A stretch of 64,000 nt of DNA from NCBI GenBank assembly GCA_905178155.1, contig CAJINV010000001.1:2125572-2189571 (forward strand), written 5' to 3'. The notes under the pieces were generated by a model, which worked only from the letters and a program-made list of their open reading frames with translations, was not told the DNA's origin and searched no databases. The DNA comes from Amoebophrya sp. A120 (lineage: Eukaryota; Protista; Dinoflagellata). Numbering within the stretch: position 1 is the stretch's first letter; each line of letters opens with the position of its first letter. Both the position numbers and the translations under genes were made by a program. Below, piece by piece: positions 1-64,000 of the stretch.

Positions 1-274
1 AAACGGTGGTGCAATTGTCGTGGTTATTCATTTGTATGTATAAACTGAGAAGCTGTTGGTTCTGCTTCAACAATTTGGACGCCTTAATGCTATTGTGCAA
101 CCCCAAGTGAGTTTTCGTCTATATCCATTTTTTGTCGACCACTTTATCTTCGTATCCGTAGTACGTATTGTAATTGTTCTTTTACTTTTTCCAAAATAGG
201 CAAGAAAACCCGGAGGCGGCATCAAGTGCAACGACTTGACCATTTCCATTCATCACCATGCTGTTCGAACTTTT

Positions 275-3200
275 TCACCGCGAAGGCGCACTGGGGCTCG
301 AGTTTTTAGCAAGGAGACACCCGCTGGTTCCGGCCTGCAGAGGGAAAGGCAACCGGGAGGAGGTTGCCAAGTTTCCGAAGCTGAACGTGTTTGAGTTTTT
401 CCGGCTGTCCCGGCCGAACCCGAACCGCGGGGTTGGAATCGGCGACGGCACGGCGCTGGAGTGAGGTGGCCCACGCGTCGGAAAAAGGAAACTCGTCGCA
501 CTCAGGGCTGCGGTCTGTTGCGCCGCCGGCTGCAACAGCTGTCGGGGCGTCGTCAAAAGCTGCGCAGGGGTCGCGCTACCGGAAGAAATTTTGCTGGTGC
601 CCGATGGCAAAGAACACGACACAGCAGAGGGAGGACGCTGCACCTCAGCTTCTTGGTGTTCTTGCTGTTGACTGGTCGTGCTCGTCGTGACCACAGGAAT
701 TACAGGGGCGCTGGTCAAACTACTCTGTTTCATTTCTCCTTGTTCCGGCCGTGGCGGCTGTTGTTCCCGGGGCGACCACAATGGGCGCAGCCCGGCGTGC
801 GCAGCGGGTGCTGGAATTTTGGGCTCCTGAAGTGTGGGCGTGACAAATTTAGTTTTATTACCCGTCTTCAATTCATGAGATTGATCCGCGGCTGGTGGAA
901 TTACAACTCCGATCGTGCCAGCATCCAATTTATTTCCAGCATGATTCATCTGATGAACAAACGACCCTGCTGCGAGCATTGAGCTTTTGCTTCTCAGAGC
1001 CGCCGAAGCAGAAAGAGAAGGGGATGGTTGTAACAATCTCCTGCGAGACGTGCTACTGGTACTAGCAGACTCTACTTCTAGCTGAAGTTGATGCTGCATG
1101 CTCTTAGGCTGGACGCTGGCCGACCGCAATTGCGGCCCTTCTAGGCGGGTAGTCGTTACTCCCATCATCTTCCTTTCCCGTTCGAGCGAGCCGTTTCGTC
1201 GGTCAGAAAATTGGAACCCGGTGGTAATCCCGCCGGGTCGCAAAAAGCGACTCGCGGAGCGCCCGCGCCCGAGAATGGTCGTCTGCTGATTTATTTTTTC
1301 TGCCGTCACTCCTGCCGGCGCAAAGCACCCTTCTATTTTTCCATGGTGCAGCACATCACGTTGCATCTGGAAATCTTCGAAATGGTTATCACACAGTGCG
1401 TTCCCGTCTCCCACGGTTGTTCTGGCGTACGCTTGCTGACCAATGACTTCATTATCAATTCCCGAAGGAGAAGCAGCAGCAGCTGTTGCAACTGGAACAG
1501 GAACATTCGTACCAATCCTTTCACTGCTATTTTGCGGCGGATTTTTGACAGCATGGTGTAGTCCTTGATCGTCGTCTAAGGAATTATCGCTCGGAACGTC
1601 TACATCTTGTTCAACAAAAACTACATCAGCTGCATTCTCATCACTATTATTTCCATTTTCCCAAGTGCTGGCGTCTGCTTCCGTTTTATTCCGCGCCTGC
1701 AGCTTCACCTGCTGCCCGCCACCGTCTTTGTTCATCTCATCACGATCCCCGCCGCCCCCGATTCCCGGTGGGAACAGCGACAATTTCGGCGGTGTGAGGC
1801 CAAGCGAAAATTTGATTGAGGTTGGCGTCGGAATCGCAACCTTGTTCTGCTCCGTTTTCGCGGCCAAAATCTGCGATGTACCCGGCAGCGGCCGCGGCGA
1901 AAGCACAACGGGACTCATACTCAACGGCGTAGTTCTCTGGCAAGCCGCACTCCGTGTGGATTGTTGTAGGCTTTGAACAATCTTCGCGGTACCATCACCA
2001 CCACCACCAGAGTGATTTTTAACAAGTGTCGGGTCGTCGCTGAGACGTTGTCCACGCGCTGCACTGGGACTCGGACAAAGGCTCCTGCGCAACATCGAGG
2101 TTGAAGTTGTGACATTGCTATTGCCAGTCGGCGCCAGCCCAGTATTTTTCACACTGTTGGCCACCTTGTGCTCCGTTACGCCGCGACTCACAGGGGACGA
2201 GAATCTTGACGCACTGTTTCGCCGTGACAACGACCCAGGCTGTAGTACTGTTCCAACTCCCATCAACGTATGCTGCAGCGGCGGCGGCGGAGCCAAAAAC
2301 CGCTGTCCGCCTCCGACTACTTTGCGGATGACTTTATTGGTGCAGCTTGTGGATGGGTTATCTCTATTTGACGACGAAGCATTGAAGGTCGTCGTTGTTG
2401 GCGCGCATCCGCGCCGGCCCAAGCTGGTGGTTGTGCCGCAGGAGCTTCCGACGGACAAAAGCCGGTGCATCCGCGGGCTTTTCGGGTGGAAAATTTCCTG
2501 CTCCTGGTGTTCTTGCTGTTGTACTGTAATGACACCCGGAAGCTCGTGCTCGTCGGACACGACCTGAGCGTGAGCGACCGGGGCTGCAGTAGCAGTTGCT
2601 GCTGGTGCTGGCTCTTTTGCATAAGCACCCGCCCCAGGAGTTGCTGCACTTCTACTATCAGCCGGCTGCACTTCGAATCCTCGTGGCGTACGAAGTGTCA
2701 CTTTCTCGTCCGGACGCGCATTCTGAAAGATCGTGTAGGGGTTCGCAACGCCGCCTCGGTGTGTTCTAGATATTCAAGAAAAAAACACCATCTTCACAAT
2801 CACGTTTGCACATTTTTGCAATACAAGAAATTTTTGTCATGCGCAAAAATGCATCACTACAGTCAAGAGATATAGGCGATTGCCCTTTGTGTTTTTGCAA
2901 TACAATAAAAATTTGTCACGCAAGGCAAATTTCTGATGCAAAACCTCCTAAGTGTGATTGCGATGGTGTTTTGTTCTTAGTAGAGGAGAAGCCTGTTCTA
3001 GAAGTAGCGTCTGGATCCGGGAGCGCAGGTTTGTTGCGGTAGACAGTCGAACCTGACTTAGTTTCAATGGCACGCGAATCGACACCGTCTTCCTCTGACC
3101 AACTTGACGCCGGCTGCGGGGGCTCGAATAAAACGGTCGGCGTGTTGACAGAAAGTTGTTGCGCTTGTCCAGCATCGGTTGGGGTTGCACTAGACGTACC

Positions 3201-6200
3201 GGTTGTAATACAGGTCGTTACGTTCTCCTTCCCCGCACCACTGGACGAGATGTTGAAAGTCGATAAATCATGAGCTGTGGTGTCATTGTGCTCGACGAAA
3301 CAAGATGCGCCTTCAACCGTTGAACTACTGCTCCCAGGAACAGCATGGCCACCGCAAGACCCACCTCCTCCTCCACCGGAAACCGACGTCGCACCGTCTC
3401 CACCCAGCATAGAAGTGCAACCAGTCAAGTCCATCATGGATATCTTAGGGCATTCCGTGGACGCCGCGGAACAGGGACTGACGCTATTCATCTTCTTCCA
3501 AGAAGCCCCGCCGGAGCTGGCGTTTCGGTGAACGGTGGTGGTCACGGCCGCGTAGGTGCAGTCATTTACAACTTCGGGCGTTTTGCTCGTCGTAGCGTGG
3601 ATGTTGTCAAGGTCTTCTACGTGTTCCTCGTACACGGCTTTCTTGTTGACATCTTGATCCCAGAATGGCATTTTCGACTGAAGATTTTGTTTGGATACAG
3701 CCAAATCTGGTGCTGAAGCCGGCGTACTGGTTCTTGACGTCAACAACAGATGGCCCAAATTCAGTTTCGGAACCGCGCTTGCAGAAAAAGCGTAGGGAGG
3801 GGTCACACTGTCTGTGTTCGCCTTGTAGTTCATGACTTTGATTTCTTCCTGGTTTGATAAAGATTCCGCCATCTTTCCAGCAGATGAAAATCCGCTGTTT
3901 GGACGGAAGAGAGCAGGAGCACTCGTCGTGCCCGTTTCATCATGATGTGTCGAATGGTCAACGCCCTTGTTGGTCGACGTGCACAAAGACTTCTGCGACC
4001 GCCGTGGGGGAATGACCTTCAGATTCTGCTTGCCCGAAGATAAAAGGGAATTCAAACTGTTTTTGCCGGCTGACGAGGTGGTAGCAGTAGCTGTGCTTGT
4101 AGTACTAGCGTTCTTCATCTCATGTTGCCAGCGACTCGAGTTCTTCGATAATTGTAGAGAAGCAGCATGACGGAGATGATTATAGCTCGCCTCTTTGCTT
4201 TTCTCTTGGTCATTCCGGAGATATTGCTGTTTCGTTTGTTGTTCGTGTCCGACACTATCATTAGTCACACTTTTTTGTTGTCCACCTCCAACTGCTCCTA
4301 CACCCACCCTGAGTCCGTTCTTCATGTTCTTTTCCTTTTTTCCTCGAACGCGTCTCGCCTGCTGGTCTTCGGCTTCCTCATCGATAATGCCTTGCCGCTC
4401 TCCACAGGCACGCTGGTACGACGAGATGAACTGGTAGGTACCTCGAGTTGTACTACCATTGTTCTTCCCCCCAGTGACGTCGGCTGTCGAGCGCGACCGC
4501 TGCTGGCGGTTATAATTTTCTTCATGATCTCGTCTAGTACAACTCGAGGACCACGTTCGGAGGTGACCAACGGACTTACTCAACATGTCTGCTGGTGCTG
4601 CACCCCGACGGAGATGAACTTGAACCTTCTGGTTTTTTACAAACGCCGCACCAGAACAAGCCACAGGATAATCCTCGTCGTCCTCTGAAGATTCTTGACT
4701 TCCGGAATTATTGTTCTCCGAGTCGACGTCCGATCCGCGGCCGTGCACCCCCGCATGTTGCTTGTTCGCCGGAACAACGGACGTCATTGGACGAGGCCCG
4801 CCCTCCCGAGCGTAGAAATCCTTGCCACAAGAAGCAAGAACATTCTCATGGTACACAACGTTTGAATTATCGGCATCCTCCTCGTCCTCGGAGAGGTTAC
4901 TTTCCTCAGAAGATTCTTCGGAAGATTCAGATTCATCTGTGCTGCTTACGACTACATCACTGTGACGAACGTCGTTCTTCCCCCGAACGGATGCCGATAG
5001 CAGGCGAGATTTTTGTTCCACTGCAGTGCCAGTACAACCAGGATCTACTTCGGGAAGATGCTTTTTGCTTTCAGGATCAACCTCCGCATGTTGATCATAG
5101 GGCGGAATCAGTCCCGTTCCCGTAGTACCCCTTTCCTCCTCCTCCTCGTCGCTACTGTAGTTGCATCCGTCTTCAGCATCGATGGCCTGACGAACGTGGT
5201 CTTGGCGATCTGCGGCTTCTTGCTTTGTTCGGTGTCCACCTCCCTGAACGCCAGCAGTTGCGCGTGTTAACATTTCTCGCCCAACGAAGCGAGGGGTAGC
5301 GGATTGAGGTACTAGTGGTGCCGCGTCTACAACTTGCTCGACGCCAGTCTTCGTAGCGCTCATGCGGGAGCTCTTGCTCACCTTCTCGCTCACCACCTGC
5401 TCAGTCATTTCTATGGCTCCTGTCGCAACTGGACTGTCGCCAGCGGAGAAGCCTCCACCTCCTTCCCCGTCTTTCTCTTCCGGAACCATCATCAACCCTC
5501 CGCCGGCACTACTGCCCAAAAGCGAACTTCCCTCCTGCATAAATAACTCGTTGCTGCTTTCCTCCGCCGCGATCTCCGATATGAACGAAGAATAACTCCG
5601 ATCTTGGTCCGATTTGTTGTGTCCCGTCGTTCCAGGGGCGCCGCCGGAGGACGTACCATGTGAAGGACTGTGCCTAGTTTTCCGGCCAACCGCACCAGTG
5701 GGCGTTCTCGGGCTGGTGTCTCTGTCTCGCTGTGCAGAGTCGGAAAAGCGGCTCTGCTTCTGGTTCTGCTTCTGCTTCTGATTCGGCAGCTGCATATTAC
5801 CGACCAGATTAGATTCGTTCTCCTCTGTATTCAACGTGGCTCCGCCGGTGGAAGAAGTACGTTTGTGCTTAGTGTTCGCTTTATTTTGCGCTCCTGCTCG
5901 CGCGGCAGCCGCGGCCACTTTAACTGCGCACCGATTCTTGAGCAGGCTGCTCTGCGTTTGTTCCATGTGACGCTTGATATCGCGGGACGAAGGGCCTGAA
6001 TCAGAGTTCAAATACAAGAAATTGTTAGGCCCGTTTACCAAAAACGACTGCGCGCACCTCGTAGCAAACTGATACTAGATACAGCATGCAAGAGGAGCCC
6101 ACAGCTCATCATGACCCACAGTGCGCAGACGAAGTAACATATTGTTTCCAGAGTAGAACCTATACGATTTTCTCCCCCGGCACCGCCACCTCGCTCTGCT

Positions 6201-6475
6201 CCGCCAGCCAACTGCAGGAGCGCCCTGGTCGCGGCTGAGTCGGGGTCACGCTGGTAACTCCGGAAGACTCGTCCACGCAGGCTAGGCTCACGCGGATCAA
6301 CAGATGAGGACAGCGTCGCGCTGTCTTTTTTGGAGACGGCACTGGTTCTCACTCCGTGATGGGTCGTCGTGTACAGCATGCGCATCATATCTTGTGTCGA
6401 AGTAGAATTCGTGCAGGAGCTTGGAGTGAGGTCATTCTCAGTCTGTTCCTCTACCTGTTCCTCTACTTCGGCCAT
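275..6475 (-). CDS. Very large low-complexity (S/T/G/Q-rich) hypothetical protein, spliced
   Basis: ORFs 2916-6041 and 275-2701 join in frame (…TGFSSRTHRGGVANPYTIFQNARPDEKVTLRTP…) once element 2771-2979 plus one DR is removed. Link to upstream ORF 6035-6475 is likely but the intron is unresolved. Confidence 0.6.
2771..2979. mobile_element. Introner, degenerate right end (family D-like)
   Basis: DR ctaga/gtaga; TIR aagaaaaaaacaccatc…caatcac; removal joins two ORFs. Confidence 0.7.
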
Positions 6476-6674
6476 GTCGTAATTTTGTTCCGCACCAAGG
6501 TCCTCCTGGAGTTGCCTAAAAAATGTTTATCCGTTCTTGTTTCTATGATCGTATTCTTACTTTATTGATTGCTCCTGCTCGCTATTTACAAAAATGCATG
6601 TTCATGATCAAGGCGCAGCCGCAGGAGCACAACATCGCCGTACTAAAAATCGAAATGCACCACGAAAAAATTGT

Positions 6675-9000
6675 CTACTTCGTCTGCATCACCGGCGCGG
6701 AGTGGCGGCGATCTTGCTCCGTCGGCACGTCAGGGTTAATATGTTCCGCTGACGAAGACGAAGGATCAAACTCATCCGCCTTCAGTTCTTTCCGCCCACG
6801 GTGTCGTGGCGGTCCTTGACGTGGCTTTGCAATCGTTGTACTACAAATCCCAGCGTTTTTAGTCCCTTCAGCGTCGCGAACTCCAGTTGTTCGCGTGCCA
6901 CTTCCTCCAACGCAAAAGTCCGTAGTCATCTTTGTCTTGTTGTCGTCGTTAAAATAATCCCCACCAGTACTACAAGAAGTTTTCAGGGAGGTGCAGATCT
7001 GCATCATTTTCAGCGTGTTCTCTTTCAGGTGGCACAGTTCCACGTGGCTGTTCTCCACTTCCGTCAAAAGTCGATTGCGTTCCTTCCGCAAAGAATGCAC
7101 GACTTCCTCCTCGCTGATCCGCATGTTCAGCAGGCGTTCCAGCTCGTCTTGCTCGCGCCTGGTGGTCTCCACCAGTTCTCTGCGCAGAGCGTCAGTGTGG
7201 TCTAACATCAGACGACTTCTGGTTTTTTCATTTTCTTTCTCTCCTCCCGACGGCACGTGATCTGTGCTGCACAGTAGATTCGCGGGAGCTGCTGCTCGAG
7301 TGCTGTAAAAAATCGGAGTTCGACGAAGATTTTTCTTTTTCGAGCTTCTATCTTCAGGACTTTATTCAGTTTCACGTGATTTCAAAGATAGCCATCAATT
7401 ACAAGGAAAAAATCGCAAAGAGAAACAAACAACTGGAACTGCAGAAAATGAAAACATGGACATCTCCTGTTCGATACTCCTCATGCAGCCGCCCAGAAGT
7501 TTGATCAAAATCTTCTGTCTCGCCTCGTCCACCCCCCCGGCTGTCCTTGATTCCATCCTGTCGCTGCCGGACTGCCTGCTCCTTGGGGCTGCTCGGGCTG
7601 CCATCGTCCATCACCATCGTGTAATTGTCCCCTGCATCAGCGATCTTCATGTCCACCTCGTTGTATTTTGCTTTGTCTTTTTCACCCTTCTGCACCTCCT
7701 CAGTTCTTTCGGCAGCAGGTTTTCTAGCAGCTACCGCATGGTCCACCTTTTCGTGATTGGCACCTGCTGCTGCACCCGGGCCACGTGGCACGGCTGGCAG
7801 CAAGGGGCTGATCGGGTCTTCATCCTCCTCATCCAACTCCTCCTCCCTCTTAGATCCGTCGAACTCCCGCTGGGTGGACACAGCTTTTGCTGTAGTACTC
7901 TTCTCCCGTTGGTCCCGCCCTTCTCCAGGAGAATCTTCACCAGATTCACTTCGAGGGCGGGATGATCCCTTCGCATTGCCCGCCAAGGAATTCCGTGTAG
8001 GAGGAGCTTTACCTGTGACCACCGGCAGCACATCGTCCGGTTGATCTTCGTCAAACACAACATCACCCTCGTCCGGATCCAACGGCTTCGGCACTGCCGC
8101 GCGTGCACAGCTTTCCCGCCGCTCGTACGATAGGGCAGAAAGGAGCTGAGGTGATGCAACACTTCCCATCTCGTCAGACGTGGTCCTCGTCGCCGGGTTT
8201 GCCTTGTTTGAAGGAGAAGCACCAGCACGACGAGCTGTTGTTTTGCCACTATTTGCACCATGGCCAACATCTTCCTCAGCAAGAACAGAAGCCGACGTCG
8301 GCCGCGGTCGTGCAAGACCTTCTACATGGTCGTTGCTCTTTACAAGGTTTTGGGCTCTCTCGTCTGAGCACTTGTTAGGACCGCCTCCCTGTTTTTTTCC
8401 ATTATCGTTGTCCTCGACTCGATCAGCTTTTACTTTATTGATCCGCTCATCCACCGTGCCGCCAATCATCGTGGTCTCGACCACACTCGTGTTTCCATTT
8501 TCGTCTAGAAACTCCACCTGCTCCTCGTAGACAAATTGTTCATCCTCGTCTGTAGCCGGATCTGTGCTGGTACAACGACCGGGTGGCTTCATAATCTCCG
8601 AAGAACCAGTAGACAATACTCCCCCACGACCGGTAGGTACTGCTATGTCCTCTTCCTCGCGTTCATCTTCTTCTTGAGTAACATCATCGTGTGGTCGCCC
8701 TCGATTTTTCAGGTGTTGGCCAATAGGAAAATCATCCTCGCTGTCCGAGGAGTCCAATAAGGTGGTTGAGATTCGTGGGTAGCGATATAATGGCACTCCC
8801 TGCTCCGGAATGTTGACGGGCAGCTCTCGTGTGTCGTACAGCGGCGAGGCGCTCATGATGTTCATCATTATTGCGGCAGGCACCTCTCGTTCGTCTCCAG
8901 CCTCCTCGTTATCGATATTGTTCGTGGTCCCGAACACAGTTTGCGAGTGCGGTGCACTGGAAAACTCCGCATCGTCCGTCCTCGTGGGTGTCGTCGCCAT
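6675..9000 (-). CDS. Acidic low-complexity protein with C-terminal coiled coil (ORFs 7399-9000 and 6675-7256, probably one spliced gene)
   Basis: Two long co-oriented ORFs separated by an AT-richer stretch; heptad-like LRRELVETTRREQDELERLL. Junction not resolved. Confidence 0.5.
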
Positions 9001-9995
9001 TTTGATTATTTACGGAAAATGCCGTTTCTTCGGATTATTTTTGAGGTCGCTTTTACTGGCGCTCAACAACCAAACGCAAATGTTTGTGTTTCAAAGTTGT
9101 GACATGAGTGAGGGCTCGTGACCGAATAAGTAAATCTTCGGTCGAAAGAAACAAGAAAAGCAAAAGCAAAACTACATTTTTAATTTCAAATGGGTATAAA
9201 ATTTTTTGCGGCCGTCGCAACGCACGTAGTCCTCTTTATCTTTGCCTACATCATCTTCGACCTTCTTGAGCTTGACCTTGATTGATCATCTTTGTTCCTT
9301 CAGCTGCACGATCGTTGTGTTTTTGGCTTTCGCGTAGTCCACACAAAACAACTGTCAACAGGGCGCGATCACTTTCGCAAATACTGTTCTGAAGTCATCA
9401 ACATGATCGTCAAAAAACAGGTTCGAAGTCCAAGCAGGTTGATCTTTGCCACCATCTTCACATCATCTTTCTGCGTTCTCGTTCCACACACAGACACGCA
9501 ACTTCTGGTGAAGAAGATGATCCCATCTACTACAGCTGATCGAAATGAAGATGAACCATTACACACTGGCACTGCAACAAAAAAACTACTCTATGTCTAT
9601 GTATGAAAAGCATCGTACCAGCCTCCATAGCCTCAGCCTGTCTAGTAAGCTATCAAGCTGCATACACGACACGCTCGCTTTTGCGGGTTCAACAGAATTT
9701 CTTTTGCGCGCACCGTGAAAATCTGTATCTTTTCCTTTCCGGAGTAGTGAAAAAACACACACTTGAATAGTTGGATTTTGCAAGAAGGATCAGTGTGATC
9801 TTTAAGTTTAAGTTTTTTACGACAGAGCTGCAACATCAAGAACACGCGGAGCTACACATACACTTTTTGTCCATCCACAAAACCAAAGTGCTGCAGCTTT
9901 TTTGTCTTTTTTAGCGCCATCTTTGACATCAAAGCGTACTAAGATTCTGCGAATCGCCATGATCAGAATGCAGGTGCAAAATAAAATCGTTCATC

Positions 9996-11195
9996 TCAGC
10001 TTATTTTCACTTGAATCCTGGACATGATCCGGGACCGACAGATCGGGCAAGTATCCACTTTCCCCGAGCAAACCCCACATAACGCTAAGTGGCTACAAGG
10101 CCGAAGCAGCACGCTCCGGTCCCGTTCGAAACAGATGCAACACAGACTTTGCTCCTCCAGATTCGTGGATCTCGTATCCAGTATTTCCCGTATGCGCGAA
10201 ATCTGCCACTGCAGCCACTCCCGGTACGTTTTCAAGTCTGGCGTCGGTCGCTGCGCGAGCTCGTGCTGACTGCATTTCATTTGCGACAGTTTCTGTCGCA
10301 GCTCCGTGATCTCCGAGGCGATCTTGGCGCAGTCCAAAGACCTGCTCTCCACGTTGGCCCGCAAGACCTCCATCCGGCGCCGCGAATGCGTCGCGGCGAT
10401 CAGCGACTCACAGGTGTACATGTGGTTCATCGCCATACCCAGCTCCGTGCGGAGAATCTCCGCGGACTGGAGAGCGGAGGTGGTGGGGCTACCGGGGATG
10501 TTAGAAGCAGTCGTGCCGCTAGTACTGGTGCCTCCAGGTGGTAGGACCACTGTACTTGCAGAACTGGCTCCAGCTGTTCCTGTTGCACCACCTGTTGTAG
10601 AACCACCTGCTACTGCTCGAGACCCTTTTCCTTGCCCAGGACCTCCGCCTCTACTAGAACTACTGGAGGCCGCCCCCGCCCCCGTAGTTGCTGTCCCACC
10701 TCCTGCCATCATTGACGCGTTGTATTGCCGCTGCCTGTCTGCTATCGACGCGAGCACTTGATCTTCCGTCGTGATCGCCATAGAGGTTGCTGCACTGTTT
10801 GCAGCCAGGAGTGCAGCAGCAGCCGCTGACGTCGTACCGGTAGAGCTTGTACTTCCCCGAGGTGGGGACGAGACGATCATCTCTTGAAACCCCCTTCTGG
10901 AGGACGACGAGGTCGTTCGCGAGGGAATCGGCGGCGGCTGCCCGGCGTGGAGCTGGGTAGTGCTGGCACCGAGCGCATCCGCCACGGACTCCAGAATTGC
11001 GATGTCTTCCTGCATGGTCTGTGACTGTGCTGTTTTGGTTCTGCAGCGGCCAAGCAGCGACAACAAACGAGTTCGCCGTGCTGGTTTGATTGCCGGCCTG
11101 CAACTACAGGTAAGTCGTTCTCTTTCTTCATATGATGTTGATAAAGGTAATGGGTAAGGGTAACTCGAACTCGCAAGACATACAAAAAATGTCAC
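9996..11195 (-). CDS. C-terminal C3HC4 RING finger protein (putative E3 ligase) with coiled coil
   Basis: CCICFERDRSVLLRPCSHLALCGVCSGKVDTCPICR at the C-terminus; true start may be MQEDIAIL near 11015. Confidence 0.85.
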   Translation of the reverse strand: MTFFVCLASSSYPYPLPLSTSYEERERLTCSCRPAIKPARRTRLLSLLGRCRTKTAQSQTMQEDIAILESVADALGASTTQLHAGQPPPIPSRTTSSSSRRGFQEMIVSSPPRGSTSSTGTTSAAAAALLAANSAATSMAITTEDQVLASIADRQRQYNASMMAGGGTATTGAGAASSSSSRGGGPGQGKGSRAVAGGSTTGGATGTAGASSASTVVLPPGGTSTSGTTASNIPGSPTTSALQSAEILRTELGMAMNHMYTCESLIAATHSRRRMEVLRANVESRSLDCAKIASEITELRQKLSQMKCSQHELAQRPTPDLKTYREWLQWQISRIREILDTRSTNLEEQSLCCICFERDRSVLLRPCSHLALCGVCSGKVDTCPICRSRIMSRIQVKIS

Positions 11196-11889
11196 TCGAT
11201 GATGTAGGAGCCATTTTCACTTTGACGAACCTTCATCTTGCGTTAGCGGCCCCTTGGGAAAGCTGTATTGAAGAGCTTCGGCTTCGCTCTTAGTCTTTCA
11301 AAAAAAAAGACCACCGCATGAGTGCTCCAATTGGCTTCATTGTAAGTAGAGAGTTCGCACTGTCAGTGGTCTTCGACTCGCATCTTCGCTCGTCTTTTTT
11401 TTTTTGCTCGATCCGCACACTCAGCAACAAAAAAATCATGATGGCACCACGAGAATCACGACCAAGAAAAGGCCACGTAAAAGAGTAAAAACATCGACAG
11501 TGAGGTAACGTCGGCAGGTGACACCCAGGAAGACTCGAGGCTTTTCAGGTGCGGTCATAGCTTTAGCTACAACAAGTGCAGCAGCTTCATGCATATTTGC
11601 TTTGTGCGATCATTTTCTGTTGTAGTTATAACACTCCAAACAGGGGCGTGACGGCAGCCCCGTCCTCGTCACGTCTGCCCAGGATGGCCGCAACAAACAA
11701 CATTTACTAGTGAGAATTGAGCTGAGCAGTTATGGCACATGAGAAGTTGCCTTTGGGGAAGGTGGGTAGATGGTCGTGCATTAGGTTTAGGTAATGTACA
11801 AACTTCAACTTAACTGGTACTGAAAGAAAAGGCAGCAGGTAGCACTGAAGCCGCTGCCGATCATACTGTAAACAAACATGTTGGAAGAA

Positions 11890-14800
11890 TTACTTCAAGG
11901 ATCTTAAATGTTGACCAGCAGCAAAATAGTATCGGATTGCGCCGAGGATTTGTCGACCGGTCTTGAGACCACGCAGCACGCGCAACACTCGCTCTACAAG
12001 ATACCAAGACAGGAGGAGTTTGAGCAGAAACACTGTAAACACGCGCATCCTGTTCGAGGGAGCAGCGCCGGTCAGGCCCGAGGACCAGGATCCGCCGTTG
12101 AAAGCAGCGAGCCCCAACTCTTGCAGGTCCGCAAAGGCCCCCCGTAGCACCCACCGCGTCCACCAGGCTCTCACTGGAGCCAAGTATCGAACCGTTTTCA
12201 GGAGCACCGGTGCGAGCTTCTTTAAAAAACCCGTGTCAAACGGCGGCTGAATCGGCGGCAGTAACTCCAACTGCTTCGGCAGCACTTGTCGGTAGCGGAA
12301 GAAGCTCCTTTTGTAGCTGAGCTCCTCAAATCCAAACCGTCCGTGCACGCGCCCGCACCCCGAACGCCGGATGCCGCCGAAGGGCAGATTTTCGTGACCG
12401 AAATAGAACAACGGCGCGTTCTGCATCATGGCGCCCGATTGATGCATTTGTTTTACCGCTGAAATCAGAGCTTCGTCGTAGCCAAACACGTATGTGTTGA
12501 GCGGACTGTCGTGGATCTGGTGGATCAGACCCGCAATCTCGGCGGAAAGCCGTTCCAGCCGGTCGGAGGCAGTCTCGACGGAATTCCGCTCCGTTTCCAA
12601 AGCTTGATCGGCCGAAAAATCGTCGTCGTAGAGGATAACCGGGAGCAACGGGCCAAAAATCTCGTCCTTCAAATATAGGGCTCCCAAGCGTTACATTCTC
12701 AACTGTGACATGAATTTGGCATGCAGAAGCACCATCCTCATCCACGCGATCAAGCTGCTTCGCATGACAAATTTGCCTAGGGCTAAACGGCAGCTAAATC
12801 TGTGCGGCATTTATAATGCTACAGGCGCAATCTCCCCCCTTTCACTTTTCCCATTCTTGCATCACAAATCCATGTATCAGTTGAGAATGTAACAGTTGAG
12901 AACGCCATATCAAAATCGGGTCCTCCATGCTGGGGCCGATCACGAGGTGGAAGGGAAAGTAGCAGCACGTTGGGTGGTAGAGCAGGGCGGGGGAAGTAGT
13001 GGAGCTGGTGTTGTTAGAAGCCGGAGGAGTACCACCTGCAGTTACAATTTCCTCTGCAGTCGTGGTTGGAATCACTATTGCGACTTTGCTTGCAGAAGTA
13101 CTTCTTGCCGACGCGGACGCGGCCACTTCCGTAGAAGCTTTGCTACTACTGGCTGTCGTTGCGGCCCCTGAGGCCGACGTGTTTGGGTGCAGCTGGACAG
13201 TGGTCGCGGATGTAGAGGCAACCGAGGACGCAGAGGACACTTGGAATGGCTGCTCTCCACCGCCTCCGAAGGAGGACAATGTCGCTTGGCTATTTTCCTT
13301 CGAGCTGTTTTTGCTGTTTTTGTTTTCCTTCGCAGAGGACAACTCCTGGGATAGCGGGTTATCCGTCTTCTCCGAAGGAGTACGACGCTGAGACAAGTCT
13401 ATAACCTTCCCCGTTGTTGTCTCCAACATCTTTTGCAGCCTCTTCTGATGGTCTGCGTTAATCACCCGGCCGTAACTGAGACTCGTGTCCAAACCGCTTT
13501 TGTTTAACATCTTGAGGTCTTTCGCAAAAAACTCGTTCTGCACAATGTCGGTTACACAGGCCACAAAGTCCTCCAGCAAAATATCCTGTGCAAAAGTATC
13601 GCACTCGTACTGCAGTCATGCATTACAAATCTTTTTCTTAGGGCAGATCCCCATTACAAACTTTATTTCTCATGCTGAGGAAATTTGTAATGCATTTATA
13701 CGAGTGTGATACTTTTGCAGTTCATACAAAATCTTCGGCAGCAAAACGTAGTCTGGCGCCATGCAGACCTGCCCGCAGTTCTGCAACTTTTGTTTCAACA
13801 TGCGCCGCAACAGCGCCTTGAATTTGTCGTCGTTCTTCGTTTTGTTGTTCTTGCTCCCCGCTGTTGCAGAACAATACACGTCCCCGTCAAAGAGCGCGTC
13901 GTGGAGGAAAATGGCGGGATTTTTTCCGCCCAACTCCAGCGTGACCGGGGTCAAATTGCTGCACACGTTGCTGTTAGACACGACTTTCCGCGCAACGGCT
14001 TCCGACCCGGTGAACAGGATGTGGTCGAAACGGTTGTACTGCAATAGCGCCTTATGCAATACAAACTTCCTGCACATGTACAAAATGCATCACAAATTTC
14101 ACGACGCTAGAGCATGCCACTTGTCATGCTGAATAGAATAGCGAGAAAGTTTTGTCATGCAGAAACCACATGTGTACTAGAAGTGTACAAGTACAACACG
14201 TACAGGAAATTATACCGTGGATATGCCTGCGTGAAGCTCGCATCCCCCTCGAACACCAGCACCGCCTCGGGGTCAACATATTCGGGCAGCACCCGCAGGA
14301 GGAAACTGCTGCTCTGGGCCGCGACTTCGGTTGGTTTCAGCACGCAGCAGTTCCCGCTCGCAATGGCGGTGATCAGACCGTCTAGTAAGAGGCAGATGGG
14401 GTAGTTCCAGGGGGCGATGACCAAAGCCACCCCCTTATCCTGAGTAAAAACGTACCCACACCAGAGTCAGGATGGGGATTTTGCACCACAAACCTAGGAG
14501 CTTTGTGAGTCACGCATGACAAGTTGCAGACCGTAAGGTAGTGCAAGTTAGCAAGTGCAGCCGCGTCACAGATTCATCTGCTCATGCTGTTCACAGCATC
14601 ACAAATTCCAAAACACGACTGCCAATGGCTCTCATGGGGATGCGCATTACAAGTCTTCCTGTCTTTGCAAATCTGCGTCACAACTCTGGTGTGGGTACGT
14701 TTTTACTCAGGATACCCCTTCGGCTCAAACTCGTACCAGGAATTGCCGAACCAATACTCAACTGGCGTTTGGACATGGAACGGTATCCTGGGTAAAAACG

Positions 14801-15405
14801 TCGCTCCCACCCCGTAGTCAAGTAGTTGGGAACTTAGCAACACAAATCCAGAAGTTTTGGGAGCCACGCATGCCAAGTTGCAGTCCGTAGTGTAGTGCAG
14901 GTTTAGGTTAGCAACGGAAATTGCATCACAAATCCATCTGCTCATTCTGTTTTCAGCATTACAAATGCCAAAACACGATTGAAAATGCCTCTATTGGGTC
15001 TGCGCATTACAAATGTTCAGTTCCTGTAATCGCAAATCTGCATGACAACTCTGGGTTGGAAATGTTTTTACATAGGATAACCGGCGCCATCCATTCATCC
15101 AATTCCGCGATGGCCTTGTTCAGAAAAAGCTGGACCGCGATGATTTCCCCCGTTAGCGCCTCCACGAAATGCCGCCCGTGGTCAAATTTCAAACAGGCGA
15201 CGATCTCTCGTTCCTGCTCGGTCAAAAAACGCTGGAGCTCCTTCAGTTGGGCGATCCGGTAGTCATACGACCGCGTTTTTCCGCTTCGGAACGTCTGGTG
15301 TAGGTCGGAAACCCGAGCTTCCATCCGTTTCGACTCGGATCGCTGTCGCAGCAGCTTGTGCGGCGACGGTGGCCCGTCCGAGTGGTTGTTCGGTGAGCTG
15401 CTCAT
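11890..15405 (-). CDS. Aldehyde dehydrogenase, class-3/fatty aldehyde dehydrogenase-like; 6 exons, 5 introner introns
   Basis: After splicing: FRSGKTRSYDYRIAQL, EPKGVALVIAPWNYP, GNCCVLKPTE, FTGS, TLELGGKNP, NCGQVCMAPDY, KDEIFGP, LPFGGIRRSGCGRVHG; hydrophobic C-terminus. Confidence 0.93.
12674..12909. mobile_element. Introner in ALDH
   Basis: DR tcaaa; TIR core gttacattctcaactg; restores MEDPILKDEIFGP. Confidence 0.9.
13582..13726. mobile_element. Introner family B in ALDH
   Basis: DR caaaa; tatcctgtgcaaaagtatc…gatacttttgcagttcata; restores LPKILLED. Confidence 0.92.
14053..14223. mobile_element. Introner family E in ALDH
   Basis: DR cgcct/tgcct; similar to 34009; restores FTQALLQ. Confidence 0.88.
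14436..14714. mobile_element. Introner family C in ALDH
   Basis: DR cccct; perfect TIR tatcctgagtaaaaacgtacccacaccagagt; restores EPKGVAL. Confidence 0.95.
14784..15079. mobile_element. Introner family C in ALDH
   Basis: DR aacgg/accgg; homologous to the adjacent 14436 copy. Confidence 0.88.
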
Positions 15406-16465
15406 GATGTTGATGGCCGAGTCGTCGTGTCGAGGCAGGAGCGGAGGGAGTCAAGGTCTTGGTCAAGCGACGAGATGCAGCGACCTGGAGGTCGTGCAAG
15501 TACCGCCGTGGTCGCAGGAACGATTAAGAAGAAGGATCAGCGGTTGCGCGCCGGGCACGACCGTTTTCAATTTTTGACGCGGTTACGACCGTTTTGGCAG
15601 CATCACCGTACATTCGGTTCTTTGTTTTATTGCCAACCACTAAGTATGATTTTTTCACAAATGGCACTGGAAGACGAAGATATCAGGACGGTCATATCGG
15701 TGGCGCTGAAGTCCGAGATCTAGCATGTGATGAAACGAGGCTTCAACATACTCGAACAAAAGTGATGGTGATGGATCATGCATCATGTAATATTATACTT
15801 ACATAGGGGCGCCGGAGTACGATTCGGATCGGCTTCTGCACGAGGATATTAGCGATACCGCGGGGGAGTGTATTCTTTTTACAAAGTTGAAGGTCATGAT
15901 TAAACTAAAGTGCAGTGGGGGCACGATCCTTCAAGTGACACGAGACGGGGACGGGGTGGAGGGGAAGCTGCTAGAGGTAGAGAGGAAAGAGTGAGCACCA
16001 GCTGTTGCAGTTCCTGACATAAGTTCTTGCGCAATCAATCAAGACACTTTCGCTGGTTTGAATCTTTTCGAGATGTTGAACTGCTTTGAAGAAAGGATCT
16101 CAGAACTCATTGCGCACCGAATTATGCCTACCTTGGTTGCAACACGAGGGAGAGCTCTAGAACACTCATCTGCAAAAAAAAATGTCTACTCAATTCACCT
16201 TGTTGTTGTTCCTTTTCTTATTTACACCTCTTCATACAGAAAGTCAAAATTTTCACGCTTCAGTTCCTAACCACTAAGGAGAGTGATGATTTTTCGTGTC
16301 TTTCTCTTGTTGCGTCGCATTAACATGTCTGTATATAAAAGACGTTCGCGTTTCTTTTGTTCGCGCCACTCGTCCTCATACAGTTTCAATTTGTAGTTTT
16401 CACAATACAAAAGCAAATACTCACTCACAAACATCTACATCTTCGTCATTCGCAAATCAATAAAC

Positions 16466-19400
16466 TCAGTAAACATTTAACAACGCTCGAAACTGACCCG
16501 GAAAGTCTTTCTCTTCGTTGCATTTCGACAATGCAATCCAATCCGCCGCCTCCGCTTCTGTCGTACGAAAATACAGCCGCTGCAACGCCTTCGAAAGCGT
16601 TTCTGGGTCGATATCGCTGTAGGAGTCTCCGGTTGTACGAACTACGCTGGAAGTAGGTGTCGCCGCAGCAGTGTTGTTTGATTTTACAGTAGTTGCGGCT
16701 TTCGTCCCAGGAGCTCCTCCTAGGATCGTACTCGCCGCGCTCGCTAGGTCCCGCGGCGCGGCGTGGTTGACCACGGGATCAAAAATCTCGTCCTATCAAC
16801 TGTAAAAATGTCTGGGTCTGGAAACTCGTGATGCTGGGTGGCGTTTGTTCATGATGAGGCTACAGATGCTGGCTCAGCATGACAAGTTTCTGAGCTCTTA
16901 GGTGTTGCCTATTCTGCATGACAAACTGCGCCTCTGCATCACAGAAAAACGGAGCTCTTGGGTAACGCGCATGACAGATTTAAGAGTCATGCCAGACAAG
17001 CATGACAAACATGAATTCTTCCAGACCCAGACATTTTTACAGTTGATACGTCCACAAATTTCCCTAATTCCCCCGGGGAAACAAACGAGTCGGCGCCGGA
17101 GAGATCCGCTACCAGCGCCTGGGCGTCCTCGACGGAGTAGCCTGCCAGGGCGAGCGGCTCAATCATCCACTCATGCACGTCGGAACCCGTGATCGCGTCT
17201 GTGTTGAAGGGATTTCTTTGATCAGATTCAGATCTTAGACCACATGTATCGTAAAATTATTCATCAATCCATGGAGAGACGGCCTCATCAACCTAACTGG
17301 TGAAAGTTGAAACTCAAACTATTGAGAAGATTTAAGTGCCATCTTTGTCCCGATCCATGGTTCGGAAGAGCGTGCTGTTGCACAAATCCCGAACCAAATC
17401 CGCAAACGGCGAAGGCTGGGGTTTACTTGGCGCGGATACAACGGCAGCAGTGGAGCTGACAGAGGCTTTGTTTTTTCCTAGGAGGTTGACGCTATTTTTC
17501 ACGTTCTGCCCTTGTTGTCCTTGTGCTGCAGACACTAGCTTGGTGGAGGTCGTCTTCGACGTGTTGCACCGATCATTCAAACCGCTTTCTGAGCCGGCTG
17601 GTGATTTCGCGTTTTCCACCGTGGTATCAACTGTGACGCTGGTCTTTACTCCCTTCTTTTGTTCCACTTCAACGCCGTACTTGTGCTCATCTTTCTTTTC
17701 ATCGCTGTTGACCTTCTCAAAGTCCAACTTCGAGACAGAATTCGCGAGTAACGAATTCGCCGAATTTCTGGCACTTACGCGCTTCACCTGTTCCTGCAAC
17801 GGCGTCTCACTAGTCGACTTCACCGAGCGCCGGCCTGTGCTGCTCAGTCGAGCGGAGTTCCGCCCTGCACTTCCCTTCGCGGCGCTACTTTCTTTCACGG
17901 AGATCCGCGCACTTTGTCGACCGCCGGGTTGAGCCGGCACGGCGTTCTCCTTTTCAGACTGGATGCTCTCAGTTGCACATGTTGCTGCTCCATCCCCTCC
18001 TAACTCCGCAGCGAGGTGGACTGGGGCATCACCACCAGCCTCGATGCTCTCGTCTTCCTTCAGAGTACTCAAATCCACTCGAGCGCTCAACCGCGAGGCG
18101 GGCATTGGAGGTTCCGGCGTCTTCACGCTTTTCCTCGGTACTGCACTGCTTGTGTGAGATGAAATCCGCGCTACGGGATTAAAGCTGCCCGTAGAAGTTC
18201 CTGCCAACTTCTTGGCACTGTGGCTTGCACTTTCTACTTCCGGTAGTTCTTTTGAAGCTGCTCCTGTCGACAAATGTCCCTCGGGAATGGCGGGCATAGC
18301 GGCTTTAACACCACTTGCAAAGAGTCGCGGGTTTTTCGGTGTCTGGGAGGATTTTGCTTGCTTCGCCTCCTCCTGTGCTGGACTGGCGGAAGAAACATCG
18401 ACGTAGTCGGGCTCATATGCACTGGAAAAGTATCGCACTCGTAGTAATGGCAGTCCTGCATTGCAAACCAGACTTTCTACCCGAAGTAGCATGACAAGTT
18501 GCATTTTTGTACTTGAGAGAATGTGCCATGCAATTTTTCACACTAGTACGATACTTTTGCAATGCATAGCTCAACGGCCTTCGACACACGGACCATGGCA
18601 GGCGGAATTGACTTTTTTTCTGGGCTATGATCATGCTCTCCTTTCTTCTTCGCAAGATCTTCCCCGTCGCCAACAGAAGACTCACCCGCGTTTTGTAGTC
18701 CCGTAGCTCCTCCTGCACCGCCCTCTCCTGAGCCTGGTTTGGCTGTACGACTAGAAGATTCGTCTGTAGCCGACGACAACGGATGCTGAAGCTCGTCTCC
18801 TGCACAGGGGGAAATATCCTCCTCTTCTTCCTCCACAACCGTTAAGAGGTCCAGTTTCGCCCGCTTGCTTTTTCGCGTGTCGAAAGCGGCTTTATTCATT
18901 CCACGACTATGCTGTCCCTTTTTCGTCTCGCTACCGCTGGTCTCCTCCTCGCCGAAGTCACTCAATGCTTCAGTAGGTGCAGTGAAAGCGCGTGCCAGGC
19001 CTGCGCGCTTCTTGTGACCAGGGGCCAGTTCCTGCGACGATAATTCCGCCTCCTCGTCCTCCTCATATTGGTCGATCGCCCCTAAGTCGTCCGTGGTCGC
19101 CGCACGCAGGATGTCCGACGCGGCTTTTTTCGGTGGCGGATCGGAGGAAACGCGGTTTTTGTCCTTCTGCTTCGCCGTAATCTTCTTGTTGAACAGGCGG
19201 ATGTGCTTTTGCACCATGGACATGCAAACCGTTTGGGACTTGCGCTTGTCGATGGCCGCGGCGTCCACCAGCGGAAGTCCCTCGGGGATCGAAGTGAGGG
19301 GGAGCTGCTGGTGGGTGGACGAGGGTGTAGTAGTTGTCGCGGTAGTGGTGGAGTTTTTCTTCGAGGACTTCCTTGTTTTCGCGGGTGTTAGTGCAGAGGA

Positions 19401-20601
19401 TCCACTTGACATTCTGGAAGATGAACTACGGGGAGCTGCCTCGTCGCCGACAACTACATCACCTGGGAAGAGTTTGATCTACTTTTGGCTCCGGCTGCTA
19501 CTGTCATGAGCAAGAGCATCACAGTTCCGTACGTCATGACTCACAAATAAATCGCTACATCGCCATAATTGCTCATTGTAGTCAGTATACAGTTGAAGCA
19601 AAATCTGTTCAGGAACCTGCTGTAGCAGGGCCCGCCACCCGCACTGTTGAGACCTGCTCCTCACCAGCCGGAACGGAGCCTGCAGTCGTACTAGGCACGA
19701 CTAGAGACGTGTTCCGCGCGTCAGCGATGTGACTCGGCTGCGTTGTTTCCCGTCCGTACAGCGCTGGGCCTGCCGCAAGTGAACCATCGACCCCGGAACC
19801 TGCACCACCTCGCGCGGCGCGCACATTTGAAAGCTGCGCCGAGCGCGTGGGGGTGGACCGTGAAGTAGTTCCGCCGCTTGTACTTTTCGCGCTGTTCAAA
19901 GTAGCTTTAGTTGTTTCGAGCGCAATTTCTCCTTGATCGTCTCTTGCGGCACCGCAAGTAGCCCCGGCTTCAGCCGTTACGACTTCTTGTACCTTGCTTC
20001 CCGTTTCGTCCTCCACGGCGGTCGACCTCGACTTTTCGTTCCGTCGGTCGCCTTCCTCGTCTTTTTTTTCTTTCGCGTCCAGCTGCTCGTCCATGGCGGA
20101 CGTGGATTTTCTTCCACTATTCCTTCCCTCGCTGTTTCTACTTTTACCAGATTGAGATTGCTTTTGCTTATCCGTTGCAGCCGAGCTGGAACTCGACACG
20201 GACTCCGTCCGGGTATTTTTTCCAACGCGCTGCAAAACCGCGACCTTGGCCCCGGTGGCGAACGTCGACCGTGCTGTGGAGGTTCGAGAGGGTGGACCAG
20301 CTCCCGCAATTGAAGACTTCTTTTGGTTTTGTTGACCACTCTGCTCTTCACCTCTTGTAGGACTAGGAGTTGGAACTGCCGCGGTACTAGACTTTTTCGT
20401 ACTTTTCTTCTGTGATTTCTTATTTGCGGGAAGACCAGCGGCTGCAGGTGGTGGAGGTGCTGCCACGACAACTTCGATTTCATCATCCTGTTCAGGTGGC
20501 CCACCAGGCGAAACCACAGAAAACTGCGTCGTCTCCCGCCCGCGGTTTTTTACCGCGACGGAGGGTCGCTGCGTCGATTCGCGTGCAGACGAGGGAGGCA
20601 T
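16466..20601 (-). CDS. Large low-complexity protein with C-terminal EF-hand-like motifs
   Basis: Joins: KAVEPD across 18416-18568; DRDKDDAITGSDV across a GC-AG intron 17199-17339; KFVDEIFD across 16794-17048. Junction between ORFs 19609-20601 and 18543-19412 unresolved. Confidence 0.6.
16794..17048. mobile_element. Introner family A
   Basis: DR cgtcc; perfect TIR tatcaactgtaaaaatgtctgggtctggaa. Confidence 0.95.
18416..18568. mobile_element. Introner family B-like
   Basis: DR gctca; tatgcactggaaaagtatcg…cgatacttttgcaatgcata. Confidence 0.9.
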
Positions 20602-21056
20602 GGTTTTTTACGGCTGGAGGTGGACTTTTACAACTCGAGTACTTACTTATCTGATTCCGACAGCACTGATATCTTGACATATATTTATAGTATCATTTTT
20701 GAGCTGCATGTACTATGCCTCCTCTCCGTCCCCCACGCTCGTTTCTTTGTTTTCGCTCAACACGTCATAATACGCCTACAACGCTCCTCTCCACATCTAC
20801 TTACAAGATTGATCATCCCCAGTCACCCGCCACTCATGCAGAGAGATGCCCTTTCCGCTGTTCCGCCCCGGGGGAGTGCGAACAAAAGTCACGCCGTTCA
20901 TTTTTATGTGCGAGTGATTCATTTCTTGAATTGTTCTGCGGCCGCTCGTTTCTTATTCAAAAATTCTACAGCACGCGATGTATTTCTGCCTTTCTTGTTC
21001 CGTGTTTCTTCACGCACTTGCACTATTACGCATTTCGTTCCGCATCTTGCGAGCAG

Positions 21057-21455
21057 TCACCCGACCCCTGGAATTTCCAGTTCCAAGGGCACACCTTTGC
21101 GAAGAAAATGCACAACTCTCGACGGTTCCTCCGAAGTAGCTTCATCCCTTCGCCCGATTGCCTCACTGTACGCCTGTAGAGACGAAAACCCCAACACTCC
21201 CTCCAAAATGTCCCCCACCCGAAACCCCGCTTGGTGTCCCACGCAGCCGACGTCAACGCGGTCGACTCGTCCGGACTGTGCGTCCACCTGCATCCCGAAC
21301 AGCAGGTACTGCCGTACTTCACCTCCATGTTGATCTTCGCTAGCGTCTTGCTGCAAGTATCGCTTTTCGCTGTACGGGTCGAGGCAGACGCACCAAATTG
21401 GGAGGCCGGTGCTTGATTTCGAGCCCGGCCAGAGAAGCGACGAGGAGGAACCCAT
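21057..21455 (-). CDS. Small protein with PDZ-like region, possible N-myristoylation
   Basis: MGSSSS start; FGMQVD…RVDRVDVGCVGHQAGFRVGDILEGV…FLRKG resembles the PDZ consensus. Confidence 0.5.
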   Translation of the reverse strand: MGSSSSLLWPGSKSSTGLPIWCVCLDPYSEKRYLQQDASEDQHGGEVRQYLLFGMQVDAQSGRVDRVDVGCVGHQAGFRVGDILEGVLGFSSLQAYSEAIGRRDEATSEEPSRVVHFLRKGVPLELEIPGVG

Positions 21456-22014
21456 TTTTGTGATCTAATTCAAAAGGAACAGTCTTGCTTTGCGGTTCGC
21501 AACTCCGATCGAAGCAAGCTAGATTTCAGAAAAACTGACTGTGCAGTTAGAAGTATTCAGAACTGAGAAGCACCACACTCAGAAGGTGCAACTTTGAAAA
21601 ATACTCTCAAAGCCATTTCTGCTCGTACGCTCGTCCCAAGAAGAAACCAGGTCCCTGAGGCATCCGACACCCGCTGCCCGCTGCAATCACCACGTACTGG
21701 TACGACCACAAGCCCCTGCGTTCTGTCTGCAAGCAGACCCGCCAACACACAGAATATTTTTCTGGTTGAAGAGAGATCCGCATCAACGTGCGAAAAACTA
21801 ACACAGCACTGACTTCTCACTGGCTTCCTTTATTCAACCTCTGGCGCGCCGGGCCACTTCATATTGCGAATCTATCTTCGGGTGCATCTTTCGTTCCAAG
21901 CAGAAACCCGAGTGTGTTCGCGAGCCTGTGGCAACGCCTGCCATCAAGCGCATCGATCAACAGAGAAGAGTCACTAAAAAGTTAGTCCACGTTGTACCTA
22001 ACTCGATCATAACT

Positions 22015-22980
22015 TCAATGCGACAACAGAGTTCTCAATTTTTCCATTTTGTTCGTGACCGCCTGCATCGCCGTGTCCACGGACTGCTCCGCCTCCGCAA
22101 GTTCCCCGGTCGCAACCTTGTCCATTTCATTCGCTTTGCATTGAATCATCTTCACGTCTTCCTCGCTTAGACTCGGTTGTCCCGGTTCGTCGTTAGGATC
22201 CCCACCTCCAGAGGACGCTGCACTACCACCGCTACCTCCGCTTGATGTTCCGGAAAACAGCTGCGCCAACGTGTCTTTCGCTTGATCAATGAGTTTCTCC
22301 AGCCGTTCCGCGCGGACTACTTGCACCGATTTTTGATCCGAGCCTCCGTCCGTGCCGGCGTCTTCGTTCTCCGTGGGATTGTTGTTCGCCAAATTTGACC
22401 GGCCTTTATCGACGACATTCCCGGTTGCCGCGTCGAAAGCGGCGGCGTCGCCGGAGCCCGGTTTGGTTGGCAAACCACCACTGGCATCCGCGGGGTCGTC
22501 CTCTTGTTCCGTGGGTTTTGGATCAGGTGTGGTAGCCTGCTTTTCGCTGTCCGCGGATCCCTCCGCGTTCTCCTCTGCGGACTTCTCTTGGTCCTTCTCA
22601 GCCTCGTCGGAGGCTTGCTGCTCATCGCCGTTTTTGTTTTCCTCTTCTGCTCCGTCGGCGAAAAGCGTTCTTCGAGGTGGTTTTATGGTCGTGGCGCGCC
22701 GACGATCAAGTAGAACAGCACCGGAGTTGGACGGTTTCGACGAGAAATAAGAGTTGTCCTCGAAAAAGCTTGTTATGCTGGTTGAACGACTTACGTGAGC
22801 ATGGGCTGTTATGCTGGTTGAAAGACTTACGTGAGCACCATGGGCTCCTGGTCGTGATGTTGATGAGGATGAACACGACGAGGATCCAACCTGAAGTAGG
22901 ACATGATGTTGACCCGATTCTTCTGAAGTTGGCCCCTCAGTCGTAAAAGGATGAAGAAAGAGATCAGCCAGGCGACCCAT
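22015..22980 (-). CDS. Hypothetical acidic protein with C-terminal coiled coil
   Basis: 321-aa ORF on the same strand as neighbours; no recognised domain. Confidence 0.55.
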   Translation of the reverse strand: MGRLADLFLHPFTTEGPTSEESGQHHVLLQVGSSSCSSSSTSRPGAHGAHVSLSTSITAHAHVSRSTSITSFFEDNSYFSSKPSNSGAVLLDRRRATTIKPPRRTLFADGAEEENKNGDEQQASDEAEKDQEKSAEENAEGSADSEKQATTPDPKPTEQEDDPADASGGLPTKPGSGDAAAFDAATGNVVDKGRSNLANNNPTENEDAGTDGGSDQKSVQVVRAERLEKLIDQAKDTLAQLFSGTSSGGSGGSAASSGGGDPNDEPGQPSLSEEDVKMIQCKANEMDKVATGELAEAEQSVDTAMQAVTNKMEKLRTLLSH

Positions 22981-24168
22981 GTTAATGTTGGTCGGTAAGT
23001 GGAAACTGGAACTGCGTGTGAATAGAGACTGATTTCGATTTTCCTCGTTGTAGGTTCAGTATGCAGCAGCTAAGTCGTGCTAAGTTCGTCCGTTGCACAC
23101 GAAAGTCACGGAGCACCAGGGGCTACGAACTTCAAACGATATGCGACGGTCCGCGGCGATATCATGCCCTTTATGTCTGTTATTGCGAAATTGGTTGCAG
23201 CGACCGGAGGTCGAAAACGAATACGAGTGGGCGGGTTCGAGGACACAACGATGCTGCTTCATCACGACTTCATTGGAAGCTACGAGGACTTTGCGAGCAG
23301 ACAAGCCTGCTCCACCTCCTTGCGCAAACGACACATTTGCTTGCAGAGTCCTTGTGACTTTAGACGAGGATGTTGGAGAGACAACATCAATCATATCACC
23401 AAGAGCCATGCAGTTGTGCATTGGCCTCCTCCAGTGCTCGACGACGCCAGTTTTACTTTCTTTCTCTTGTACGACAAGGTGTCGCACTCGTCGGTTTGCG
23501 CTCTCCATGATCTTCCTCGTCAGTGTTGTTGCCAGTACCCTGCAGAGGGCAGATCTCTCTTCCTAAAAGCTCCGCAACAGCGAAATCCTTGCTCCAGCTA
23601 GTGTTAAAAGTCAGTTAGTAGCTACAACAGCAGCTAGAAGTCTTGAGTGTGATAATTGTGAAATTGAAATTCTAGAAGGTGTTAGTTCGTGATGCACGAA
23701 GTAACGTTCTTGCAGTCTGTCACTACAAGAGGTTGTTTACGATTGAAATTGAAATTCTAGTCCTAGTATTCTCATAGGTGATTTTGTTCTGTTGAAATTA
23801 CTAGTAATTTTGCATTGTCATTTTCGGAGGTTTTGATCTTGATGTCGGAGCTTCTACTACTCCAACAAATACCGCAGGTGGCTCACTCTCGCCGTGGTTG
23901 TAAAGAAACAAGAAGCTGCTTCGTCAAGTCTTAGTCTTAGAGCGAAACAACTTCTCATCGAGGTAGCCTTTGACGCGCGCGCGCCACAACTAGAACTAAT
24001 TCTATGCCATGGAAAGAATAATCAAATAAAAAGCTCACAGAAGCGCTAGTAGGCTTCGAGGAAAGGCGCTTACTTCCAGTACGAGAAATACCGGCTCTGA
24101 GCCTTACCGCACCTTCTATCAGGATTTTTAGCAGCTCTACACAGCACTAGAAACGGATCCTGTCCTGA

Positions 24169-27100
24169 TCAGCGCGGCCGTGCCGGCTTTTTCCCATTCG
24201 GCGTCTTAAACGTCGGCGGGTACAGGTCCGGATTGGCAACCACCCGCTTCGCTAATTCGTCCTTTCTTCCCGTGGTCTTCAGGTTACAAGCTTCCAAAAT
24301 CGCTTTTATCTCCGGCACGGTGCGCTTTTTCAAGTCTTCCAGCGTGTACTTACACTTCTTCTTGTTCAGTGCCTCCTTTTTCGCCAGTTTGCTCGCTGCG
24401 GAGGGCGATTTCTCGTCCGGCTTTTTCGGCTCCAGGTTCTCCTCGTCGGACAGAATTTGCAAATCCTTGACATTGTTCCGATTCCGTTTATTGTTCCGCA
24501 TTTTGTGCTGTTGCTGGTGCTGCGCTCTGGAATTTGAGTCGTCATTCGCTCCTCCTGGAATTTCTCCTTGTTTCTGCAGTGACTGCCCGAAGGACATGTT
24601 GGAAGATTCGTCCTCCAAAATCGGGGTGGGCGGTTGGTCGTCGTTGTTCCTGCTTCCATTCCTCGCACCAGCTGCCGCCCCCGGCGCTATGGTGTCCCGA
24701 TTCAAAACGGCCGCGGCTGTATTGCCCCCGGCAGAAGACGATGAGGCAGCTCCACCTCCACCTCCAACCTGGTGTCTGGCCATCGGCGGTGGGCGGATGA
24801 CGGAATTTTGCGAACCGTGCCAGTTGTCTTCCAACACGAAAGGGGGAGAATCGTCGTCCAGCATAGCTTGCCGTTTTTTCTTCGTCTGCGCCGCACCGGC
24901 GCCGCGTTTGCCGGAGGGGAGGGGAACTCCACCGCCGCCGCGACTCGCTTCCGCAGGCTTCACTTCGATATCTTCCAGGAGAAAATTATTGCTTGTCGTA
25001 GAAGCGCCGGGAGGTGGATGATTTTTGTTTTTTGTTTTCAAATCATCCTTGCTATCCTTGCGCTTATCGCTGGGGTTTATTATCGGTGGATCAGCATCGG
25101 CTGCGGAGGACGATGCAGGTGGTGCCGGATCATCGGCGCTTTTTCCTGGATCTCGATCTTTATTCAGAGGAGGATCCACCTGCTCCGAATTCACCTGCTG
25201 CTTGGCTTTGTTTACCATTACCTCGGGCGGTGCAACAATTGCTACGCCGGGCTGAAAGCTTTCATCTTCTCGCTTGCTTTTTTTCGAGCCCCCTGCTGCG
25301 TTAGCATCTGCATCTTCTGGCCTTTTCTCGTCTGGGAGACCTGCAGGTGGACCACGACCTCCCTGCTGCTCTACTTCGAGCTTTGTCTTCTTCGCTTCCT
25401 CCACTTTCGCAGCAGCAGTGCCAGAGACAAGAGCACCAGCGTCCTGACTCGAAGATGATCCCCCAGCACCTCCTGCAGTTGTCTCCACCGCCGGCTCCCC
25501 CGCGTCGAACACGATCTTCCGCCTTTTCGGACAGTAGTGCGGCCCGCGCCTCGTCCCCGGGGGTTCCATTTCGAAGTCCGCCTTCCCCCCGCCCTGTCGG
25601 CTCGCAAGAATGGGACTGCGGGCGCGACTCGCTTTCGAGAGGAAGGAGCTCGTGGCCGCGGTTGCAGATGCTGATGATGAAAACCCATTTCCGGCTACAC
25701 TGGGGTTTGGGAGTTGCGTTGGGTTGTTCTTTCTCCCTTTCAGAAGACTGGCGGCACCACCGAATTTCGCACCGCCTGCACCACCGCCAAACATCATTGC
25801 AGCCGTGTTAAACACCGCACTGCGGTTCATGGCCGCAGTGGAAGACTTTTGCTGACTCGAAGTACTAGTTCCACCGCCGACTAACGGCTGGGACGAAGAT
25901 GACTTATTTTGCTGCTGGCCCGTGGCACCCCCGACGGTCTTCAGCCAGTTCTCCTTGTGATTCCCATAGCGGATCTGGTTGGTGTTTTCCGTGCCACGGA
26001 GCAGTTGGTGCTTGCTCGAAGAGGACTTATCGCGCTGTTCTGTACCAAAACCGAAACTGCCGTTTGGAGGCGGGTCTTGCTTGTTTTTCGACGCCGCTGC
26101 AGTTCCAGTTGGAGATCCTGGCCTTATCTTTTCGCCAAATTCTTTCTTTGGAACCGGGGGCTCCGGAGGGTCCGGTGCGGCATCCGTCTCTTTCTCTTTC
26201 TCCAAACCGGTTACCGTCTGGCCGCGAAGTTTTGCGAGCAGGTTTTGTTGCCCCCCTGAAGTAGAGCCTGATGCGCTTGCTGCTGCTGCTGCTGGCGGAT
26301 TTTTTGTACTGACGAGAACATCAACTCCTGGCACTGGCACTTGTGCCTTCTTGTTTGCCCCCTCTTCTTGTTGCAAAAGTAGCCCGCCTGCCGCTGCCGC
26401 TCCGTCAGCGTTGTGCTTTTTCTCTTTGATGTGCTGCTTGCTCGAAGATTTTTCCTGATCCACATCGCTGTTCTTGTCGTGTTTCTTTTTCTCCCACATT
26501 TTTGCCATCTCGGACACTTTCGTTGAAAGTGGCTGTAAAGGAGAGCCTGCGTCGATTATGGGGGTCGGCGGATAATCCTCTGGTGGAACACCAGCGGCGT
26601 TATCATCTTCGTTGTTCGCAACCACCGGGGAGAACGCTGGCGAGCCGCCAACCTGCTCCGCCGAAAGCTTGTCTTTGTTCCTGCTACTTTTCGCTACATC
26701 AACTGCTCCTTCCGACACTGCAGATCTGCTAATATTTTTCGTCTCTGCAACGTTCAAGGACGGCGGCGGGGCGATGGGAAGTTTGTTCTGACTTGTTTTC
26801 TCAGGAAGGACTAATCCAGCAGCAGGTGGTCCACTTGAAGACGAAGAAGAAGAACCTACTGCTGGTGGTGCTGCAGAAGCAGCAGGGAGCGCGCTGCTCC
26901 GCATGGAGGCTTTATTATTCGGATGGTCTTTCACAACAGCAGGCACGTAAGTCGCCGTCCCGGTGGAGCTGGATGCTTTCTCTACCATCAAGACGTCCTG
27001 CTTCAGCTGCTCTTTCGTCTCCCGATTCTGCCGGTTGAACTGCTCCAATTTGCTACCCACGGCATCTACCAGCTTGTTGCTGTTCTTGTTTCCAACAACG

Positions 27101-30100
27101 CTGGGCCGATCAGAAGTACCACCTGGCGCATGTGGTGGTCGCTCTCGCTGTACGCCACCAGCGCCGATTGACAAAGGAAGATTCTTTCGACTCTCTATCC
27201 GCGCAGGAGGACCACGACCAGCATCGCCGGCGGAAGATGAGGGCTGATGTGCAGCGTGAAGGAGCTGCTCTGGACTGCTCGATGACCCACCAACTCCTCC
27301 ACCGACCGCCAGCTCCTTTCGCTGTTGTTCCTTTTGCAGCTCCAGTTCTCGACTTTCGGACCGCAGTCGCGATACGTATTGCTGCAGCCGGCTCTGCTCG
27401 TCCATCAGTGCTGTTAACGCCGTGTTGTCACTCGCGATCTTCTGCAATTTCTCCTTGTACTCTTCCCCGGCCTTCTATCCAGGAAGAAAAACCCACCCCC
27501 ATTCATTTTTTGCATGGCAAACATTATGGAAATTATGCATTTTTTGCATGACAAATTGGATGGGGGTGGGTGTTTTTCCCTGGATACCTTCTTCGCTGTC
27601 TCCACGTCCTGCGCCAGTTGCTGGTCCCGGAGCGCGACCAGCTGCGCGGTCTGCAGTTTCAAATTCTGCACCTCCTGGGACAGTCGTTCCTTCTCGTGCC
27701 GTTTCTCGTTCATAGTCTCCTCCATCTGCTTCTTACTCTCACAAATCTCCTGCTTCGCCTCCTCGAGCTCCTTCTGCGTTTTCAGTTGCTCCTCCTTCAG
27801 CTTTTCTAACAGCGCCAGTTGGTGTTTCTTGTCCTCCTTGTACGTTTTCTCCAGCTCTTCCAATTCCTTTTCCCGCTGCTCCACGCGGTTTAGCGTCGCT
27901 TCCTCCCGCTGCTTCCACTGCTTCACGAGTTGCCGCCGCTTCTCCTCCTCGGTCGTGTCCTCGTCGAGTAACAGGCGCAGTGCTTCCTGCTTCCGCTGCA
28001 CCTTCGCGTCTAACTCTTCAAGCGTTTTCTTCCGCTCTTTCTTCTCATCCTCAAACTGCTCCCGGAAGGATTTCCTTTCGTCTTCCAGATTTTCCCGGTG
28101 CTTTTCCAAATCTCTCTCCCGGTCCTGCAACTTCTTGTTCAGCGCCTGCAAATCCTCTTTCGCCCGATTCAGATCCTTCTCGACCGATAATTTGCTATTC
28201 CTTATTTTCCCCTCGAGTTCCTCTTTTTCGTTCCGCATAGTTTGAATTTCGGATTTCACCGTGGAAATTTCCGCACTTATTTTGCCCTTTTGCGCCTCCA
28301 AATTGTGGATCTCGTTGCTCTTCTTCAACCGCACCTCTTCCAGCGCGGCGACGTTCGACTGCGTGTCCATCGCTGCTTGTTTGGCCTCCTCCGCGGCCTG
28401 CTGCTTCTTCGTCAAATCTTCCTTCAGCTGCGTGCGTTTCCGGGAAAGATCCTCGAAATCCCCCTTCGCGGCGGCGAGCTCGACTTTCTTCGAGGACAAA
28501 TCTCTGTCTAGGTCGTCCACTTGTGTCCAGATAGTTGTCCTCTTCCGTTCCAATTCCAAAATCTCCGCACTCAACACTTTCGCTTGGTCCTGCTCGATCT
28601 GGTTCCGCAAATCTTCGTGCCGTTTCCGCAAATCCGTCATCTCCGCCGTTCTCTTGCTCGCTTCGGTCTCCATCTGGATCTTCTTCGCTTGCAGGTCCTG
28701 CAAAGCTGTGGTGTGGCTGAGCTTCTCGATTTCCAGTTCGCCTAGGGAATTGGACAACTCGATCTTCGAACTTTCCAACCGGTGCAGCTCCTGTTTCAGC
28801 TCCACGCCGCGCGCGTGCTTGCGCTCGTTCTCCGCCACCTGCTGCTCGTACTGACCGGTCAGGGACTCGATGCGCTGCATCAGCACACTCGCCTCGTTTG
28901 TCATGGTGGTCACGTCGGCCCGGGCGTTGTCGCTCTTCTTAGTGTAGGCTTCAATTTCCGCTTCCTGCTCCTCGACGCGAGATTCTTGCTCTTTGACCTG
29001 ATAGAAAAGAAACGAATGCAACAGTTGTAAGTAAGTACTTCCGTGTGCTTCTCCTTTTCTGCACCTGCTGTAACCGTAGATGTGCTGGAGAACACAATCT
29101 CATTCCCTGTGTCTATTTCATGCAAAAGAAAAAAAAAGTCATGTAATTGATGCAACACAAAAGAGCGAAACTATACCTTCTCCTTCAGCTCCTCGAAATG
29201 CTTCTCCAGCTCTTCGTATTCTTGTTCTAATTGCTTATTTCCTAATCCGAGTTTGTTTATCCTCTCCTTGGTTTCCTGCTTTTCCGTCTCCAAGTGCTCT
29301 AAACTGTATCAAAGGAAAAAAGTGTTACAGTTACACATTTGTTGGAATTCTAGCATCACAAGTTGCTCTGCATGGCAAAAGTAATGCGCAGACTATAAGG
29401 GAAAACACACGCGAAATGACGCTAGCAAGCTCAAGCATTTCCTGCATGACAGAGGTTGTCTGTCTTGCTTGTCTTGCGTCAGGGTGTGTAACTGTAACAC
29501 TTTTTTCTCACGATAAACTGCTCTGCAGCTCCACTGCTTCCTTCCGCATTTCCTCCAGCTGATTCTGCTTCTTGTCCAAATTTGCATCAACAGCCGCCAT
29601 CCGCTCCTTCCGCTGCTCAAACTGCAGCTCAAATTCCTCGAATTTGTTTGCTTGCTCCGCTTCAATTTTCTGCTTCTCGAAGGAAATTTCCTGCAGTTTT
29701 TCCTGCATTTTTCCCAACTCCTCCTCCGCTTCCGTTCTTTTCCCATTGATCGCTTCCGTTTCTTCCTTGAATATGCATTGCAAATGTATCTGGGTCTGGA
29801 AGAGTGCAAGCTTGTAATGCGCACTTCATAACACAAAAAAGTCTCTCATGCATAGGCAGCAAAAGTTGCCCTCTTTCTGTCACCAAAATGGGGCATTTGT
29901 CATGCGGATTCGGCATTGCGCAAGCTTTTCGAAATCTGTAATGCTAGAGCTTCCATGCTATACCTTCTGTGTCATGCTAAAGCAGCATGACTCTTCCAGA
30001 CCCAGACATATTTGCATTTGATATTCAATTGGTGGATTTTATTTTCCTCCTCCGCGTATGCCTCGACCGCCTTCGACAGCATGGCCCGCTGCATCTCCAG

Positions 30101-32322
30101 CCGTTCTTTCGATTCCGCCGCGGCTTTCTCCCGCTTCTCGATATCATGGACGACGGACCGCACCGCTTCCTGCGCGGCGCTCATTTCACTGGCCCAGCGT
30201 TGTCGTTCCGTCTCCTGCCGCCCGAGCTCGTCGTTTTCTTCCTGCTCGAGCTCTTGTAGCTTTTTGTTCGCGGATTCTAATTCCTGCATCTTTTTTTCGT
30301 ATTGAAACATCAGCTCCTTAGATTTCTCTTCGATTTCCTCCAACTTTTCCCGGCTGTACTTCTGGTCTTGTTTCACTGCCGCGAGTTTGTTCGCCTCCTC
30401 CTGCAGTTTCTCGTCATGTAACGCGGCGATTTCGGCGTTCAGAGTCTCCTCCTTCTCCAATCGGAGAAGTTGAATTTGTTGCTCCACTTCCGTTTCCACC
30501 TCCTGCGTGCGCTGCGAAATTAGCTCCTCACGAATCTTCGTTTCTTCGGTAAGCAACTCCTTCTGAAGTTCGGTTTGCAAACGCAAAACGGCCTGTTTGA
30601 TGATGTGATTTATTTCACGTGAATAAGGCTTATTCAATAAGCTCGAAGGAAGAAGTTGTCCGGCAATTATTGGAAGTAGTAGAAGACAAAGCAGACAATT
30701 TTTTTTACGTTCAGGAAGCATAAACATGTAAATCAAACATACAGAACTCGATCTAAAATACCGTAGAATGTTCCTCCTCCAGCTGCCTCTCCATTTTCGC
30801 TCTTTCTTCACCCGCCCAGCGACTCAGCTCCTTCTTCTGCTCTACTACCTGTTCTTCGTGTTTTGCCTGTTTCTGCTCAATCGACGCGAGTAACCGATTG
30901 TACGCTTCCATCGCTTTTTCGTGTTCGGCCTCCATGGTGGTGCGCGCCTTTTCGAATTCCTCTTCCCTTTCCTGCAAATCTTTCGCCAGCTCGTCCTTTT
31001 TCAACTTTATCTCCGTTTCCAACTCCGCCAAAGCGGTTTTCTTCTGAATGTCCAGCTCCTCCTGCAATTCCGTGATTTGCTGCAGCACTTGTTGCCGCTG
31101 CTGGTTGTCCGCTTGGGACTGCTGTTCCAACCTTTTCTGGTTGTCGGCTTCCGCAGTTTCGGCCTGTTGTTGTTTTTCCCGTAACTCGTCCTCCACTTGC
31201 GTCAACTTTTGACGAATCGAAGACACGGAAGCTTCGAGCTTTTGCAGCTCCTGCTTCTTGTCTGCTTCCTCCTCGGCCATGTTCGTAGCCGTGTTCGACA
31301 GTGCAGCGATCCGCTCCTCGTAGTATTTCACGCTCTGCTGCTTTTCCGCCAGCGCCTTTGTCATCTGCTCGAGATTTTCTTGGAGGACCTAGTTTTATTA
31401 GCAGACTCAATGACAAGGATCACGCCACTTCAAAGCCAAGATTGTTCAACCACATCATGGAGAAGAACGAAGCTCTCAGCGGCCTTGCATCTTTCTCTCT
31501 CGTTCTTTTCTTTTGTAGATGCAACACGTTGTAAAAACAAAAGTACCAGTCTAATAAGCATAAAATTGGTGTTTGATTATAATCTTAATGTCAGAGACAG
31601 AAGAACATGAAGAGACAACGCAACAGGGTGGAGAGGGGGACAACACTTCAGCCCGTAACGTCCACATGAGACAGACCACGCTGCTTGGGAAAGTAGCTCG
31701 AAGTGGAATGTACAAAATGTGGTGCTCGCATAAAACTGTGATCCCAATGTGCAAGGTGGTTACGGGCGCCGGCTCCACCATCCAAGCACTCACAGTTTTA
31801 TCGTGTTGATGGTGGCATAAAAAGTGAAAAAAATACCTTCTCCTTCCCTTCCGTTTCCTGCCACACGCCCTTCAATTCTGCCAGCTTCGTTTCAAAGGAA
31901 ATTTCCTTCGCCCGCATTTCTTCCTCCTGCTTCGCGAGAGACAACTGCGATTGGAGAAATGACTGCTTCCACGAGCAACGATCGTCAATGAGTTTCAGGG
32001 AAGACGTGCTGATTTGCTCATGCTGCTTTCGAAACTCTTTGTTCATTTCCAGTACCAAATCGCACCTGGCGATATCTTCCTTCTTGAACCTTTTCGCCGG
32101 GTTCTTGTTGTCTCCTGTGGTTGGCGGCGAGGAGGAACTACTGCAACTTTCCTCGTCGCTACTCGCGATGTCCTCGCGGGGGCGCTTGTCGTGAAGAACA
32201 TCTTCGTCCTCATCGACAATGCCGGTTGCAGCTCCCGCTGCAGTAGTAAAAATTGTAGAAGGACCTGCGACGGCGCTGCCGGCGGCCGTGCTGAGGTTGT
32301 TCTTGTCCAGGCCGTCAACCAT
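24169..32322 (-). CDS. Giant coiled-coil protein with C-terminal SAP DNA-binding domain; 7 exons
   Basis: E/K/Q heptad exons joined by GT-AG introns (31389-31836, 30593-30761, 28998-29176) and introners (29772, 29307, 27476); SAP motif LKKRTVPEIKAILEACNLKTTGRKDELAKRV. Confidence 0.8.
27476..27586. mobile_element. Introner (shortest; GT-AG compatible)
   Basis: DR ccttc; tatccaggaagaaaaacccacccccat…atgggggtgggtgtttttccctggata. Confidence 0.9.
29307..29515. mobile_element. Introner family D
   Basis: DR aactg; TIR gaaaaaagtgttacagttacaca. Confidence 0.92.
29772..30023. mobile_element. Introner family A
   Basis: DR ttgaa/ttcaa; tctgggtctggaagagt TIR. Confidence 0.9.
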
Positions 32323-33534
32323 GTCTTGTTCCCAGCCACTGCTTCAGCTTTACTTTTCGTGCCAGGGTAGAAAGGGTTCTCCTGTCACATCTGTAGAACC
32401 AGTGTGCAGTCGTGGACGGCACTAGTTCTAGCGGTAGCGCAGTCCGCACTATATAATGAGTTGCGCGCCATCATATTTGCTAGGTAGACTTCTAGGAGCG
32501 AGTGACAATGGCAGCACGAAAAATGGCTCCGGCGAAAATCTTTAGGATGACAATGACTGTAAGTTGCACGACTTACTACAAGAACGTAGCTTCATGTAGT
32601 TCTCATCATCGCGCGGCTCGACCGCGGCACTTTTGTCTAAGTGAAAATTCATGAAGAGTCGGGTTGTTTGATTTTGCCAGTGCAAGTTGCTGGCGGTGCC
32701 CTCAGTATTTGCGGCAGCTCCTAGGGGAAGAACAATCGAGTGTATCAAAATACAGGCGCGATGAACAAGGCGGCCACAAATCTTCTTCAATCATGCTTTT
32801 CAGGACTGGTTGAAGATGAAGATCAACCGAAGTTCGCGGTTCCGAAGTACTAGGAGCAGAGATTTCTTGTATGTAAGGACGAACGCGACATCAAGCTCAA
32901 GCGAAAAAGACAACAAACCTCAGGGATTTCCAAATCCAATACTGCTCTCACCACACACCTGACTTCGCTTCCTCAACACGAAACAACTTCGGACACAACA
33001 AATCGAGATCACACACATTCGAAACACTGGAATGTTCTTTGACATAGGTACATCGAACTCGAAGTCGAACCACCACGACAAATAGAACTCAAACTCTCAA
33101 AAATCTAGCCCGATGTGAGGAAGCTCCTGCGTCAAATCTTTTTCATCAAACTTTGTACAGCTGGGGGCAGTTGTGAAACCATTTGTAGTTCGAAGGTTTC
33201 AACTCGTGATCATGGCCATGATCAAGGGGTTCTTTGGAGAAGCTCTATACAAGGGAAACGGTCGGGGGGCCCGCCTCCGTGTTGAGAAGTTGTGCATTAT
33301 CACTCGACATTGTTGTTCCATTTGCAGCTTCGGAAACCGAAACGACAAGATCATACAAGTTTTTCTTGGCTTCTATTAATCGTAAACGATGCAGCGAACC
33401 TGCAGCTTCGATGTGTTTTCTTTTTTTGGCTTGAATGTGTATAGATGTGATGAATCTGATAGAAGAAAAAGTCCTAAGTAACCGTATTAGCCTTCATGAC
33501 CGTGCCGGAGCTGTAGCTGCGAGTCATCTCAGCC

Positions 33535-35366
33535 TCATTCGATGTCGCTCCCGTCGGCGCGCTCGGTCATGGCGTGCACAGCTTGCTTGGCCCAATCCTT
33601 GGCGCTCCAGTCTTTCGGCACTGCACTCATGGCCAGCACGTGCTTTCGGAAATCGTCTTCCTGGTTCACTATTGGGGCGATCTCCGCTGCCTTCGACCTG
33701 GTACATAGTGAAGTTTCCAAAGAAAGCATTTCAGCAGTTGTTGTGCAGTGCTTCGATCGCGATTATTAGACCACTTAGAACTACTAGAAGCAGCTCCAGA
33801 GCAGAAATATCGGAAAATAAACGAAGCGGATTATTTTTATCTTTTTCTTCTTGCAAATCATTATCAAAAATGTGATCATCAAGCGGTAGTCACAACATCA
33901 AAAAGGTACCATGCCGTGAAGAACTGCGCGAACGCAGACTTCAGATTGATGATTTCGCGCTTTGCCGAGCTGCCGATTGCCTCGCTGCTGTAGTTTCCTA
34001 GCTCCTTCTATGCAATGTAAATTTCCTGTACATGTACAAAATGCATGACAAATTTCGCTACCTTGCAGAGCCCAGCTTGTCATGCTGCACTAGGATTGGA
34101 GGCAAGTTTTGTCATGCAGAAACCACATTTGTACGTGTACGGGAAATTTACTGTGGATACCTTCAGGGTGGCGTTGGCTTCGTCCACCGGTATTGGCTTG
34201 ACTAGGGTTTCGTTCGCGAGCTGTGGGTGTTGGGATTTATTGTACAAAGTGTTTTCTATCTCCTGCACCTCGTGCTTTACCCCCTCGAAATATCGCTCGG
34301 TCTCGTCTCTCGCGAGGCGCTCTCTCTGCATCTCCTGCTGGTACTCCACATAGCCGGATATGGCCAAAAGCTCCTGCCACGTCTGGTCCCGAGCCCGGTC
34401 TGTGTCCAGCCTGTCTTCCAGCGAATTTTCAAAGTCACTTGTTGTTGGAGGCGGGTTCTTTGCTTGATCATGCACTGTTGTGTTACCTGCTGCGGTCGTG
34501 TTACTACCATATTTACTTTCAAACACGATGCTCGTTTGTTCCCCATTGGCCCCCATGACTTCTATTCTCGGTGTCAGACCGACGGAGACCCGGCCTAAAT
34601 TCATCATCTGCGAGCTTTGCTTGGATGAGGGCCGGTTCCCAGCCTCGACCATACTGATGCCGGCGTAGAGATCAAAAAACGCGGCGTTGGTGCGCGGAGA
34701 CGTCGACAATGCATCCGCGTTTTCCGACAAAAGCTGCCGCTGCACAATCTCCTGCTGCCGGGCAAGTAATTCCGCGATCTGCTTTTGGTGAATCGCCAAA
34801 ACCTGCTCCAAATCCTCCGTGATTCCTTGCTCCTGTTGCTCCCCCGGCGCCGCAGTGGTTCGGCTCTGTGCCGTCGCTCGTGATAATTGCTCAGTCTCTC
34901 TTTCATCGCTCCGGAAGACCACGTCTTGGTTGGGTATTTCAGTCGGGGAGGGGAGAAAACTGCTGGGATCGAACGAACCTGGGGGCAGGCCGCCTCCAAA
35001 TTTATTGTTTTTTACCTCTGAAACCATGGTCGCCTGTGCCTGCGCGGCGGCCTCGGCCTGCGCAGCCTTCTCGGCTTCCATCGGCGCGAACCGGAGTTCT
35101 CGGTTTTTCTCCGCCACCTCCTGCATTCTTGACCACTGGTCCTTCCAAAAGCGTCCAACCTCCGTCCTCAAGTCCCGCTCGTTCTCCCGGTGTTTTATCA
35201 TCTGTGGATTGGATTTTTGTGTTTCTGCTTTCAACACTTTCAGTTTCAGCATACTGTTCAAATTTTCACGAGAAACCAAGGACGTCGTGGTCGTGTCGCA
35301 ACAATATGATTGTAGTTCACCAGCACAAAAGAAAAGTCCATGAAGAAAGAACAAAACATGCCTCAT
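33535..35366 (-). CDS. Hypothetical protein, possible signal peptide, spliced
   Basis: 428-aa ORF continues as TLKELGN after removing 34009-34159; last exon (ORF 33535-33729) tentative. Confidence 0.5.
34009..34159. mobile_element. Introner family E (GT-AG compatible)
   Basis: DR ccttc; similar to 14053. Confidence 0.9.
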
Positions 35367-37006
35367 TTCCTACTGTACTACTACTAGAACTAGAAGTAGA
35401 AATTACTATACCAGCTCTGTCCTTTGCAGCAGCATGTGTTTTGATATCACGATGTGGAGGCTCTTGCTGACGACGGAGAGATTTTTCACGTTGTGCCAGT
35501 CTCGGTATAGGACGACCTTTTCCCTTCCTTTCTTTGGCGCGTACACCGGATCTATGAGGAAGGCGAGAAACTGTTCGTTTTTGGTGGAAAAGAAAAAGTG
35601 GAAAGGTGTATGTGAAGAAGAAATGAAAAATAACGACCGTGTTGAAGCTTAGAGCGACTAGAACTTCTACCAGAAGAACCAACTAGCTAGGCTACACGCA
35701 ATATTCTTACGTGAAAAACGTATACAGAAATTTTCAAAAAATATTTCTACACCACTTTGACTTTGCATTCTCATTCATCCAACTGTATATCATACCAGCT
35801 CCAGGTTTTTTGCCACGACCTTCCTTAATGAAGGTGGGTCCTCCGGGACCGCCTCTTCATCCGTCTGGGGCGCTGGCCCCAGACTCGGTGTCGGATCCGC
35901 CATGTAGTTGGGCTCAAATCTAATCTGCACCGTGGTCATGATAGCAAAGTTATTTTGAATGGGTTTGATAATTGATTTTTCGCAGGAATCAAGGCGGACA
36001 GCAGAAGTGGTAAGAGACCACAAAAGTAGGCGTTTAATGCTGCAACTCAGAGCAGGGTTGTATTACTTACCCGTTGATGTACCTCTACAGTATGTTACTG
36101 CTCATCAAACCGGGGCACGACTCTGGCTGCACTTTGCTACTCTAAATTCAGCCTTCTTTGGTACTTGTCACACTTCATCTCGCAGTAAGCAGCACCTCGT
36201 GTCCTTGCATTGACGTTCAACGTTGGAAAATGTAGGTATTTCCAAGTGGTGTTTGTGTTTCACGAAAAGTGGACCTGTTTCATCACCAGAGAACAGCAAA
36301 ATGTGCTCATCAGACAACGGAAGTGAAACGACAGGTGAGGCCTTGATAAACGAGGACCAAACTACAACAACTAGCGCGAATTGTGCACCGAGCGAGTCAA
36401 GTGTGTCGGTGCACCGACGCGGATTATCTCAAAAACCGATGCTGTTGCCGTGAAAAGCAAGGCAAAAACTAACACGAGAAAGACCGATCCAAAATGTCGA
36501 CGCGAGACCGAATCGCTCTTTAGTTTTCTCCGGACAAACGCCAAAGGCAGACTTAGAGATGAAGAACGAAGAACCGACAACATGCGCCAGAAGCGTACCG
36601 ACGGACACTTCATGAATAGGAAGTGTCTCTCTTTCTACACCTGCAGGGGAGAGGAGGACCACGACGAGAACAAAAGCAAAGCGTCAAGCTATCCAACAAC
36701 CAGGTGGAAACAGAACGAGTGCGCGACTTCTTTCATAGTGAGCAAGCTGTAGACACAGATGCGCAAGTTCTGAAAATAAGTGCGTATGCGATTTTTGTAT
36801 TCGTGGAATGGTCGTGGAAATGATTTTTCTACTTGCTTTTCAATCTCCTGGAATGGAGTCGTGTTACCACTATGTATATGTAAATCGTATTTTTACCCAC
36901 CAAACGTCGCACTCGCACAGTGACGGTGTCCGTCTGGTCGTCTTCGCTAGTACTATCTCCCTCACAGCCGTACGTATGAATCATCTCCGCGTCCTTAACC
37001 TACTAC

Positions 37007-40000
37007 TTATGCCCAAAGTCGTATCATGTCCTTTTGCCCCGTTGCTGCAATGAGTTGCAGCACATCTGCGGCCTGGGCGCAGTTTGCCAACGCCCGGTTC
37101 ACTCGGTCCGGCTCATCCACGTGTAGTCGTACCCAAGAGATCAACAGCTGCTTCTTCTCTTCTCCCTTCATCGCCGGTTTTCTGTTGAAAGCCACCTCTA
37201 ACGAGCCCGCGTCGGACAAGATTTCGAAGGGGCGCACAATCTTAATGCCCTTCGATTGCGTACTTGCGACCAGGACCATGTTGTTCGGCATACTCAAGCT
37301 CATCGGAATTCCGAGTGCGCGGAAGTTAGGCACCGACTTGATATTCACGGCGCTTTGTAAAGAAGGCGGCGCGGTGGCCTCTTCGTTATTTGTAGTTCCA
37401 TCGACGTTCTTGTCGCCGTCTAAAAGTAGATCATCTTCCGACTTCCGCACCGGTTGTTGTACTGCTGTAGCGGTTCCACCAGCCGCCGTTGTGGGGTCGG
37501 TTTTGACCGCCTGGTGCACCCGGGTCCACAGTTTCGCCTTCAAGGAGGTGAGCATCACGTCGCTCTCGTAGCTCCACCACGCGCAGGCTGGCTGGTGCTT
37601 ATCAACTGTAAAAATGTCTGGGTCTGGAAGGATGCAGAGATTTGTGATGCAGCTTTGGCATGACCCCTGATGTCTGTGATGCATGCCCTAGCATCACAGA
37701 TTGAGAAATGCCCTCTCGCCGTCGCAAAAACTGGACCTCTTTTGCTGTTCATGCAATACAGATTTTTGTAGAATCCAAATGCAGCATCACAAGTTGCATC
37801 CTTCCAGACCCAGACACTTTTGCAATCCATAGTGCTTCCGGGCCATCAACTTCGCCCGGGCGTAGTGGTCGCCCTGAAACACCCCCCGGATCACTTCCCG
37901 CACCGCTTTGACGACAATCACCGCGCCGTGCTTTTTCCACACACTGCCCGTCCCCTCGGCCACCTCCGCGTCCGTGTACGCGCCCAGGTGCATTTGCGCG
38001 GATCGCCGCCGCTTCCGCTCCTTCACGCCCTCGTTCTCCTTTCCCCCGACCGCCAGCTTCGCGGCGCCCTGTAGCATGGCCGGTGCGCCCTTGGACCGGC
38101 GGCCGATAGGCGCCAGCAGGTCCGCGTGGGAGGGCCTGCCGCCTTGGTTGTCCTGGGACGACGCCGCGCCAAGCCCCACGGACGTCTGTGATCGCCGGAA
38201 CTTAGCCTTCTGCGCAGGATTTTCCGAAGTAGAGTCGGAGGACTTATTTTGCTGTCCCGTGGTGTCTGTGTTGTCTTCCGCAAAAGAAACCAGCCGAGCA
38301 TCGCTCCCTCCAACATCTGCTCCACCCCCCGCCACCTGCTCTTTCACCTGGAGCCCCTTCTCCAGGTGCCACAGTAGCTGCAGCGCCCCCGGCGGAATGC
38401 GCAACACGTTTTGCGTGCCGTCGTATCCGACGGAAACCAAATCCCCCGCAGTTTCGCGCCCGTACGGCCGCTCGTACCGGGCGCAGCGCACACTCAGTAG
38501 GTTCTGGAAATGGGAGTCCGAGTCACCATCTACTTCTGCGTGGAGAGTTATCAAGTCCGACCCGGTTACTTCACTGTTGCGACCGCCCGTCGTGGCCCCC
38601 GCACTCGCTGCAACCTGGACCCCGACCCGGTGAATTCTCGCCATCATCTCGCGTTTCGTGCCGCCGGAAAGCCAAGTCGCGTCCACAATCTGGTCCTCCA
38701 GCTGCTCCAGGCTTTTTTCAACCTCTTCCTGCACTCGAAGAGATATTGTGGAGGGACAGTACCTGATATCAGTTTCGTTTTCGATCAGAAAGATCATTAA
38801 GATGCGGAGTTTCAACATATCTTCACGAGTCGTGGAAGTAGAAACAGCAAGCATGATGAACATCACCACTCAATTAAATCTGAACGATGGTATACTCGTC
38901 GGAAGTAGAGCGTACGTATATATAAAATAAAGTGAAACACAAATAGACGATAGGGATCATAACATAAATACTTCCTGGCATAAATTTGGTCCAACTCCGG
39001 CAAAAAGTATTTCTGCGTGAGCTGCAACGCCGAGAGCTGCAGGTCCTTTTTCATTTCCCGCGCAACCAAGTACCTCAAATACAGCTCGACGTCTGCGGCT
39101 TCCAGTTGCGGCAGCAAGTACGCCACCCGCTGCACACACTCCGGGTGCTGCACCAGCAACGTAGTGCAGGCACTACTCCGCCCTTTTGCCGCGACCACGC
39201 ACTCGGTAACGAAATCGGTGAAGTTGAAGCAGGGAGTACTCGCCTTTTTTATCAAATGCAAATATGTCTGGGTCTGGAAGAGTCGGGGTTTGTCATGCAC
39301 ATTTTTCATGACCCATGAGGTCAGTGATGCAGGTCCTAGCATCACAGATTTTTTGAGAGCTTCTTGATGCTCATCACGCATGAGAAACGCACCTCCGCGT
39401 GCCAAGAGCTGGACCCTTCTTCCTGCTTATGCAACACAGATATTTTTAGAATCCGCAGACAGCATTACAAGTTCCACTTCCACTCTTCCAGACCCAGACA
39501 TTTTTGCAGTGGATATTTTTCTTCACGGCTTTATTGTTCCCTCCACTTCCACCGCAGCAGCCCATCCGCGCAGGCGGCGCAAATTCCTTTATGGAAGCGC
39601 TTGACGTCGACGCGGAGGCTTTGGCGTTCATCAGCGCGACCATGTCGAATGCCTCGTCCGCGACCTTCTTTTGCCAGGTCACTGGGTCCGTTCTCACCGG
39701 CGCGATCCCGCTCTGCGTCTGCCCAACCGCCTCGCGCAGGCTGCGCTGCAGCTGGATGATTTTCGCCGCTAACGGGGCGGGGTTGAAATTCCCTTCGTGC
39801 AAGTCCTGCTGCTCGCTCGCGAACGCCGGGCCAAAGGCAAAACTACCCACCCAGGTTAGGACGTCGCAGATAAACTGCTCGTCCTCGACCTCGTGGAGGT
39901 TAGACGCCACCTCCAGCTGCCTGGTTGCTAATGATTTTTTATCCTCAACTGTGTTCACCGCCGCCCGGAAGAAGGCGACAATCCCGTGCTCCTGCCCGAG

Positions 40001-40375
40001 CTTGGTAAGGATTTTTGGCAGGTCAACGAGAAGTTTGTTGATCTTCCATTTCGGCGAGGAAACCGCGTCAACCACGTGTTTCGGCGCACTGATGCTCGTA
40101 TTGTTGTTCGAAACCGCTTGAGGACCGCTTGTTTCCTGCTTCGCCGTTCGGTAAAACACCTTCGCGTGGTGCAGTTGCCTCTCTTTGTCCCGCTCACTCT
40201 CGTCGGAAATCAACTCTAGCTCCTGCCCGTCCTCCGCGGTGAGCAGCGCTTCGAGCTGCGCTTCCACGCGCGCCTGCGTGACCTCGAGCAGCCCCACCCA
40301 CGGACGGGTGTCATCGCCGAGCGCGGCGGCGTGGTAGTCGGTCGTCAAAGCGATGTCCTCGGGAGTCACTTTCAT
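37007..40375 (-). CDS. Divergent M13 (neprilysin/ECE) peptidase homolog lacking HExxH
   Basis: ATWLSGGTK, VSVGYDGTQNVLRIPPGALQ (cf. VNAFY…N.I..PAGILQ), EPDRVNRALAN. Introns: introners 39250 and 37600, GT-AG 38763-38971. Confidence 0.7.
37600..37831. mobile_element. Introner family A
   Basis: DR gtgct; tgtctgggtctggaaggatgca TIR. Confidence 0.92.
39250..39515. mobile_element. Introner family A
   Basis: DR ttttt; restores VKKKAS. Confidence 0.9.
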
Positions 40376-41039
40376 TTTCTACTTTATTCGGATTGGGCGA
40401 CCACGTGGGCCCCTGTTTGTTGTTTCTACTTGGGGTTTAATGTGGTAAAGACGAGAGTAGATCCCTCGATCTCATAGACATGATGATACTGTAAGTGTAA
40501 CTACTTGACATAGACATGAGGTGATGGTAGAATGATAAGCTGAAAGAATGGGGAATAATGGGAAAATCTCTGTTCAATCGCAAATAGACATGTAATTTCT
40601 TTATGAAATAGATACGACGAAAAATCGCAGAACGAAGCATAGGAACTTGCCATTTTTGCACGAAAACTTTGAGAACGATTACACCGAGAAAAGTTGTTGT
40701 GACCACAAAACAGAACGAGACGCACTGGCACTTAGGTTTTGTACGGACCGAGGTACAAAGGGACGACTCCGAGTGCGCACCGACAGCATCAATTAACACG
40801 CCTTTGGAATTTAATGGCTGAGCAGTGAAGAGGCAAAAACCGATGGAAAAGTTACTAGCGTCTTGTGCTAGCTGTAGCGACAACCGAGAGGACTTCAATC
40901 TATCATAGCTCTACCGAACGAGAAAGGTGATGACGTTGGCAGTGTGCCAGCTGGTGGACTTTGTCAGTTGTGAATGAAAATTTTTCAGCTGCAGACTTGG
41001 CTTTTATTCCTGTACTAGCAAGCTGCTCGGACCTACTTA

Positions 41040-42692
41040 TCACAAAGAGACAAATGCAACTTCAGGATCTCCCGTGCATTCGCGAATGAATGCGCAAAAA
41101 GTGTCTACCGGCAACGCCAGCGTGCTGTGGCAGGCGCAAGGGTGGAATGCCAGTCGGTCGTAGCACTTCGCATTTTCATCGAGAAAGTAACTAACTTTCG
41201 GGCGAGCTTGGCAAGAACTGCCAGTCGTTTCATCATCTTCTCCACCGATACAGTCGCGGTTAAACAGCAGTCCAAACGGCGTCACACTCCTATGAAAGCC
41301 TCAGGTTGGAAATCCTCAAAGTGGAAATAATTTGTAATGCAAAAAAACGACTCCAGTTGAAGCGCCATTTGTAGTCGGCGCATGACAAATTTCCCGGGCA
41401 CTCGAAACGTGTCTGTCATGCTAGTTAGGCAAAGGGGTGCCCTTCTGTCGTGCTAATCAGCAGTCCAATTCTTCACCCCTAGCAGGACAATAGTCGGCCT
41501 CCATTGTGTCCTCTGCAATACAGTCTTTTTTGCCTTGCATTTCATGCGCCACAAATTATTTCCACTTTGAGGATTTCAACTCTGAGGCTTTCATAACTCC
41601 CCGGCAGCAGTTCTAACGCCTGGAGCAGGCTGTCGCTGCTGGCAAAACCCAAGCCGCCACTTGCAGCACCCGGGAGTTTATCAACTGTAAAAATGTCTGG
41701 GTCTGGAAGAATTCATGTTTGTCATGCTTGTCTGGCATGACTCTTAAATCTGTCATGCACGTTACCCACGAGCTCCGTTTTTCTGTGATGCATAAGCGCA
41801 GTTTGTCATGCGGAATAGGCAACACCTAGGAGCTCAGAAACTTGTCATGCTGAGCCAGCATCTTTAGCCTCATCATAAGACGCCACTCAGCATCACAAGT
41901 CTCCAGACCCAGACACTTTTACATTTGATAGAGTTTGAGTTTTTTCAATTCTATTTTCGTTGACGCCACGGCGGAGAGAAGGAAAAGGTTCTTCTTTTTA
42001 TCCTTCAGCAAAAGATTTTTCATCTCCGCGGTTTTTTCTCCCAAATGGGGAGAAAATCGCCTTGCTTGGTCACAGGTGTACACTGTCGGGTGAAGGGCGA
42101 GGGTGAGATTTTTCGATTGGGAAAAAAAGTTTCTCTCCGAAAGCCAGTTGAGACACAGTCTTACGCCTTTGTTGAGGTGGAGTTGCGTTTCGAGTGGGGT
42201 GTCCTGTTCGTCGTTCTTCAGCGATGCACAGGACAGATCAACGGTCAGGGTCGTTTCGTACTGCTTGCCCAAATCTTGGAAGAGCTTTACTATTTCGGCA
42301 TCGTTCAACATCGCAGCTGCGTGGTTGGTGCTATCACAACAACTCTGAAGATGAAGACCAACTCCGTTGCTAGACGAGCCGTTTATTTCGCGCACTGACG
42401 TCCTCGAAGATGTCGCTCGCAAGTCGGCAGCTGCAGAGGAAGAGCACGTGGAGGTCGAACGCCCAACGGCAGGCGAAGCAAGAGCGACTGCGGTTGGAGG
42501 TCCCGTGCGATCATGCTCCTGAAGCTGCTTGCAACTGTTCTGTGGTTCATCATCCGGGACGATTGATGCAGGCGCAATTGGAGGAAGGTAGAAGGCAGTG
42601 TCGGACAAAAATCGAAGGTGCTCAATTTGTAGCCGACGCTTGTTGCAGCTCCTTGCAGCGTCAACATCTTCAGCTTCACACGAAGGAGGCAT
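41040..42692 (-). CDS. YbaK/ProX-family aminoacyl-tRNA editing domain protein (PrdX/ProXp-ala-like)
   Basis: HPTVYT, KNLLLKDKKKNLFLL, then LGFASSDSLLQALELLPGSVTPFGL and AFHP after removing two introners. Confidence 0.85.
41291..41595. mobile_element. Introner family F
   Basis: DR actcc; long TIR tatgaaagcctcag…aaatcctcaaagtggaaataatttgt; restores LPGSVTPFG. Confidence 0.93.
41679..41930. mobile_element. Introner family A (inverted relative to 16794 and 43504)
   Basis: DR gagtt; interior is the near-exact reverse complement of 43504. Confidence 0.95.
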
Positions 42693-43469
42693 TTTGATGT
42701 TGGAGTGTTTTCTTTTCTCTCTAGCAAGCCAAGGAAGAGTATTTGTTCAACAGGTTATGTACAGCAAGTCGTGCATGTGGAATTTTTACAAAACTTACAT
42801 TTGGCTTTTCAAGATCGATGCCATCGCGACAGCCAATTAGACTGAGTCTGAGATCACTTTAAAAAGAAAAGGCAATAAGAATAATGGAGCAAGACAGATG
42901 TTGATCCATCACAGAAGCGCTGACACAGGTACGTTGATCCAAATCCAAATCCTCTACGACTGCGAATCTGTGTGAGATGTTGTAAATCTTCTCTGTCTCA
43001 TCTGTACCCTACGTACCTGTTGTAGATGAGATCTTCATACAATTACAGTTACAAGTTACAACAGACGAGAAACGAGGTCGAACAAGAAGATTAAAGGTAC
43101 TAACATTAGATCGTCAAGAACATTCTGATCGTCACAAACATGATCCTTGACACCAGCATTGATCTTTTATTTCAATGATGCGGTTTCTTCCGCATCTTCG
43201 ATGGAACACGAAGGCCAAAAAAGCCCTCAGATGGACAAGAACTCGTCCTCGCTCTACTACTCAAAGCTCAAAATACCAAGCACAGGCTTCAACGATATCG
43301 AGCAGGCGCGTTTCGCTCTCGGTTTTACTCCTTCGCAAGATAAAACAAAGGCACGCCATTGGCATCGCCTTTTAGTTTTTGTTTTTGTTCCTCCAGCACC
43401 ACCATCATCCAGCAGCGCGGCCACATTTTTGAATGATAGATACTTACGCAAAGAACCAATACACCAGCC

Positions 43470-46400
43470 TCATTCTTCTTGAAAGTTGTCGTATTCCGCT
43501 CTTTATCAAAAGTAAAAATGTCTGGGTCTGGAAACTTGTGATGCTGGGTGGCGTCTCATGAGGAGGCTACAGATGCTGGCTTAGCATGACAATTTTCTGA
43601 GCTCCTAGGTGTTGCCTATTCTGCATGACAAACTGCGCTTCTGCCTCACAGAAATACGCAGCTCTTGGGTAACGCGCATGACAGATTTAAGAGTCATGCC
43701 AGACAAGCATGACAAACATGAATTCTTCCAGACCCAGACATTTTTACAGTTGATACTCTTTTCTGTGGGCACCATTTTTTTTTCCGTCGTTGGTGTTCCT
43801 GACCAACGGGGTAGGTTTTGAATCTTCCGTAATCTCTATCGTGCGTGTAGGAAACGCACACCTTGTCCAAGAAAAAAAACTGTGTTAGTGTTACTTATAC
43901 TTTCCTTGGCTGACAGCATCACAAGTTTGCTCTACATGACAGCGAAAACCTGTCATGCGTGGCTTGTAAGGGAAAACACACATGAAATGAGGACTGCGTG
44001 GCTGTCTGGCATGACAGGTGTAACTAACTCTGTTGTATGTTCTGCATTACAAAGTTGATACACTTACACAGTTTTTTTCTTGCATACACCTTGTCGGGCG
44101 GCCCGCTTTCCCGTTCGTGCACGTTGAAGTCGTATTCGTAGGTTTCGCGGTAGCTCGTGCCCCGGTTCCACAAAATCAGGTTCATCCGCTATCCTGAGTA
44201 AAAATGTCCCCACACCATAGTCAAGATGGGGATCGGCTAGACAAATCCACAAGTTTTGGCTGTTTTGCATGACAAGTTTGGATTCGTAGTGTAGTGCTGT
44301 TTGAGCTAGCTCAGCAGCATCACAGATCTAGCACACCGTGTTGATTGGAGCATGACAAATTGCAAATCACGAATAGAAACTGCTTCTCATGGGGCTCCGC
44401 ATGAGAAACATTTGATTTTCAGCATGCAGATTTGCATTACAACTATGGGGTGGGGACGTTTTTAAATAGGATATCCGCTCCCCCTCCGTGATTTCCATCG
44501 CACCGTGTCGGTGCCTATCCTGTGCAAAAGTATCGCATTCGTATAAATGCTAATGCAAGTCCTGCATTACAAATATTTTTCTCAGGGTAAATCAGCATGA
44601 CAAACGATATTTCTCACGCTGAGAAAATTATTTGTAATGCATTTATACGAGTACGATATTTTTGCAGTTCATAGTGCCGCCCGAGATGCATGATCGCGGT
44701 CCCCTTTTTGTTCGTGTAGACGCACTGGTTTTTCCGGTGGTCCTTTTTTCCCATCTTCCCGCAGAACCGCACCTCCGAACCGGAGAACTGCCCGATTCCC
44801 AGCGCAATGTTGATCGTCACGTCGGAATCGTCGGTGTGCATGTCCTATGAAATGCAAAAGTGTCTGGGTCTGGAATGTCATGCTGTTTTTGGACTCTGAA
44901 AAAATTTGCATTGCATGACCAGCAAGAGGGATGCAGTTTTTGCTACACGGACAGGGCATTTCTCATGCGGAAGGTACATTAGGAAGCCCTCGAAAGGTCT
45001 GCGATGCTAGGTCAAGCATTGCAGGCATCATGGGTCATGAGAAATATGCATGACAAATCTTGCATTCTTCCAGACCCAGACACTTTTACATTTGATATGT
45101 CCAGATGCGTGTCCTTCCGTGGGCTGTACTGCACGATGAAAGAGTGATGGCCGTCCCAATTCGACCCCACCGCGCCGAACCGCGCTTGGCCGAGGGGGCG
45201 GAGCAGGTTTTGGATGGCGTCCATCAACGGTTCCAGCCCGACGTCGTTGAGTATTACCCCGTAGTTGTTCATGCTGTTGGGTTATGCAGTGCAAATATGT
45301 CTGGGTCTGGAAAGTTGGAACTTGTGATGCTCACTGCCAGTCACACAAAAATCTGTCATGCATGGGTAGCAACAGCTGACATTTTTTCGCCACACTGAAA
45401 GCGGGTTTCTCATGCAGAGTAGGCGTCGTAAAGCGTTTGCAAAACCTGTGATGCTAGTCCATGCACGCGAGACCTTCACCTTCTGGGCCGTGCCAATTCT
45501 GCAATACAAGCTTCCAGACCCAGACATATTTGCACTGCATATGGGCCGCTGCACCTTCAGCTGGCTGTCGTGGACGCCGCGGATCTCGCTGACCAACAGG
45601 TCGCAGATATCCTATGCACAAACGTCCCCACCTCACAAGTCAAAATGGGAAATCTGCTAGACAAATCAACCAGCTTTGGTTGCTGCTCGTCACAGATTTA
45701 GCACACCATGCTGATTCGAGCATCACAAGCTCCGCAACATGACTAGAAAATGCTTCGTTCTCACGGAGCTCCGCATGACAAACTTTTTTGGCATGCAGAC
45801 TTGCGTGAGAACTTTGCCGCGGTGGAAACGTTTTTACAGAAGATAGCAGAACTCGTCCGTGAAGAGCGGGAACGAATACACGTTCGGACAACCATATCCC
45901 ACGAAAAAACTGTTTCACTGTGATGGTTTTGCAAGATCTGCATCACAAGTTTGTTACACATGACACAGAAAATTTGCCATGCGCGTTTTCCAAGGGAAAA
46001 CACGCTTAAAAAGCCATTGCGTTGCAGGTGTAGCAAGACGAACACTTTGGTGTTTCGTTCTCTGCATCACAGGTTCACAGTGAAACAGTTTTTTCTTGCG
46101 ATAAACCATCCGTGGCGTTCTGCAGAAACCGCTCGTTGATCAGCGCTTTGACCTCTCGTTCGGCAGAGAGAGGAAGGGAGGGACGAGAAAGCGAAGCTGA
46201 TGTTGATGTTCTTGTTGAGAGGCGGGCGGCCTCCTCGTGGTCCGTAGTGGCAGCAGCAGCCAAACCGCTGCTCGTGATTTCAGTTGCGGAAGTCATAGTA
46301 TGTTGACCTGGTGCAGAAGTAGACGCCGCTCTCCTCAGAATCTGTTCGTATTCTTTCTGAAACTTGCGGAACTCCGGGTGCAAATATTTCTCCGGAAAAT

Positions 46401-48843
46401 TGGACTGGGGAACAACGACCGACGCATCATGGGTTTTACTTTCATCTAGTACACCTGATGAAGCAGACCACGCCGCAATCTTGTTTATGTTTTGCCCGGA
46501 TCTTGAAGAGGCTCTTGCAGCAGCCAGAAAGTGTTCCTTCGCCTTCGCCAAAACATACTCCGTGTCGTCCGGAATCTGTACATTGAAGAAATCCTGGTTT
46601 CTCGCATACAAGGCCGGGTAGACAAACAAGTTCTGTCTCTTGTCAAACCAGGCCTGCGCGGCGTGCTGCTTCACCGTTGACCGCAGCGCGTCCGCCCGCT
46701 GCTCGGTCAAAAAGGGCAGGGACAGAAGTGCGGCGTCGATGTAGGTGAGAAAGCAGAGCGTCTTTTCCAAAGCATCGGCCAGGGTAAACCGGTAAGGGAC
46801 CGCTAGGAAATAATTTTCTATTTCTTCTTGGTCGTGTCGGTGGTCTACTGCTCGTGGTGGCTCACTTGAGGTTGACGCCACTGCTGCAGCTGATGTCCTG
46901 CTTCGTCCGGCAATTGAATCTTCACGCTCGTGGTGCTCGAAAGCGAGAATCCGGACTGTCTTTGACTTTTTCTTCTTTTTCGACGAACTCTTTTTCTGTC
47001 TTTTCACCGAGTGTTGCGATGTTGTTGATGCGTTTACCTTTTCGATATTGCCTTTCTTGGAAGTACTTGCAGCAGGAGCTTCTTCTTGTCGTTCAACATC
47101 AACCTTGACTCTCTTCTCCGAGACGATCTTGGTCGTTATCGTCTTCAGCACCTTCCCTGCACTCCGGGTGAAAAATACCTGCGGAATCACGTGCGCGTGG
47201 CGGTCGTCCCGCTGCTGGCCGCCCAGGAAGGCGTGCTCAACGTTGTTGTGGATACTGACCCGCGGGGCGGAAAACGGGTAGTTGCGGTTGAACCGGACTT
47301 CCACGTTAAAAGTCAAACCGGCATAGTAGTGCATCATCTTATGAAAGTGCGAATAAACTCCCCCTCTTCCACCTCATTTGTCATGCTTAGCAGACTGCGC
47401 GACTAAAGCCCTGGGGGGTGCGGGGTCCGAGGGGTGCACTGAGCACTGCCCGGAACACCCGAACATGCCCCGCGACTGGCACAGGACCAGCAACACAACT
47501 ATTATCGTCGATCTCAGTTTGTCGATCACAACGTAGCTGCGAAGCCGTCCATTCATTTGTCATACAAAGTCCCAACTCCAATTGCTACCTTGTGGCGCAC
47601 CTGTTTGCGTTGCAAACTCTGGAAGCCCAAAGCCAAACAGTAGGACTACACTTCTCAGCGCAATAAACTTGTCATGCACAGCGTCCACATCATGTGTTGG
47701 CGTTTGTATTGCTGTTCGTGCCTTACAAATGACAATGAGCGGTGTGGGTAGCTGTGGACTCTGATACATCTTCTCCCGCCACCACTCTGTGATGATCGGC
47801 CGGTTCTTGCCCGCAATCCTCGTGTATCCTGTGCAAAAGTATCGTACTCCTACTCGTACTAAAACTAATCGCAATCACGCATCACAAGTGAGTCTCCTTG
47901 TGAAGCTGAATCCGGCACATGACATCAAGCTCTATTTGTCATGCTGAGCTAATTTTGTATTGCGGAATTACTATTTCTAGTAGCACGTCGGTACTTCTGC
48001 AATTCATATCGTGGTCGTGCTCGGGTTTCCGTTTTTCCGATTCCGCTCCACGACCGTGAGAAACTCGTTCGTGTTCCGGTTCGTGTACCCCGGCTCGGGG
48101 ATCTGTAACGAGAACCGGATCGCCCACGGTCCGGTTTGTGGCGTCCCGGATTCCGTCACGTCGATCATGGCCGGGTTGCCGTTCATGCTGACCGCTCGGT
48201 ACCGAACCAGCTCGTAGGACCGGGGAATGAAAAGCTTCCGCAGAAGGGAGTGGCTCGCCGGGGAATTATCTTCATCATTTTCGGGCTTCTTGTCCTGCTC
48301 AGTGCTATTTGTTGTACTTGAAGTAGTTCTGGGACGAGGACGAGTCGAGAAGATTTCCAACAGCTCTCGGCCCATCGCCTCCACCGCGATTCGCGCGTCA
48401 CCGTGGTCATCGTCGTAGTAGATCTCAGCGGAGGACTTCGTCGTTCGTTCGGCCTCGAACAGCCGCCGCATCTCGTCGGCCGGGCATTCCGCGGTCTCCT
48501 TGCAAACTGCCCGGATCTCGGCAAAGTTATACTGCCAGTCTTCGCTTGCTGAAGAGGATGGGGTCGGCGGGGACGATGCCGCAGAAGCAGACAAGGTGGA
48601 TTCTTGTGATGAACCCGAACTGGCTGCGAGGACCGTCGTCGTCGACTGAAAATGAGCCAGCCAATAAAGCAGGTGAAGGGTTCTTACCAGCAAGAGCCCC
48701 GGCAAAGATGAAGTCGTGTATGCGAAGCTGCCACCACGACGGGGTGATCCGGCACACATCTTCCGCGACTGTTGTGGTCCGCCCATCCTCTCTCTTTGAT
48801 GTCCTACGTAGAAAGACGAACCTGCGGTGGTTAGACAGTTCAA
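43470..48843 (-). CDS. UBC/UEV-like domain fused to OGFOD2-like 2OG-Fe(II) oxygenase; 11 exons, 10 introners
   Basis: Spliced: GLTFNVEVRFNRNYPFSAPRV…; VYSFPLFTDEFCD; RPNSMNNYG; HLDMHTDDSDVTINI (HxD); HLGRHRHGA (distal H); ERMNLILW; CVSYTHDRDY; AEYDNFQEE-stop. Start codon uncertain. Confidence 0.85.
43504..43755. mobile_element. Introner family A
   Basis: DR ctctt; near-identical to 16794. Confidence 0.95.
43864..44086. mobile_element. Introner family D-like (TGT left end; GT-AG compatible)
   Basis: DR cacct; TIR caagaaaaaaaactgtgt; restores PDKVCVSY. Confidence 0.9.
44190..44473. mobile_element. Introner family C
   Basis: DR tccgc; restores GERMNL. Confidence 0.92.
44516..44673. mobile_element. 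Introner family B
   Basis: DR gtgcc; restores GRHRHG. Confidence 0.93.
44846..45097. mobile_element. Introner family A
   Basis: DR tgtcc; restores HLDMHTD. Confidence 0.93.
45283..45541. mobile_element. Introner family A
   Basis: DR tgggt/tgggc; perfect TIR tatgcagtgcaaatatgtctgggtctggaa; restores QRPNSMNNY. Confidence 0.93.
45608..45845. mobile_element. Introner family C (diverged)
   Basis: DR gcaga; restores DEFCDL. Confidence 0.88.
45895..46103. mobile_element. Introner family D-like
   Basis: DR aacca; TIR gaaaaaactgtttcactgtga. Confidence 0.9.
47340..47766. mobile_element. Introner, weak TIR
   Basis: DR catct; TAT…ATA ends; internal ttgtcatgc motifs; restores REKMMHYY. Confidence 0.75.
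47825..48008. mobile_element. Introner family B
   Basis: DR tcgtg; restores STTTRIAG. Confidence 0.88.
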
Positions 48844-49573
48844 TCAAGGGTATTAATCAATAAAGCAAATGCTGATATTGTAGCAGCGTCGTCCAGTCCT
48901 CTTCGTCTTCCTGGTTGTTGTACAGTCACTCATGTTTCGCAGCACGACGTGCTGGAGGCACGGAGGCACTATAAAAGACGATGGTCGGACTCGAATGTCT
49001 TTGTCGTGCTGATATTGGCAGCATGAAAGCAAGGGGTACAAAGGGGCTTTTTTCAGGGAAAAAGCGGGGGGCTGCCAAAGGTCGTGGATGTGGAACATCA
49101 CCAGACACGACTGACACAATAATTCATAATTATAAGAAGCTGAAGCTGTAGTACTTTCTGCTTGTTTCAAATTCAATGTCTGCTCTTCTACAATCACTAC
49201 TCACAATCCGGTGTGCTACTGTTTTTCTCACGTTCGGCTCTTGAGTCTGCTACGAACAAAGACAAAGACTAAACCTTTTGAAGAAACGTCAGAATCATGT
49301 CGAGTGGTCTAAGTACTTGTCCTTACTTGTTGCAGTTGAAACACAGGGCGGGCTGTGCTCTGGTCATTTTAATTGCGAACGCACTTTTATCTCTTCTGTT
49401 GTGATTTTGCTTTGTTCTCATTGGTTGGCTCGTCTTCCTTCGCAAGAACTACAGCAGGTTCAATTTACAATTACATTGAAATACGTGGGCTCTTCATCAC
49501 GTGAGTAGGGTGTCCTCGCCGGTTCCCTGGAATGATGTCGGAGTACTACATGCTCCACGCGCCACGGGTCCCG

Positions 49574-50011
49574 TCACGCGGTCGCGACCCGCCTCCTCGT
49601 CTCTGGGTACAGATCGCACGTGCCCGACTCGCCATGCCACCAGGCGAGCGCATACAGGAGACAGGGCACGGCGCCCAGGAAGCAGATGTCGCGCAGGATC
49701 GGGCACCCACCGAAGAAGCAGTAGTAGGTGCTCAGCGCCCCGGAGAACGCGCCGAGCAGCAGCGAAAAGCAGGCCCAGGGCCGGACCACGGCCAGCGCGC
49801 TCCGCACGTACTTGAAGTTACCTCGCCAGGGCAGCAGGAAAAAGATTAAATGATAGGTCAGGGAGGCGCTGACGCCCCAACAAGCGCGGGACATCATGGC
49901 GCAAACGCTCTCGTACTGGGGGATTTGGTCGAGTAACAGCACCAAGATCGCCACCTCCGCCGCTCGTGCCCAGAAACAGTAGGTCTGCGAAAGCTTTTTC
50001 GAAAAGATCAT
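49574..50011 (-). CDS. Hypothetical multi-pass membrane protein (5' end unresolved)
   Basis: GC-rich ORF with several hydrophobic segments. Confidence 0.4.
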   Translation of the reverse strand: MIFSKKLSQTYCFWARAAEVAILVLLLDQIPQYESVCAMMSRACWGVSASLTYHLIFFLLPWRGNFKYVRSALAVVRPWACFSLLLGAFSGALSTYYCFFGGCPILRDICFLGAVPCLLYALAWWHGESGTCDLYPETRRRVATA

Positions 50012-51116
50012 CGGTGAACAATCGGTGAAAAAACCAGCACCGCCGGCAGCTGCTGCAAAGCTTGATGTTCACAAAGACCCCTTTTCAACTGCTCCGAGCC
50101 GCCCGCGATATCGGACGACGGGGGTTCTTACGGTTAGATGACCACGACCCCGGCCCTGCGGTGGTTTCATCGCGGTACTCGTAGCGACTCTCATTATTTA
50201 ATGACTTCTACATCTCATGACTTCTAGATCCTGTTCATGGGCACTGCAAGACCGCATGTGGTTGCGGCGGTAATATAGCTCCGCTGCAAATTCGACTGGG
50301 AAGATTGATTCAAGCTTCAAATAACGGGTCCGAACTGTCACCACGACACGCTCTTCTCTGCTTCCGAATAAATTGACATTGATTTTACATTTGTTGAGCG
50401 CAAGCCCAGCTGCAAGTGCAAAGAAGTGCGGCGTTGCTTTCAAATAAATGCAAGCCAAGTGGCTGCCGACTCCTCGTGAGTTGTAGCCTTGTTCCTTGAT
50501 GTGGTACAAAAGAACAACACACGGACGCAGAGCGGTGTACAACACCTCGCCCCTTTTCTGGAACAAACACGCGGCGCCGGCAGCAACCGCTTCTTTTTAA
50601 GAAGTGTTTCGGCGTTGCTTTTCATCGCCGGGCGATTTCATTCTCGACTAAACTGTGTGCAGAGCCCTTGCTTTCTCGGACTCAATTCCTTTGCGCTGCT
50701 CCTCGTTGCTCAATGAATTGCGGCGACATGACCTGCCAACTTGTAATATATAGCGATCATTCCAATTTTTGTTTGCATGGACAAGGACATTTACTTTACA
50801 GCAAATTATAGGTGCAACTAGTATAAGTACACTTGCTCGCGTAGTCGTCCTTTGAAAAGTTCTTCGGGACGTTATGATCATCGTACAATCTTTGCTACAT
50901 GTCGTGCATCAGACAGCACGTGTGCTTCTCAACAAAATGAGCACAGTCAAGAATTCTATTCATCCAAAAAATGAAACAGGCGCTCATCTACATCATATAT
51001 ACATTTTTTCGAAAGAGTTGTAGTTTCCAGAAAGAAAGTGGTCGTGTCTCTAGTAAAACAACTCCGCAGCTCCAACTGTATTGTCATCTGCGCTTTTACA
51101 ACTAGCACCCATAATA

Positions 51117-54100
51117 CTAATTGGGGTTCGCCGCGCTCAGCGAATTCCGCAGCATCCACTTCAGCTGAGCGCGATTTTCCTTACCGGCGACCTTTTCCCG
51201 GATCGTTGCGGTGACTTGTCCAAGCACTTTGAAGAGGTAATTTGGCACGAACTGGAGCTTTTCCTGAAATTTTCTTTCCACGTCGGAAAGCAGCTTCGGG
51301 TCCTCCAGCTTTTTCTTGTTATGCATCGCAAAGTGAAGCACTGTGGCTAATGTCAAAACGCAGCACAAGAAAGCAAAGCTGCAACAAAGCAGACGCAATC
51401 CATCGGAAAGAGGCGGCGGCTTTTCTATTTCCAAACCCCCGCGTCCCCACTGAATCCGCGCCAAAATATCTGAGCGCGCGGGGGTCATTCTGCTCGCGAG
51501 AAAATGAGCAAGAGCGCAAAAGCTGCAGCGTTATTGGCGCGACTGACGCGCTTCATTCTGCCGATTCGATGAGGGGCCCGAGGAATGGCGTCGCCTGTTT
51601 GAAATAAAAATATTTGGCAACGTCTAATTACCACGGTGCTTAATTTTGCAGTGAATACTTGACGTCCTCGATCAATTTCTTCCCACTTTGGGCGATCGCC
51701 GTCGGTGTCGGCATACACCACATTTTTGTTCCTTTGGTCGGATCCTCAAAGCTCTTCAGCACTTTCATGCGCGCGTCAGAATCTTTGCCGCGAACATGAT
51801 CCGGGAACAACAGCTCCAGGAGCACCAACCGCACGGCACGACTATCCGCGTCCATTTTCGACGTCGGCAGGTGGAGACTCAGTTGCCGATGATCACGCAG
51901 CTTCAGGTGCACGCTGTGCATGGGATTGTACGAAACCAGAATCGCGTACGCCACATCGTTCATCAGGTCCCCCAGCCGGACGTCCAAAAACACGCCAAAC
52001 TCCGAGGCGGCCACTTTCCAGAAGGACCGCAAGGGCGCCACGACGAGCCCGCCGATCGCGACCCCCCCGAGGCTGATCCCGGAAAACAGTGCCAGGAGGG
52101 GGGTGATCACGCGCTTCTCGAAATCGTCGATGATCTTGTCGCTCACTTCGTTGGGGCAGACCTCCCCGCTCTTGTCCGCGTCCAGAAAACTGATAAAGAG
52201 CGCCAGGTGCGAGGACATAAGTGCGGACACGAGGCGCGGGACGTTGCGCACAAGAAACTCTTCCGCCACCTTCAACAGCTCCCCCGCGCCCTTGTAAATT
52301 TTCTTTTTCACCGACTTATACAGCGGCGACAACACGTCGTTTACGAGACCTGCGAAATTCAGCTCCAATACGGGCATGCGGACGAATCCATATGCAGTGC
52401 AAGAGCATTTACATATTTGAATTTGTACGGATTGCAACACAGCATCAATACAAGCTAAATCGGCCTTTTTTATACCAATCAATTTCGTCTTTCATCAACT
52501 TGGGAAAGTAATCATTATCATTTGTGATGCCATAAATTTGACTCTTTGTCTTTCCAGGACCAGGAGTACGAAATAATACTAACTATAACTTACTTTTGCA
52601 CATTACATAATCCAGAGTTTGCGATTATTTGCGCCTTGGCTTTCAGCCGGGGACAGCCGAGCGCTACAGAGATCTGTTCCGACAACTTTGCGCACTTGTC
52701 GAAGTTATCCCCTACTGTCCAAGCCTCATTGTCAAACACCCACTCGCACTGCTTCATTTTACCCCCCTCGCCCTTTTGCATGCTATCCCGAGAAAAAAGA
52801 GCTACAGCTACGCATTTTTTATTGCAATTTCAGCAGCACAAACAGGGAAAGTAAGTTTGCAATGCAGCGACCCCCCCCCCTAAGGGTGGAAAACACGTAT
52901 GAAACGAGGGTCGCAAGCATTTCTGGCATGACAAAGGTAAAGGCTGTCTGTCTTGTCTAATTCCGCAACAAGATCTTCACAAAAATGTGTAAAACTGTAA
53001 ACACTTTTACTCAATTTTCCTCGCATACATGCCCTCTGTGATCGAGTGCGCCGCTTCCGCCGTGGCCAGGAGCTGCCTCACGCGCCCCACGCGATCGACG
53101 TTGTGGAAGTGCCAGGGCCGAAATTGACAAAGTCGAAAAATTTGCGATGCACAAAATCGATGTCAGTTGGTGGAGCCTCAGTTTCCAAGTGGCGCATGAC
53201 ATAAACAGACTGTGCAACACGAGGTGGCATTGTGTTTCGGGTGATTTGATCAACCCAAAGACGCCGCCACCCCGGGCCCAACGGACCTGGCACTCCAAAC
53301 TTTCCTCCTCACACACACGCCTCCAAGTGGCGCATGACAAATTTCGGGAGCCTCATTTGCCTGCTCCCAAATACAGGCCTTCAGTAACCTACATTTTTTG
53401 CATCGCATATTTTTCGACTTTGTCGATTTCGATCCTGACACATCCATAGACGTCGTCAACACTGTAACAGGATTGCTTCAGCTTATCGTATCCAATGCAA
53501 ATATGTCTGGGTCTGGAAGGTTGCAACTTGTTATGCTGAGTCTGGATCATGCAAAAACTTCTGTTGCATGATTACCAAAAGATGTCCGCTTTTGACCAGT
53601 TTGACAGGGAGTTTTTCATGCAGGATAGGCACGACAGACACCTTACAGCATCTCTCATGCTAGGTGCTGCATGCCAGGCCTCATGGGTCATGGAAAACCT
53701 GCATCACAAATCTTGCATTCTTCCAGACCCAGACATATTTGCACTTCATATATCGTAGGCCGTGACAAATTCCGGCACAGCCGAATGTGCTGTCGCATCA
53801 AACAGCTCCAGCATCTATGCATTGCAAATATGTCTGGGTCTGGTATGGTATGAGGCTTTCGCCCTCCAGGCACATGGAATGCAAAGTGCAAAGGACGCTG
53901 GGTCTGCAACAAAGGTTGAAGCTGTATTGCGTGTTTCGCACATCTAAAAAATCATACTTAAGTAGCACATAAAGCGCCACACTTTCGTCATGCAAAAGCG
54001 CAGTTTGCAATGCGTTCTGCGCTTGAGAAAAAGGTTGAAAAATTTGTCCTGCTGCACTGCACCTACAGGCACAGTCAATCATGTTGACCATTCAGCATTA

Positions 54101-57100
54101 CTCGCGCGCAAGGCCCGTAGCAATAGTTATTGCGTGCGAATTTGAAGGAAAAAGGAAACAAAGGAAAAAGGAGAATTTTATTTTGGAGTAGTTGAAGTGT
54201 GTTCTAAATTGTGATTGTGTAATTACAACATACAAGTTCCCAGACCCAAACTAGTACATATTTGCGTTTGATAGCATCGTCGAACCAACAACATGTTCTT
54301 CACCTTCTGGTTCCTCCGCTGCTGCTGGTGTGCTCGTCCACCACCAGTCGTCGTATCACGAGAAAAAAGTGTTACAGTTACACATTTGTTTGAGCTTCTG
54401 CATCACAAATTTTCGCTGTGTGACAGGGAAAACTTGCAATGCGAAGATTATAAAGGGAAAACAGGAAGGAAACGAGGCTTCCAAGCATTTCCTGCATGAG
54501 AAAGGTTGCCTGTGTTGCCGGTCTTGCAACACAATGTGTAACTGTAACACTTTTTTCTTGCGATACGTTGAGCTCGAAGTCTACTACCTCCTGCGGACCA
54601 GCAAAGTAGAGACCAGCGTGTCCTCCTCGTGCGCGAGAACCTTCTTTCATCCACATGCTTCCCGGGGGCGCACGCGCACGACGAGGAAACCGATCCACTA
54701 CTTCGTCGCCGACTTGCAGCACCGTGACCCCTTTCTCCCGCTGCTTGGCCTTCTTCTGTTCCCGGTGAAAGGAAGCCCTCACGAGCCCCTGCAGCTCCGT
54801 GAGCAGCTTCGGGTTTGCAATCTGCCGGCGCAGCACCGTTCTCACTCGCATCATGACCGCGTAAAGCTCGGTGCTCTCCATCTTGGCCAGCATTTCGTAC
54901 ACCCTCGGATCGAGTTTTTCAACTAATTTTCGCTCGCTGAGTGGCGTGCGCAGAATCTTCTTGGCGCTCGCAGCCAGGTCCTGTGCCCTGGCTAAAAGCG
55001 CCGCCGGGGTGATTATGCACCACATTTTCTGCGTCCCCTCCCGGAACCGGTCGGGTTATCAAAATCAAAAATCCCCCCTCCCCATATTCAAAACGACGGG
55101 TCTGATGTTGTCGGAACTGCGTACACAAATAAGGGATCGCTGCTGGACGATTCTCAGTCTGCGCAGGCGAGTTCGAGTCTAATTGCTTCGCATGTTGGTA
55201 CTAGTGAACGGCTGCCCTGTAGTACTAGCCCCAACAGCATGAAGATAAATCGCTTCCATAATGGGGCGGAAACCCCTGCTCTTGCCTTCTTGCTGATTTG
55301 TGGCCACAGATCAGCATCACAAATTTCCATTTTGAGCACTCATGGGACGAAGGGGGAACTTTTCCTCATGGCACGAGTGCGGCCTTCCCGCCGTCCTCCT
55401 TGCCACGCACCGCGTCCGGGAAAAGCAGTTCGAAATATCACGCAAAAAAAATGACTTCCAGCACTGTGACGCATTTAGTGCAGCAGGATCTACTGCGTCA
55501 CAAGGTTGTCGCAGCACATGACGAAAGAAATGCAAATCTACTTTCATGCGTGCATCCCAACATTGGCGGATGATGAATATAACACATCTTTCTAAAATCA
55601 ACAATCCGTTGCCTTGCACTGGTAAGAGGAAAAACTACACTGCTGCACCCTTGCACGACGCTCTCCTGTATGTACAACTGCTTCATGATAAGTTTTTTTA
55701 CAGTGAAGCAGTACTTTTTTTTGACGATACGAAAAGTACGAGTTGCATTATGTCCGTTGTGGCCGCTCCCAGTTTCGCCACAACGTTCCCAGTTCCACCA
55801 TGATGATGATCATGATGATGCCGGTGGTGGTGGTGGTGGTGGTGGTGATGATGGTGGCGGTGGTGGTGGTGATGATGGTGATGATGATGATGGCGATGAT
55901 GGTCATGATGATGAGGATGATGGTGATCACCATTCCTACCACTACTTCCCCCGCCCTTGGCGTCCAGGGCGAAAACGAGCGTGCGCGAGACTTCGTTCAC
56001 CACGTAACCCAGGCGGGTGTCCAAAAACACCGCAAACTGGCTCGCGGCCACGTTCCACAAGCGACGCAGGGGGGACGCCACTAGTTCGCCGACGGGAAGC
56101 GGCCCCAGTTTCACGGCCCCGAACGCCTCTACCAGCGGGTCGATCACGCGGGCCTCGAACTCTTCCAGCACTTTCTGACTGATCTCGTTCGGGCACACTT
56201 CGCCGCTCCCATCTACATCTAACATGTCGATAAACATGACCAGATGGGAAGACAACAACGCCGATATCAGGGGCGGGATGCGTTGGCTGAAAAAGTTGCC
56301 CACTTCGTCTTTGAGGTGCTCTATGGGGTGCAGCATCTTGTTCGTTTGTTTCGAAAAAAAGTCGGCAGCCGATGTCCACATGTCGGAAGTAGTGCTGTGT
56401 AGTGTCTTGCGCGGTGGTGGTCGCTTGTGCGGTCGCGTTCGTTCTTCCGGTGGCGTCGTCGGCGCGCGTCGAAAGCCAGCGGCAGTCGTCATGTTGTGCC
56501 ACTTTTCGGTCACCCATTTTTCGACGCCTTCCTCTCCCTCCCTGCGCGCCATGAAAGAGGAGGCGCTGCCCCCGGAGAACATCGCACCCATTCTTTCCAG
56601 GAGCGGCTTCATGAGGTCCCGCACAAGTCCCCCGAAGTTCAGTGCGTGCACGGGGAGACGGATGTAGCCCGGCCGGTTAATGGCGCTTTCTCCGGCGGGC
56701 ACGGGCTCGCACCCTATCTCCACCGAAACTTGATCGGACAGCTTCGCACACTTCTCCCAATTGAGGTGATTTGTCCACGCTATGTTGTCAAACACCCAAG
56801 AGCACGCGAGGTCCTGACCCATTCCCTCCATACAATCCGCGCCTTGAAGGTCGCAGTCGCCAGATGCGGATACTCGCACGCGTGCGGTCGCGATCATTTC
56901 CCGGGCTCGAGACAGACGTCCTACGTCGTCGTTTATCGTGTAGCACTCTTTCTGCAGCTTTTCGTACGTCACCGCAAACGACTCAACGTGCTCGTCAAGG
57001 TGCAGGTTGTTGTCCGCGCTCTCCTCCAAGTTCTTTTCTTCCCCTCTGCTCTCCGCAGTTTCGGTTTTCCCCTGCCGATCCGCTTTGATGCCTCCCTCCG

Positions 57101-58643
57101 CTTTTTGTTCGGAGGACTGACTAACTTTTTCCGTTATTTTATCCGTCGCGCCAGCTTTCCCTGATGTAGTAGATGCTTTCCCTTGCGACTTATCCGTATG
57201 ATGATGCTGTTCCTGATGATGATGCTGCGCACTTTTGGATTTTTTCGTCTTTTTGATTTTATGGCGGGCCCTTCGCTTGCTTCTTCTACCCGGTACCATT
57301 AATTCCAGGATAGATTTTCCCTCCGCAGCCCCTGGGAAGAAGACTGGGCCTTCCTCTATCAGCTGTAGCATGGACGTGACACCATTCGGGAAGAGGGGCG
57401 AGATCTTCACTACTGTTGTCGCATTCTGGGGGGCTCCTGCGCCAGCAGCAGTTGAAGATTCGAGGCCATCTTCGTGGACCCTTTCGGAGTTCTGCGCTCT
57501 TGCATCAACTCTCGTCCAGCTCGGCGACAGAAGAACTTCGTCCTCTTCATGTAGTTGTGGAGATGTTGTTGACTCCGGTTTGGAGGTTTCTTCCTGCAGA
57601 ACACTGCTGCTGCTGGCGGGTACTATAATTTCTTCCCCAGCACCTCCTGCTTCCGCTAGAACATCTTGATCTGTCTCGTCGACCTCGTGCGTCTTCAAGG
57701 TGTCGACCGAAACAGACGGCGTCGATGTTGTTGACACTGGTGAGGACCTCTGATCTTCCGCGACGTCATAAAAATCGGGTGGAGATTCCTCCTCTTCTGC
57801 TGCTGCGCTTTGCTCCTCCGCAACGACGACGCCGCCACCGACCTCGACAACGCTCTGGCGGTTGATGTTAGGCGGGTCTTGTCGTACCGCCCGGACAAAA
57901 ATGAGCCACATTTTGTTGTCCGCATCATTATCTTCCCGGAGTAGATCACGCGATGTCGAGCCGTTGCGTTGTAGTTGTTGCGGAGAGAGATGTATTTCTA
58001 CCTCTTGCTCCTGCTCGCGCACACGCAACAGCAAAATCATTCCGGCAAGGTGCTGCGCCAACAGTACCAGCCCGCAAATCCACATGAGGAAGTAGTGCTG
58101 CCGCGCAGGAGCACGACCACCGATGTGGTCCTTTACTACGGGAGATGATGTGGACGACCTGAAGCCCGTCCATGTTGAAAAAGCTCGTTTAGAATTCCGT
58201 GCCGTAGGTCGAAAAGTCGATGTAGTTCCTGCTTTTCTGCCCGATGAAAATAGAAATACGGACGTCGCGGCACCTGTGACGTTGTTCCTTGCAGGAGTTT
58301 CGTTGCGTTCTACTTGTTGGGCCGGCCTATTCTTTGATGTGGTGCTCATCTTCTTGGCTCCTGAGGTACTAAACGCTCTGGTTGCACAACTACCGGGTAT
58401 CACCATCTTCATGGAGTTGTGCAGCGCCACCAATGCTGCAAGCCGAGCGTTCCCTTCACGACTTCCCTGCTGTATCAACATCTCCCTCGAAGTTGTTCTT
58501 GTCCCCGGAGTGTTTTTATCAACTTTGCCTCGTTGTTTCAACACCCGCCCTGGACAACGTCGTGGAGGAGCAAGAGTCCCTGTGTCGTGTCGCTTCATCT
58601 CACCTCGACGAGCACGCCGGCCCTGCTTTCCGATTATGACCAT
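51117..58643 (-). CDS. Large protein with two copies of an unrecognised Cys/EF-hand-like domain and a poly-His tract; 10 exons, 9 introners
   Basis: Repeat pairs: WVFDNIAW…KCAKLSDQVSV / WVFDNEAW…KCAKLSEQISV; LDVDGSGEVCPNEIS / LDADKSGEVCPNEVS; ELLFPDAVRGK / ELLFPDHVRGK. All nine junctions restore frame. N-terminal hydrophobic segment. Confidence 0.8.
51320..51657. mobile_element. Introner, weak TIR
   Basis: DR cttgt/cttga; tatgcatcgcaaa…ttttgcagtgaata; restores DVKKKLED. Confidence 0.75.
52391..52609. mobile_element. Introner, short TIR
   Basis: DR atcca; restores NSGFVR (paralogous repeat has NRPGYIR). Confidence 0.82.
52784..53027. mobile_element. Introner family D (diverged)
   Basis: DR catgc; interior similar to 54354. 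Confidence 0.85.
53102..53448. mobile_element. Introner with about 50-bp TIR (TGT left end)
   Basis: DR gacgt; TIR core gacaaagtcgaaaaat.tgcgatgca; restores DDVDRV. Confidence 0.9.
53489..53750. mobile_element. Introner family A
   Basis: DR tatcg; restores AYDKLK. Confidence 0.92.
53816..54273. mobile_element. Introner family A, long variant
   Basis: DR gcatc; right TIR has a small insertion; restores STMLEL. Confidence 0.85.
54354..54565. mobile_element. Introner family D
   Basis: DR cgtcg/cgttg; homologous to 29307. Confidence 0.9.
55057..55373. mobile_element. Introner family G (right end GCA)
   Basis: DR cgggt/cgagt; left end like 61080; restores KAA(L/P)DRF. Confidence 0.75.
55436..55729. 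mobile_element. Introner family D-like (diverged)
   Basis: DR cgaaa; restores LVLFELLFPD. Confidence 0.85.
55795..55930 (-). repeat. Coding CAY trinucleotide repeat (poly-His)
   Basis: (tga/tgg)n on + strand, in frame as HHHPHHHDHHRHHHH…. Confidence 0.85.
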
Positions 58644-59421
58644 CGATCTTGATGAAGGAGACGCAGACGTTTTTTTATTTCACGAGCGTTTTCTAGTACG
58701 GGAGACCACTTCTGCTTCTGACCGGTAGGCCGCATGAAGATCTTCTCATCGTCGGTAACAAATAGCTGTTGCCCTCAAGTACATCAGCGACGGCTCAGCG
58801 ATCCTTTGTGCTCAGATGCATGCTGTGATATCGAAAAATAAGGACCCCTCTGTCTCCCGAAAAGTGGACCCTCGCTTTACGATTTTTCACTCGTCCGAAC
58901 TCTTATACTATTACTACCCCATCGCTTCGCAGCCACGACCCCGGAACTAGCAGTCTAGAACTTCCGCACGATGACAAGCAGGAACATGATCAAAGAGGTG
59001 TCACTAGAGATGATTCCATGAGATTCATTTCTCCAGACCAGTGGATAAAAACCACGAATTGACTACAGCATCAGACTTACTTCCCAGGTCGTCAGGACGA
59101 CCGGGACTGCACACAGAAGATTGAGAAAACTTCCGCACCAGACAGGTGGTGCCTCCAACCGTTGAATACAGCGGCATCAACAATTAAGATGTTCATGTAC
59201 ATGTAGCAGACACATTCATGCCGCGCTTCTTGAACGAAATATGGTTGGCCATTCACCACACATATTTACCCCGGATGCAGATGGACTGCTCAACACATTT
59301 ACTATTAGGGCTCGCGCTGCTCCGGCTCTACTTCACAAAAAAGAAAAACTCCTCCTGCAACTGCATGAACATTTCATCTCGAAGGCCGGGACTAGATGTT
59401 GATCATCTTCCCAGCTGCTCT

Positions 59422-62153
59422 TCACTGCACACCGCACCCGGCGTCCAGTTCGGGTTGCCCCTTGCGCTTCCGCAAGATATTCCGCATCTCCAGGAGTGTA
59501 CCGGGCTGTTGCCGCAGAATCACGTTGGTGAAGGTGGTATCCAAGAAAAAAAACTGTGTATAGTGTAGGTCTTTTCTTTGGGAAAACAGCATCACAAGTT
59601 TGTCTGCCATGACAGGCAAAACTTGTGATGCGCAGATACGAAGGGAAAACACATAGGAAGCGAGCCGATCATGTACGTCGAGCATGACAAGTGTAAACTG
59701 TTTTGCATTTTCTGCATCACAGATTTACACTTAGTACACACTTTTTTTCTTGCATAGGTGGCGGGGATGTTGCCCTTGAAGTCCAGCGACGAGATGTAGG
59801 TTGCCTCCGTGTTCCCCCGCCCATTATGCACCGAACAAAGTGGCACAGTTACACATTGTGTTGCAAAACATGCAAAACAGACGACCTCTGTCATGCGATA
59901 AATGCTTAGAGGTCTCGTTTCGTGTGCGTTTCGCCTTATGAATATGATCTCTGCATTACAAGTTTCCTCCGTCATGCGAGGCAAATTTGTGATGCTGAGA
60001 ATTCAATACAAATGTGTAAGTGACACTTTTAGCCTTGGATACCCATCCGCCTTCAGCCAGTAGCCGCTATGCAAGCCTCAGCATGGAAATTCTCATCAAA
60101 GTGGATGAGCTAATTTGTGCTGCATGAAATGCGACACCAAAAAGACTGCATTGCAGAGAACGCAATGGAGGTCGACTATTGTGCGCCTACTGGTTCAGAA
60201 TTGGGCTCCTGGTTAGCACGAGAGAAGGGCACCCCTTTGCCTAACTAGCATGACAGACACGCTTTGAGTGCCCGGGAAATTTGCCATGCGCCGACTAGAA
60301 ATGGTGCTTCAACTGGAGTCGTTTTTTTGCATTCCAAATTATAATTATTTTCACTTTGGGATTTTCCACCCTGAGGCTTTCATAGCCGCATTCCCGGAGT
60401 TCCGCCCGTACGACCCCCGGTTTTTCCGGGATCTATCAGATGCAAATATGTCTGGGTCTGGAAACTTCTGATGCTAAAATGTGGATGATGGAAACAGTTC
60501 CGAATGCAACCCAGCGTGACAACTTTCCAGAACGCGTTCTCATAGGCAATCCGCATGAGAAGCTGCGTTTTTGCATGTCTGTGCAAAAGAGGCTGCGACT
60601 TTTGTTGGTCTATGCAATATAGATTTTCTAAGTATGGAACGCTAGCCTTACAAGTTCCAACCTTCTCCAGACCCAGACACTTTTGCAATCCATAGGATCG
60701 CCTCGTCGGCCACCGACTGCGCCACCAAAACGCAGCCAAAGTCCGTCGGGTGCCACGCTCGCAGTAGGCACAGGTCCCGCGGCTGCACAAACAGCGCGCC
60801 CTTGTACGCCAAGTGGGCCAGATCGCACCCGGCTGCTTGCGTTGATGTTCTTGTTGATGCGCGTGTATTAAGAACTGCGTCGTTGTGGGCTACTGTGGTC
60901 GACTGTTCATCTTTACCATCATCTCCGCCTGCTGCGCCTTCGTATTGCACATGAACCCTGCCATACTCCATCTGCGAATCCCAGAGTTTCCGGCGCTCCA
61001 AATCCACGATCAGTCCCAGGATCTCCGCCGGCTCGGTTTCGGGAAACACCAAGCGTCCACGCACCGCGATGATGTCGTCTATCAAAATGAAAAATCTCCC
61101 CTCCCCATATTAAAACGGAGATTTGTGTAGCATGATTTGTGATCACAAGTGGCGTTGTCATGCTAGAAGGGAAGAGATTCGGATTGTATTGCTGGCTGGC
61201 GCAGGAATGGAAAGCCTTGCGTCTTCAGCATGACTATGACGGCAGTAACGTGCCCAACCCCTAACTTACCCATGGGGGATAAAAAAAAAATTTCGGTTTA
61301 TCTTATATAGATAATATAGATATTTATATAAGCTACCTAGTTGAAATAGATATATAAGCTCAGTAGCTAGAAAAGGCGTTTTTGAAGGCTTCCACGACGC
61401 TACTCCGCCGACATCCAGCCTTCAAAAACGCCTTATATACATAAGCTATTAAGCTAACTAAAAACAAAGCATTTTCGCTAGCTATTTAATATATAACTAC
61501 CTTATTTACACCGAAAAAAAAAAACTGTATCCCTTTGGGTAACTAGCCTGTTGGGCACGTTACTGCCGTCATAATGACAAGAAGCAACTGGAAACGGGAA
61601 ACAGCGTGACAAATTGCCTCCAAACGAGGTAGCAACCGCGTCTCTTGGCCTTCTGGCAATACAAAGCGATTTTTGTACTCAAATACAGCAACACAAATTC
61701 CGTTTTCGATATGGGGAGGGCGGATTTTTCTCCACAATATCGTCCCCGACGTATTTTTTGCCGACGTACCGAGCGATCTCGAGTTTTTCGGCGGAAATCC
61801 TATTGTTCAAGGGCTTGGCGCCAGAACTCGATGAAGTAGAACTAGTTTGTTTTTCGCCGCTCTGGAGCACCATCCAGTCATCGTAGGATTCCGCTTGTTT
61901 CTCCAGTATCCTGTGCAAAAGTATCGTACTCGTATAAATGCTGGTCTTGCATTACAAATTTCTTTGTCAAGGCAAATCAGCATTACAAATTTTATTATTA
62001 TTTCTCATGCTGAGAAAATTTGTAATGCATTTATACGAGTTGTACGATACTTTTGCAGTTCATATCCAGAAAATCCAGGCAGCCCTGACGAACGGCCGCG
62101 AATTCGGGAGACAACGCGGTGCTGATGGGGTTCGTGCTGGTGGGAGGAGACAT
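59422..62153 (-). CDS. START (lipid-binding) domain protein; 7 exons, 6 introners
   Basis: Spliced: DDWMVL, DDIIAVRG, RKLWD, VQPRDLCLLRAW, SVADEAIPEKPGVVRAELRECGYWLK, LDFKGNIPATFTN. Confidence 0.85.
59538..59756. mobile_element. Introner family D-like
   Basis: DR ggtgg; similar to 43864; restores IPATFTN. Confidence 0.9.
59825..60041. mobile_element. Introner family D (inverted relative to 29307)
   Basis: DR cccat; restores KADGRG. Confidence 0.87.
60068..60384. mobile_element. Introner family F (inverted relative to 41291)
   Basis: DR gccgc; restores RECGYW. Confidence 0.92.
60434..60694. mobile_element. Introner family A
   Basis: DR ggatc; restores EAIPEKP. Confidence 0.92.
61235..61573. 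mobile_element. TIR element nested inside an introner
   Basis: Perfect 24-bp TIR tatgacggcagtaacgtgcccaac; DR atgac. Confidence 0.9.
61266..61542. mobile_element. AT-rich MITE-like segment, possible third nesting level
   Basis: ttaccca…tgggtaa ends; flanks ctaac/ctagc; internal 18-bp IR aaggcgtttttgaaggct (61373-61390 / 61417-61434). Confidence 0.55.
61907..62064. mobile_element. Introner family B
   Basis: DR tccag; close to 44516; restores LDFLEKQ. Confidence 0.93.
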
Positions 62154-62774
62154 TGGGTTTCTTGGGATTGGGTTTCTTCGTTGTATGTTGACGCAGCGTG
62201 TTCTTGTGCGAATATCTTGTATGTCAATGTTCTTGTCAACGATCCATTTGCGATGTTATGTTAGTGTTGCTCTAATACGGTCGATCTACTTCTGTCGCAG
62301 GTCGACAACTTCAATTTCTTGTGAAGGCAACGCAGAAAATAAGCCAAAACGTTGAATCGCGCTCAAGCTCAACGAACAAAAACTCTCTGAAGAAGAAACA
62401 GCCTAACAGGACCGATTTCTGTGCCAGCATCTGCACTCTACCGTCTCTGGTGTCAAGAACACTAACACAAGCACATGCCTGTTTATTGACCTTTAGTTTT
62501 ACTGGCACTATGATCGCCTTCTCCGTTTTGTGTGTGTAAAATAGCAGCACCCAGAACCAGGTGAAAAAAGGGGCGAGGCCCACCGGGGCCATTAGGTTCG
62601 CTATGGCCAACCTGCAGCATCCAGGGCCGTCACGTCGAGTCCCCTCGCCCCCACGGTTTTTGATTCATTTTCAAGTGGTATCCATTCTCAACAACGACGA
62701 AGAACAACGACGAAGAACAACGACGAATAAACATCTTTTGCGTTTCGCGACTGTGTTTTTTTTTTTGCGTTTTT

Positions 62775-63040
62775 CGCATATGTATTTTTTTGTGTTTTTC
62801 TCATATGTATTTTTTTGTGTTTTTCTCATACGTATTTTTTTGTTGAATAGAGGTAATGTACGGGGAGTGGCGTACTAAGAAAGGCGCAAGGATCCTCTCG
62901 AAAAGAGACTGCTGCTGCAAAAGAAAAAGGGGACTGCTGCTGCTGAAAAAGGGGACTGTTGCTGCTAAAAAAGGGGAATGCTGCTGCTGCTGCTGAAATA
63001 AAAAGGGACTGCTGAAATACTGCTTGCAAAAGGGGCTCTG
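62775..63040. repeat. Intergenic degenerate tandem repeats
   Basis: catatgtattttttt(t)gtgtttttct units, then ctgctgctgaaaaaggggact-like units. Confidence 0.6.
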
Positions 63041-63429
63041 AGAATACTATTAGGCTTAGCACGGTTCAAATGATCATAGAAATGGGTAGAGTTGTTACTG
63101 TTTTGTTAACATGGGTTGAAGAAAAAAAAGAAAATGAAAAGTCTAATCTACTCCCTTGTGCGAACCTCGAATAAAGTGATAAAGTTTTATTGTAGTGCTT
63201 GTGCTGTTGCTGCATGTGATAATTTTCAAAAAATAGATGTAAATATGGCTCAAGCAAAAAAAACTTCTACTTCATGGACATTCAGAAAATTCGAATTTAT
63301 CAAATAAATGCCCGATAAGCATGCAATATGCAAAGAAGCTGAAGAATGCGGAGAAAAGTGAAATGATCAAAAGTTGCTCGTCAAGTTGTAGACCTCTTCT
63401 GTTTGTTCTGCGAACAGAATTTCCCGCGC

Positions 63430-64000
63430 CTAACAGTCAGAGGGACAGGCGGTTTTCTTGCAATCGTCGACAGTGAAGTTCGGACCGAACTGAGCCTTGT
63501 ATTGCTCGGTAGGATGGGCATGCGCGGCTTCACAGGTTTGTTGACAAGCACCACAGATCGGAGACGCAGAAGGCGTTGAAGTGTTCGCACCATTGCAGTT
63601 TGTGAAGCAGTCGGCGGTAGTCTGCCCTCCCATGGAGATGCAATTCCCAGCACAGTCGGCAGCGTCATCGTTGGGAATGTGAAAGCAGTTTTCCGACTTC
63701 GCTTGGCCCACGCAGACCTCTTTAATGCAGCTTGCTTGTGTTCCATCGCTTACGTTGCTCAGGTCAGAGTTGGAGTTCTTGCAACTCTCCACACATTCAT
63801 CGAAGATTTTAAAATCACACATCGGATTGCGCTTTTTTTTCATAAAACTCAGCTTCGCGGTCGTACGTTTTTGGGATTTGCCGTTCTGCCCCATTTGGAC
63901 AAAACCCACCGGATCGGTCTCGCTTCCCGCCCAGCTGTGGGTTGTCGGCGGCTTCTTCGTCTTCGACGCGAAGACAAACTCGCCGCTCCCCCCCCCCCCC
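63430..64000 (-). CDS. Cysteine-rich protein, 3' part (5' end at or beyond window edge)
   Basis: ORF 63430-63909 with repeated CxxxC spacing, ending CPSDC-stop. Confidence 0.55.
   Translation of the reverse strand, partial: GGGGSGEFVFASKTKKPPTTHSWAGSETDPVGFVQMGQNGKSQKRTTAKLSFMKKKRNPMCDFKIFDECVESCKNSNSDLSNVSDGTQASCIKEVCVGQAKSENCFHIPNDDAADCAGNCISMGGQTTADCFTNCNGANTSTPSASPICGACQQTCEAAHAHPTEQYKAQFGPNFTVDDCKKTACPSDC

Follow-up and report, generated by a model that had tools for sequence, protein, structure and literature searches.

Introners of Amoebophrya sp. A120 Are Flanked by a 5-bp Target-Site Duplication and Are Absent from Gene Products Together with One Repeat Copy

The window analyzed, a stretch of 64,000 nt, originates from the marine parasite Amoebophrya sp. 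A120, as indicated by exons of 100% identity and by spliced models carrying the A120 name, and harbors genes interrupted by short elements with terminal inverted repeats. The host frames of all elements are located on the minus strand. Stop-to-stop frames were determined for an aldehyde dehydrogenase (ALDH; CAD7923309.1, 11893..15450, five elements), for a protein combining UBC-like and OGFOD2-like 2OG-Fe(II) oxygenase parts (CAD7923318.1, 43473..48843, ten elements), and for a 1596-aa protein (CAD7923320.1, 51120..58679, nine elements) featuring no Pfam match in the three exons scanned. Furthermore, a 2263-codon coiled-coil frame (24172..32343), hand-picked, putatively contains three elements in addition to three likewise hand-picked GTAT…AG introns (28998-29176, 30593-30761, and 31389-31836).

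A scan of the window for the pattern N5-TAT…ATA-N5, proposed in the first-pass annotation, returned 34 pairs. In a motif-blind scan combining an exact 5-bp repeat with a 20-nt inverted-repeat match, 21 pairs were found at ≥15/20 and 27 pairs featured TAT at both ends, while 0 and 0 were obtained in each of five shuffled controls. The curated set comprises 41 elements of 111-660 bp, namely 40 outer elements and an AT-rich one (61235..61573) with its own 5-bp repeat nested inside 61080..61739. The first-pass annotation had also counted 41, including the element at 2771..2980; the latter proved genuine but is damaged at one end, its host 5' end missing the TAT and one repeat base, which brings the total to 42.

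The elements of the ALDH gene are located at 12674..12909 (exact 5-bp repeat), 13582..13726, 14053..14223 (shared with a relative), 14436..14714 (terminal match of 20/20), and 14784..15079. The oxygenase gene and its region contain 43504..43755, the last element of the gene, followed by 43864..44086, 44190..44473, 44516..44673, 44846..45097 (adjoining the HxD motif), 45283..45541, 45608..45845, and 45895..46103, and its frame extends over 47340..47766 and 47825..48008. The frame of the 1596-aa protein covers 51320..51657, 52391..52609, 52784..53027, 53102..53448, 53489..53750, 53816..54273, 54354..54565, 55057..55373, and 55436..55729. A START-like gene carries 59538..59756, 59825..60041, 60068..60384 (leaving a micro-exon of ~21 nt), 60434..60694, and 61907..62064, and a ProX/YbaK-like gene carries 41291..41595 and 41679..41930. 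Further elements were found at 16794..17048, 18416..18568 (in a 662-aa ORF), 27476..27586, 29307..29515 (in the coiled-coil gene), 29772..30023, 34009..34159, 37600..37831 (in a 541-aa ORF), and 39250..39515, whose repeat is all-A on the host strand.

The direct repeat was exact over 5 bp in 34/41 elements and showed at most one mismatch in 41/41, whereas other lengths gave exact repeats once (4 bp) or never (6, 7, and 8 bp). Counted on the host strand, the seven mismatches reside at position 1 (45283 and 51320), 2 (54354), 3 (29772 and 55057), 4 (14784), and 5 (14053, synonymous). The end consensus reads TAT[C/G]…[C/G]ATA, with TA-initial ends in 79/82 cases; variant ends are TGT at 43864 and 53102 (2/82) and TGC at 55373, and the ends of 47340 and 52391 are decayed. 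In this set, selected on TAT, A occurs at end positions 11-14 with frequencies of 0.78, 0.78, 0.95, and 0.78. Seven sequence groups accounted for 27/42 elements, one of them uniting 13582, 18416, 44516, and 61907, and 15 were singletons within the window; most have copies in a relative. Both orientations are represented among copies of 93-94% identity: 16794 matches 43504 and, in opposite orientation, 41679. Similarly, 41291 and 60068 share 84% identity in opposite orientation.

The elements also share an internal motif, GCATNACA, with 95 matches inside elements of the window and one outside; the nested element lacks it. Its copies recur at ~10.4-bp spacing and are oriented without preference relative to the host strand (217 forward vs 220 reverse). 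This helical spacing suggests that GCATNACA is a putative protein-binding site acting at the DNA level, which we consider likely.

Two empty sites in comparison with relatives demonstrate that the elements are mobile and that the direct repeat is a target-site duplication. Element 14436 is absent from the relative ORF P0001, and, conversely, an element of the relative locus L131 is absent from the window near 10294-10298; the codons around the L131 site show 20 synonymous vs 6 non-synonymous changes, that is, purifying selection. Among elements of the relative that were paired independently of the repeat, 239/291 featured an exact 5-bp repeat and 0/291 a 6-bp one, as none did in the window. 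The idea of non-autonomous elements with terminal inverted repeats and 5-bp target-site duplications, put forward earlier, is thereby supported, and the elements are likely non-autonomous DNA transposons. No transposase-coding element was found in the window and 586 kb of loci, one 1104-bp ORF-bearing candidate being left out of the family scan; likewise, a transposase was not found in A120 by Farhat et al. 2021 (PMC7789003). The TA..TA ends, with TG as a rare variant, and the duplication of 5 bp make it likely that a retroviral-integrase-like transposase of the Ginger/IS3EU type, which would act in trans, carried out the insertion.

The deposited A120 proteins fit the removal of element plus one repeat copy at 24 elements. 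Spliced models reproduced the deposited ALDH (787/787), P0114 (1596/1596), and P0116 (exactly), and for P0058, 9/10 junctions agreed with the deposited model. Farhat et al. 2021 (PMC7789003) derived the A120 gene models from BLAT alignments of transcripts. Removing the element plus 5 nt yielded the longest open frame in 33/40 outer elements, and retaining any element shortened the frame. The seven elements that deviate are situated close to gene ends or belong to the START-like gene, which has a second open frame; 43504 and 43864 were resolved by orthologs, and the remaining five have no homology support either way. At 43504, the deposited partial model runs into the element, while the A25 and AT5 orthologs support its removal. 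Orthologs align over junctions at up to 92% identity. In the relative, removal with 5 nt gave the best frame in only 103/191 elements vs 44 and 44 for the other frames, undetected introns adding noise. Moreover, a contig guessed to be RNA (X1 record 1) covers a genomic stretch of 674 nt with 53 nt, exactly as the model predicts, with 47340 and 47825 missing to the base; among the joint rows listed, which X5 filled ahead of 2027 further rows, none belonged to X1. The deposited proteins and this likely-RNA contig support the first-pass claim of intact genes that lose each element with one repeat copy.

Concerning splice signals, exactly the three elements named in the first-pass annotation (27476, 34009, and 43864) can be parsed as GT-AG among the 41. 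Other parses are GC-AG (2), GA-AG (3), and AT-AC (1), with 44846 counted twice, and 33/41 allow none. The GT-AG frequencies (3/41 and 8/128) are at chance level (3.8%), so that no selection for GT-AG is seen and the borders are not those of canonical U2 introns. Together with the occurrence of both orientations in coding exons, this supports the earlier proposal that removal reads the element ends rather than GT-AG. Where a mismatch alters a residue (positions 1, 2, 3, and 4), the upstream copy is used in 4/4 cases (51320, 54354, 55057, and, in the deposited protein, 14784); paralog P0115 has the identical residue at two of these four. CAD7923304.1 omits 214 nt at the damaged element 2771 and is reproduced only by 214-nt removals, which fits cleavage a single base ahead of a TA and four bases past ATA, although the junction is equally compatible with repeat-guided joining. 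Taken together, the mismatched repeats and element 2771 make it quite probable that removal follows one register, N|TAT…ATA-NNNN|, with the 5' cut a single base ahead of TAT and the 3' cut four bases beyond ATA; this register depends on a single mismatch at position 4, the damaged element, and the deposited models.

On the whole, we find it rather more credible than its rivals that these known A120 introners, gone from the gene products with one repeat copy, are cut from the pre-mRNA by a relaxed spliceosome reading the element ends rather than GT-AG; the spliceosome is named as catalyst with similarly measured confidence. The intron start N-TAT would be a degenerate copy of the genome's own G-TAT donor, and either orientation would be removable because both ends read identically on either strand. 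Long frames persisted in three genes when five hand-picked GTAT…AG introns were taken out, whereas a sixth did not preserve its frame; GTAT makes up 2.9% of GT sites. In Table S4 of Farhat et al. 2021 (PMC7789003), all nine 'predominant' A120 splice pairs have T at +2. The same source reports that Amoebophrya has a spliceosome but that U1 was not found, which also suits a spliceosome-independent route as proposed for euglenid nonconventional introns, in which pairing of the inverted repeats would be followed by endonuclease cleavage at the base of the stem and ligation of the exons. This route, which we regard as doubtful, would explain the orientation independence, and pairing was predicted at >0.5 for the first four bases in 28/40 elements, with a fold z<-2 in 37/40; moreover, according to a review, euglenid introns exit as circles without lariats. 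Against it, stems in transcript orientation showed no excess of G·U over A·C (42 vs 31, p=0.24; 110 vs 104, p=0.73) and no sign of RNA-level selection. As three removed elements (47340, 51320, and 52391) have no predicted terminal stem, an RNA hairpin may not be needed. Furthermore, a fixed distance from the stem predicts 218 nt at 2771 instead of the 214 used, and the intron start N-TAT looks like the donor of the host.

Alternatively, proteins at the TAT ends and on the phased GCATNACA sites might loop out the DNA, so that the polymerase carries the nascent RNA over from repeat copy one to copy two and the element is never transcribed. The retention of the upstream copy at all four informative mismatches, the junction of 2771 following its remaining 4-nt repeat, the rarity of mismatches at repeat positions 4-5 (6/29, p=0.04), the DNA-helix spacing of GCATNACA without strand bias, and the missing RNA-pairing bias all suit such skipping. 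It is nevertheless very improbable in our estimation: element sequence was found in X1 contigs and the raw RNA reads X8 and X9 (copies of ambiguous origin, X8/X9 covering almost no exon sequence), the homology of one to three bases at mismatched sites is very little, and this model has no need for the T at +2 or for the resemblance to GTAT. Discontinuous transcription is not known to have a precedent of such extent. Ciliate internal eliminated sequences are excised from DNA with pointers, and their identical geometry, the alveolate lineage, and the guessed RNA status of X1 would also accommodate a programmed elimination by which expressing nuclei lose each element, together with one repeat copy, from their DNA. 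This is still less probable, since the listed contigs of the likely-DNA run X5 carry elements joined to their flanks (47825 in record 9; 52391 and 52784 in record 11) and continue over intergenic gaps at an even depth of 31-46 (one repeat piece at 82), while X1 pieces are transcript-like, ending between genes at depths of 9 to 55; the introns were also validated by RNA-seq in Farhat et al. 2021 (PMC7789003). Finally, all RNA evidence is cDNA-based, and a hairpin with direct repeats is a known signature of reverse-transcriptase template switching (PMC8240250, PMC2923612), so that the genes could be broken or the inserts retained. Such an artefact is the most far-fetched reading: the open frame is interrupted wherever an element stays in, orthologs align over the junctions, L131 is under purifying selection, switching would have to occur at every one of up to ten elements in a gene, and simple switching would favour the downstream copy.

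The elements are the A120 introners of Farhat et al. 2021 (PMC7789003), and the class is therefore already known. This study describes 29,850 copies in 1,954 families, MITE-like and ~240 nt long, with non-canonical borders, inverted repeats of TAT, 7 nt, and ≥3 A, and direct repeats of 3-5 nt (a 5-bp example in the Fig. S19 legend). The window matches in organism, ends, repeat, families, and removal from transcripts, the last by one contig guessed to be RNA and by transcript-based models lacking 24 elements. In contrast to that description, in which the border position is left undefined and the repeat length is variable, the repeat in the window is uniformly 5 bp, the duplication is demonstrated by empty sites, and the register is likely single, with a fixed cut one base before the TAT end mirroring GTAT donors; in addition, the elements are removed in either orientation and have a phased internal motif in common. 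None of these features was found in the text parts of the paper that were covered. Among transposons, one A120 introner family (family 38) is listed as Ginger-type with a 5-bp duplication and TA/TA ends (Gozashti et al. 2025, PMC12130899, Dataset file 8), but measures ~808 bp and carries ORFs, whereas the window elements range from 111 to 458 bp, or up to 660 bp when the nested element is included. IS3EU/GingerRoot shares the TA..TA ends, occasionally TG..CA, but has 6-bp duplications, Ginger2 shares the duplication of 4-5 bp, and IS481EU has TNT..AYA ends and duplications of about 4, 15, or 25 bp (PMC10045372). For the window elements, no transposase was found in the loci covered. The Ginger2 termini, TGT..ACA, differ from the ends prevailing in the window. 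Euglenid nonconventional introns are non-GT-AG introns with terminal inverted repeats and a probable MITE origin (PMC12501133, PMC11282704), and resemble the window elements, by sequence features, in duplication-like repeats, a 3' cut a few bases past a paired motif, and coexisting GT-AG introns. In contrast, Euglena needs N3CDG…CHGN5-6|R, a signature that the symmetric TAT[C/G]…[C/G]ATA ends do not show.

The removal of tens of thousands of non-GT-AG introns in Amoebophrya has been a standing question since 2021. The window adds no new system, but it sharpens the test through the predicted register N|TAT…ATA-NNNN|, aligned with the GTAT donor, and the removal rule corrects gene models such as that of the oxygenase, which reads into 43504. 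The seven mismatched repeats and the one TAT-less element represent natural mutants for separating the mechanisms, and the shared phased motif is a potential bait for the transposase or an end-reading factor. If skipping were true, tens of thousands of 'introns' would be removed by repeat-guided discontinuous transcription and not by splicing.

A scan based on only two criteria, a perfect 5-bp repeat and similar inverted repeats, recovered 21 pairs at a level of at least 15/20 from the window, compared to none in five shuffles, which confirms that the elements exist. The curated set comprises 41 elements (named by their start coordinates), one of them being nested within another, with 34 exact 5-bp repeats and 7 carrying one mismatch; exact repeats of other lengths were almost absent. 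The mismatched repeats belong to 14053 (repeat position 5), 14784, 29772, 45283, 51320, 54354, and 55057. Seven groups and 15 singletons were distinguished in the window, and copies that are 93–94% identical occur in opposite orientations. The element at 2771, listed first in the first-pass annotation, is also real and represents a 42nd element that has lost one end, its intact sibling being found in locus L003 of a related assembly. The nested element (61235–61573) is AT-rich, features a 24/25 terminal match and internal palindromes, lacks the internal GCATNACA motif, and possibly belongs to another mobilising family sharing the same ends. As the annotation had stated, a GT-AG reading is possible only for 27476, 34009, and 43864. 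None of GT-AG, GC-AG, GA-AG, and AT-AC fits 33 of the 41 elements.

All outer elements reside inside minus-strand open frames, and none was located in intergenic DNA or conventional introns, although such frames account for only 65–79% of the element-free window. The proposal that the element is removed together with one repeat copy agrees with the host frames, since removal of the element plus 5 nt led to the longest frame for 33 of the 40 outer elements. Searches with the exons retrieved, at 100% identity, proteins assigned to Amoebophrya sp. A120. The element-free reading equals the deposited sequences CAD7923309.1 (ALDH, 787/787, five elements), CAD7923320.1 (1596/1596, nine elements), and CAD7923304.1 (one element), and matches CAD7923318.1 at nine of ten junctions. 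At the tenth, element 43504 (window 43473–43755), this deposited partial model runs into the element; the orthologs from strains A25 and AT5 follow the removal and show that the true C-terminus is the one read once 43504 is taken out. Furthermore, a 2970-nt contig from run X1, which is RNA by guess, matches 46104–47334 and 48009–48823 with 53 letters in between, versus 674 in the genome; removing both intervening elements, each with one repeat, predicts 53. The remaining length of this contig would plausibly place its end at 43318, if eight downstream elements were also removed. The raw RNA runs X8 and X9 provided 513 and 69 reads on the element pieces 60111–60181 and 44219–44274, running on into unrelated sequence. 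These runs touch only element pieces of the window, with no junction among them, and probably represent element-like RNA of other loci or strains.

Pfam matches for 28 exon pieces were limited to ALDH, UQ_con, OGFOD2-like, and, weakly, tRNA_edit and START, and Rfam gave 0 matches in the window. The 1596-aa protein (window 51120–58679) contains an internal duplicated domain with an EF-hand-like motif recognised by eye, its gene encodes a long His tract at 55800–55930, and a 72% paralog is located on another A120 contig; no Pfam match was obtained in the three exons scanned. At 46111–47337, a UBC-like segment is fused to an OGFOD2-like oxygenase, a pair also present in A25 and A120 paralogs (proteins P0061 and P0062). 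A tandem duplication of approximately 36 nt lies in a minus-strand ORF at 22766–22836, and non-coding DNA with short tandem repeats of several units was observed at 62690–63010.

The position of the cuts can be narrowed down from repeats with mismatches. At four residue-changing mismatches (host positions 1, 2, 3, and 4), the residue found in the deposited proteins is that of the upstream repeat copy, and paralog CAD7963452.1 agrees with this copy at two of the four, indicating that the 5' cut lies at TAT or one base before. For 2771, the deposited protein is obtained only by 214-nt removals. Cutting at a constant distance from the stem would take out 218 nt, and use of a newly formed TAC end 217 nt; both options were hence rejected. 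The 214-nt removal would be compatible either with joining at the 4-nt repeat that survives or with a cut one base ahead of a TA, paired with a 3' cut four bases behind ATA. In the register N|TAT…ATA-NNNN|, with inferred cuts one base before TAT and four bases after ATA, every intron begins with N-T, and the same applies to all nine predominant A120 pairs in Table S4 of Farhat et al., to which aligner placement may contribute. The GT-AG-readable elements would fall into this register or into the repeat by chance. Among conventional introns starting with GTAT, chosen by hand, five keep long frames (one of 2263 codons), and a sixth (38729–38971) left two frames not joined; automated canonical-intron enumeration was too noisy for donor counts. 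Together with the N-T starts, these few sites and the deposited models suggest that the element end looks like a host donor with its first G relaxed. The string 'GTAT' occurs 0 times in the supplement of Farhat et al. (PMC7789003), the figures and logos of which may hold donor detail.

Regarding the mechanism, we favour, as rather probable, a relaxed and probably U1-independent spliceosome that would read the symmetric element ends. Co-option of splice sites was rejected, because the repeat composition tracks that of the coding background and GT-AG readings are about as frequent as expected by chance. The ends are predicted to pair in 28 of 40 elements; however, three removed elements are without predicted pairing, and comparison of G·U with A·C in the stems in transcript orientation revealed no G·U excess and thus no detectable selection on the stems at the RNA level, so that a hairpin role at this level is not demonstrated. 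DNA elimination, comparable to that of IES, appears very improbable; run X5, which is likely DNA, even in depth and continuous between genes, retains in its listed pieces elements joined to their flanks (47825–50693 and 52224–53068). A polymerase jump guided by the repeat would be improbable, if slightly less so, and a reverse-transcriptase artefact is hardly to be expected at all. Removal by an endonuclease and a ligase, by analogy with the proposal for euglenids in parts of PMC12501133 and PMC11282704, would be unlikely, but deserves more weight than these.

A pattern scan of metagenome contigs yielded 177 stretches from one related assembly, 169 loci (586 kb) of which were analysed. Among 291 elements of this relative, paired without use of the repeat, 239 are flanked by a perfect 5-bp repeat and 36 by one with a single mismatch; the end profile was taken from the window, and TAT is therefore partly built into this set. 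Interpretation of the repeat as a target-site duplication was borne out by two empty sites: the ORF P0001, which has 14784 and 14053, reads straight through 14436, and in locus L131 of the relative an element occupies a site that is represented in the window by just one 5-mer, near 10294–10298. No target-site consensus was detected across 236 sites, codon-phase bias alone being found. Of the 128 oriented elements of the relative, 63 have a repeat starting with the third base of a codon (others 35 and 30; p = 0.0006), as do 19 of 40 elements of the window (others 16 and 5), corresponding to a phase-0 excess under the above register. The 5-bp duplication and the TA..TA ends, among which TG variants are rare, would point to an integrase-like group, Ginger ends being TGT..ACA. 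As described in parts of PMC10045372, IS3EU/GingerRoot elements share the TA..TA ends but feature a 6-bp duplication, whereas the 4–5-bp duplication of Ginger2 is compatible with the 5 bp observed here; the window elements agree fully with neither. No transposase was found, and the search for long autonomous elements in the window and the 586 kb of loci resulted in four pairs, none of them convincing. At L024 (505–1608), a 1104-bp element of the 41291 group contains additional repetitive internal sequence.

The elements, 10.5 kb in total, contain 95 copies of the motif GCAT[GCT]ACA, distributed over 37 of the 42, versus a single copy in 53.5 kb outside and approximately one in shuffled elements; the motif is common to groups that are otherwise unalignable. 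Strand bias was absent, the 128 oriented elements among 270 tested carrying 217 forward and 220 reverse copies. Same-strand spacings peaked at a period of 10.25–10.5 bp (window p = 0.001; relative p = 0.0005, 45 distinct per-family spacings), these tests being weakened by common ancestry (nine families, one with 158 of 239), and the signal was faint (0.12) in family representatives with one mismatch allowed. We read the motif as a putative DNA-level binding site. It was not found among the papers listed in literature searches or in the passages considered; figures, logos, files 13–14 of Gozashti et al., and Roy et al. 2023 may hold it.

In the sections of Farhat et al. 2021 considered here (PMC7789003), A120 introner elements were described as having 3–5-nt direct repeats, 29,850 copies, and an inverted repeat that opens with TAT, followed by seven variable bases and three or more A; U1 was not found, and the border position was left open. 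Gozashti et al. 2025 assigned numerous A120 families to the TIR DNA transposons, family 38 being Ginger with a 5-bp TSD and TA/TA termini (parts of PMC12130899). The relevant passages of PMC12005148 and PMC11453091 confirm that, among sequenced strains, only A25 and A120 have these elements, and report no mechanism. Protein identity with A120 and these descriptions indicate that the window elements belong to the class already described from this genome. Accordingly, the first-pass observation was real and correctly described, and concerns a class already known, to which our results add a testable register, natural mutants, and an internal motif.

Follow-up and report, generated by a model that had tools for sequence, protein, structure and literature searches.

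In a 64,000-nt stretch of the Amoebophrya sp. A120 genome, hereafter the window, the motif GCAWBACARR is repeated in arrays inside short TAT…ATA inverted-repeat elements, and we read these arrays as putative double-stranded DNA (dsDNA) binding sites at which a single mobilising protein, common to all the families, would dock. The likeliest candidate is the DNA-binding portion of a transposase provided in trans, and the reading as a whole has a probability of roughly 0.55. We infer that a protein binds the arrays, that a single protein serves all the families and that it is a transposase. The elements match the published A120 introners in terminal inverted repeats (TIRs), direct repeats, removal and repetition in families, and no earlier description of the motif and its spacing was found in the accessible literature. 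The means by which the tens of thousands of non-canonical Amoebophrya introners are mobilised, and the way in which they are spliced, are both treated as open questions in the accessible text of PMC7789003 and PMC12130899. A conserved motif that every family carries would reduce the 1,954 A120 ‘families’ on record to users of a single machine, for which DNA carrying two sites 32 bp apart would be a bait; mutation of the motif would offer a simple way to separate mobility from splicing, and the motif could act as a family-independent detector for such introns in Syndiniales assemblies.

Distribution of the motif and of the elements carrying it

An earlier sequence-only reading had proposed that GCAT[CGT]ACAA recurs in both orientations in most elements and looks rare in exons, and both points held. 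Across the whole window there were 72 matches against 2.01±1.37 expected from 100 dinucleotide shuffles (shuffle maximum 6), an enrichment stronger than had been claimed, and all 13 positions quoted in that reading were real, ten of them exact starts, with 43917, 53333 and 61948 off by 1 and 41388 being the end of a match starting at 41380. By strand, GCATCACAA occurred 15 times on + and 6 on -, GCATGACAA 21 and 14 times, and GCATTACAA 11 and 5 times, with GCATAACAA rare by comparison (0 on + and 3 on -). In the final tally all 72 strict matches lay within 42 elements (10,527 bp), and the remaining 53,473 bp held no strict and seven relaxed copies. The non-circular figure for this confinement is 64/72, obtained from an automatic scan for TIRs and target-site duplications (TSDs) that placed those matches in 37 elements (9,163 bp), because five element boundaries were set by hand once the matches were known. 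Seven of the eight matches missed by the scan fell in four hand-bounded elements and the eighth (55314) in an element whose right end is degenerate. A strict copy was present in 36 of the 42 elements and a relaxed GCAWBACAR copy in 38, leaving four with neither. In a second assembly, motif density was 8.0 per kb inside elements and 0.64 per kb outside.

The elements are short, non-coding and of high copy, and are flanked by 5-bp target duplications. Summed contig depth in X1, which is not a copy number, reached tens of thousands on elements against about 30 on unique DNA. Their TIRs, about 30 bp long, consist of TAT, approximately seven variable bases and a run of As, and those of different families have little in common beyond the TAT and the A-run. 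The second assembly contributed 357 additional elements, for a scan total of 394, of which 330 had an exact 5-bp TSD in a search restricted to 5-bp duplications with at most one mismatch. Ends were TAT..ATA in 370, TGT..ATA in three and TAT..ACA in one, the scan having been seeded on TAT/ATA with one mismatch permitted. The site 10294..10298 is empty in the window and filled in the second assembly (L118) by a family 0 element with a 5-bp duplication. All 40 top-level window elements lie within long open reading frames (ORFs). Element anatomy pointed to Amoebophrya as the host, and a search at the protein level returned no homologue.

Family 0 elements (232-324 bp) were found at 16794..17048 (252-262 bp class, perfect 30-bp TIR; three motifs), 29772..30023 and 39250..39515 (two each), 41679..41930 (reverse orientation; four), 53489..53750 (one) and 60434..60694 (no strict or relaxed copy), and a long element with family 0 ends (53816..54273) has one relaxed and no strict copy. 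Family 1 (~150 bp) is represented at 13582..13726 (two motifs), 18416..18568 (one), 34009..34159 and 61907..62064 (three each), with a hand-bounded family-1-like element at 14053..14223 (three strict copies) whose left TIR opens with TAT and a relaxed copy. Family 2 (~209 bp) occurs at 29307..29515 (one strict, four relaxed), 54354..54565 (one), 59538..59756 (three) and, reversed, 59825..60041 (two), with a hand-bounded family-2-like element at 52784..53027 (one). Family 3 (~279 bp) lies at 14436..14714 (three) and 14784..15079 (four), family 6 (~307 bp) at 41291..41595 (two) and 60068..60384 (no strict, one relaxed), family 7 (~236 bp) at 12674..12909 (two strict) and family 8 (~110 bp) at 27476..27586 (one). 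A family 4 element at 61080..61739 (one strict, four relaxed) hosts a nested TAT…ATA element at 61235..61573, which has its own 5-bp TSD, an AT-rich core and no motif; a family-4-like element at 55058..55370, with a degenerate right end and hence an approximate boundary, has one. The element at 53102..53448 combines a TGT left end with a family-6-like TIR (one motif). Singletons were located at 51320..51657, a TIR element, and 55436..55729, both devoid of strict and relaxed copies, and at 52391..52609 (one). Beyond the range of the sequence-only reading, a hand-bounded TIR element with a degenerate right end (2771..2979) matches an element in L003 at 91% and contains one further strict motif, at 2834.

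Conservation, spacing and the proposed mobilising protein

The fuller form GCAWBACARR was present in 13/13 multi-copy families, and a position weight matrix (PWM) site was present in 370/370 elements of these families, with a median of five per element, a number that rises with element length (r=0.63). Motif columns were more conserved than the interior in all 13 families (family 0: 0.90 vs 0.62), although this conservation is somewhat inflated by defining the columns on consensus sequences. Context-matched private changes at the motif numbered 638 against 1,446 expected, or 0.44 of the interior rate. The constraint holds between the closest copies (ratio 0.43-0.53), which fits post-insertion selection on each copy, i.e. 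a host role, equally well and counts against the mobiliser reading. With the motif masked, 6/78 family pairs scored above every one of 200 shuffles and seven clusters remained, such that the description of the families as otherwise dissimilar stands for the most part, failing for those six pairs, and the motif outlasts plain homology in being kept across the seven clusters.

Spacing between sites follows the helical repeat. Same-orientation pairs were concentrated at 31-33 bp (17/80, null 2.7) and opposite-orientation pairs at 15-17 bp (15, null 3.4), and the 10.5-bp cosine of spacings was 30.1 against 1.9±6.5 (p=0.0004), remaining at p=0.013 without the 30-34 bp pairs. The best period was 10.4 bp (p=0.0015 after a search over 8-14 bp), the signal vanished at 11 bp, and, when each homology cluster was represented by one randomly drawn family, phasing held at p=0.001 in 8/8 draws. 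Distance from the element ends, a check proposed alongside the original observation, was likewise phased (p=0.004). In family 0 the first site lay 33 bp from the end in 51/166 cases, 41-42 bp in 85/166 and between these in 13, a bimodality that may reflect one historical indel. Several frequent spacings (18, 34, 39 and 48-49 bp) fall off the 10.5 lattice and count against phased sites. Orientation relative to the host gene is mixed, with 32 elements one way and 45 the other in family 0, and 14 and 15 in family 1; the skew in families 2 (4 and 15, p=0.019), 7 (0 and 5) and 8 (5 and 0) counts against a dsDNA signal.

A possible mechanism is that the protein would coat the element cooperatively through same-orientation sites three turns apart and opposite ones at the shorter interval. 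The outermost sites that face outward lie approximately 33, 42 or 53 bp in from the end; a protein bound there would have its catalytic domain on the face of the helix that the TAT terminus occupies, and a cut at this terminus followed by 5-bp staggered insertion would yield the duplication. If recognition rests on the arrays and TAT, as proposed, the rest of the TIR would be free to drift, which would explain the many families with different TIRs. Excision of the element and one duplication from RNA would be a distinct process that takes its cues chiefly from the ends. The earlier suggestion that the families are united by a site to which one trans factor binds gains indirect backing from conservation, from sharing among families with dissimilar TIRs and from phasing. 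Neither a transposase nor an autonomous element was found in the 0.53 Mb examined, which counts against the mobiliser reading. The accessible text of PMC7789003 reports no transposase in A120, and Farhat et al. there call general transposase mobilisation ruled out; the accessible part of supplement 8 of PMC12130899 lists an A120 family with integrase-like similarity (‘5-bp TSD, TA/TA termini’). The motif resembles the TIR loosely (5.3/10 positions vs 3.8 random), in contrast to Emigrant, and this too counts against the reading. A precedent in its favour is the transposase Lemi1, which binds subterminal motifs of the Emigrant MITE cooperatively (PMC1636448). Among the options originally offered, the evidence favours a dsDNA binder of the transposase type.

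Removal in transcript-like contigs and rival readings

All ten elements tested were removed exactly, as the element plus one duplication, in contigs X3-X6, which are transcript-like, their RNA status being a guess from two samples of one study. Excised lengths were 257 (252+5) for family 0 at 43504..43755 (four motifs), 228 for family 2 with a TGT left end at 43864..44086 (two), 289 for family 3 at 44190..44473 (three; all six PWM sites in one orientation), 163 for family 1 at 44516..44673 (three), 257 and 264 for reversed family 0 elements at 44846..45097 (one) and 45283..45541 (one TSD mismatch), 243 for family 3 at 45608..45845 (two), 214 for family 2 at 45895..46103 (one), 432 (427+5) for an element at 47340..47766 (two) and 189 for family 1 at 47825..48008 (two). 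The family 0 element at 37600..37831 (two motifs) is skipped exactly (237 nt) in X3, and its junctions are kept in X1.

These removals bear on a possible but unlikely alternative, in which the phased arrays recruit a protein to the DNA, perhaps a transposase DNA-binding domain that the host has domesticated, and this protein flags the intron for non-GT-AG excision during transcription, whether or not it also mobilises the element. All the dsDNA signatures apply to it equally and the persistence of constraint among closest copies fits it; 155/169 elements have no GT/GC-AG register, every top-level window element lies in a long ORF, the element at 47340..47766 is removed exactly despite poorly matching TIR arms, and, in the accessible text of PMC7789003, U1 snRNA was undetected in A25 or A120. 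Added decay in TSD-mismatched, and so older, copies was, however, similar at motif columns (+0.017) and at the rest (+0.020), which is what neutral post-insertion decay predicts, although noise was large, and the four window elements lacking a relaxed copy may also speak against such a mark. To our knowledge there is no precedent for a DNA-level intron mark of this kind. The combined version, in which one DNA-binding protein reads phased GCAWBACARR arrays, moves the elements and marks them for exact non-spliceosomal removal, is rather improbable; if true, introns here would be defined by a transposon-derived code written in the DNA, and that code would have allowed tens of thousands of insertions to spread through the coding exons of a genome without detectable U1.

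A signal acting in RNA, whether a bidirectional branch point, a splicing enhancer or stems of the folded intron recognised by a nuclease or an RNA-binding protein, is decidedly unlikely. Both motif versions occur on the mRNA strand in 152/179 elements, inverted copies are able to pair, and interiors are slightly more prone to fold than shuffled sequences (mean z -0.9/-1.3). However, neither version is needed, with 12 elements having only one and 15 only the other, and the variable bases of would-be stems are mostly mismatched (outermost inverted pair complementary in 62/191 vs 84.5 permuted). Permutation tests revealed no consistent hairpin covariation at these bases; the values above permutation were position 5 at 15-17 bp, a weak signal (88/201 vs 79.7; 12/1000), and position 10 at 46-50 bp (134 vs 116; 0/1000). 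The 10.4-bp period that is lost at 11, a motif-to-3'-end distance that is not single and the lack of any Rfam match in the window also argue against RNA. The branch-point-like signal that had been suggested is disfavoured, as elements sit both ways and the variable bases lack consistent covariation; the motif is neither strand-specific nor placed at a fixed interval from the 3' splice site, and it does not resemble the branch-point consensus.

Binding of a host chromatin or architectural protein, which would bend or wrap the DNA or mark it for silencing or repair and be exploited by elements whose enzyme reads the TAT ends alone, is very unlikely. Helical phasing with A-rich 3' flanks adjoining the motif copies, a steady site density of roughly one per 50 bp and the failure to find a transposase are consistent with it, but sites would then be expected outside elements, where strict copies are absent and relaxed ones few.

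Plain descent of all families from a common ancestor that carried an internal repeat, leaving the motif as a functionless relic, is the most improbable reading and has been largely refuted by what conservation and spacing show: the six homologous pairs and a likely deeper common ancestry invisible to the masked-pair test are set against the reduced rate of change at the motif, its retention in seven clusters lacking detectable interior homology, spacing held while family 0 length varies, and flanks of neighbours 31-33 bp apart that are only 32% identical and thus not recent tandem copies.

Comparison with known systems

In their accessible text, the A120 introner studies (Farhat et al. 2021, PMC7789003; Gozashti et al. 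2025, PMC12130899) describe the same TAT, seven less-conserved bases and A-run, the same short direct repeats and non-canonical borders, and co-oriented genes, and the family lengths observed here (~108, 149, 209, 252-261, 278, 305 and 319 bp) correspond to rows in the accessible supplement of the latter; unlike the present analysis, those portions mention no family-wide internal motif, conservation or phasing. Euglena non-conventional introns, per the accessible parts of PMC12501133, are likewise abundant and non-GT-AG with a paired end motif, a precedent for RNA-level pairing, but they have a CAG/CTG-type border pair rather than an internal phased array, and a 5-bp duplication rule is not described there. 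IS607-family ends share several subterminal repeats that nucleate a cooperative protein filament on the transposon end, whereas that system is a bacterial serine transposase without TIRs or TSDs (accessible sections of PMC6188088).

Ginger2/TDD elements (PMC2836005) also have TIRs, and the 5-bp TSD found here agrees with their 4-bp or, in TDD-4/5, 5-bp duplications; two window elements have the TGT left end. Ginger2/TDD ends are TGTNR, however, against TAT at both ends in nearly all scanned elements, the TIR length of about 30 bp seen here is a further difference, and no Gypsy-integrase-like ORF was found in the long elements examined. In the accessible portions of PMC12130899, the supplement files an A120 family with TA/TA ends and a 5-bp TSD under Ginger, and the main text describes its own element as without Ginger homology, termini or TSDs.

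TIR transposons and MITEs likewise have subterminal repeats (Lemi1/Emigrant, PMC1636448), short motifs that recur in either orientation close to the termini of non-autonomous elements and to which a transposase binds cooperatively; hAT and CACTA are cited as further cases in the accessible part of that paper. The motif here differs in filling the whole element, in being common to families with unrelated TIR bodies and in being a loose TIR copy; the elements that hold it are, in addition, spliced out precisely, and its binder is putative. In being short and non-coding, with TIRs and TSDs, high copy and a conserved internal motif at set positions, the window elements nonetheless resemble MITEs of this type.

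Motif copies and the elements that carry them

The three 9-mers covered by the strict motif GCAT[CGT]ACAA occur 72 times on the two strands of the whole window, compared with 2.01±1.37 occurrences in 100 dinucleotide shuffles of it, a clear enrichment over background, while the fourth variant, with A at the middle position, occurs three times. The 13 motif positions quoted in the sequence-only reading were all genuine, falling within one base of a match or else on its end coordinate. A search for elements ending in TAT…ATA, with matching arms and a 5-bp target duplication (TSD), returned 38 candidates in the window, against counts of 0 and 1 from two Markov nulls; one candidate, 33440-33869 (score 6), was discarded as under a later threshold. 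The 37 retained elements contain 64 of the motif copies and the remaining eight lie within five hand-bounded elements, placing all 72 inside 10,527 bp of elements and none in the other 53,473 bp.

The long open reading frames of the window are mostly on the minus strand, and cutting out the elements with one duplication each restores long minus-strand frames. All 40 top-level elements lie inside minus-strand ORFs of at least 150 codons, which span 74% of the element-free window DNA, and none of the 40 lies in intergenic DNA or a canonical intron, the opposite of the gene-placement pattern of ordinary MITEs. In contigs from four runs guessed to be RNA (two samples from one study, one contig per run), all ten elements at 43.0-48.3 kb, in both element orientations, are skipped by exactly the element length plus 5. 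None of the listed runs in whose contigs the window sequence occurs is recorded as RNA. The element at 37600-37831 is skipped in one of these runs (X3) and has both junctions kept in contigs of another coded run (X1); removal at the DNA level, as for IESs, is thus unsupported at this element, the sole one checked, with the proviso that contigs would miss rare excision. In X9, a raw RNA run of 2026 with the same species label, only eight reads matched the window, all partially, giving no raw-read support; these matches are confined to 45066-45098, a family-0 terminal inverted repeat (TIR), and in a loose end the motif recurs within flanking sequence that otherwise differs. No GT/GC-AG register exists within the duplication for 155 of 169 elements, and an Rfam search of the window gave no matches. 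Introners of Amoebophrya A120 as described in the relevant part of PMC7789003 have the same anatomy, and the family lengths agree with rows among the 58 for A120 in supplement 8 of PMC12130899. The organism is inferred from this agreement; a protein search gave no hits.

Several further features of these elements were observed. One gene, at 43280-49073, packs ten introners into roughly 4.5 kb, some of its exons being no longer than 38-53 nt, and has a weak ubiquitin-conjugating-enzyme match under the curated cut-off. On the minus strand, an aldehyde dehydrogenase gene at 11890-15450 is interrupted by five elements. The elements at 43864 and 53102 have TGT in place of TAT at the left end, and that at 43864 is still excised exactly. 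In most families the two TIRs of an element fail to pair at about positions 4-9, with positions 1-3 and most of 10-30 pairing, and this recurring bubble beside the element ends could matter for an RNA cut.

Replication, conservation and descent

The genome-wide counts combine the window with 157 loci, merged to 464,664 bp, from the JACKZZ01 contigs of one other assembly. The window shares a 300-bp coding stretch with one of them (L118), at 96% identity; there L118 has a family-0 element with its 5-bp duplication at the site corresponding to window 10294-10298, which in the window is present once and empty. Because the loci were picked by the family-0 TIR pattern, that family is over-represented among them, with one of its TIRs preselected. 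These loci yielded 357 further elements, with the strict motif at 8.0/kb inside and 0.64/kb outside, the outside rate likely including elements that were truncated or not called (83 of the 491 TIR-like ends are unpaired). Of the 394 elements in total, 370 belong to 13 multi-copy families and 24 are singletons.

When each family is given equal weight, the leading 8-mer in element interiors is GCATGACA (10.8/13), within a fuller profile GCAWBACARR whose sites occur at 26.8/kb compared with 0.3 in shuffles. At least one profile site is present in all 370 family members (median 5). Motif columns are more conserved than other interior columns in 13 of 13 families, with private changes at 0.44 of the context-matched rate, values somewhat inflated by the definition of motif columns on consensus sequences. 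The families had been described as otherwise dissimilar; this holds for the most part, with seven clusters after site masking, and fails for 6 of 78 family pairs that are still homologous (5 of 78 under heavier masking). Common ancestry is thus partly visible and probably deeper, yet the motif has been retained as the remainder diverged. Across families, TIR likeness is mainly the TAT and an A-run at 11-15. TIR positions 4-13 loosely resemble the motif, at 5.3/10 matches compared with 3.8 at random (6.8 in family 0, 7.2 in family 1).

Spacing, helical phase and strand use

The spacing of the motif was not noticed in the sequence-only reading. Among the 13 family consensus sequences, same-orientation pairs lie 31-33 bp apart in 17 of 80 cases (null 2.7) and opposite-orientation pairs 15-17 bp apart in 15 (null 3.4). 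At 10.5 bp the cosine sum reaches 30.1 versus 1.9±6.5 (p=0.0004); it persists without the 30-34 bp pairs (p=0.013) and is negative at 11 bp; a period search over 8-14 bp was best at 10.4 (p=0.0015), the period of B-DNA. The phasing result stands when a single family is drawn per homology cluster, in all 8 draws made out of 20 possible, and spacings of 18, 34, 39 and 48-49 bp, which do not fit the period, are also common. The proposed check of distance from the ends revealed order too: outward-facing outermost sites group at 32-34, 41-44 and 52-56 bp (phase p=0.004). First sites in family 0 fall at 33 bp (51/166) or 41-42 bp (85/166), a split possibly due to one old indel. A recent tandem duplication was rejected as the source of the 32-bp spacing, the flanks of neighbours 31-33 bp apart being only 32% identical.

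An RNA signal is the alternative to a DNA-binding site. Elements lie both ways relative to the host gene (family 0 32/45, family 1 14/15), with families 2, 7 and 8 skewed, and among 179 elements with an assigned gene strand, ORF-based in the second assembly, both motif versions occur on the mRNA of 152, with one version alone in 12 and the other alone in 15. Would-be stems are complementary at the variable base in slight excess at 15-17 bp (88/201, permuted 79.7), in 34/77 cases at 33-34 bp (permuted 32.1) and in 77/230 at 46-50 bp (permuted 106.5), mixed signs that likely reflect subfamily structure; the outermost inverted pair is complementary in 62/191 (permuted 84.5). Because orientations run both ways, stems are not kept complementary and the 10.4-bp period is that of B-DNA, the evidence favours recognition of the motif as double-stranded DNA.

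Mobility, splicing and known systems

A role after insertion, as in splicing, predicts that the deficit of changes at the motif persists among the closest copies, and it does; even so, those pairs are 4-10% different, and transposition rounds absent from the sample probably lie between them. Copies with mismatched TSDs show extra decay alike at motif and other columns, within wide noise, as neutral decay predicts. On balance the motif may serve mobility, which we rank first over splicing at a probability slightly above one half, because subterminal motifs of MITEs are bound cooperatively (PMC1636448, with a further example in the relevant part of PMC6188088) and because the supplement to PMC12130899 gives the same TA/TA ends and 5-bp TSD for one A120 family of integrase-like similarity.

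No transposase was found in the 0.53 Mb of window and second-assembly loci, and the cargo of long elements there has no recognisable ORF. Two long elements with family-0 ends (L007:8473-9727 and L065:3862-4492) have in common an interior of about 250 bp, 70% identical and containing similar ORFs in shifted frames, for which searches gave no homologue and only summed-repeat WW-type matches; it may represent cargo or the remains of a parent element. Three others (L024:505-1608, L032:632-1465 and L064:571-1051) have normal ends and arrays around unrelated central cargo, resembling Pack elements. Within 61080-61739, a nested TAT…ATA element without the motif (61235-61573), with its own 5-bp duplication and an AT-rich, partly palindromic core, is inserted immediately next to a motif-like site in the surrounding element. 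The paired motif had 53 matches in viral contigs, none in TIR elements and 28 in ORFs of at least 200 codons, mostly Ala-Ser-Gln repeats.

The motif is real, conserved and geometrically organised, and it makes an open question directly testable. The internal motif and its phasing were not found in the literature searched, which took in supplement text, as distinct from figures, of the two Amoebophrya papers. Filing the elements under Ginger was rejected: Ginger ends are TGTNR (as given in the relevant part of PMC2836005), in contrast to the TAT/ATA found here, and the PMC12130899 main text states that the integrase-like A120 element lacks Ginger homology, termini and TSDs. Introners themselves are already known, and subterminal repeats are of a known kind.

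Follow-up and report, generated by a model that had tools for sequence, protein, structure and literature searches.

Analysis of a 64-kb stretch of the Amoebophrya sp. A120 genome (termed the window in its full length) showed that short elements inserted into its genes are removed exactly from transcripts in both orientations, that the two orientations occur at about 50:50, and that the dinucleotides at the junctions are unconstrained. Since both orientations are removed without normal splice signals, the removal signal likely lies in the self-complementary ends of the elements. These are the introner elements already described for Amoebophrya A120 by Farhat et al. 2021 (PMC7789003); in the accessible portions of the literature searched, no report of their orientation-blind removal was found.

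Introner elements of the window

Approximately 42 TAT...ATA elements with 5-bp target-site duplications (TSDs) were identified, with lengths of 111-660 nt and most frames interrupted by stops, occupying 10,005 bp of the window and leaving 53,995 bp outside. Exact TAT..ATA ends combined with an exact 5-bp repeat gave 36 matches, compared with 3-13 in 20 shuffles. Of 36 elements, 31 have a TSD of precisely 5 bp, and each of the lengths 3, 4, 6, 7, and 8 bp was observed no more than once; a second count recorded an exact 5-bp TSD in 129 of 166. Weak candidates (15584, 33440, 35407, and 50807) and four alternative pairings were excluded from the counts. Seven families are repeated within the window, with 2-7 copies each, and each of the nine coordinates named in the preliminary description marks where a TAT...ATA element begins that is bounded by terminal inverted repeats (TIRs) and an exact 5-bp TSD.

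The end profile of 40 elements reads TAT(C/G)...AAA, with A at positions 11-14 in 28-39 of them. TAT ends were a selection criterion for the window elements; among unselected element ends in a close relative, TAT was present at 68 of 72, non-TAT free ends amounting to 2/34 at the 5' and 2/38 at the 3' side, i.e., both ends are equally conserved. Two decayed 5' ends occur in the window, both retaining the first T, and a degenerate copy at 2771..2979 has one decayed end and a TSD with one mismatch. Taken as a set, the elements show the properties of MITEs (TIRs, fixed-length TSD, short size, multiple copies, both orientations) as well as those of A120 introners (ends of TAT, seven variable bases and an A-run, short direct repeats, non-coding families). 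The accessible text of PMC7789003 describes the A120/A25 elements as TAT-starting inverted repeats with seven variable bases followed by As, and direct repeats of 3-5 nt. An empty target site was recognized at 10294..10298, where locus L125 of the relative hosts a family-A-type element flanked by the 5-bp duplication.

No transposase was found among 34 minus-strand exons scanned with Pfam, Rfam gave no match at gathering score across the whole window, and no TIR match was found in viral contigs. Likewise, no cognate transposase was found in A120 according to the accessible part of PMC7789003; TE-like ORFs have been reported in some A120 introners (PMC12130899).

Inverted copies and orientation

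For alignment of the proposed pairs, 40 nt were trimmed off each end and the interiors scored both ways, the maximum of 300 shuffles being 29. In family A1, 16794..17048 (TIR match 20/20, 5-bp TSD) and 43504..43755 share their orientation (interior score 290 vs 17, global identity 94.1%), and 41679..41930 is the reverse complement of both (287 vs 18 against 16794; 93.7% identity with 43504). Opposite orientation was likewise found for 41291..41595 and 60068..60384 of family F (315 vs 21; 83.9%), 29307..29515 and 59825..60041 of family D (68 vs 20; 69.9%), and 39250..39515 and 44846..45097 of family A2 (116 vs 23; 72.0%). All four inverted pairs of the preliminary description are therefore real, with 70-94% identity as reverse complements and interior scores above the shuffles. 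Two further A2 copies were placed, 37600..37831 being oriented as 39250 (and opposite to 44846), and 29772..30023, whose TSD has one mismatch, being opposite to both 37600 and 39250.

In the assembly of the close relative, 160 copies of seven families were distributed 76:84 (p=0.58), and a further count gave 62:51. Some families are skewed within the window (B 4:0, C 3:0, D 6:1, G 2:0); an orientation bias of families was rejected, the skew not being repeated in the relative (B 5:8, C 7:10, D 3:3; G not found).

Host genes and restored reading frames

The earlier statement that all host genes lie on the minus strand holds wherever it was tested, i.e., for the longest restored ORFs, five RNA-supported GT-AG introns, and every Pfam match of a scan confined to 34 minus-strand exons. 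The aminoacyl-tRNA editing (YbaK-type) gene (PF04073; 41043..42746, minus strand) carries 41291 and 41679, and orthologue P0002 is collinear at both junctions (2/2). The gene with an OGFOD2-like 2OG-oxygenase domain (PF25238; 43473..48843, minus strand) hosts ten elements: 43504, 44846, and eight further ones at 43864-44086, 44190-44473, 44516-44673, 45283-45541, 45608-45845, 45895-46103, 47340-47766, and 47825-48008. Their removal restores a 945-codon ORF collinear with orthologues, P0004 matching at 10/10 junctions; 44846, directly before the HxD motif, is also spanned collinearly by P0003 and P0005, with GA-AG or AT-AC registers possible. The START-domain gene (PF01852; 59425..62255, minus strand) contains six elements, namely 59825, 60068, 59538-59756, 60434-60694, 61080-61739 (with 61235-61573 nested within), and 61907-62064; the protein joined across them, including 59825 and 60068, is identical to the public model P0006. 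P0001, P0003, and P0006 are public Amoebophrya sp. A120 proteins with 100% identity to the window.

Removal of five elements from an aldehyde dehydrogenase gene (12674-12909, 13582-13726, 14053-14223, 14436-14714, and 14784-15079) yields an 802-codon ORF with PF00171 on successive exons. The element at 18416..18568 was assigned by the end/TSD scan and the ORF obtained on removal. ORF continuity was the sole basis for eight elements at 51320-51657, 52391-52609, 52784-53027, 53102-53448, 53489-53750, 53816-54273, 54354-54565, and 55436-55729, and for the apparently removed degenerate element 55057-55373, which starts with TGC and not TAT.

Removal from transcripts

The comparison with transcript contigs covered positions 27000-46500, with trio member 16794 as well as 59825 and 60068 outside that span, and no listed source run of these contigs is on record as RNA. 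All seven testable elements (29307, 29772, 34009, 37600, 39250, 41291, and 41679) are missing from the spliced-transcript contigs, each gone exactly with one TSD. X1 record 3 skips 37595-37831 exactly, i.e., 237 nt consisting of 232 nt of element and 5 nt of TSD, and in X4 record 8, which lacks 41291 and 41679, positions 41285 and 41931 are separated by 78 letters, as many as exon 41596-41673 contains. Lengths for 39250 (X1 record 3), 34009..34159 (absent from X1 record 2), 29307 and 29772 close on GT-AG introns only with the elements removed, X1 record 1 fitting only if both 29307 and 29772 are gone. In addition, an RNA contig piece begins at 27587, directly behind the element 27476..27586. 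Both orientations of one family are thus absent from RNA contigs (29772 versus the opposite-oriented 37600 and 39250); together with 41679, this bears out the claimed removal in both orientations.

Within the near-identical trio, RNA support exists for 41679 only. For 16794 the evidence is an open frame, its removal giving a 176-codon minus-strand ORF; a homologue search with this gene yielded a single protein, P0007, which is an unrelated HEAT-like repeat protein and does not span the junction. The raw RNA run X8 contributed 92 partial reads, with TIR sequences only and exons uncovered. The assertion that the element must be removed in either orientation applies to most copies, in view of 28 of 39 top-level elements that would shift the reading frame if kept. 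It is less secure for 43504: the stop follows this copy after 8 codons, and the public A120 model P0003 keeps it, a point against removal. The final residues of P0004 and P0005 match only with 43504 removed; for X4 record 10, the start would be 43281 with removal and 43538 with retention.

Junction sequences

Five RNA-supported ordinary GT-AG introns on the minus strand (28998-29176, 30593-30761, 31389-31836, 33698-33909, and 38763-38971) served as internal control, four of which begin with GTAT. Among 40 elements, GT-AG can be read in three (the TSDs of 27476 and 34009 allow it), GT/GC-AG in any register in five, and GT/GC/GA-AG in eight. The frequency of GT-AG in the relative (8/113 vs 5.4 expected) is at chance level. 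None of the RNA-supported elements 37600, 39250, 41679, 29307, and 29772 has a GT/GC/GA-AG register; the TSD of 39250 reads AAAAA on the transcript, so that G is absent from either junction in any register. A CTRAY-like motif near the 3' end was found in 9/40 elements in sense and 4/40 in antisense direction, where the branch consensus of the host itself may differ. No G excess was found at TSD position 5 or 1, and T at TSD position 4 amounted to 16 vs 33 expected in the relative and 9 vs 7 in the window. The TSD leaves six cut registers indistinguishable in sequence. A cut before TAT on the 5' side combined with one placed a single base beyond ATA on the 3' side, which would add one codon, was rejected on account of the 237-nt skip and of orthologues without an extra residue.

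Unspliced inverted copies, or a branch point and conventional boundaries of its own for each orientation, had been named as observations speaking against orientation-independent removal. What was found is that inverted copies are removed, and that conventional boundaries are absent in either orientation, with no CTRAY-like branch motif shared by the elements.

The removal signal and possible routes of excision

The preliminary description had deduced a symmetric signal from the inverted copies, considering them hard to reconcile with a polar donor/branch/acceptor arrangement and taking excision to be structure-guided or non-standard spliceosomal. Placement of the signal in the ends is sustained; structure-guided or non-spliceosomal excision is not demonstrated by the result, and the objection to polarity is not supported in the form given. 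TIRs of ~30 nt give both orientations the same 5' (TAT..AAA) and 3' (TTT..ATA) termini, so that a polar donor/acceptor code located in the TIR works equally either way. Symmetry assigns the signal to the ends and is compatible with a stem as with a sequence, and with the spliceosome as with another route.

With slightly better than even confidence, we propose that the host spliceosome, its GT-AG rule being relaxed, reads the element ends and that removal is guided by their pairing. Elements insert into exons in either orientation, creating the 5-bp duplication. The two TIRs are then predicted to pair into a terminal stem irrespective of orientation, which would bring the duplications together. 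The cut would fall within these, probably one base before TAT, where N|UAU may substitute for the G|UAU opening ordinary introns here, and a run of U, lying 11-15 nt before the 3' terminus, would set the 3' cut together with the stem, the interior and polarity of the element presumably not being read. In support of the spliceosomal step, TAT equals positions +2..+4 of ordinary donors (4/5 start with GTAT), T occupies +2 in each of the nine commonest non-canonical A120 junction types (Table S4), which may reflect aligner habits, and both decayed 5' ends of the window have kept this first T. The accessible account of these strains reports U2, U4, U5, U6 as well as 83 of the 89 spliceosomal proteins, and describes the IR/DR layout of introners for 15% of the canonical introns in A120. 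Counting against this proposal, the same account lists U1 as not found, the equal conservation of 5' and 3' ends gives no sign of polar reading, both splice sites would be hidden within a long stem, the TGC-starting 55057-55373 is apparently removed, and a G excess at TSD positions 5 and 1 is absent; TIR-bounded Euglena introns are, in the available text, excised as circles with other factors suspected. Pairing of the ends is predicted with a probability of 0.65-1.0 on both strands in nine of ten folded elements. Against paired ends speak 59825, the weakest terminal stem of the ten (0.31-0.33), and six elements with TIR matches of only 9-12/20 that are still within intact ORFs.

A non-spliceosomal route, in which a duplex-recognizing endonuclease would cut at the foot of the TIR stem, with the exons then joined by a ligase, can be put forward tentatively; similar proposals exist for the non-conventional introns of Euglena and diplonemids. 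We know of no dedicated enzyme for stem-based removal; moreover, the match of TAT to the ordinary donors, the IR/DR layout shared by canonical introns in the account available, and the poor-stem elements within intact ORFs argue against it. It would agree with the lack of sequence constraint at either junction, the equally conserved ends, the stem predicted on both strands, the absence of a shared branch motif and of a detected U1, and the circles and paired ends of euglenids (accessible text of PMC11282704, PMC12501133, PMC12621601). More broadly, one might speculate on a second, polarity-free mRNA repair pathway that would clear transcripts of every TAT...ATA hairpin, its agent being either an endonuclease-ligase that recognizes stems or a spliceosome lacking U1 and radically rewired. 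If so, orientation, interior and flanking bases would be irrelevant, elements would leave as circles and not lariats, and a whole transposon superfamily could settle in exons at no cost.

It appears improbable that each orientation has cryptic ordinary signals of its own, i.e., a branch point per strand and near-canonical ends. The branch-like motif GCA(T/A)NAC(A/G) is enriched in elements (122 in their 10,005 bp vs 33 in the 53,995 bp outside) and lies within 90 nt of both ends in 14/40, and eight of 40 elements allow GT/GC/GA-AG. However, the motif is missing from the transcript strand in 14/40 elements, including the orthologue-supported 45608 and 45895, and is commoner in antisense (73) than in sense (49), for which reasons it was rejected as general branch point; it is more likely a subterminal transposase site. 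The other 32 of 40 elements, among them the five RNA-supported ones listed above, have no such register, and with GT-AG at chance level the part concerning boundaries is already largely refuted.

A known cDNA artefact arises when reverse transcriptase passes across a hairpin from one short direct repeat to the next, and hairpin plus direct repeat is its classic layout. If the skips arose in this way, the elements would stay in the mRNA and be tolerated or bypassed in translation, which we regard as very unlikely. The insertion phase is uneven (107:61:45), the 5-bp duplication always contains one whole codon on each side, and the RNA evidence is cDNA-based throughout, both in this analysis and in the accessible part of PMC7789003; yet the main contigs are without 7/7 tested elements, and genes with up to ten elements retain orthologue-like proteins. 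We know of no precedent for ribosomes efficiently bypassing inserts at sites numbering in the tens of thousands. Excision from DNA, with transcripts arising from element-free templates as for the TA-bounded internal eliminated sequences of ciliates, is hardly credible: the elements are similar to DNA elimination of transposon origin in their TA-containing ends, TIRs and exact restoration, but single-copy contigs of the DNA-like run X5 (depth ~45) enter element ends from both sides and keep ordinary introns, and no exact excision is among the 15 joints shown of 1,326.

Relation to known introns

Introners acting in either orientation are reportedly the subject of a paper by Huff et al. from 2016, and non-canonical introns of Fritillaria borealis are said to have been treated by Henriet et al. 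in 2019. The accessible text of Farhat et al. 2021 (PMC7789003) covers the same organism, the same ends, a length of ~240 nt, non-canonical junctions, a hairpin model and RNA-seq. It gives direct repeats of 3-5 nt, leaves the cut register open and does not address orientation relative to the host gene, whereas our data add an empty site, a strict TSD length of 5 bp and an orientation ratio of ~50:50. At least 60% of Amoebophrya introns are without GT-AG. Exact removal blind to orientation and junction narrows the signal to ~30 terminal bases plus pairing, with the interior and flanking exon letters ruled out, and explains both the saturation of exons by elements (~10 kb of the 64-kb window) and the faulty gene models there. 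The opposite near-identical copies (43504, 41679) and those with mismatched TSDs represent a natural experiment for efficiency and cut register.

MITE-like introners of Polarella glacialis and Aureococcus anophagefferens make introns either way (10.1101/2020.10.14.339549, available portion). There, donors beginning with G and AG acceptors are supplied by the element or the duplication, and the simple two-way classes are biased in orientation, as far as that text goes, whereas boundaries in A120 are free and orientation is unbiased. Non-conventional introns of euglenids and diplonemids resemble those of A120 by paired ends (predicted here), direct repeats, absence of GT-AG and a presumed MITE origin, and pairing of the ends has been shown to matter in Euglena (accessible parts of PMC12501133, PMC12621601, PMC11282704). 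The Euglena code is described as partly polar (CAG...CTG at fixed offsets, a purine opening the next exon) with a circular product (PMC12501133, in part); the A120 elements, with their TAT(C/G)...AAA profile, do not follow the CAG/CTG code. The introns of Fritillaria borealis are, like those in A120, transposon-derived with TIR and TSD, and the text available attributes their removal to an adapted U2 spliceosome with a preference for AG-AC/AG-AT ends and an exonic TAC (PMC11282704), whereas the junction letters in A120 are free.

Element anatomy and inverted copies

A search for TAT...ATA ends combined with inverted repeats and flanking duplications yielded 40 candidates in the window; after removal of four weak ones and addition of three from an exact scan and one by hand, the final set likewise comprised 40 elements, covering 10,005 bp. 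The exact pattern (TAT, ATA, and a 5-bp repeat) occurred 36 times compared with 3-13 times across 20 shuffles. Of the 36 elements tested, 31 have a duplication of exactly 5 bp, any other length between 3 and 8 bp being found in at most one of them, and a single profile, TAT(C/G)nnn(T/G)G(C/T)AAA, is common to both element ends. The two copies of the duplication differ by one mismatch at 14053, 14784, 29772, 45283, 51320, 54354, and 55057; under the favoured explanation below, the mRNA of these would retain the upstream copy's bases at positions 1-4 and the downstream copy's base at position 5. Each of the inverted pairs named in the preliminary description was borne out by the end-trimmed interiors, far over the shuffle maximum of 29: 16794 and 43504 against 41679 in family A (93-94% identity), 41291 against 60068 in family F (84%), 39250 against 44846 (72%), and 29307 against 59825 in family D (70%). 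A1, A2, B, C, G, and H as family letters were coined in the present analysis.

Two decayed elements, each with one decayed end and not counted among the 40, lie at 2771-2979 and 55057-55373, and removal of either with one duplication restores the frame. At the latter, removal merges the ORFs 55369-58679 and 51120-55055 into a single gene with an internal repeat. Element 61080-61739 contains a nested one (61235-61573) that is AT-rich inside and flanked by a 5-bp duplication of its own; in the public A120 model P0006, the outer element is still skipped.

Host genes and protein evidence

Cutting each element together with one duplication regained minus-strand frames of 945 codons across ten elements, 802 across five, 607 across seven, 379 across two, and 323 across six. 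Pfam assigned an aldehyde dehydrogenase, a tRNA-editing domain, an OGFOD2-like oxygenase, and a START domain to the regained exons; since the exons were scanned one at a time, several matches fall under the curated cut-off. Searches with exon sequences recovered proteins of 100% identity with Amoebophrya sp. A120 as named source. The tRNA-editing orthologue P0002 is collinear over the 41679 and 41291 junctions, the oxygenase orthologue P0004 at all ten oxygenase junctions, and its A25 counterpart P0005 over these junctions except for a one-residue gap immediately before 45895. The START protein joined over 60068 and 59825 equals P0006, which is the same organism's annotation and hence not independent proof.

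The public A120 oxygenase model P0003 reads into element 43504-43755 and ends at a stop within it, which counts against removal of this copy and reflects either an error in the annotation or genuine retention of the intron. Both oxygenase orthologues agree with the final eight residues only with 43504 removed. Support for 16794 is limited to a 176-codon open frame (coding score 18 vs 3), the homologue search for this gene giving no useful match. Two further features concern the minus-strand frames: a long His-rich low-complexity run at 55791-55937, where a weak Zip Pfam match is probably compositional, and a weak ubiquitin-conjugating-like segment (PF00179, under cut-off) in the oxygenase gene, at 46105-47817, conserved in both orthologues.

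Exact removal from transcripts

Four runs were compared with window part 27000-46500. The contig sets X1 and X4, whose RNA nature is only guessed, are spliced, since their contigs skip five GT-AG introns. Record 3 of X1 joins 37594 to 37832, element 37600 and one duplication being absent, and record 8 of X4 leaves 78 letters from 41285 to 41931, the exact exon length between the 41291 and 41679 elements. For 39250, 34009, 29307, and 29772, the lengths of the records fit a GT-AG intron only with the elements removed, and fit none if they are kept. Thus, all seven testable elements were removed (six by arithmetic, one by adjacent pieces), the contigs attesting presence, not efficiency. This set includes both orientations of family A2, 29772 vs 37600 and 39250. 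At 45066-45098, approximately 80 RNA reads of the raw run X8 match only a family-A-type terminal inverted repeat (TIR) before continuing into other sequence, X8 giving no coverage of the locus itself; they would stem from an unspliced copy of a locus or strain outside the window.

Orientation in a close relative

A pattern scan of one other assembly found at least 176 loci (~640 estimated), with long flanks at 80. Among the matches listed, the 5-bp duplication was exact in 129 of 166 elements, 140 passed filters, and 113 were given a host strand by a codon model that is correct for 38 of 39 window elements. These 113 split 62:51 by orientation (p=0.35), and of 34 pairs lying on one contig among the matches listed, 32 had concordant host-strand calls, 16 of these being of same and 16 of opposite orientation. 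A broader scan gave at least 232 elements, of which 160 were left after setting aside 49 without strand call and 23 without family; these were near even in orientation (76:84 over seven families, p=0.58). The relative's copies are assumed to be spliced since they interrupt coding-like frames. One locus (L125:1-630) matches window 9999-10359 at 96% identity and has an element with 5-bp duplication at the empty A120 site 10294-10298, a recent, strain-specific insertion.

Mechanism and relation to known introners

These data establish insertion with a 5-bp duplication in random orientation and exact removal with free junction letters. They place the removal signal in the inverted ends without singling out a machine. 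A terminal stem is predicted on either strand in nine of ten folded elements; a polar code within the repeat is as compatible as pure structure, since inverted repeats give both orientations the same 5' and 3' sequences. The earlier statement that a polar donor/acceptor design is hard to reconcile with inverted copies therefore overreached.

A relaxed U2-type spliceosome is the favoured remover, which we rate slightly better than an even call. N|TAT would act as a relaxed donor in place of the ordinary GTAT start, a natural choice because four of five ordinary introns in the window start GTAT. In Table S4 of PMC7789003, T occupies +2 in each of the nine most frequent non-canonical junction types of A120, and the same source describes the spliceosome as mostly present, with U1 not found. 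Counting against this remover are equal conservation at both element ends, one apparently removed element starting TGC, no G enrichment at junctions, and no branch point standing out among the elements. The main rival is a Euglena-like endonuclease-ligase route, which we hold to be possible at a tentative level.

Cryptic conventional signals are unlikely. The 5-bp duplication leaves six possible cut registers per element, and of the 40 elements, three admit a GT-AG register, five GT/GC-AG, and eight GT/GC/GA-AG. Five RNA-supported elements have none of these, 39250 being flanked by AAAAA on both sides, and a CTRAY-like motif near the 3' end occurs in 9/40 on the transcript strand vs 4/40 on the opposite strand. 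Given these counts, neither unspliced inverted copies nor conventional GT-AG boundaries with a branch point in each orientation, the two outcomes that would have spoken against the preliminary reading, were found. In the relative, GT-AG is possible in 8 of 113 elements among the matches listed, compared with 5.4 expected.

Insertions are unevenly distributed over the three codon phases (107:61:45, p=5e-7; 213 elements from the window and the relative's loci among the matches listed), the commonest phase having the duplication centred on a codon, equivalent to phase-0 introns if the cut precedes TAT.

A cDNA artefact, with elements retained in RNA and lost by reverse-transcriptase skipping, is distinctly unlikely. 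DNA-level excision, for which ciliate elimination is the background, is highly unlikely; the DNA-like run X5 keeps both elements and introns.

The introner system is already known; either-orientation removal is apparently unreported for Amoebophrya, and the present finding adds exact removal either way round, without a junction-letter rule. Orientation-blind removal for Amoebophrya was not found stated in the open-access literature searched; the datasets of PMC12130899 and PMC9860276 may hold A120 orientation calls. The main text of PMC7789003 uses "orientation" four times, all on gene blocks, and its supplement text three times, at least two of them on gene orientation; Figs S19-S25 may bear on register and orientation. 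Introners of Polarella and Aureococcus are described as working in either orientation, like the A120 elements (10.1101/2020.10.14.339549), and the comparison also drew on further literature (PMC11282704, PMC12501133, PMC13326754, PMC12621601, PMC12005148, PMC11453091). Orientation-blindness is hardly surprising given palindromic ends, and through either-orientation removal the splicing question becomes directly testable.

According to Table S4 of PMC7789003, A25 junction types all start TT (the A25 inverted repeat starting TTA) and those of A120 all start NT, either set agreeing with G-T-A if its first base is left free. Across unrelated families, elements show a ~20-fold enrichment of the motif GCA(T/A)NAC(A/G), often at a spacing of 31-40 nt; it is a candidate for a shared transposase or protein binding site.

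Follow-up and report, generated by a model that had tools for sequence, protein, structure and literature searches.

An introner of Amoebophrya sp. A120 contains a second, 339-bp element that we interpret, with a probability of about 75%, as a shortened copy of a 10.7-kb element with inverted repeats that arose by deletion and was inserted into the older introner, likely by an integrase-type reaction with a 5-base stagger, and likely spliced out whole with its host. The coordinates (Table 1) refer to the 64-kb window, that is, the entire stretch of DNA that was analyzed. One nesting level is real; a third level and an obligatory stepwise splicing order are without support. A transposon within a transposon is ordinary, and the case is of value because it leads to an element of 10.7 kb that bears genes and has ends of the introner type. 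The 339-bp introner-like piece and this named element would form a direct parent–offspring pair, alike in their ends and in the 5-bp footprint that the window introners also have, and with genes of its own in the larger partner. According to the main text of PMC7789003, no transposase was found in A120 and the origin of its ~30,000 repeated introns was left open; the question of what moves A120 introns becomes testable on one public contig. A literature search returned no report of a nested Amoebophrya introner or of such a parent, with Roy et al. 2023 (Curr Biol) and the supplement of PMC7789003 lying outside its scope.

Architecture of the nested introner

The main text of PMC7789003 describes the ends of A120 introners as TAT, followed by ~7 bases that vary and then by several A, on introns that fold into hairpins, have noncanonical splice ends and carry short direct repeats (3–5 nt) at varied places at their borders. 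The elements in the window fit this description. Scanning the window for TAT..ATA element pairs whose arms match and whose flanks repeat 5 bases (up to one mismatch) returned 33 elements, 28 of them with an exact repeat. Only TAT was demanded at the element ends; A at position 13, which was not part of the criterion, was found in all 66 ends. With the flank condition dropped, there were 39 well-paired TAT..ATA candidates, 24 with an exact 5-bp repeat, four with one mismatch and 11 with more, and these 11 proved to be inner or cross-paired ends belonging to the same elements. Most introner ends in the window have G at position 9 and AA at positions 11–12. The GCATGACAA motif occurs 35 times in the window on either strand, and 28 of these copies lie within the 33 elements, which together make up 8,080 bases; its use as a strand-selected branch point was examined and gave no clear pattern.

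The outer introner shows features of the A120 type, having TAT plus variable plus A-run ends, TCGTC as a border repeat and a repeated family to which it belongs. Its minus strand folds with z = −13.6 (20 shuffles). The diverged empty sister in the window is identical to it in 198 of 339 aligned columns (score 183; maximum of 86 over 300 shuffles). DNA-like contigs were available from runs X1, X2 and X7, all from one sample. In X1, the outer family was represented by 1,170 contigs, with arm depth up to ~100,000 and empty sisters present. As an element-free version of the insertion site is also present in DNA-like contigs, TCGTC is confirmed as an insertion footprint.

The inner element was found where a previous sequence-only reading of this DNA had placed it, with its perfect 24-bp terminal inverted repeats (TIRs) and ATGAC repeats. 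The TIRs are exact over 24 bp without outward extension, and an exact 5-bp flank match has a chance probability of ~0.001 per site. The element sits 155 and 166 bases from the two ends of the outer introner, and its minus strand folds into a closed hairpin (z = −10.5, 100 shuffles). That it had landed inside a GCATGACAA motif was borne out: subtracting the element and one ATGAC restores the motif on the plus strand and leaves an introner of 316 bp. The same reading had regarded ATGAC as a true footprint that needs no exon context and had suggested looking elsewhere for outer-family members lacking the insertion. Such empty members occur in DNA-like contigs and carry a single ATGAC, which identifies the 5-bp repeat as an insertion footprint, and the repeat around the 10.7-kb element is a different one (AATTG). 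Among 15 listed joints (27 in all) in DNA-like contigs, seven skip the inner element, four of them with a shorter side of 39–42 letters. The letters between are diverged, end like the CTTCAGC of the window and resume at or near 61574. X2 and X7 contain an exact 344-base skip, which is weaker on its own because its shorter side measures 21–22 letters. On the opposing side, X1 record 1, the only listed contig to span the junction of outer and inner element, extends 30 letters into the latter, one under the bridging threshold, and carries six differences. The empty outer-family members support the inner element as a later insertion into an older introner. We dropped the idea that the inner family targets GCATGACAA; the site of the 10.7-kb element has no such motif (n = 2 sites).

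The inner end starts with TAT and has A at positions 13–14 but C at position 9 and GT at positions 11–12. It lacks the at least three A at positions 11–13 after TAT that mark the A120 type, and past position 4 it fits the introner consensus of the window poorly. No further copy of this end was present within the 64-kb window. In X1, the inner family reached a depth of 112–230, compared with ~27 for single contigs, and diverged contigs were present as well; judged from this rough depth-based copy number, the family is small, with a few members. One diverged relative (X7 record 27) consists of 38 other letters followed by a stretch tracking 61235–61419 with 24 differences and six gaps.

Table 1 Features of the nested introner and its surroundings (window coordinates).
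Feature	Positions	Strand	Remarks
Outer introner	61080–61739		TAT..ATA; ~90-bp arms 77% alike; high-copy family member
Target repeat TCGTC of outer introner, left copy	61075–61079		5 bp; single at joined site in contigs
Target repeat TCGTC of outer introner, right copy	61740–61744		5 bp
Intact GCATGACAA motif	61155–61163	−	transcribed strand of outer introner
Inner element	61235–61573		339 bp; probable internal-deletion derivative (MITE-like) of 10.7-kb element
Left 24-bp TIR of inner element	61235–61258	+	identical to that of parent
Right 24-bp TIR of inner element	61550–61573	−	identical to that of parent
Target repeat ATGAC, left copy	61230–61234		inside plus-strand GCATGACAA motif
Target repeat ATGAC, right copy	61574–61578		5 bp; adjoins inner element
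AGC overlap	61417–61419		probable deletion junction of left and right parent ends; in ~70-bp inner inverted repeat of parent
TTA..TAA segment	61266–61542		sub-terminal DNA of parent; AT-rich blocks (23–24% GC) flanking GC-richer core
Diverged empty sister of outer family	55057–55373		317 bp; flanks CGGGT/CGAGT; right end decayed
Host exon downstream of intron	60695–61074	−	START-domain-like; Pfam PF01852, E 0.016, under curated cutoff
Host exon upstream of intron	61745–61901	−	adjoins nested intron

Probable derivation from a 10.7-kb element

An exact search of metagenome contigs located the 24-bp end twice, in opposite orientations, on JACKZZ010004950.1 (51872–62573), delimiting an element of 10,702 bp with AATTG directly outside both ends. 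The inner element equals the left end of this putative parent (181/186 identical) joined to its right end (155/157) with the 3-base overlap AGC. The parent has a further inverted repeat inside its ends (72/74 identical), within which the joint falls, and this position of the deletion junction explains the 18-bp pair 61373–61390/61417–61434, the only perfect palindrome inside the inner element. The long inverted ends of the parent are imperfect (164 of 229 columns alike) and include AT-rich blocks. The inner element thereby has the hallmarks of a miniature inverted-repeat element (MITE), being short, with exact TIRs, a target duplication and ends in common with a full-length element.

Within the inner element, the sequence-only reading had delimited a palindromic TTA..TAA segment and proposed it as a further insertion. 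Its position (TTA at 61266, TAA ending at 61542), its CTAAC/CTAGC flanks and the 57 bp that remain without it are as described, whereas the AT-rich parts are palindromic only loosely and the CTAAC-TTA and TAA-CTAGC borders occur unchanged within the ends of the parent. Because the segment equals the left plus right sub-terminal DNA of the parent, it is not a third insertion, and in every copy observed it is part of the element around it. An ancient three-level nesting, in which a 57-bp TAT..ATA hairpin received a long TTA..TAA element in its loop and the two have travelled together from then on, appears improbable to us. It would fit the seven non-pairing bases (1/7 paired) that hold CTAAC/CTAGC beyond the perfect 24 bp before pairing resumes at TTA/TAA. 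It would also recall the introner ends of strain A25, which start with TTA in the main text of PMC7789003 but go on with two purines, while CC follows TTA here. The flank match itself is 4/5 and weak (P ~0.02, for a boundary chosen after inspection). Moreover, the parent and the diverged member in X7 record 27 share one joined arrangement, the 24-bp arm being likewise attached to the TTA part in the latter. Neither a free 57-bp hairpin nor a free TTA..TAA copy was present among the matches listed in contigs or in the window, and a joint leaving the 57-bp hairpin was absent among the 15 listed joints of 27 in DNA-like contigs.

For the deletion-copy origin, we propose the following course of events. 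A 316-bp TAT..ATA introner entered a coding exon and duplicated TCGTC, as is evident from the repeat, the reopened frame and DNA-like contigs in which the site is empty. One copy of the 10.7-kb element would have lost its middle at the 3-base overlap within the inner inverted repeat; the joint itself can be read in the sequence, and template-switching repair may have created it. The mini-copy, mobilized in trans by a putative enzyme, could then have moved into the introner, where the duplicated ATGAC is its footprint. Also possible is that a long copy inserted first and was deleted in place. A 5-base footprint points to staggered insertion by an integrase-like enzyme.

Gene content and possible roles of the parent

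The flanks of the parent fuse into an open frame of ~488 codons only without the element and one AATTG, and the parent is therefore one insertion into a coding exon. As an introner in its left flank is 73% like the window element at 61907–62064, the lineage of the parent should be the same as that of the window or close to it. Like all introners in the window, the parent has TAT ends with A at position 13 and is flanked by a 5-bp repeat. Our analysis of the parent covered 1,524 bases at each end (~3 kb of 10.7 kb). In these ~3 kb, Pfam and PHROGs searches revealed no transposase or integrase, and GCATGACAA was absent, as expected of young, foreign DNA. The left end contains GC-rich blocks resembling exons, and its frames had no match in Pfam, PHROGs or Atlas. 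Searching viral contigs for the 24-bp end gave no matches, and Rfam yielded a single chance match far under the cutoff.

The right end carries a gene reading inward, likely with a GT-AG intron, as the aligned region is resumed in the frame block that follows. For its protein, 18 relatives were found at E ≤ 0.001. It was assigned to no family by sequence searches of Pfam, PHROGs and PDB, word-based protein searches returned the protein itself, nothing or three proteins, and Atlas gave only leads of 0.89–0.90; three pattern matches in viral contigs were not confirmed. A single-sequence structure model of the protein was set aside (pLDDT 38). The model of a relative with 34% identity, P0008 (pLDDT 88), contains two PD-(D/E)XK domains, and among solved structures it matches the homing endonuclease I-Ssp6803I best (2ost; Foldseek E 2.4e-5; Z 13.5 and rmsd 3.0 over 140 residues, with the runner-up at Z 8.7). 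Over its whole length, P0008 is matched best by three proteins of giant viruses (E 1.6e-11 to 8e-10), including one from an Aureococcus anophagefferens virus (E 1.6e-11). The protein of the element itself retains D..QxK in both halves (AD..QLK and DG..QEK). On the basis of the modeled relative, the right-end gene family is predicted to fold as a double PD-(D/E)XK nuclease, a statement about fold and not about function. Assignments of the frame to an integrase core or a piggyBac-like transposase, made from motifs, were dropped after alignment and fold comparison.

The parent is a candidate for the gene-bearing class that mobilizes the window introners. Judged from its end, which differs from the introner consensus at positions 9–12, it may mobilize only its own small family. 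A far-reaching version would make it a giant introner with genes that autonomously drives the TAT..ATA intron invasion in Amoebophrya, spliced from its exon and spawning mini-copies by internal deletion, with the double PD-(D/E)XK nuclease perhaps making the 5-base staggered cut in place of a DDE transposase. We consider this unlikely; if true, such a nuclease-driven parent would be a new kind of transposon. To the alternative that the parent is non-autonomous, a pair of mobile ends that has picked up a selfish endonuclease gene along with host-like genes as cargo and is served by an enzyme coded elsewhere, we assign somewhat less than even odds. The sole gene identified is homing-endonuclease-like and not a transposase, and the left-end frames are without match. 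In addition, eight of the ten relatives looked up are labeled Amoebophrya AT5.2, a strain reported to have almost only canonical introns in the main text of PMC7789003, which means that this nuclease also occurs independently of introners. Arguing for an element with its own enzyme are the well-preserved ends, identical at 24/24 positions and at 72/74 in the inner repeat, and the 7.7 kb between the analyzed ends, which leave room for an integrase, as does the absence of GCATGACAA from the ~3 kb of ends.

Probable splicing of the nested intron and comparison with known systems

In the RNA-like contigs of X3, X4 and X5, a joint from 61074 to 61740 removes 665 nt, corresponding to the outer element with its insertion plus one repeat. 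The host frame is open with 665 nt removed and broken with 660. A contig in X3 and X4 drops six elements of the host gene together, with no differences in four listed pieces, and the fully joined form is one long START-domain-like frame. X3 and X4 stem from one sample, and their RNA status is a predicted label. The 665-nt joint was also present in DNA-like X1 and X2, at depths of 26 and 45, which are those of a single contig, with further contigs covering these flanks; the site therefore also exists as DNA without the element, either as an allele or as a paralog. Since the RNA-like contigs could derive from this version, we infer splicing of the nested intron only indirectly. Taking these contigs as a guide, the nested introner is likely still spliced out whole, 665 nt together.

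It is also conceivable, if unlikely, that the nested copy inactivates this copy of the gene and that the spliced-looking transcript comes from the element-free allele or paralog. Such a source would agree with the empty-exon-site contig that stands beside other contigs over the same flanks in X1 and X2. However, an empty version that assembles separately through 44 exon bases should, as contig branching suggests, differ nearby, and the RNA-like contig matches the window exons with no differences over 905 bases. The exons in the window, moreover, show no decay.

For removal as a whole, the inner hairpin is self-contained in the predicted fold and the outer arms pair around it. Neither the outer ends nor the motif on the transcribed strand are disrupted, and one-step removal would suffice; judging from the RNA-like contigs, the 665-nt unit would be removed in one step, with the original frame restored. 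The sequence-only reading had suggested stepwise removal like that of a twintron, with the inner element spliced first (344 nt, the element plus one ATGAC), followed by the restored 321-nt outer unit. The inner element is indeed built like exon-level introners, with TAT..ATA ends, A at position 13, a 5-bp repeat and a closed hairpin. On the transcribed strand, AG terminates one of the six registers of the inner element and also one outer register, and the parent sits in an exon with frame-restoring geometry, so the family may be splice-competent. Against this order, an inner-only joint was absent from RNA-like X3 and X4 and from the listed joints of X5, in contigs that lose rare forms. As the outer ends are unbroken and the motif at 61155–61163 is intact, the order would not be forced, and the outer arms stay paired in the predicted fold. 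We therefore regard regular inner-first splicing as improbable; with its introner-like build and one AG register, the inner element could at times be removed first. Depth in X3 and X4 was zero over 61201–61600, which is uninformative in either direction, and the raw-read runs X9 and X10 contributed 545 and 3 reads, respectively, from repeats only and all partly unlike, leaving the host gene uncovered. With two TAT..ATA hairpin-end pairs per transcript, the nested intron offers a natural test of noncanonical intron recognition.

Polinton/Maverick elements are long and encode a protein-primed polymerase, an integrase and capsid genes. The parent resembles them in being a long element with imperfect inverted ends, AT-rich blocks, a short target repeat and endonuclease cargo; at 10.7 kb, however, it is short for the group, and polymerase, integrase and capsid genes are absent from the ~3 kb of its ends. 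The fold match of P0008 suggests a relation to PD-(D/E)XK homing endonucleases of the I-Ssp6803I type and to tandem forms in giant viruses. Genes of the I-Ssp6803I type reside in a group I intron, whereas the gene of the parent is predicted to encode two nuclease-like domains per chain and lies in a nuclear TIR element, likely with a GT-AG intron of its own. MITEs are internal-deletion derivatives of TIR transposons that are short, non-coding and present in several copies. The inner element agrees with them in its short non-coding form, both parental ends, target repeat and probably several copies but is low-copy and located within a noncanonical intron, and the transposase of its parent is putative (MITEs are also summarized in PMC7789003).

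A 5-bp footprint is already in print for one A120 family, as introner family 38 is listed in PMC12130899 as a Ginger-like TIR DNA element with ‘5-bp TSD, TA/TA termini’. Our elements have the 5-bp target repeat and TA/TA termini in common with this entry. As far as the descriptions can be compared, family 38 is ~810 bp with Copia/Gypsy-like frames, unlike the 10.7-kb parent with its putative double PD-(D/E)XK gene, and no comparable retroelement-like integrase frame was detected in the ~3 kb of parent ends. The supplement of PMC12130899 comprises 14 files, and the first 11 bases of the inner end were absent from the 12 that were searched; of its 58 A120 rows, 23 were considered. Twintrons and stwintrons, as presented in PMC8469720, likewise have an intron-like unit within an intron; there, the inner intron of a stwintron breaks a signal that the outer one needs and thereby forces the order, whereas the outer ends here are intact. 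The terms ‘nested’ and ‘twintron’ are absent from the main text of PMC7789003. Compared with the A120 introners described there, the elements studied here have the same TAT plus variable plus A-run ends, border repeats, hairpin and noncanonical splice ends and differ in a uniform 5-bp repeat directly outside the ends, in one nested member and in its probable 10.7-kb parent.

The 10.7-kb parent element and its genes

The 10.7-kb element, whose two ends match the nested inner element (window 61235-61573), has a frame-restoring geometry in its host exon and is possibly a giant non-canonical intron, with genes inside it that carry canonical-looking introns of their own. The nuclease-like gene at its right end (L001) belongs to a family of which Amoebophrya AT5.2 has numerous diverged members; the family also has fold matches in giant viruses. 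At the left end (L002), AT-rich stretches starting with GTACAG lie between the exon-like blocks, for which Pfam, PHROGs and Atlas returned no matches.

Features of the parent element and its ends
Feature	Location	Strand
10.7-kb element, within coding exon	JACKZZ010004950.1 51872-62573 (= L002:1501-3024 + L001:1-1524)	
Double PD-(D/E)XK nuclease-like gene	L001:2-944	minus
Exon-like blocks, GC-rich	L002:2255-3024	plus

Exon joints and the empty site

In the RNA-like contig (window 59401-62296), four joints skip exactly the element plus 5, so that the protein bears no sign of these introns. A mini-exon of 14 bases (60047-60060 as printed) is flanked by two introners. At the joint around the outer introner (61074/61740), the empty exon site is present in DNA-like contigs from runs X1 and X2, in which other DNA-like contigs also cover the same flanks; the empty site represents either an insertion polymorphism or a paralog lacking the introner.

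Element ends in the window

Position 13 is A in all 66 ends of the window's 33 elements, spanning families that look unrelated, and likely constitutes a shared recognition or splicing signal. A 458-bp element (53816-54273) has the ends of the 252-262-bp family, its interior being longer than and unrelated to that of the family. The segment 53104-53446, not among the elements picked up by the 5-bp scan, has long inverted arms of 54 bp (87%) immediately within TAT..ATA-like ends. Upstream of the host gene, 62680-63030 contains low-complexity runs and short tandem repeats.
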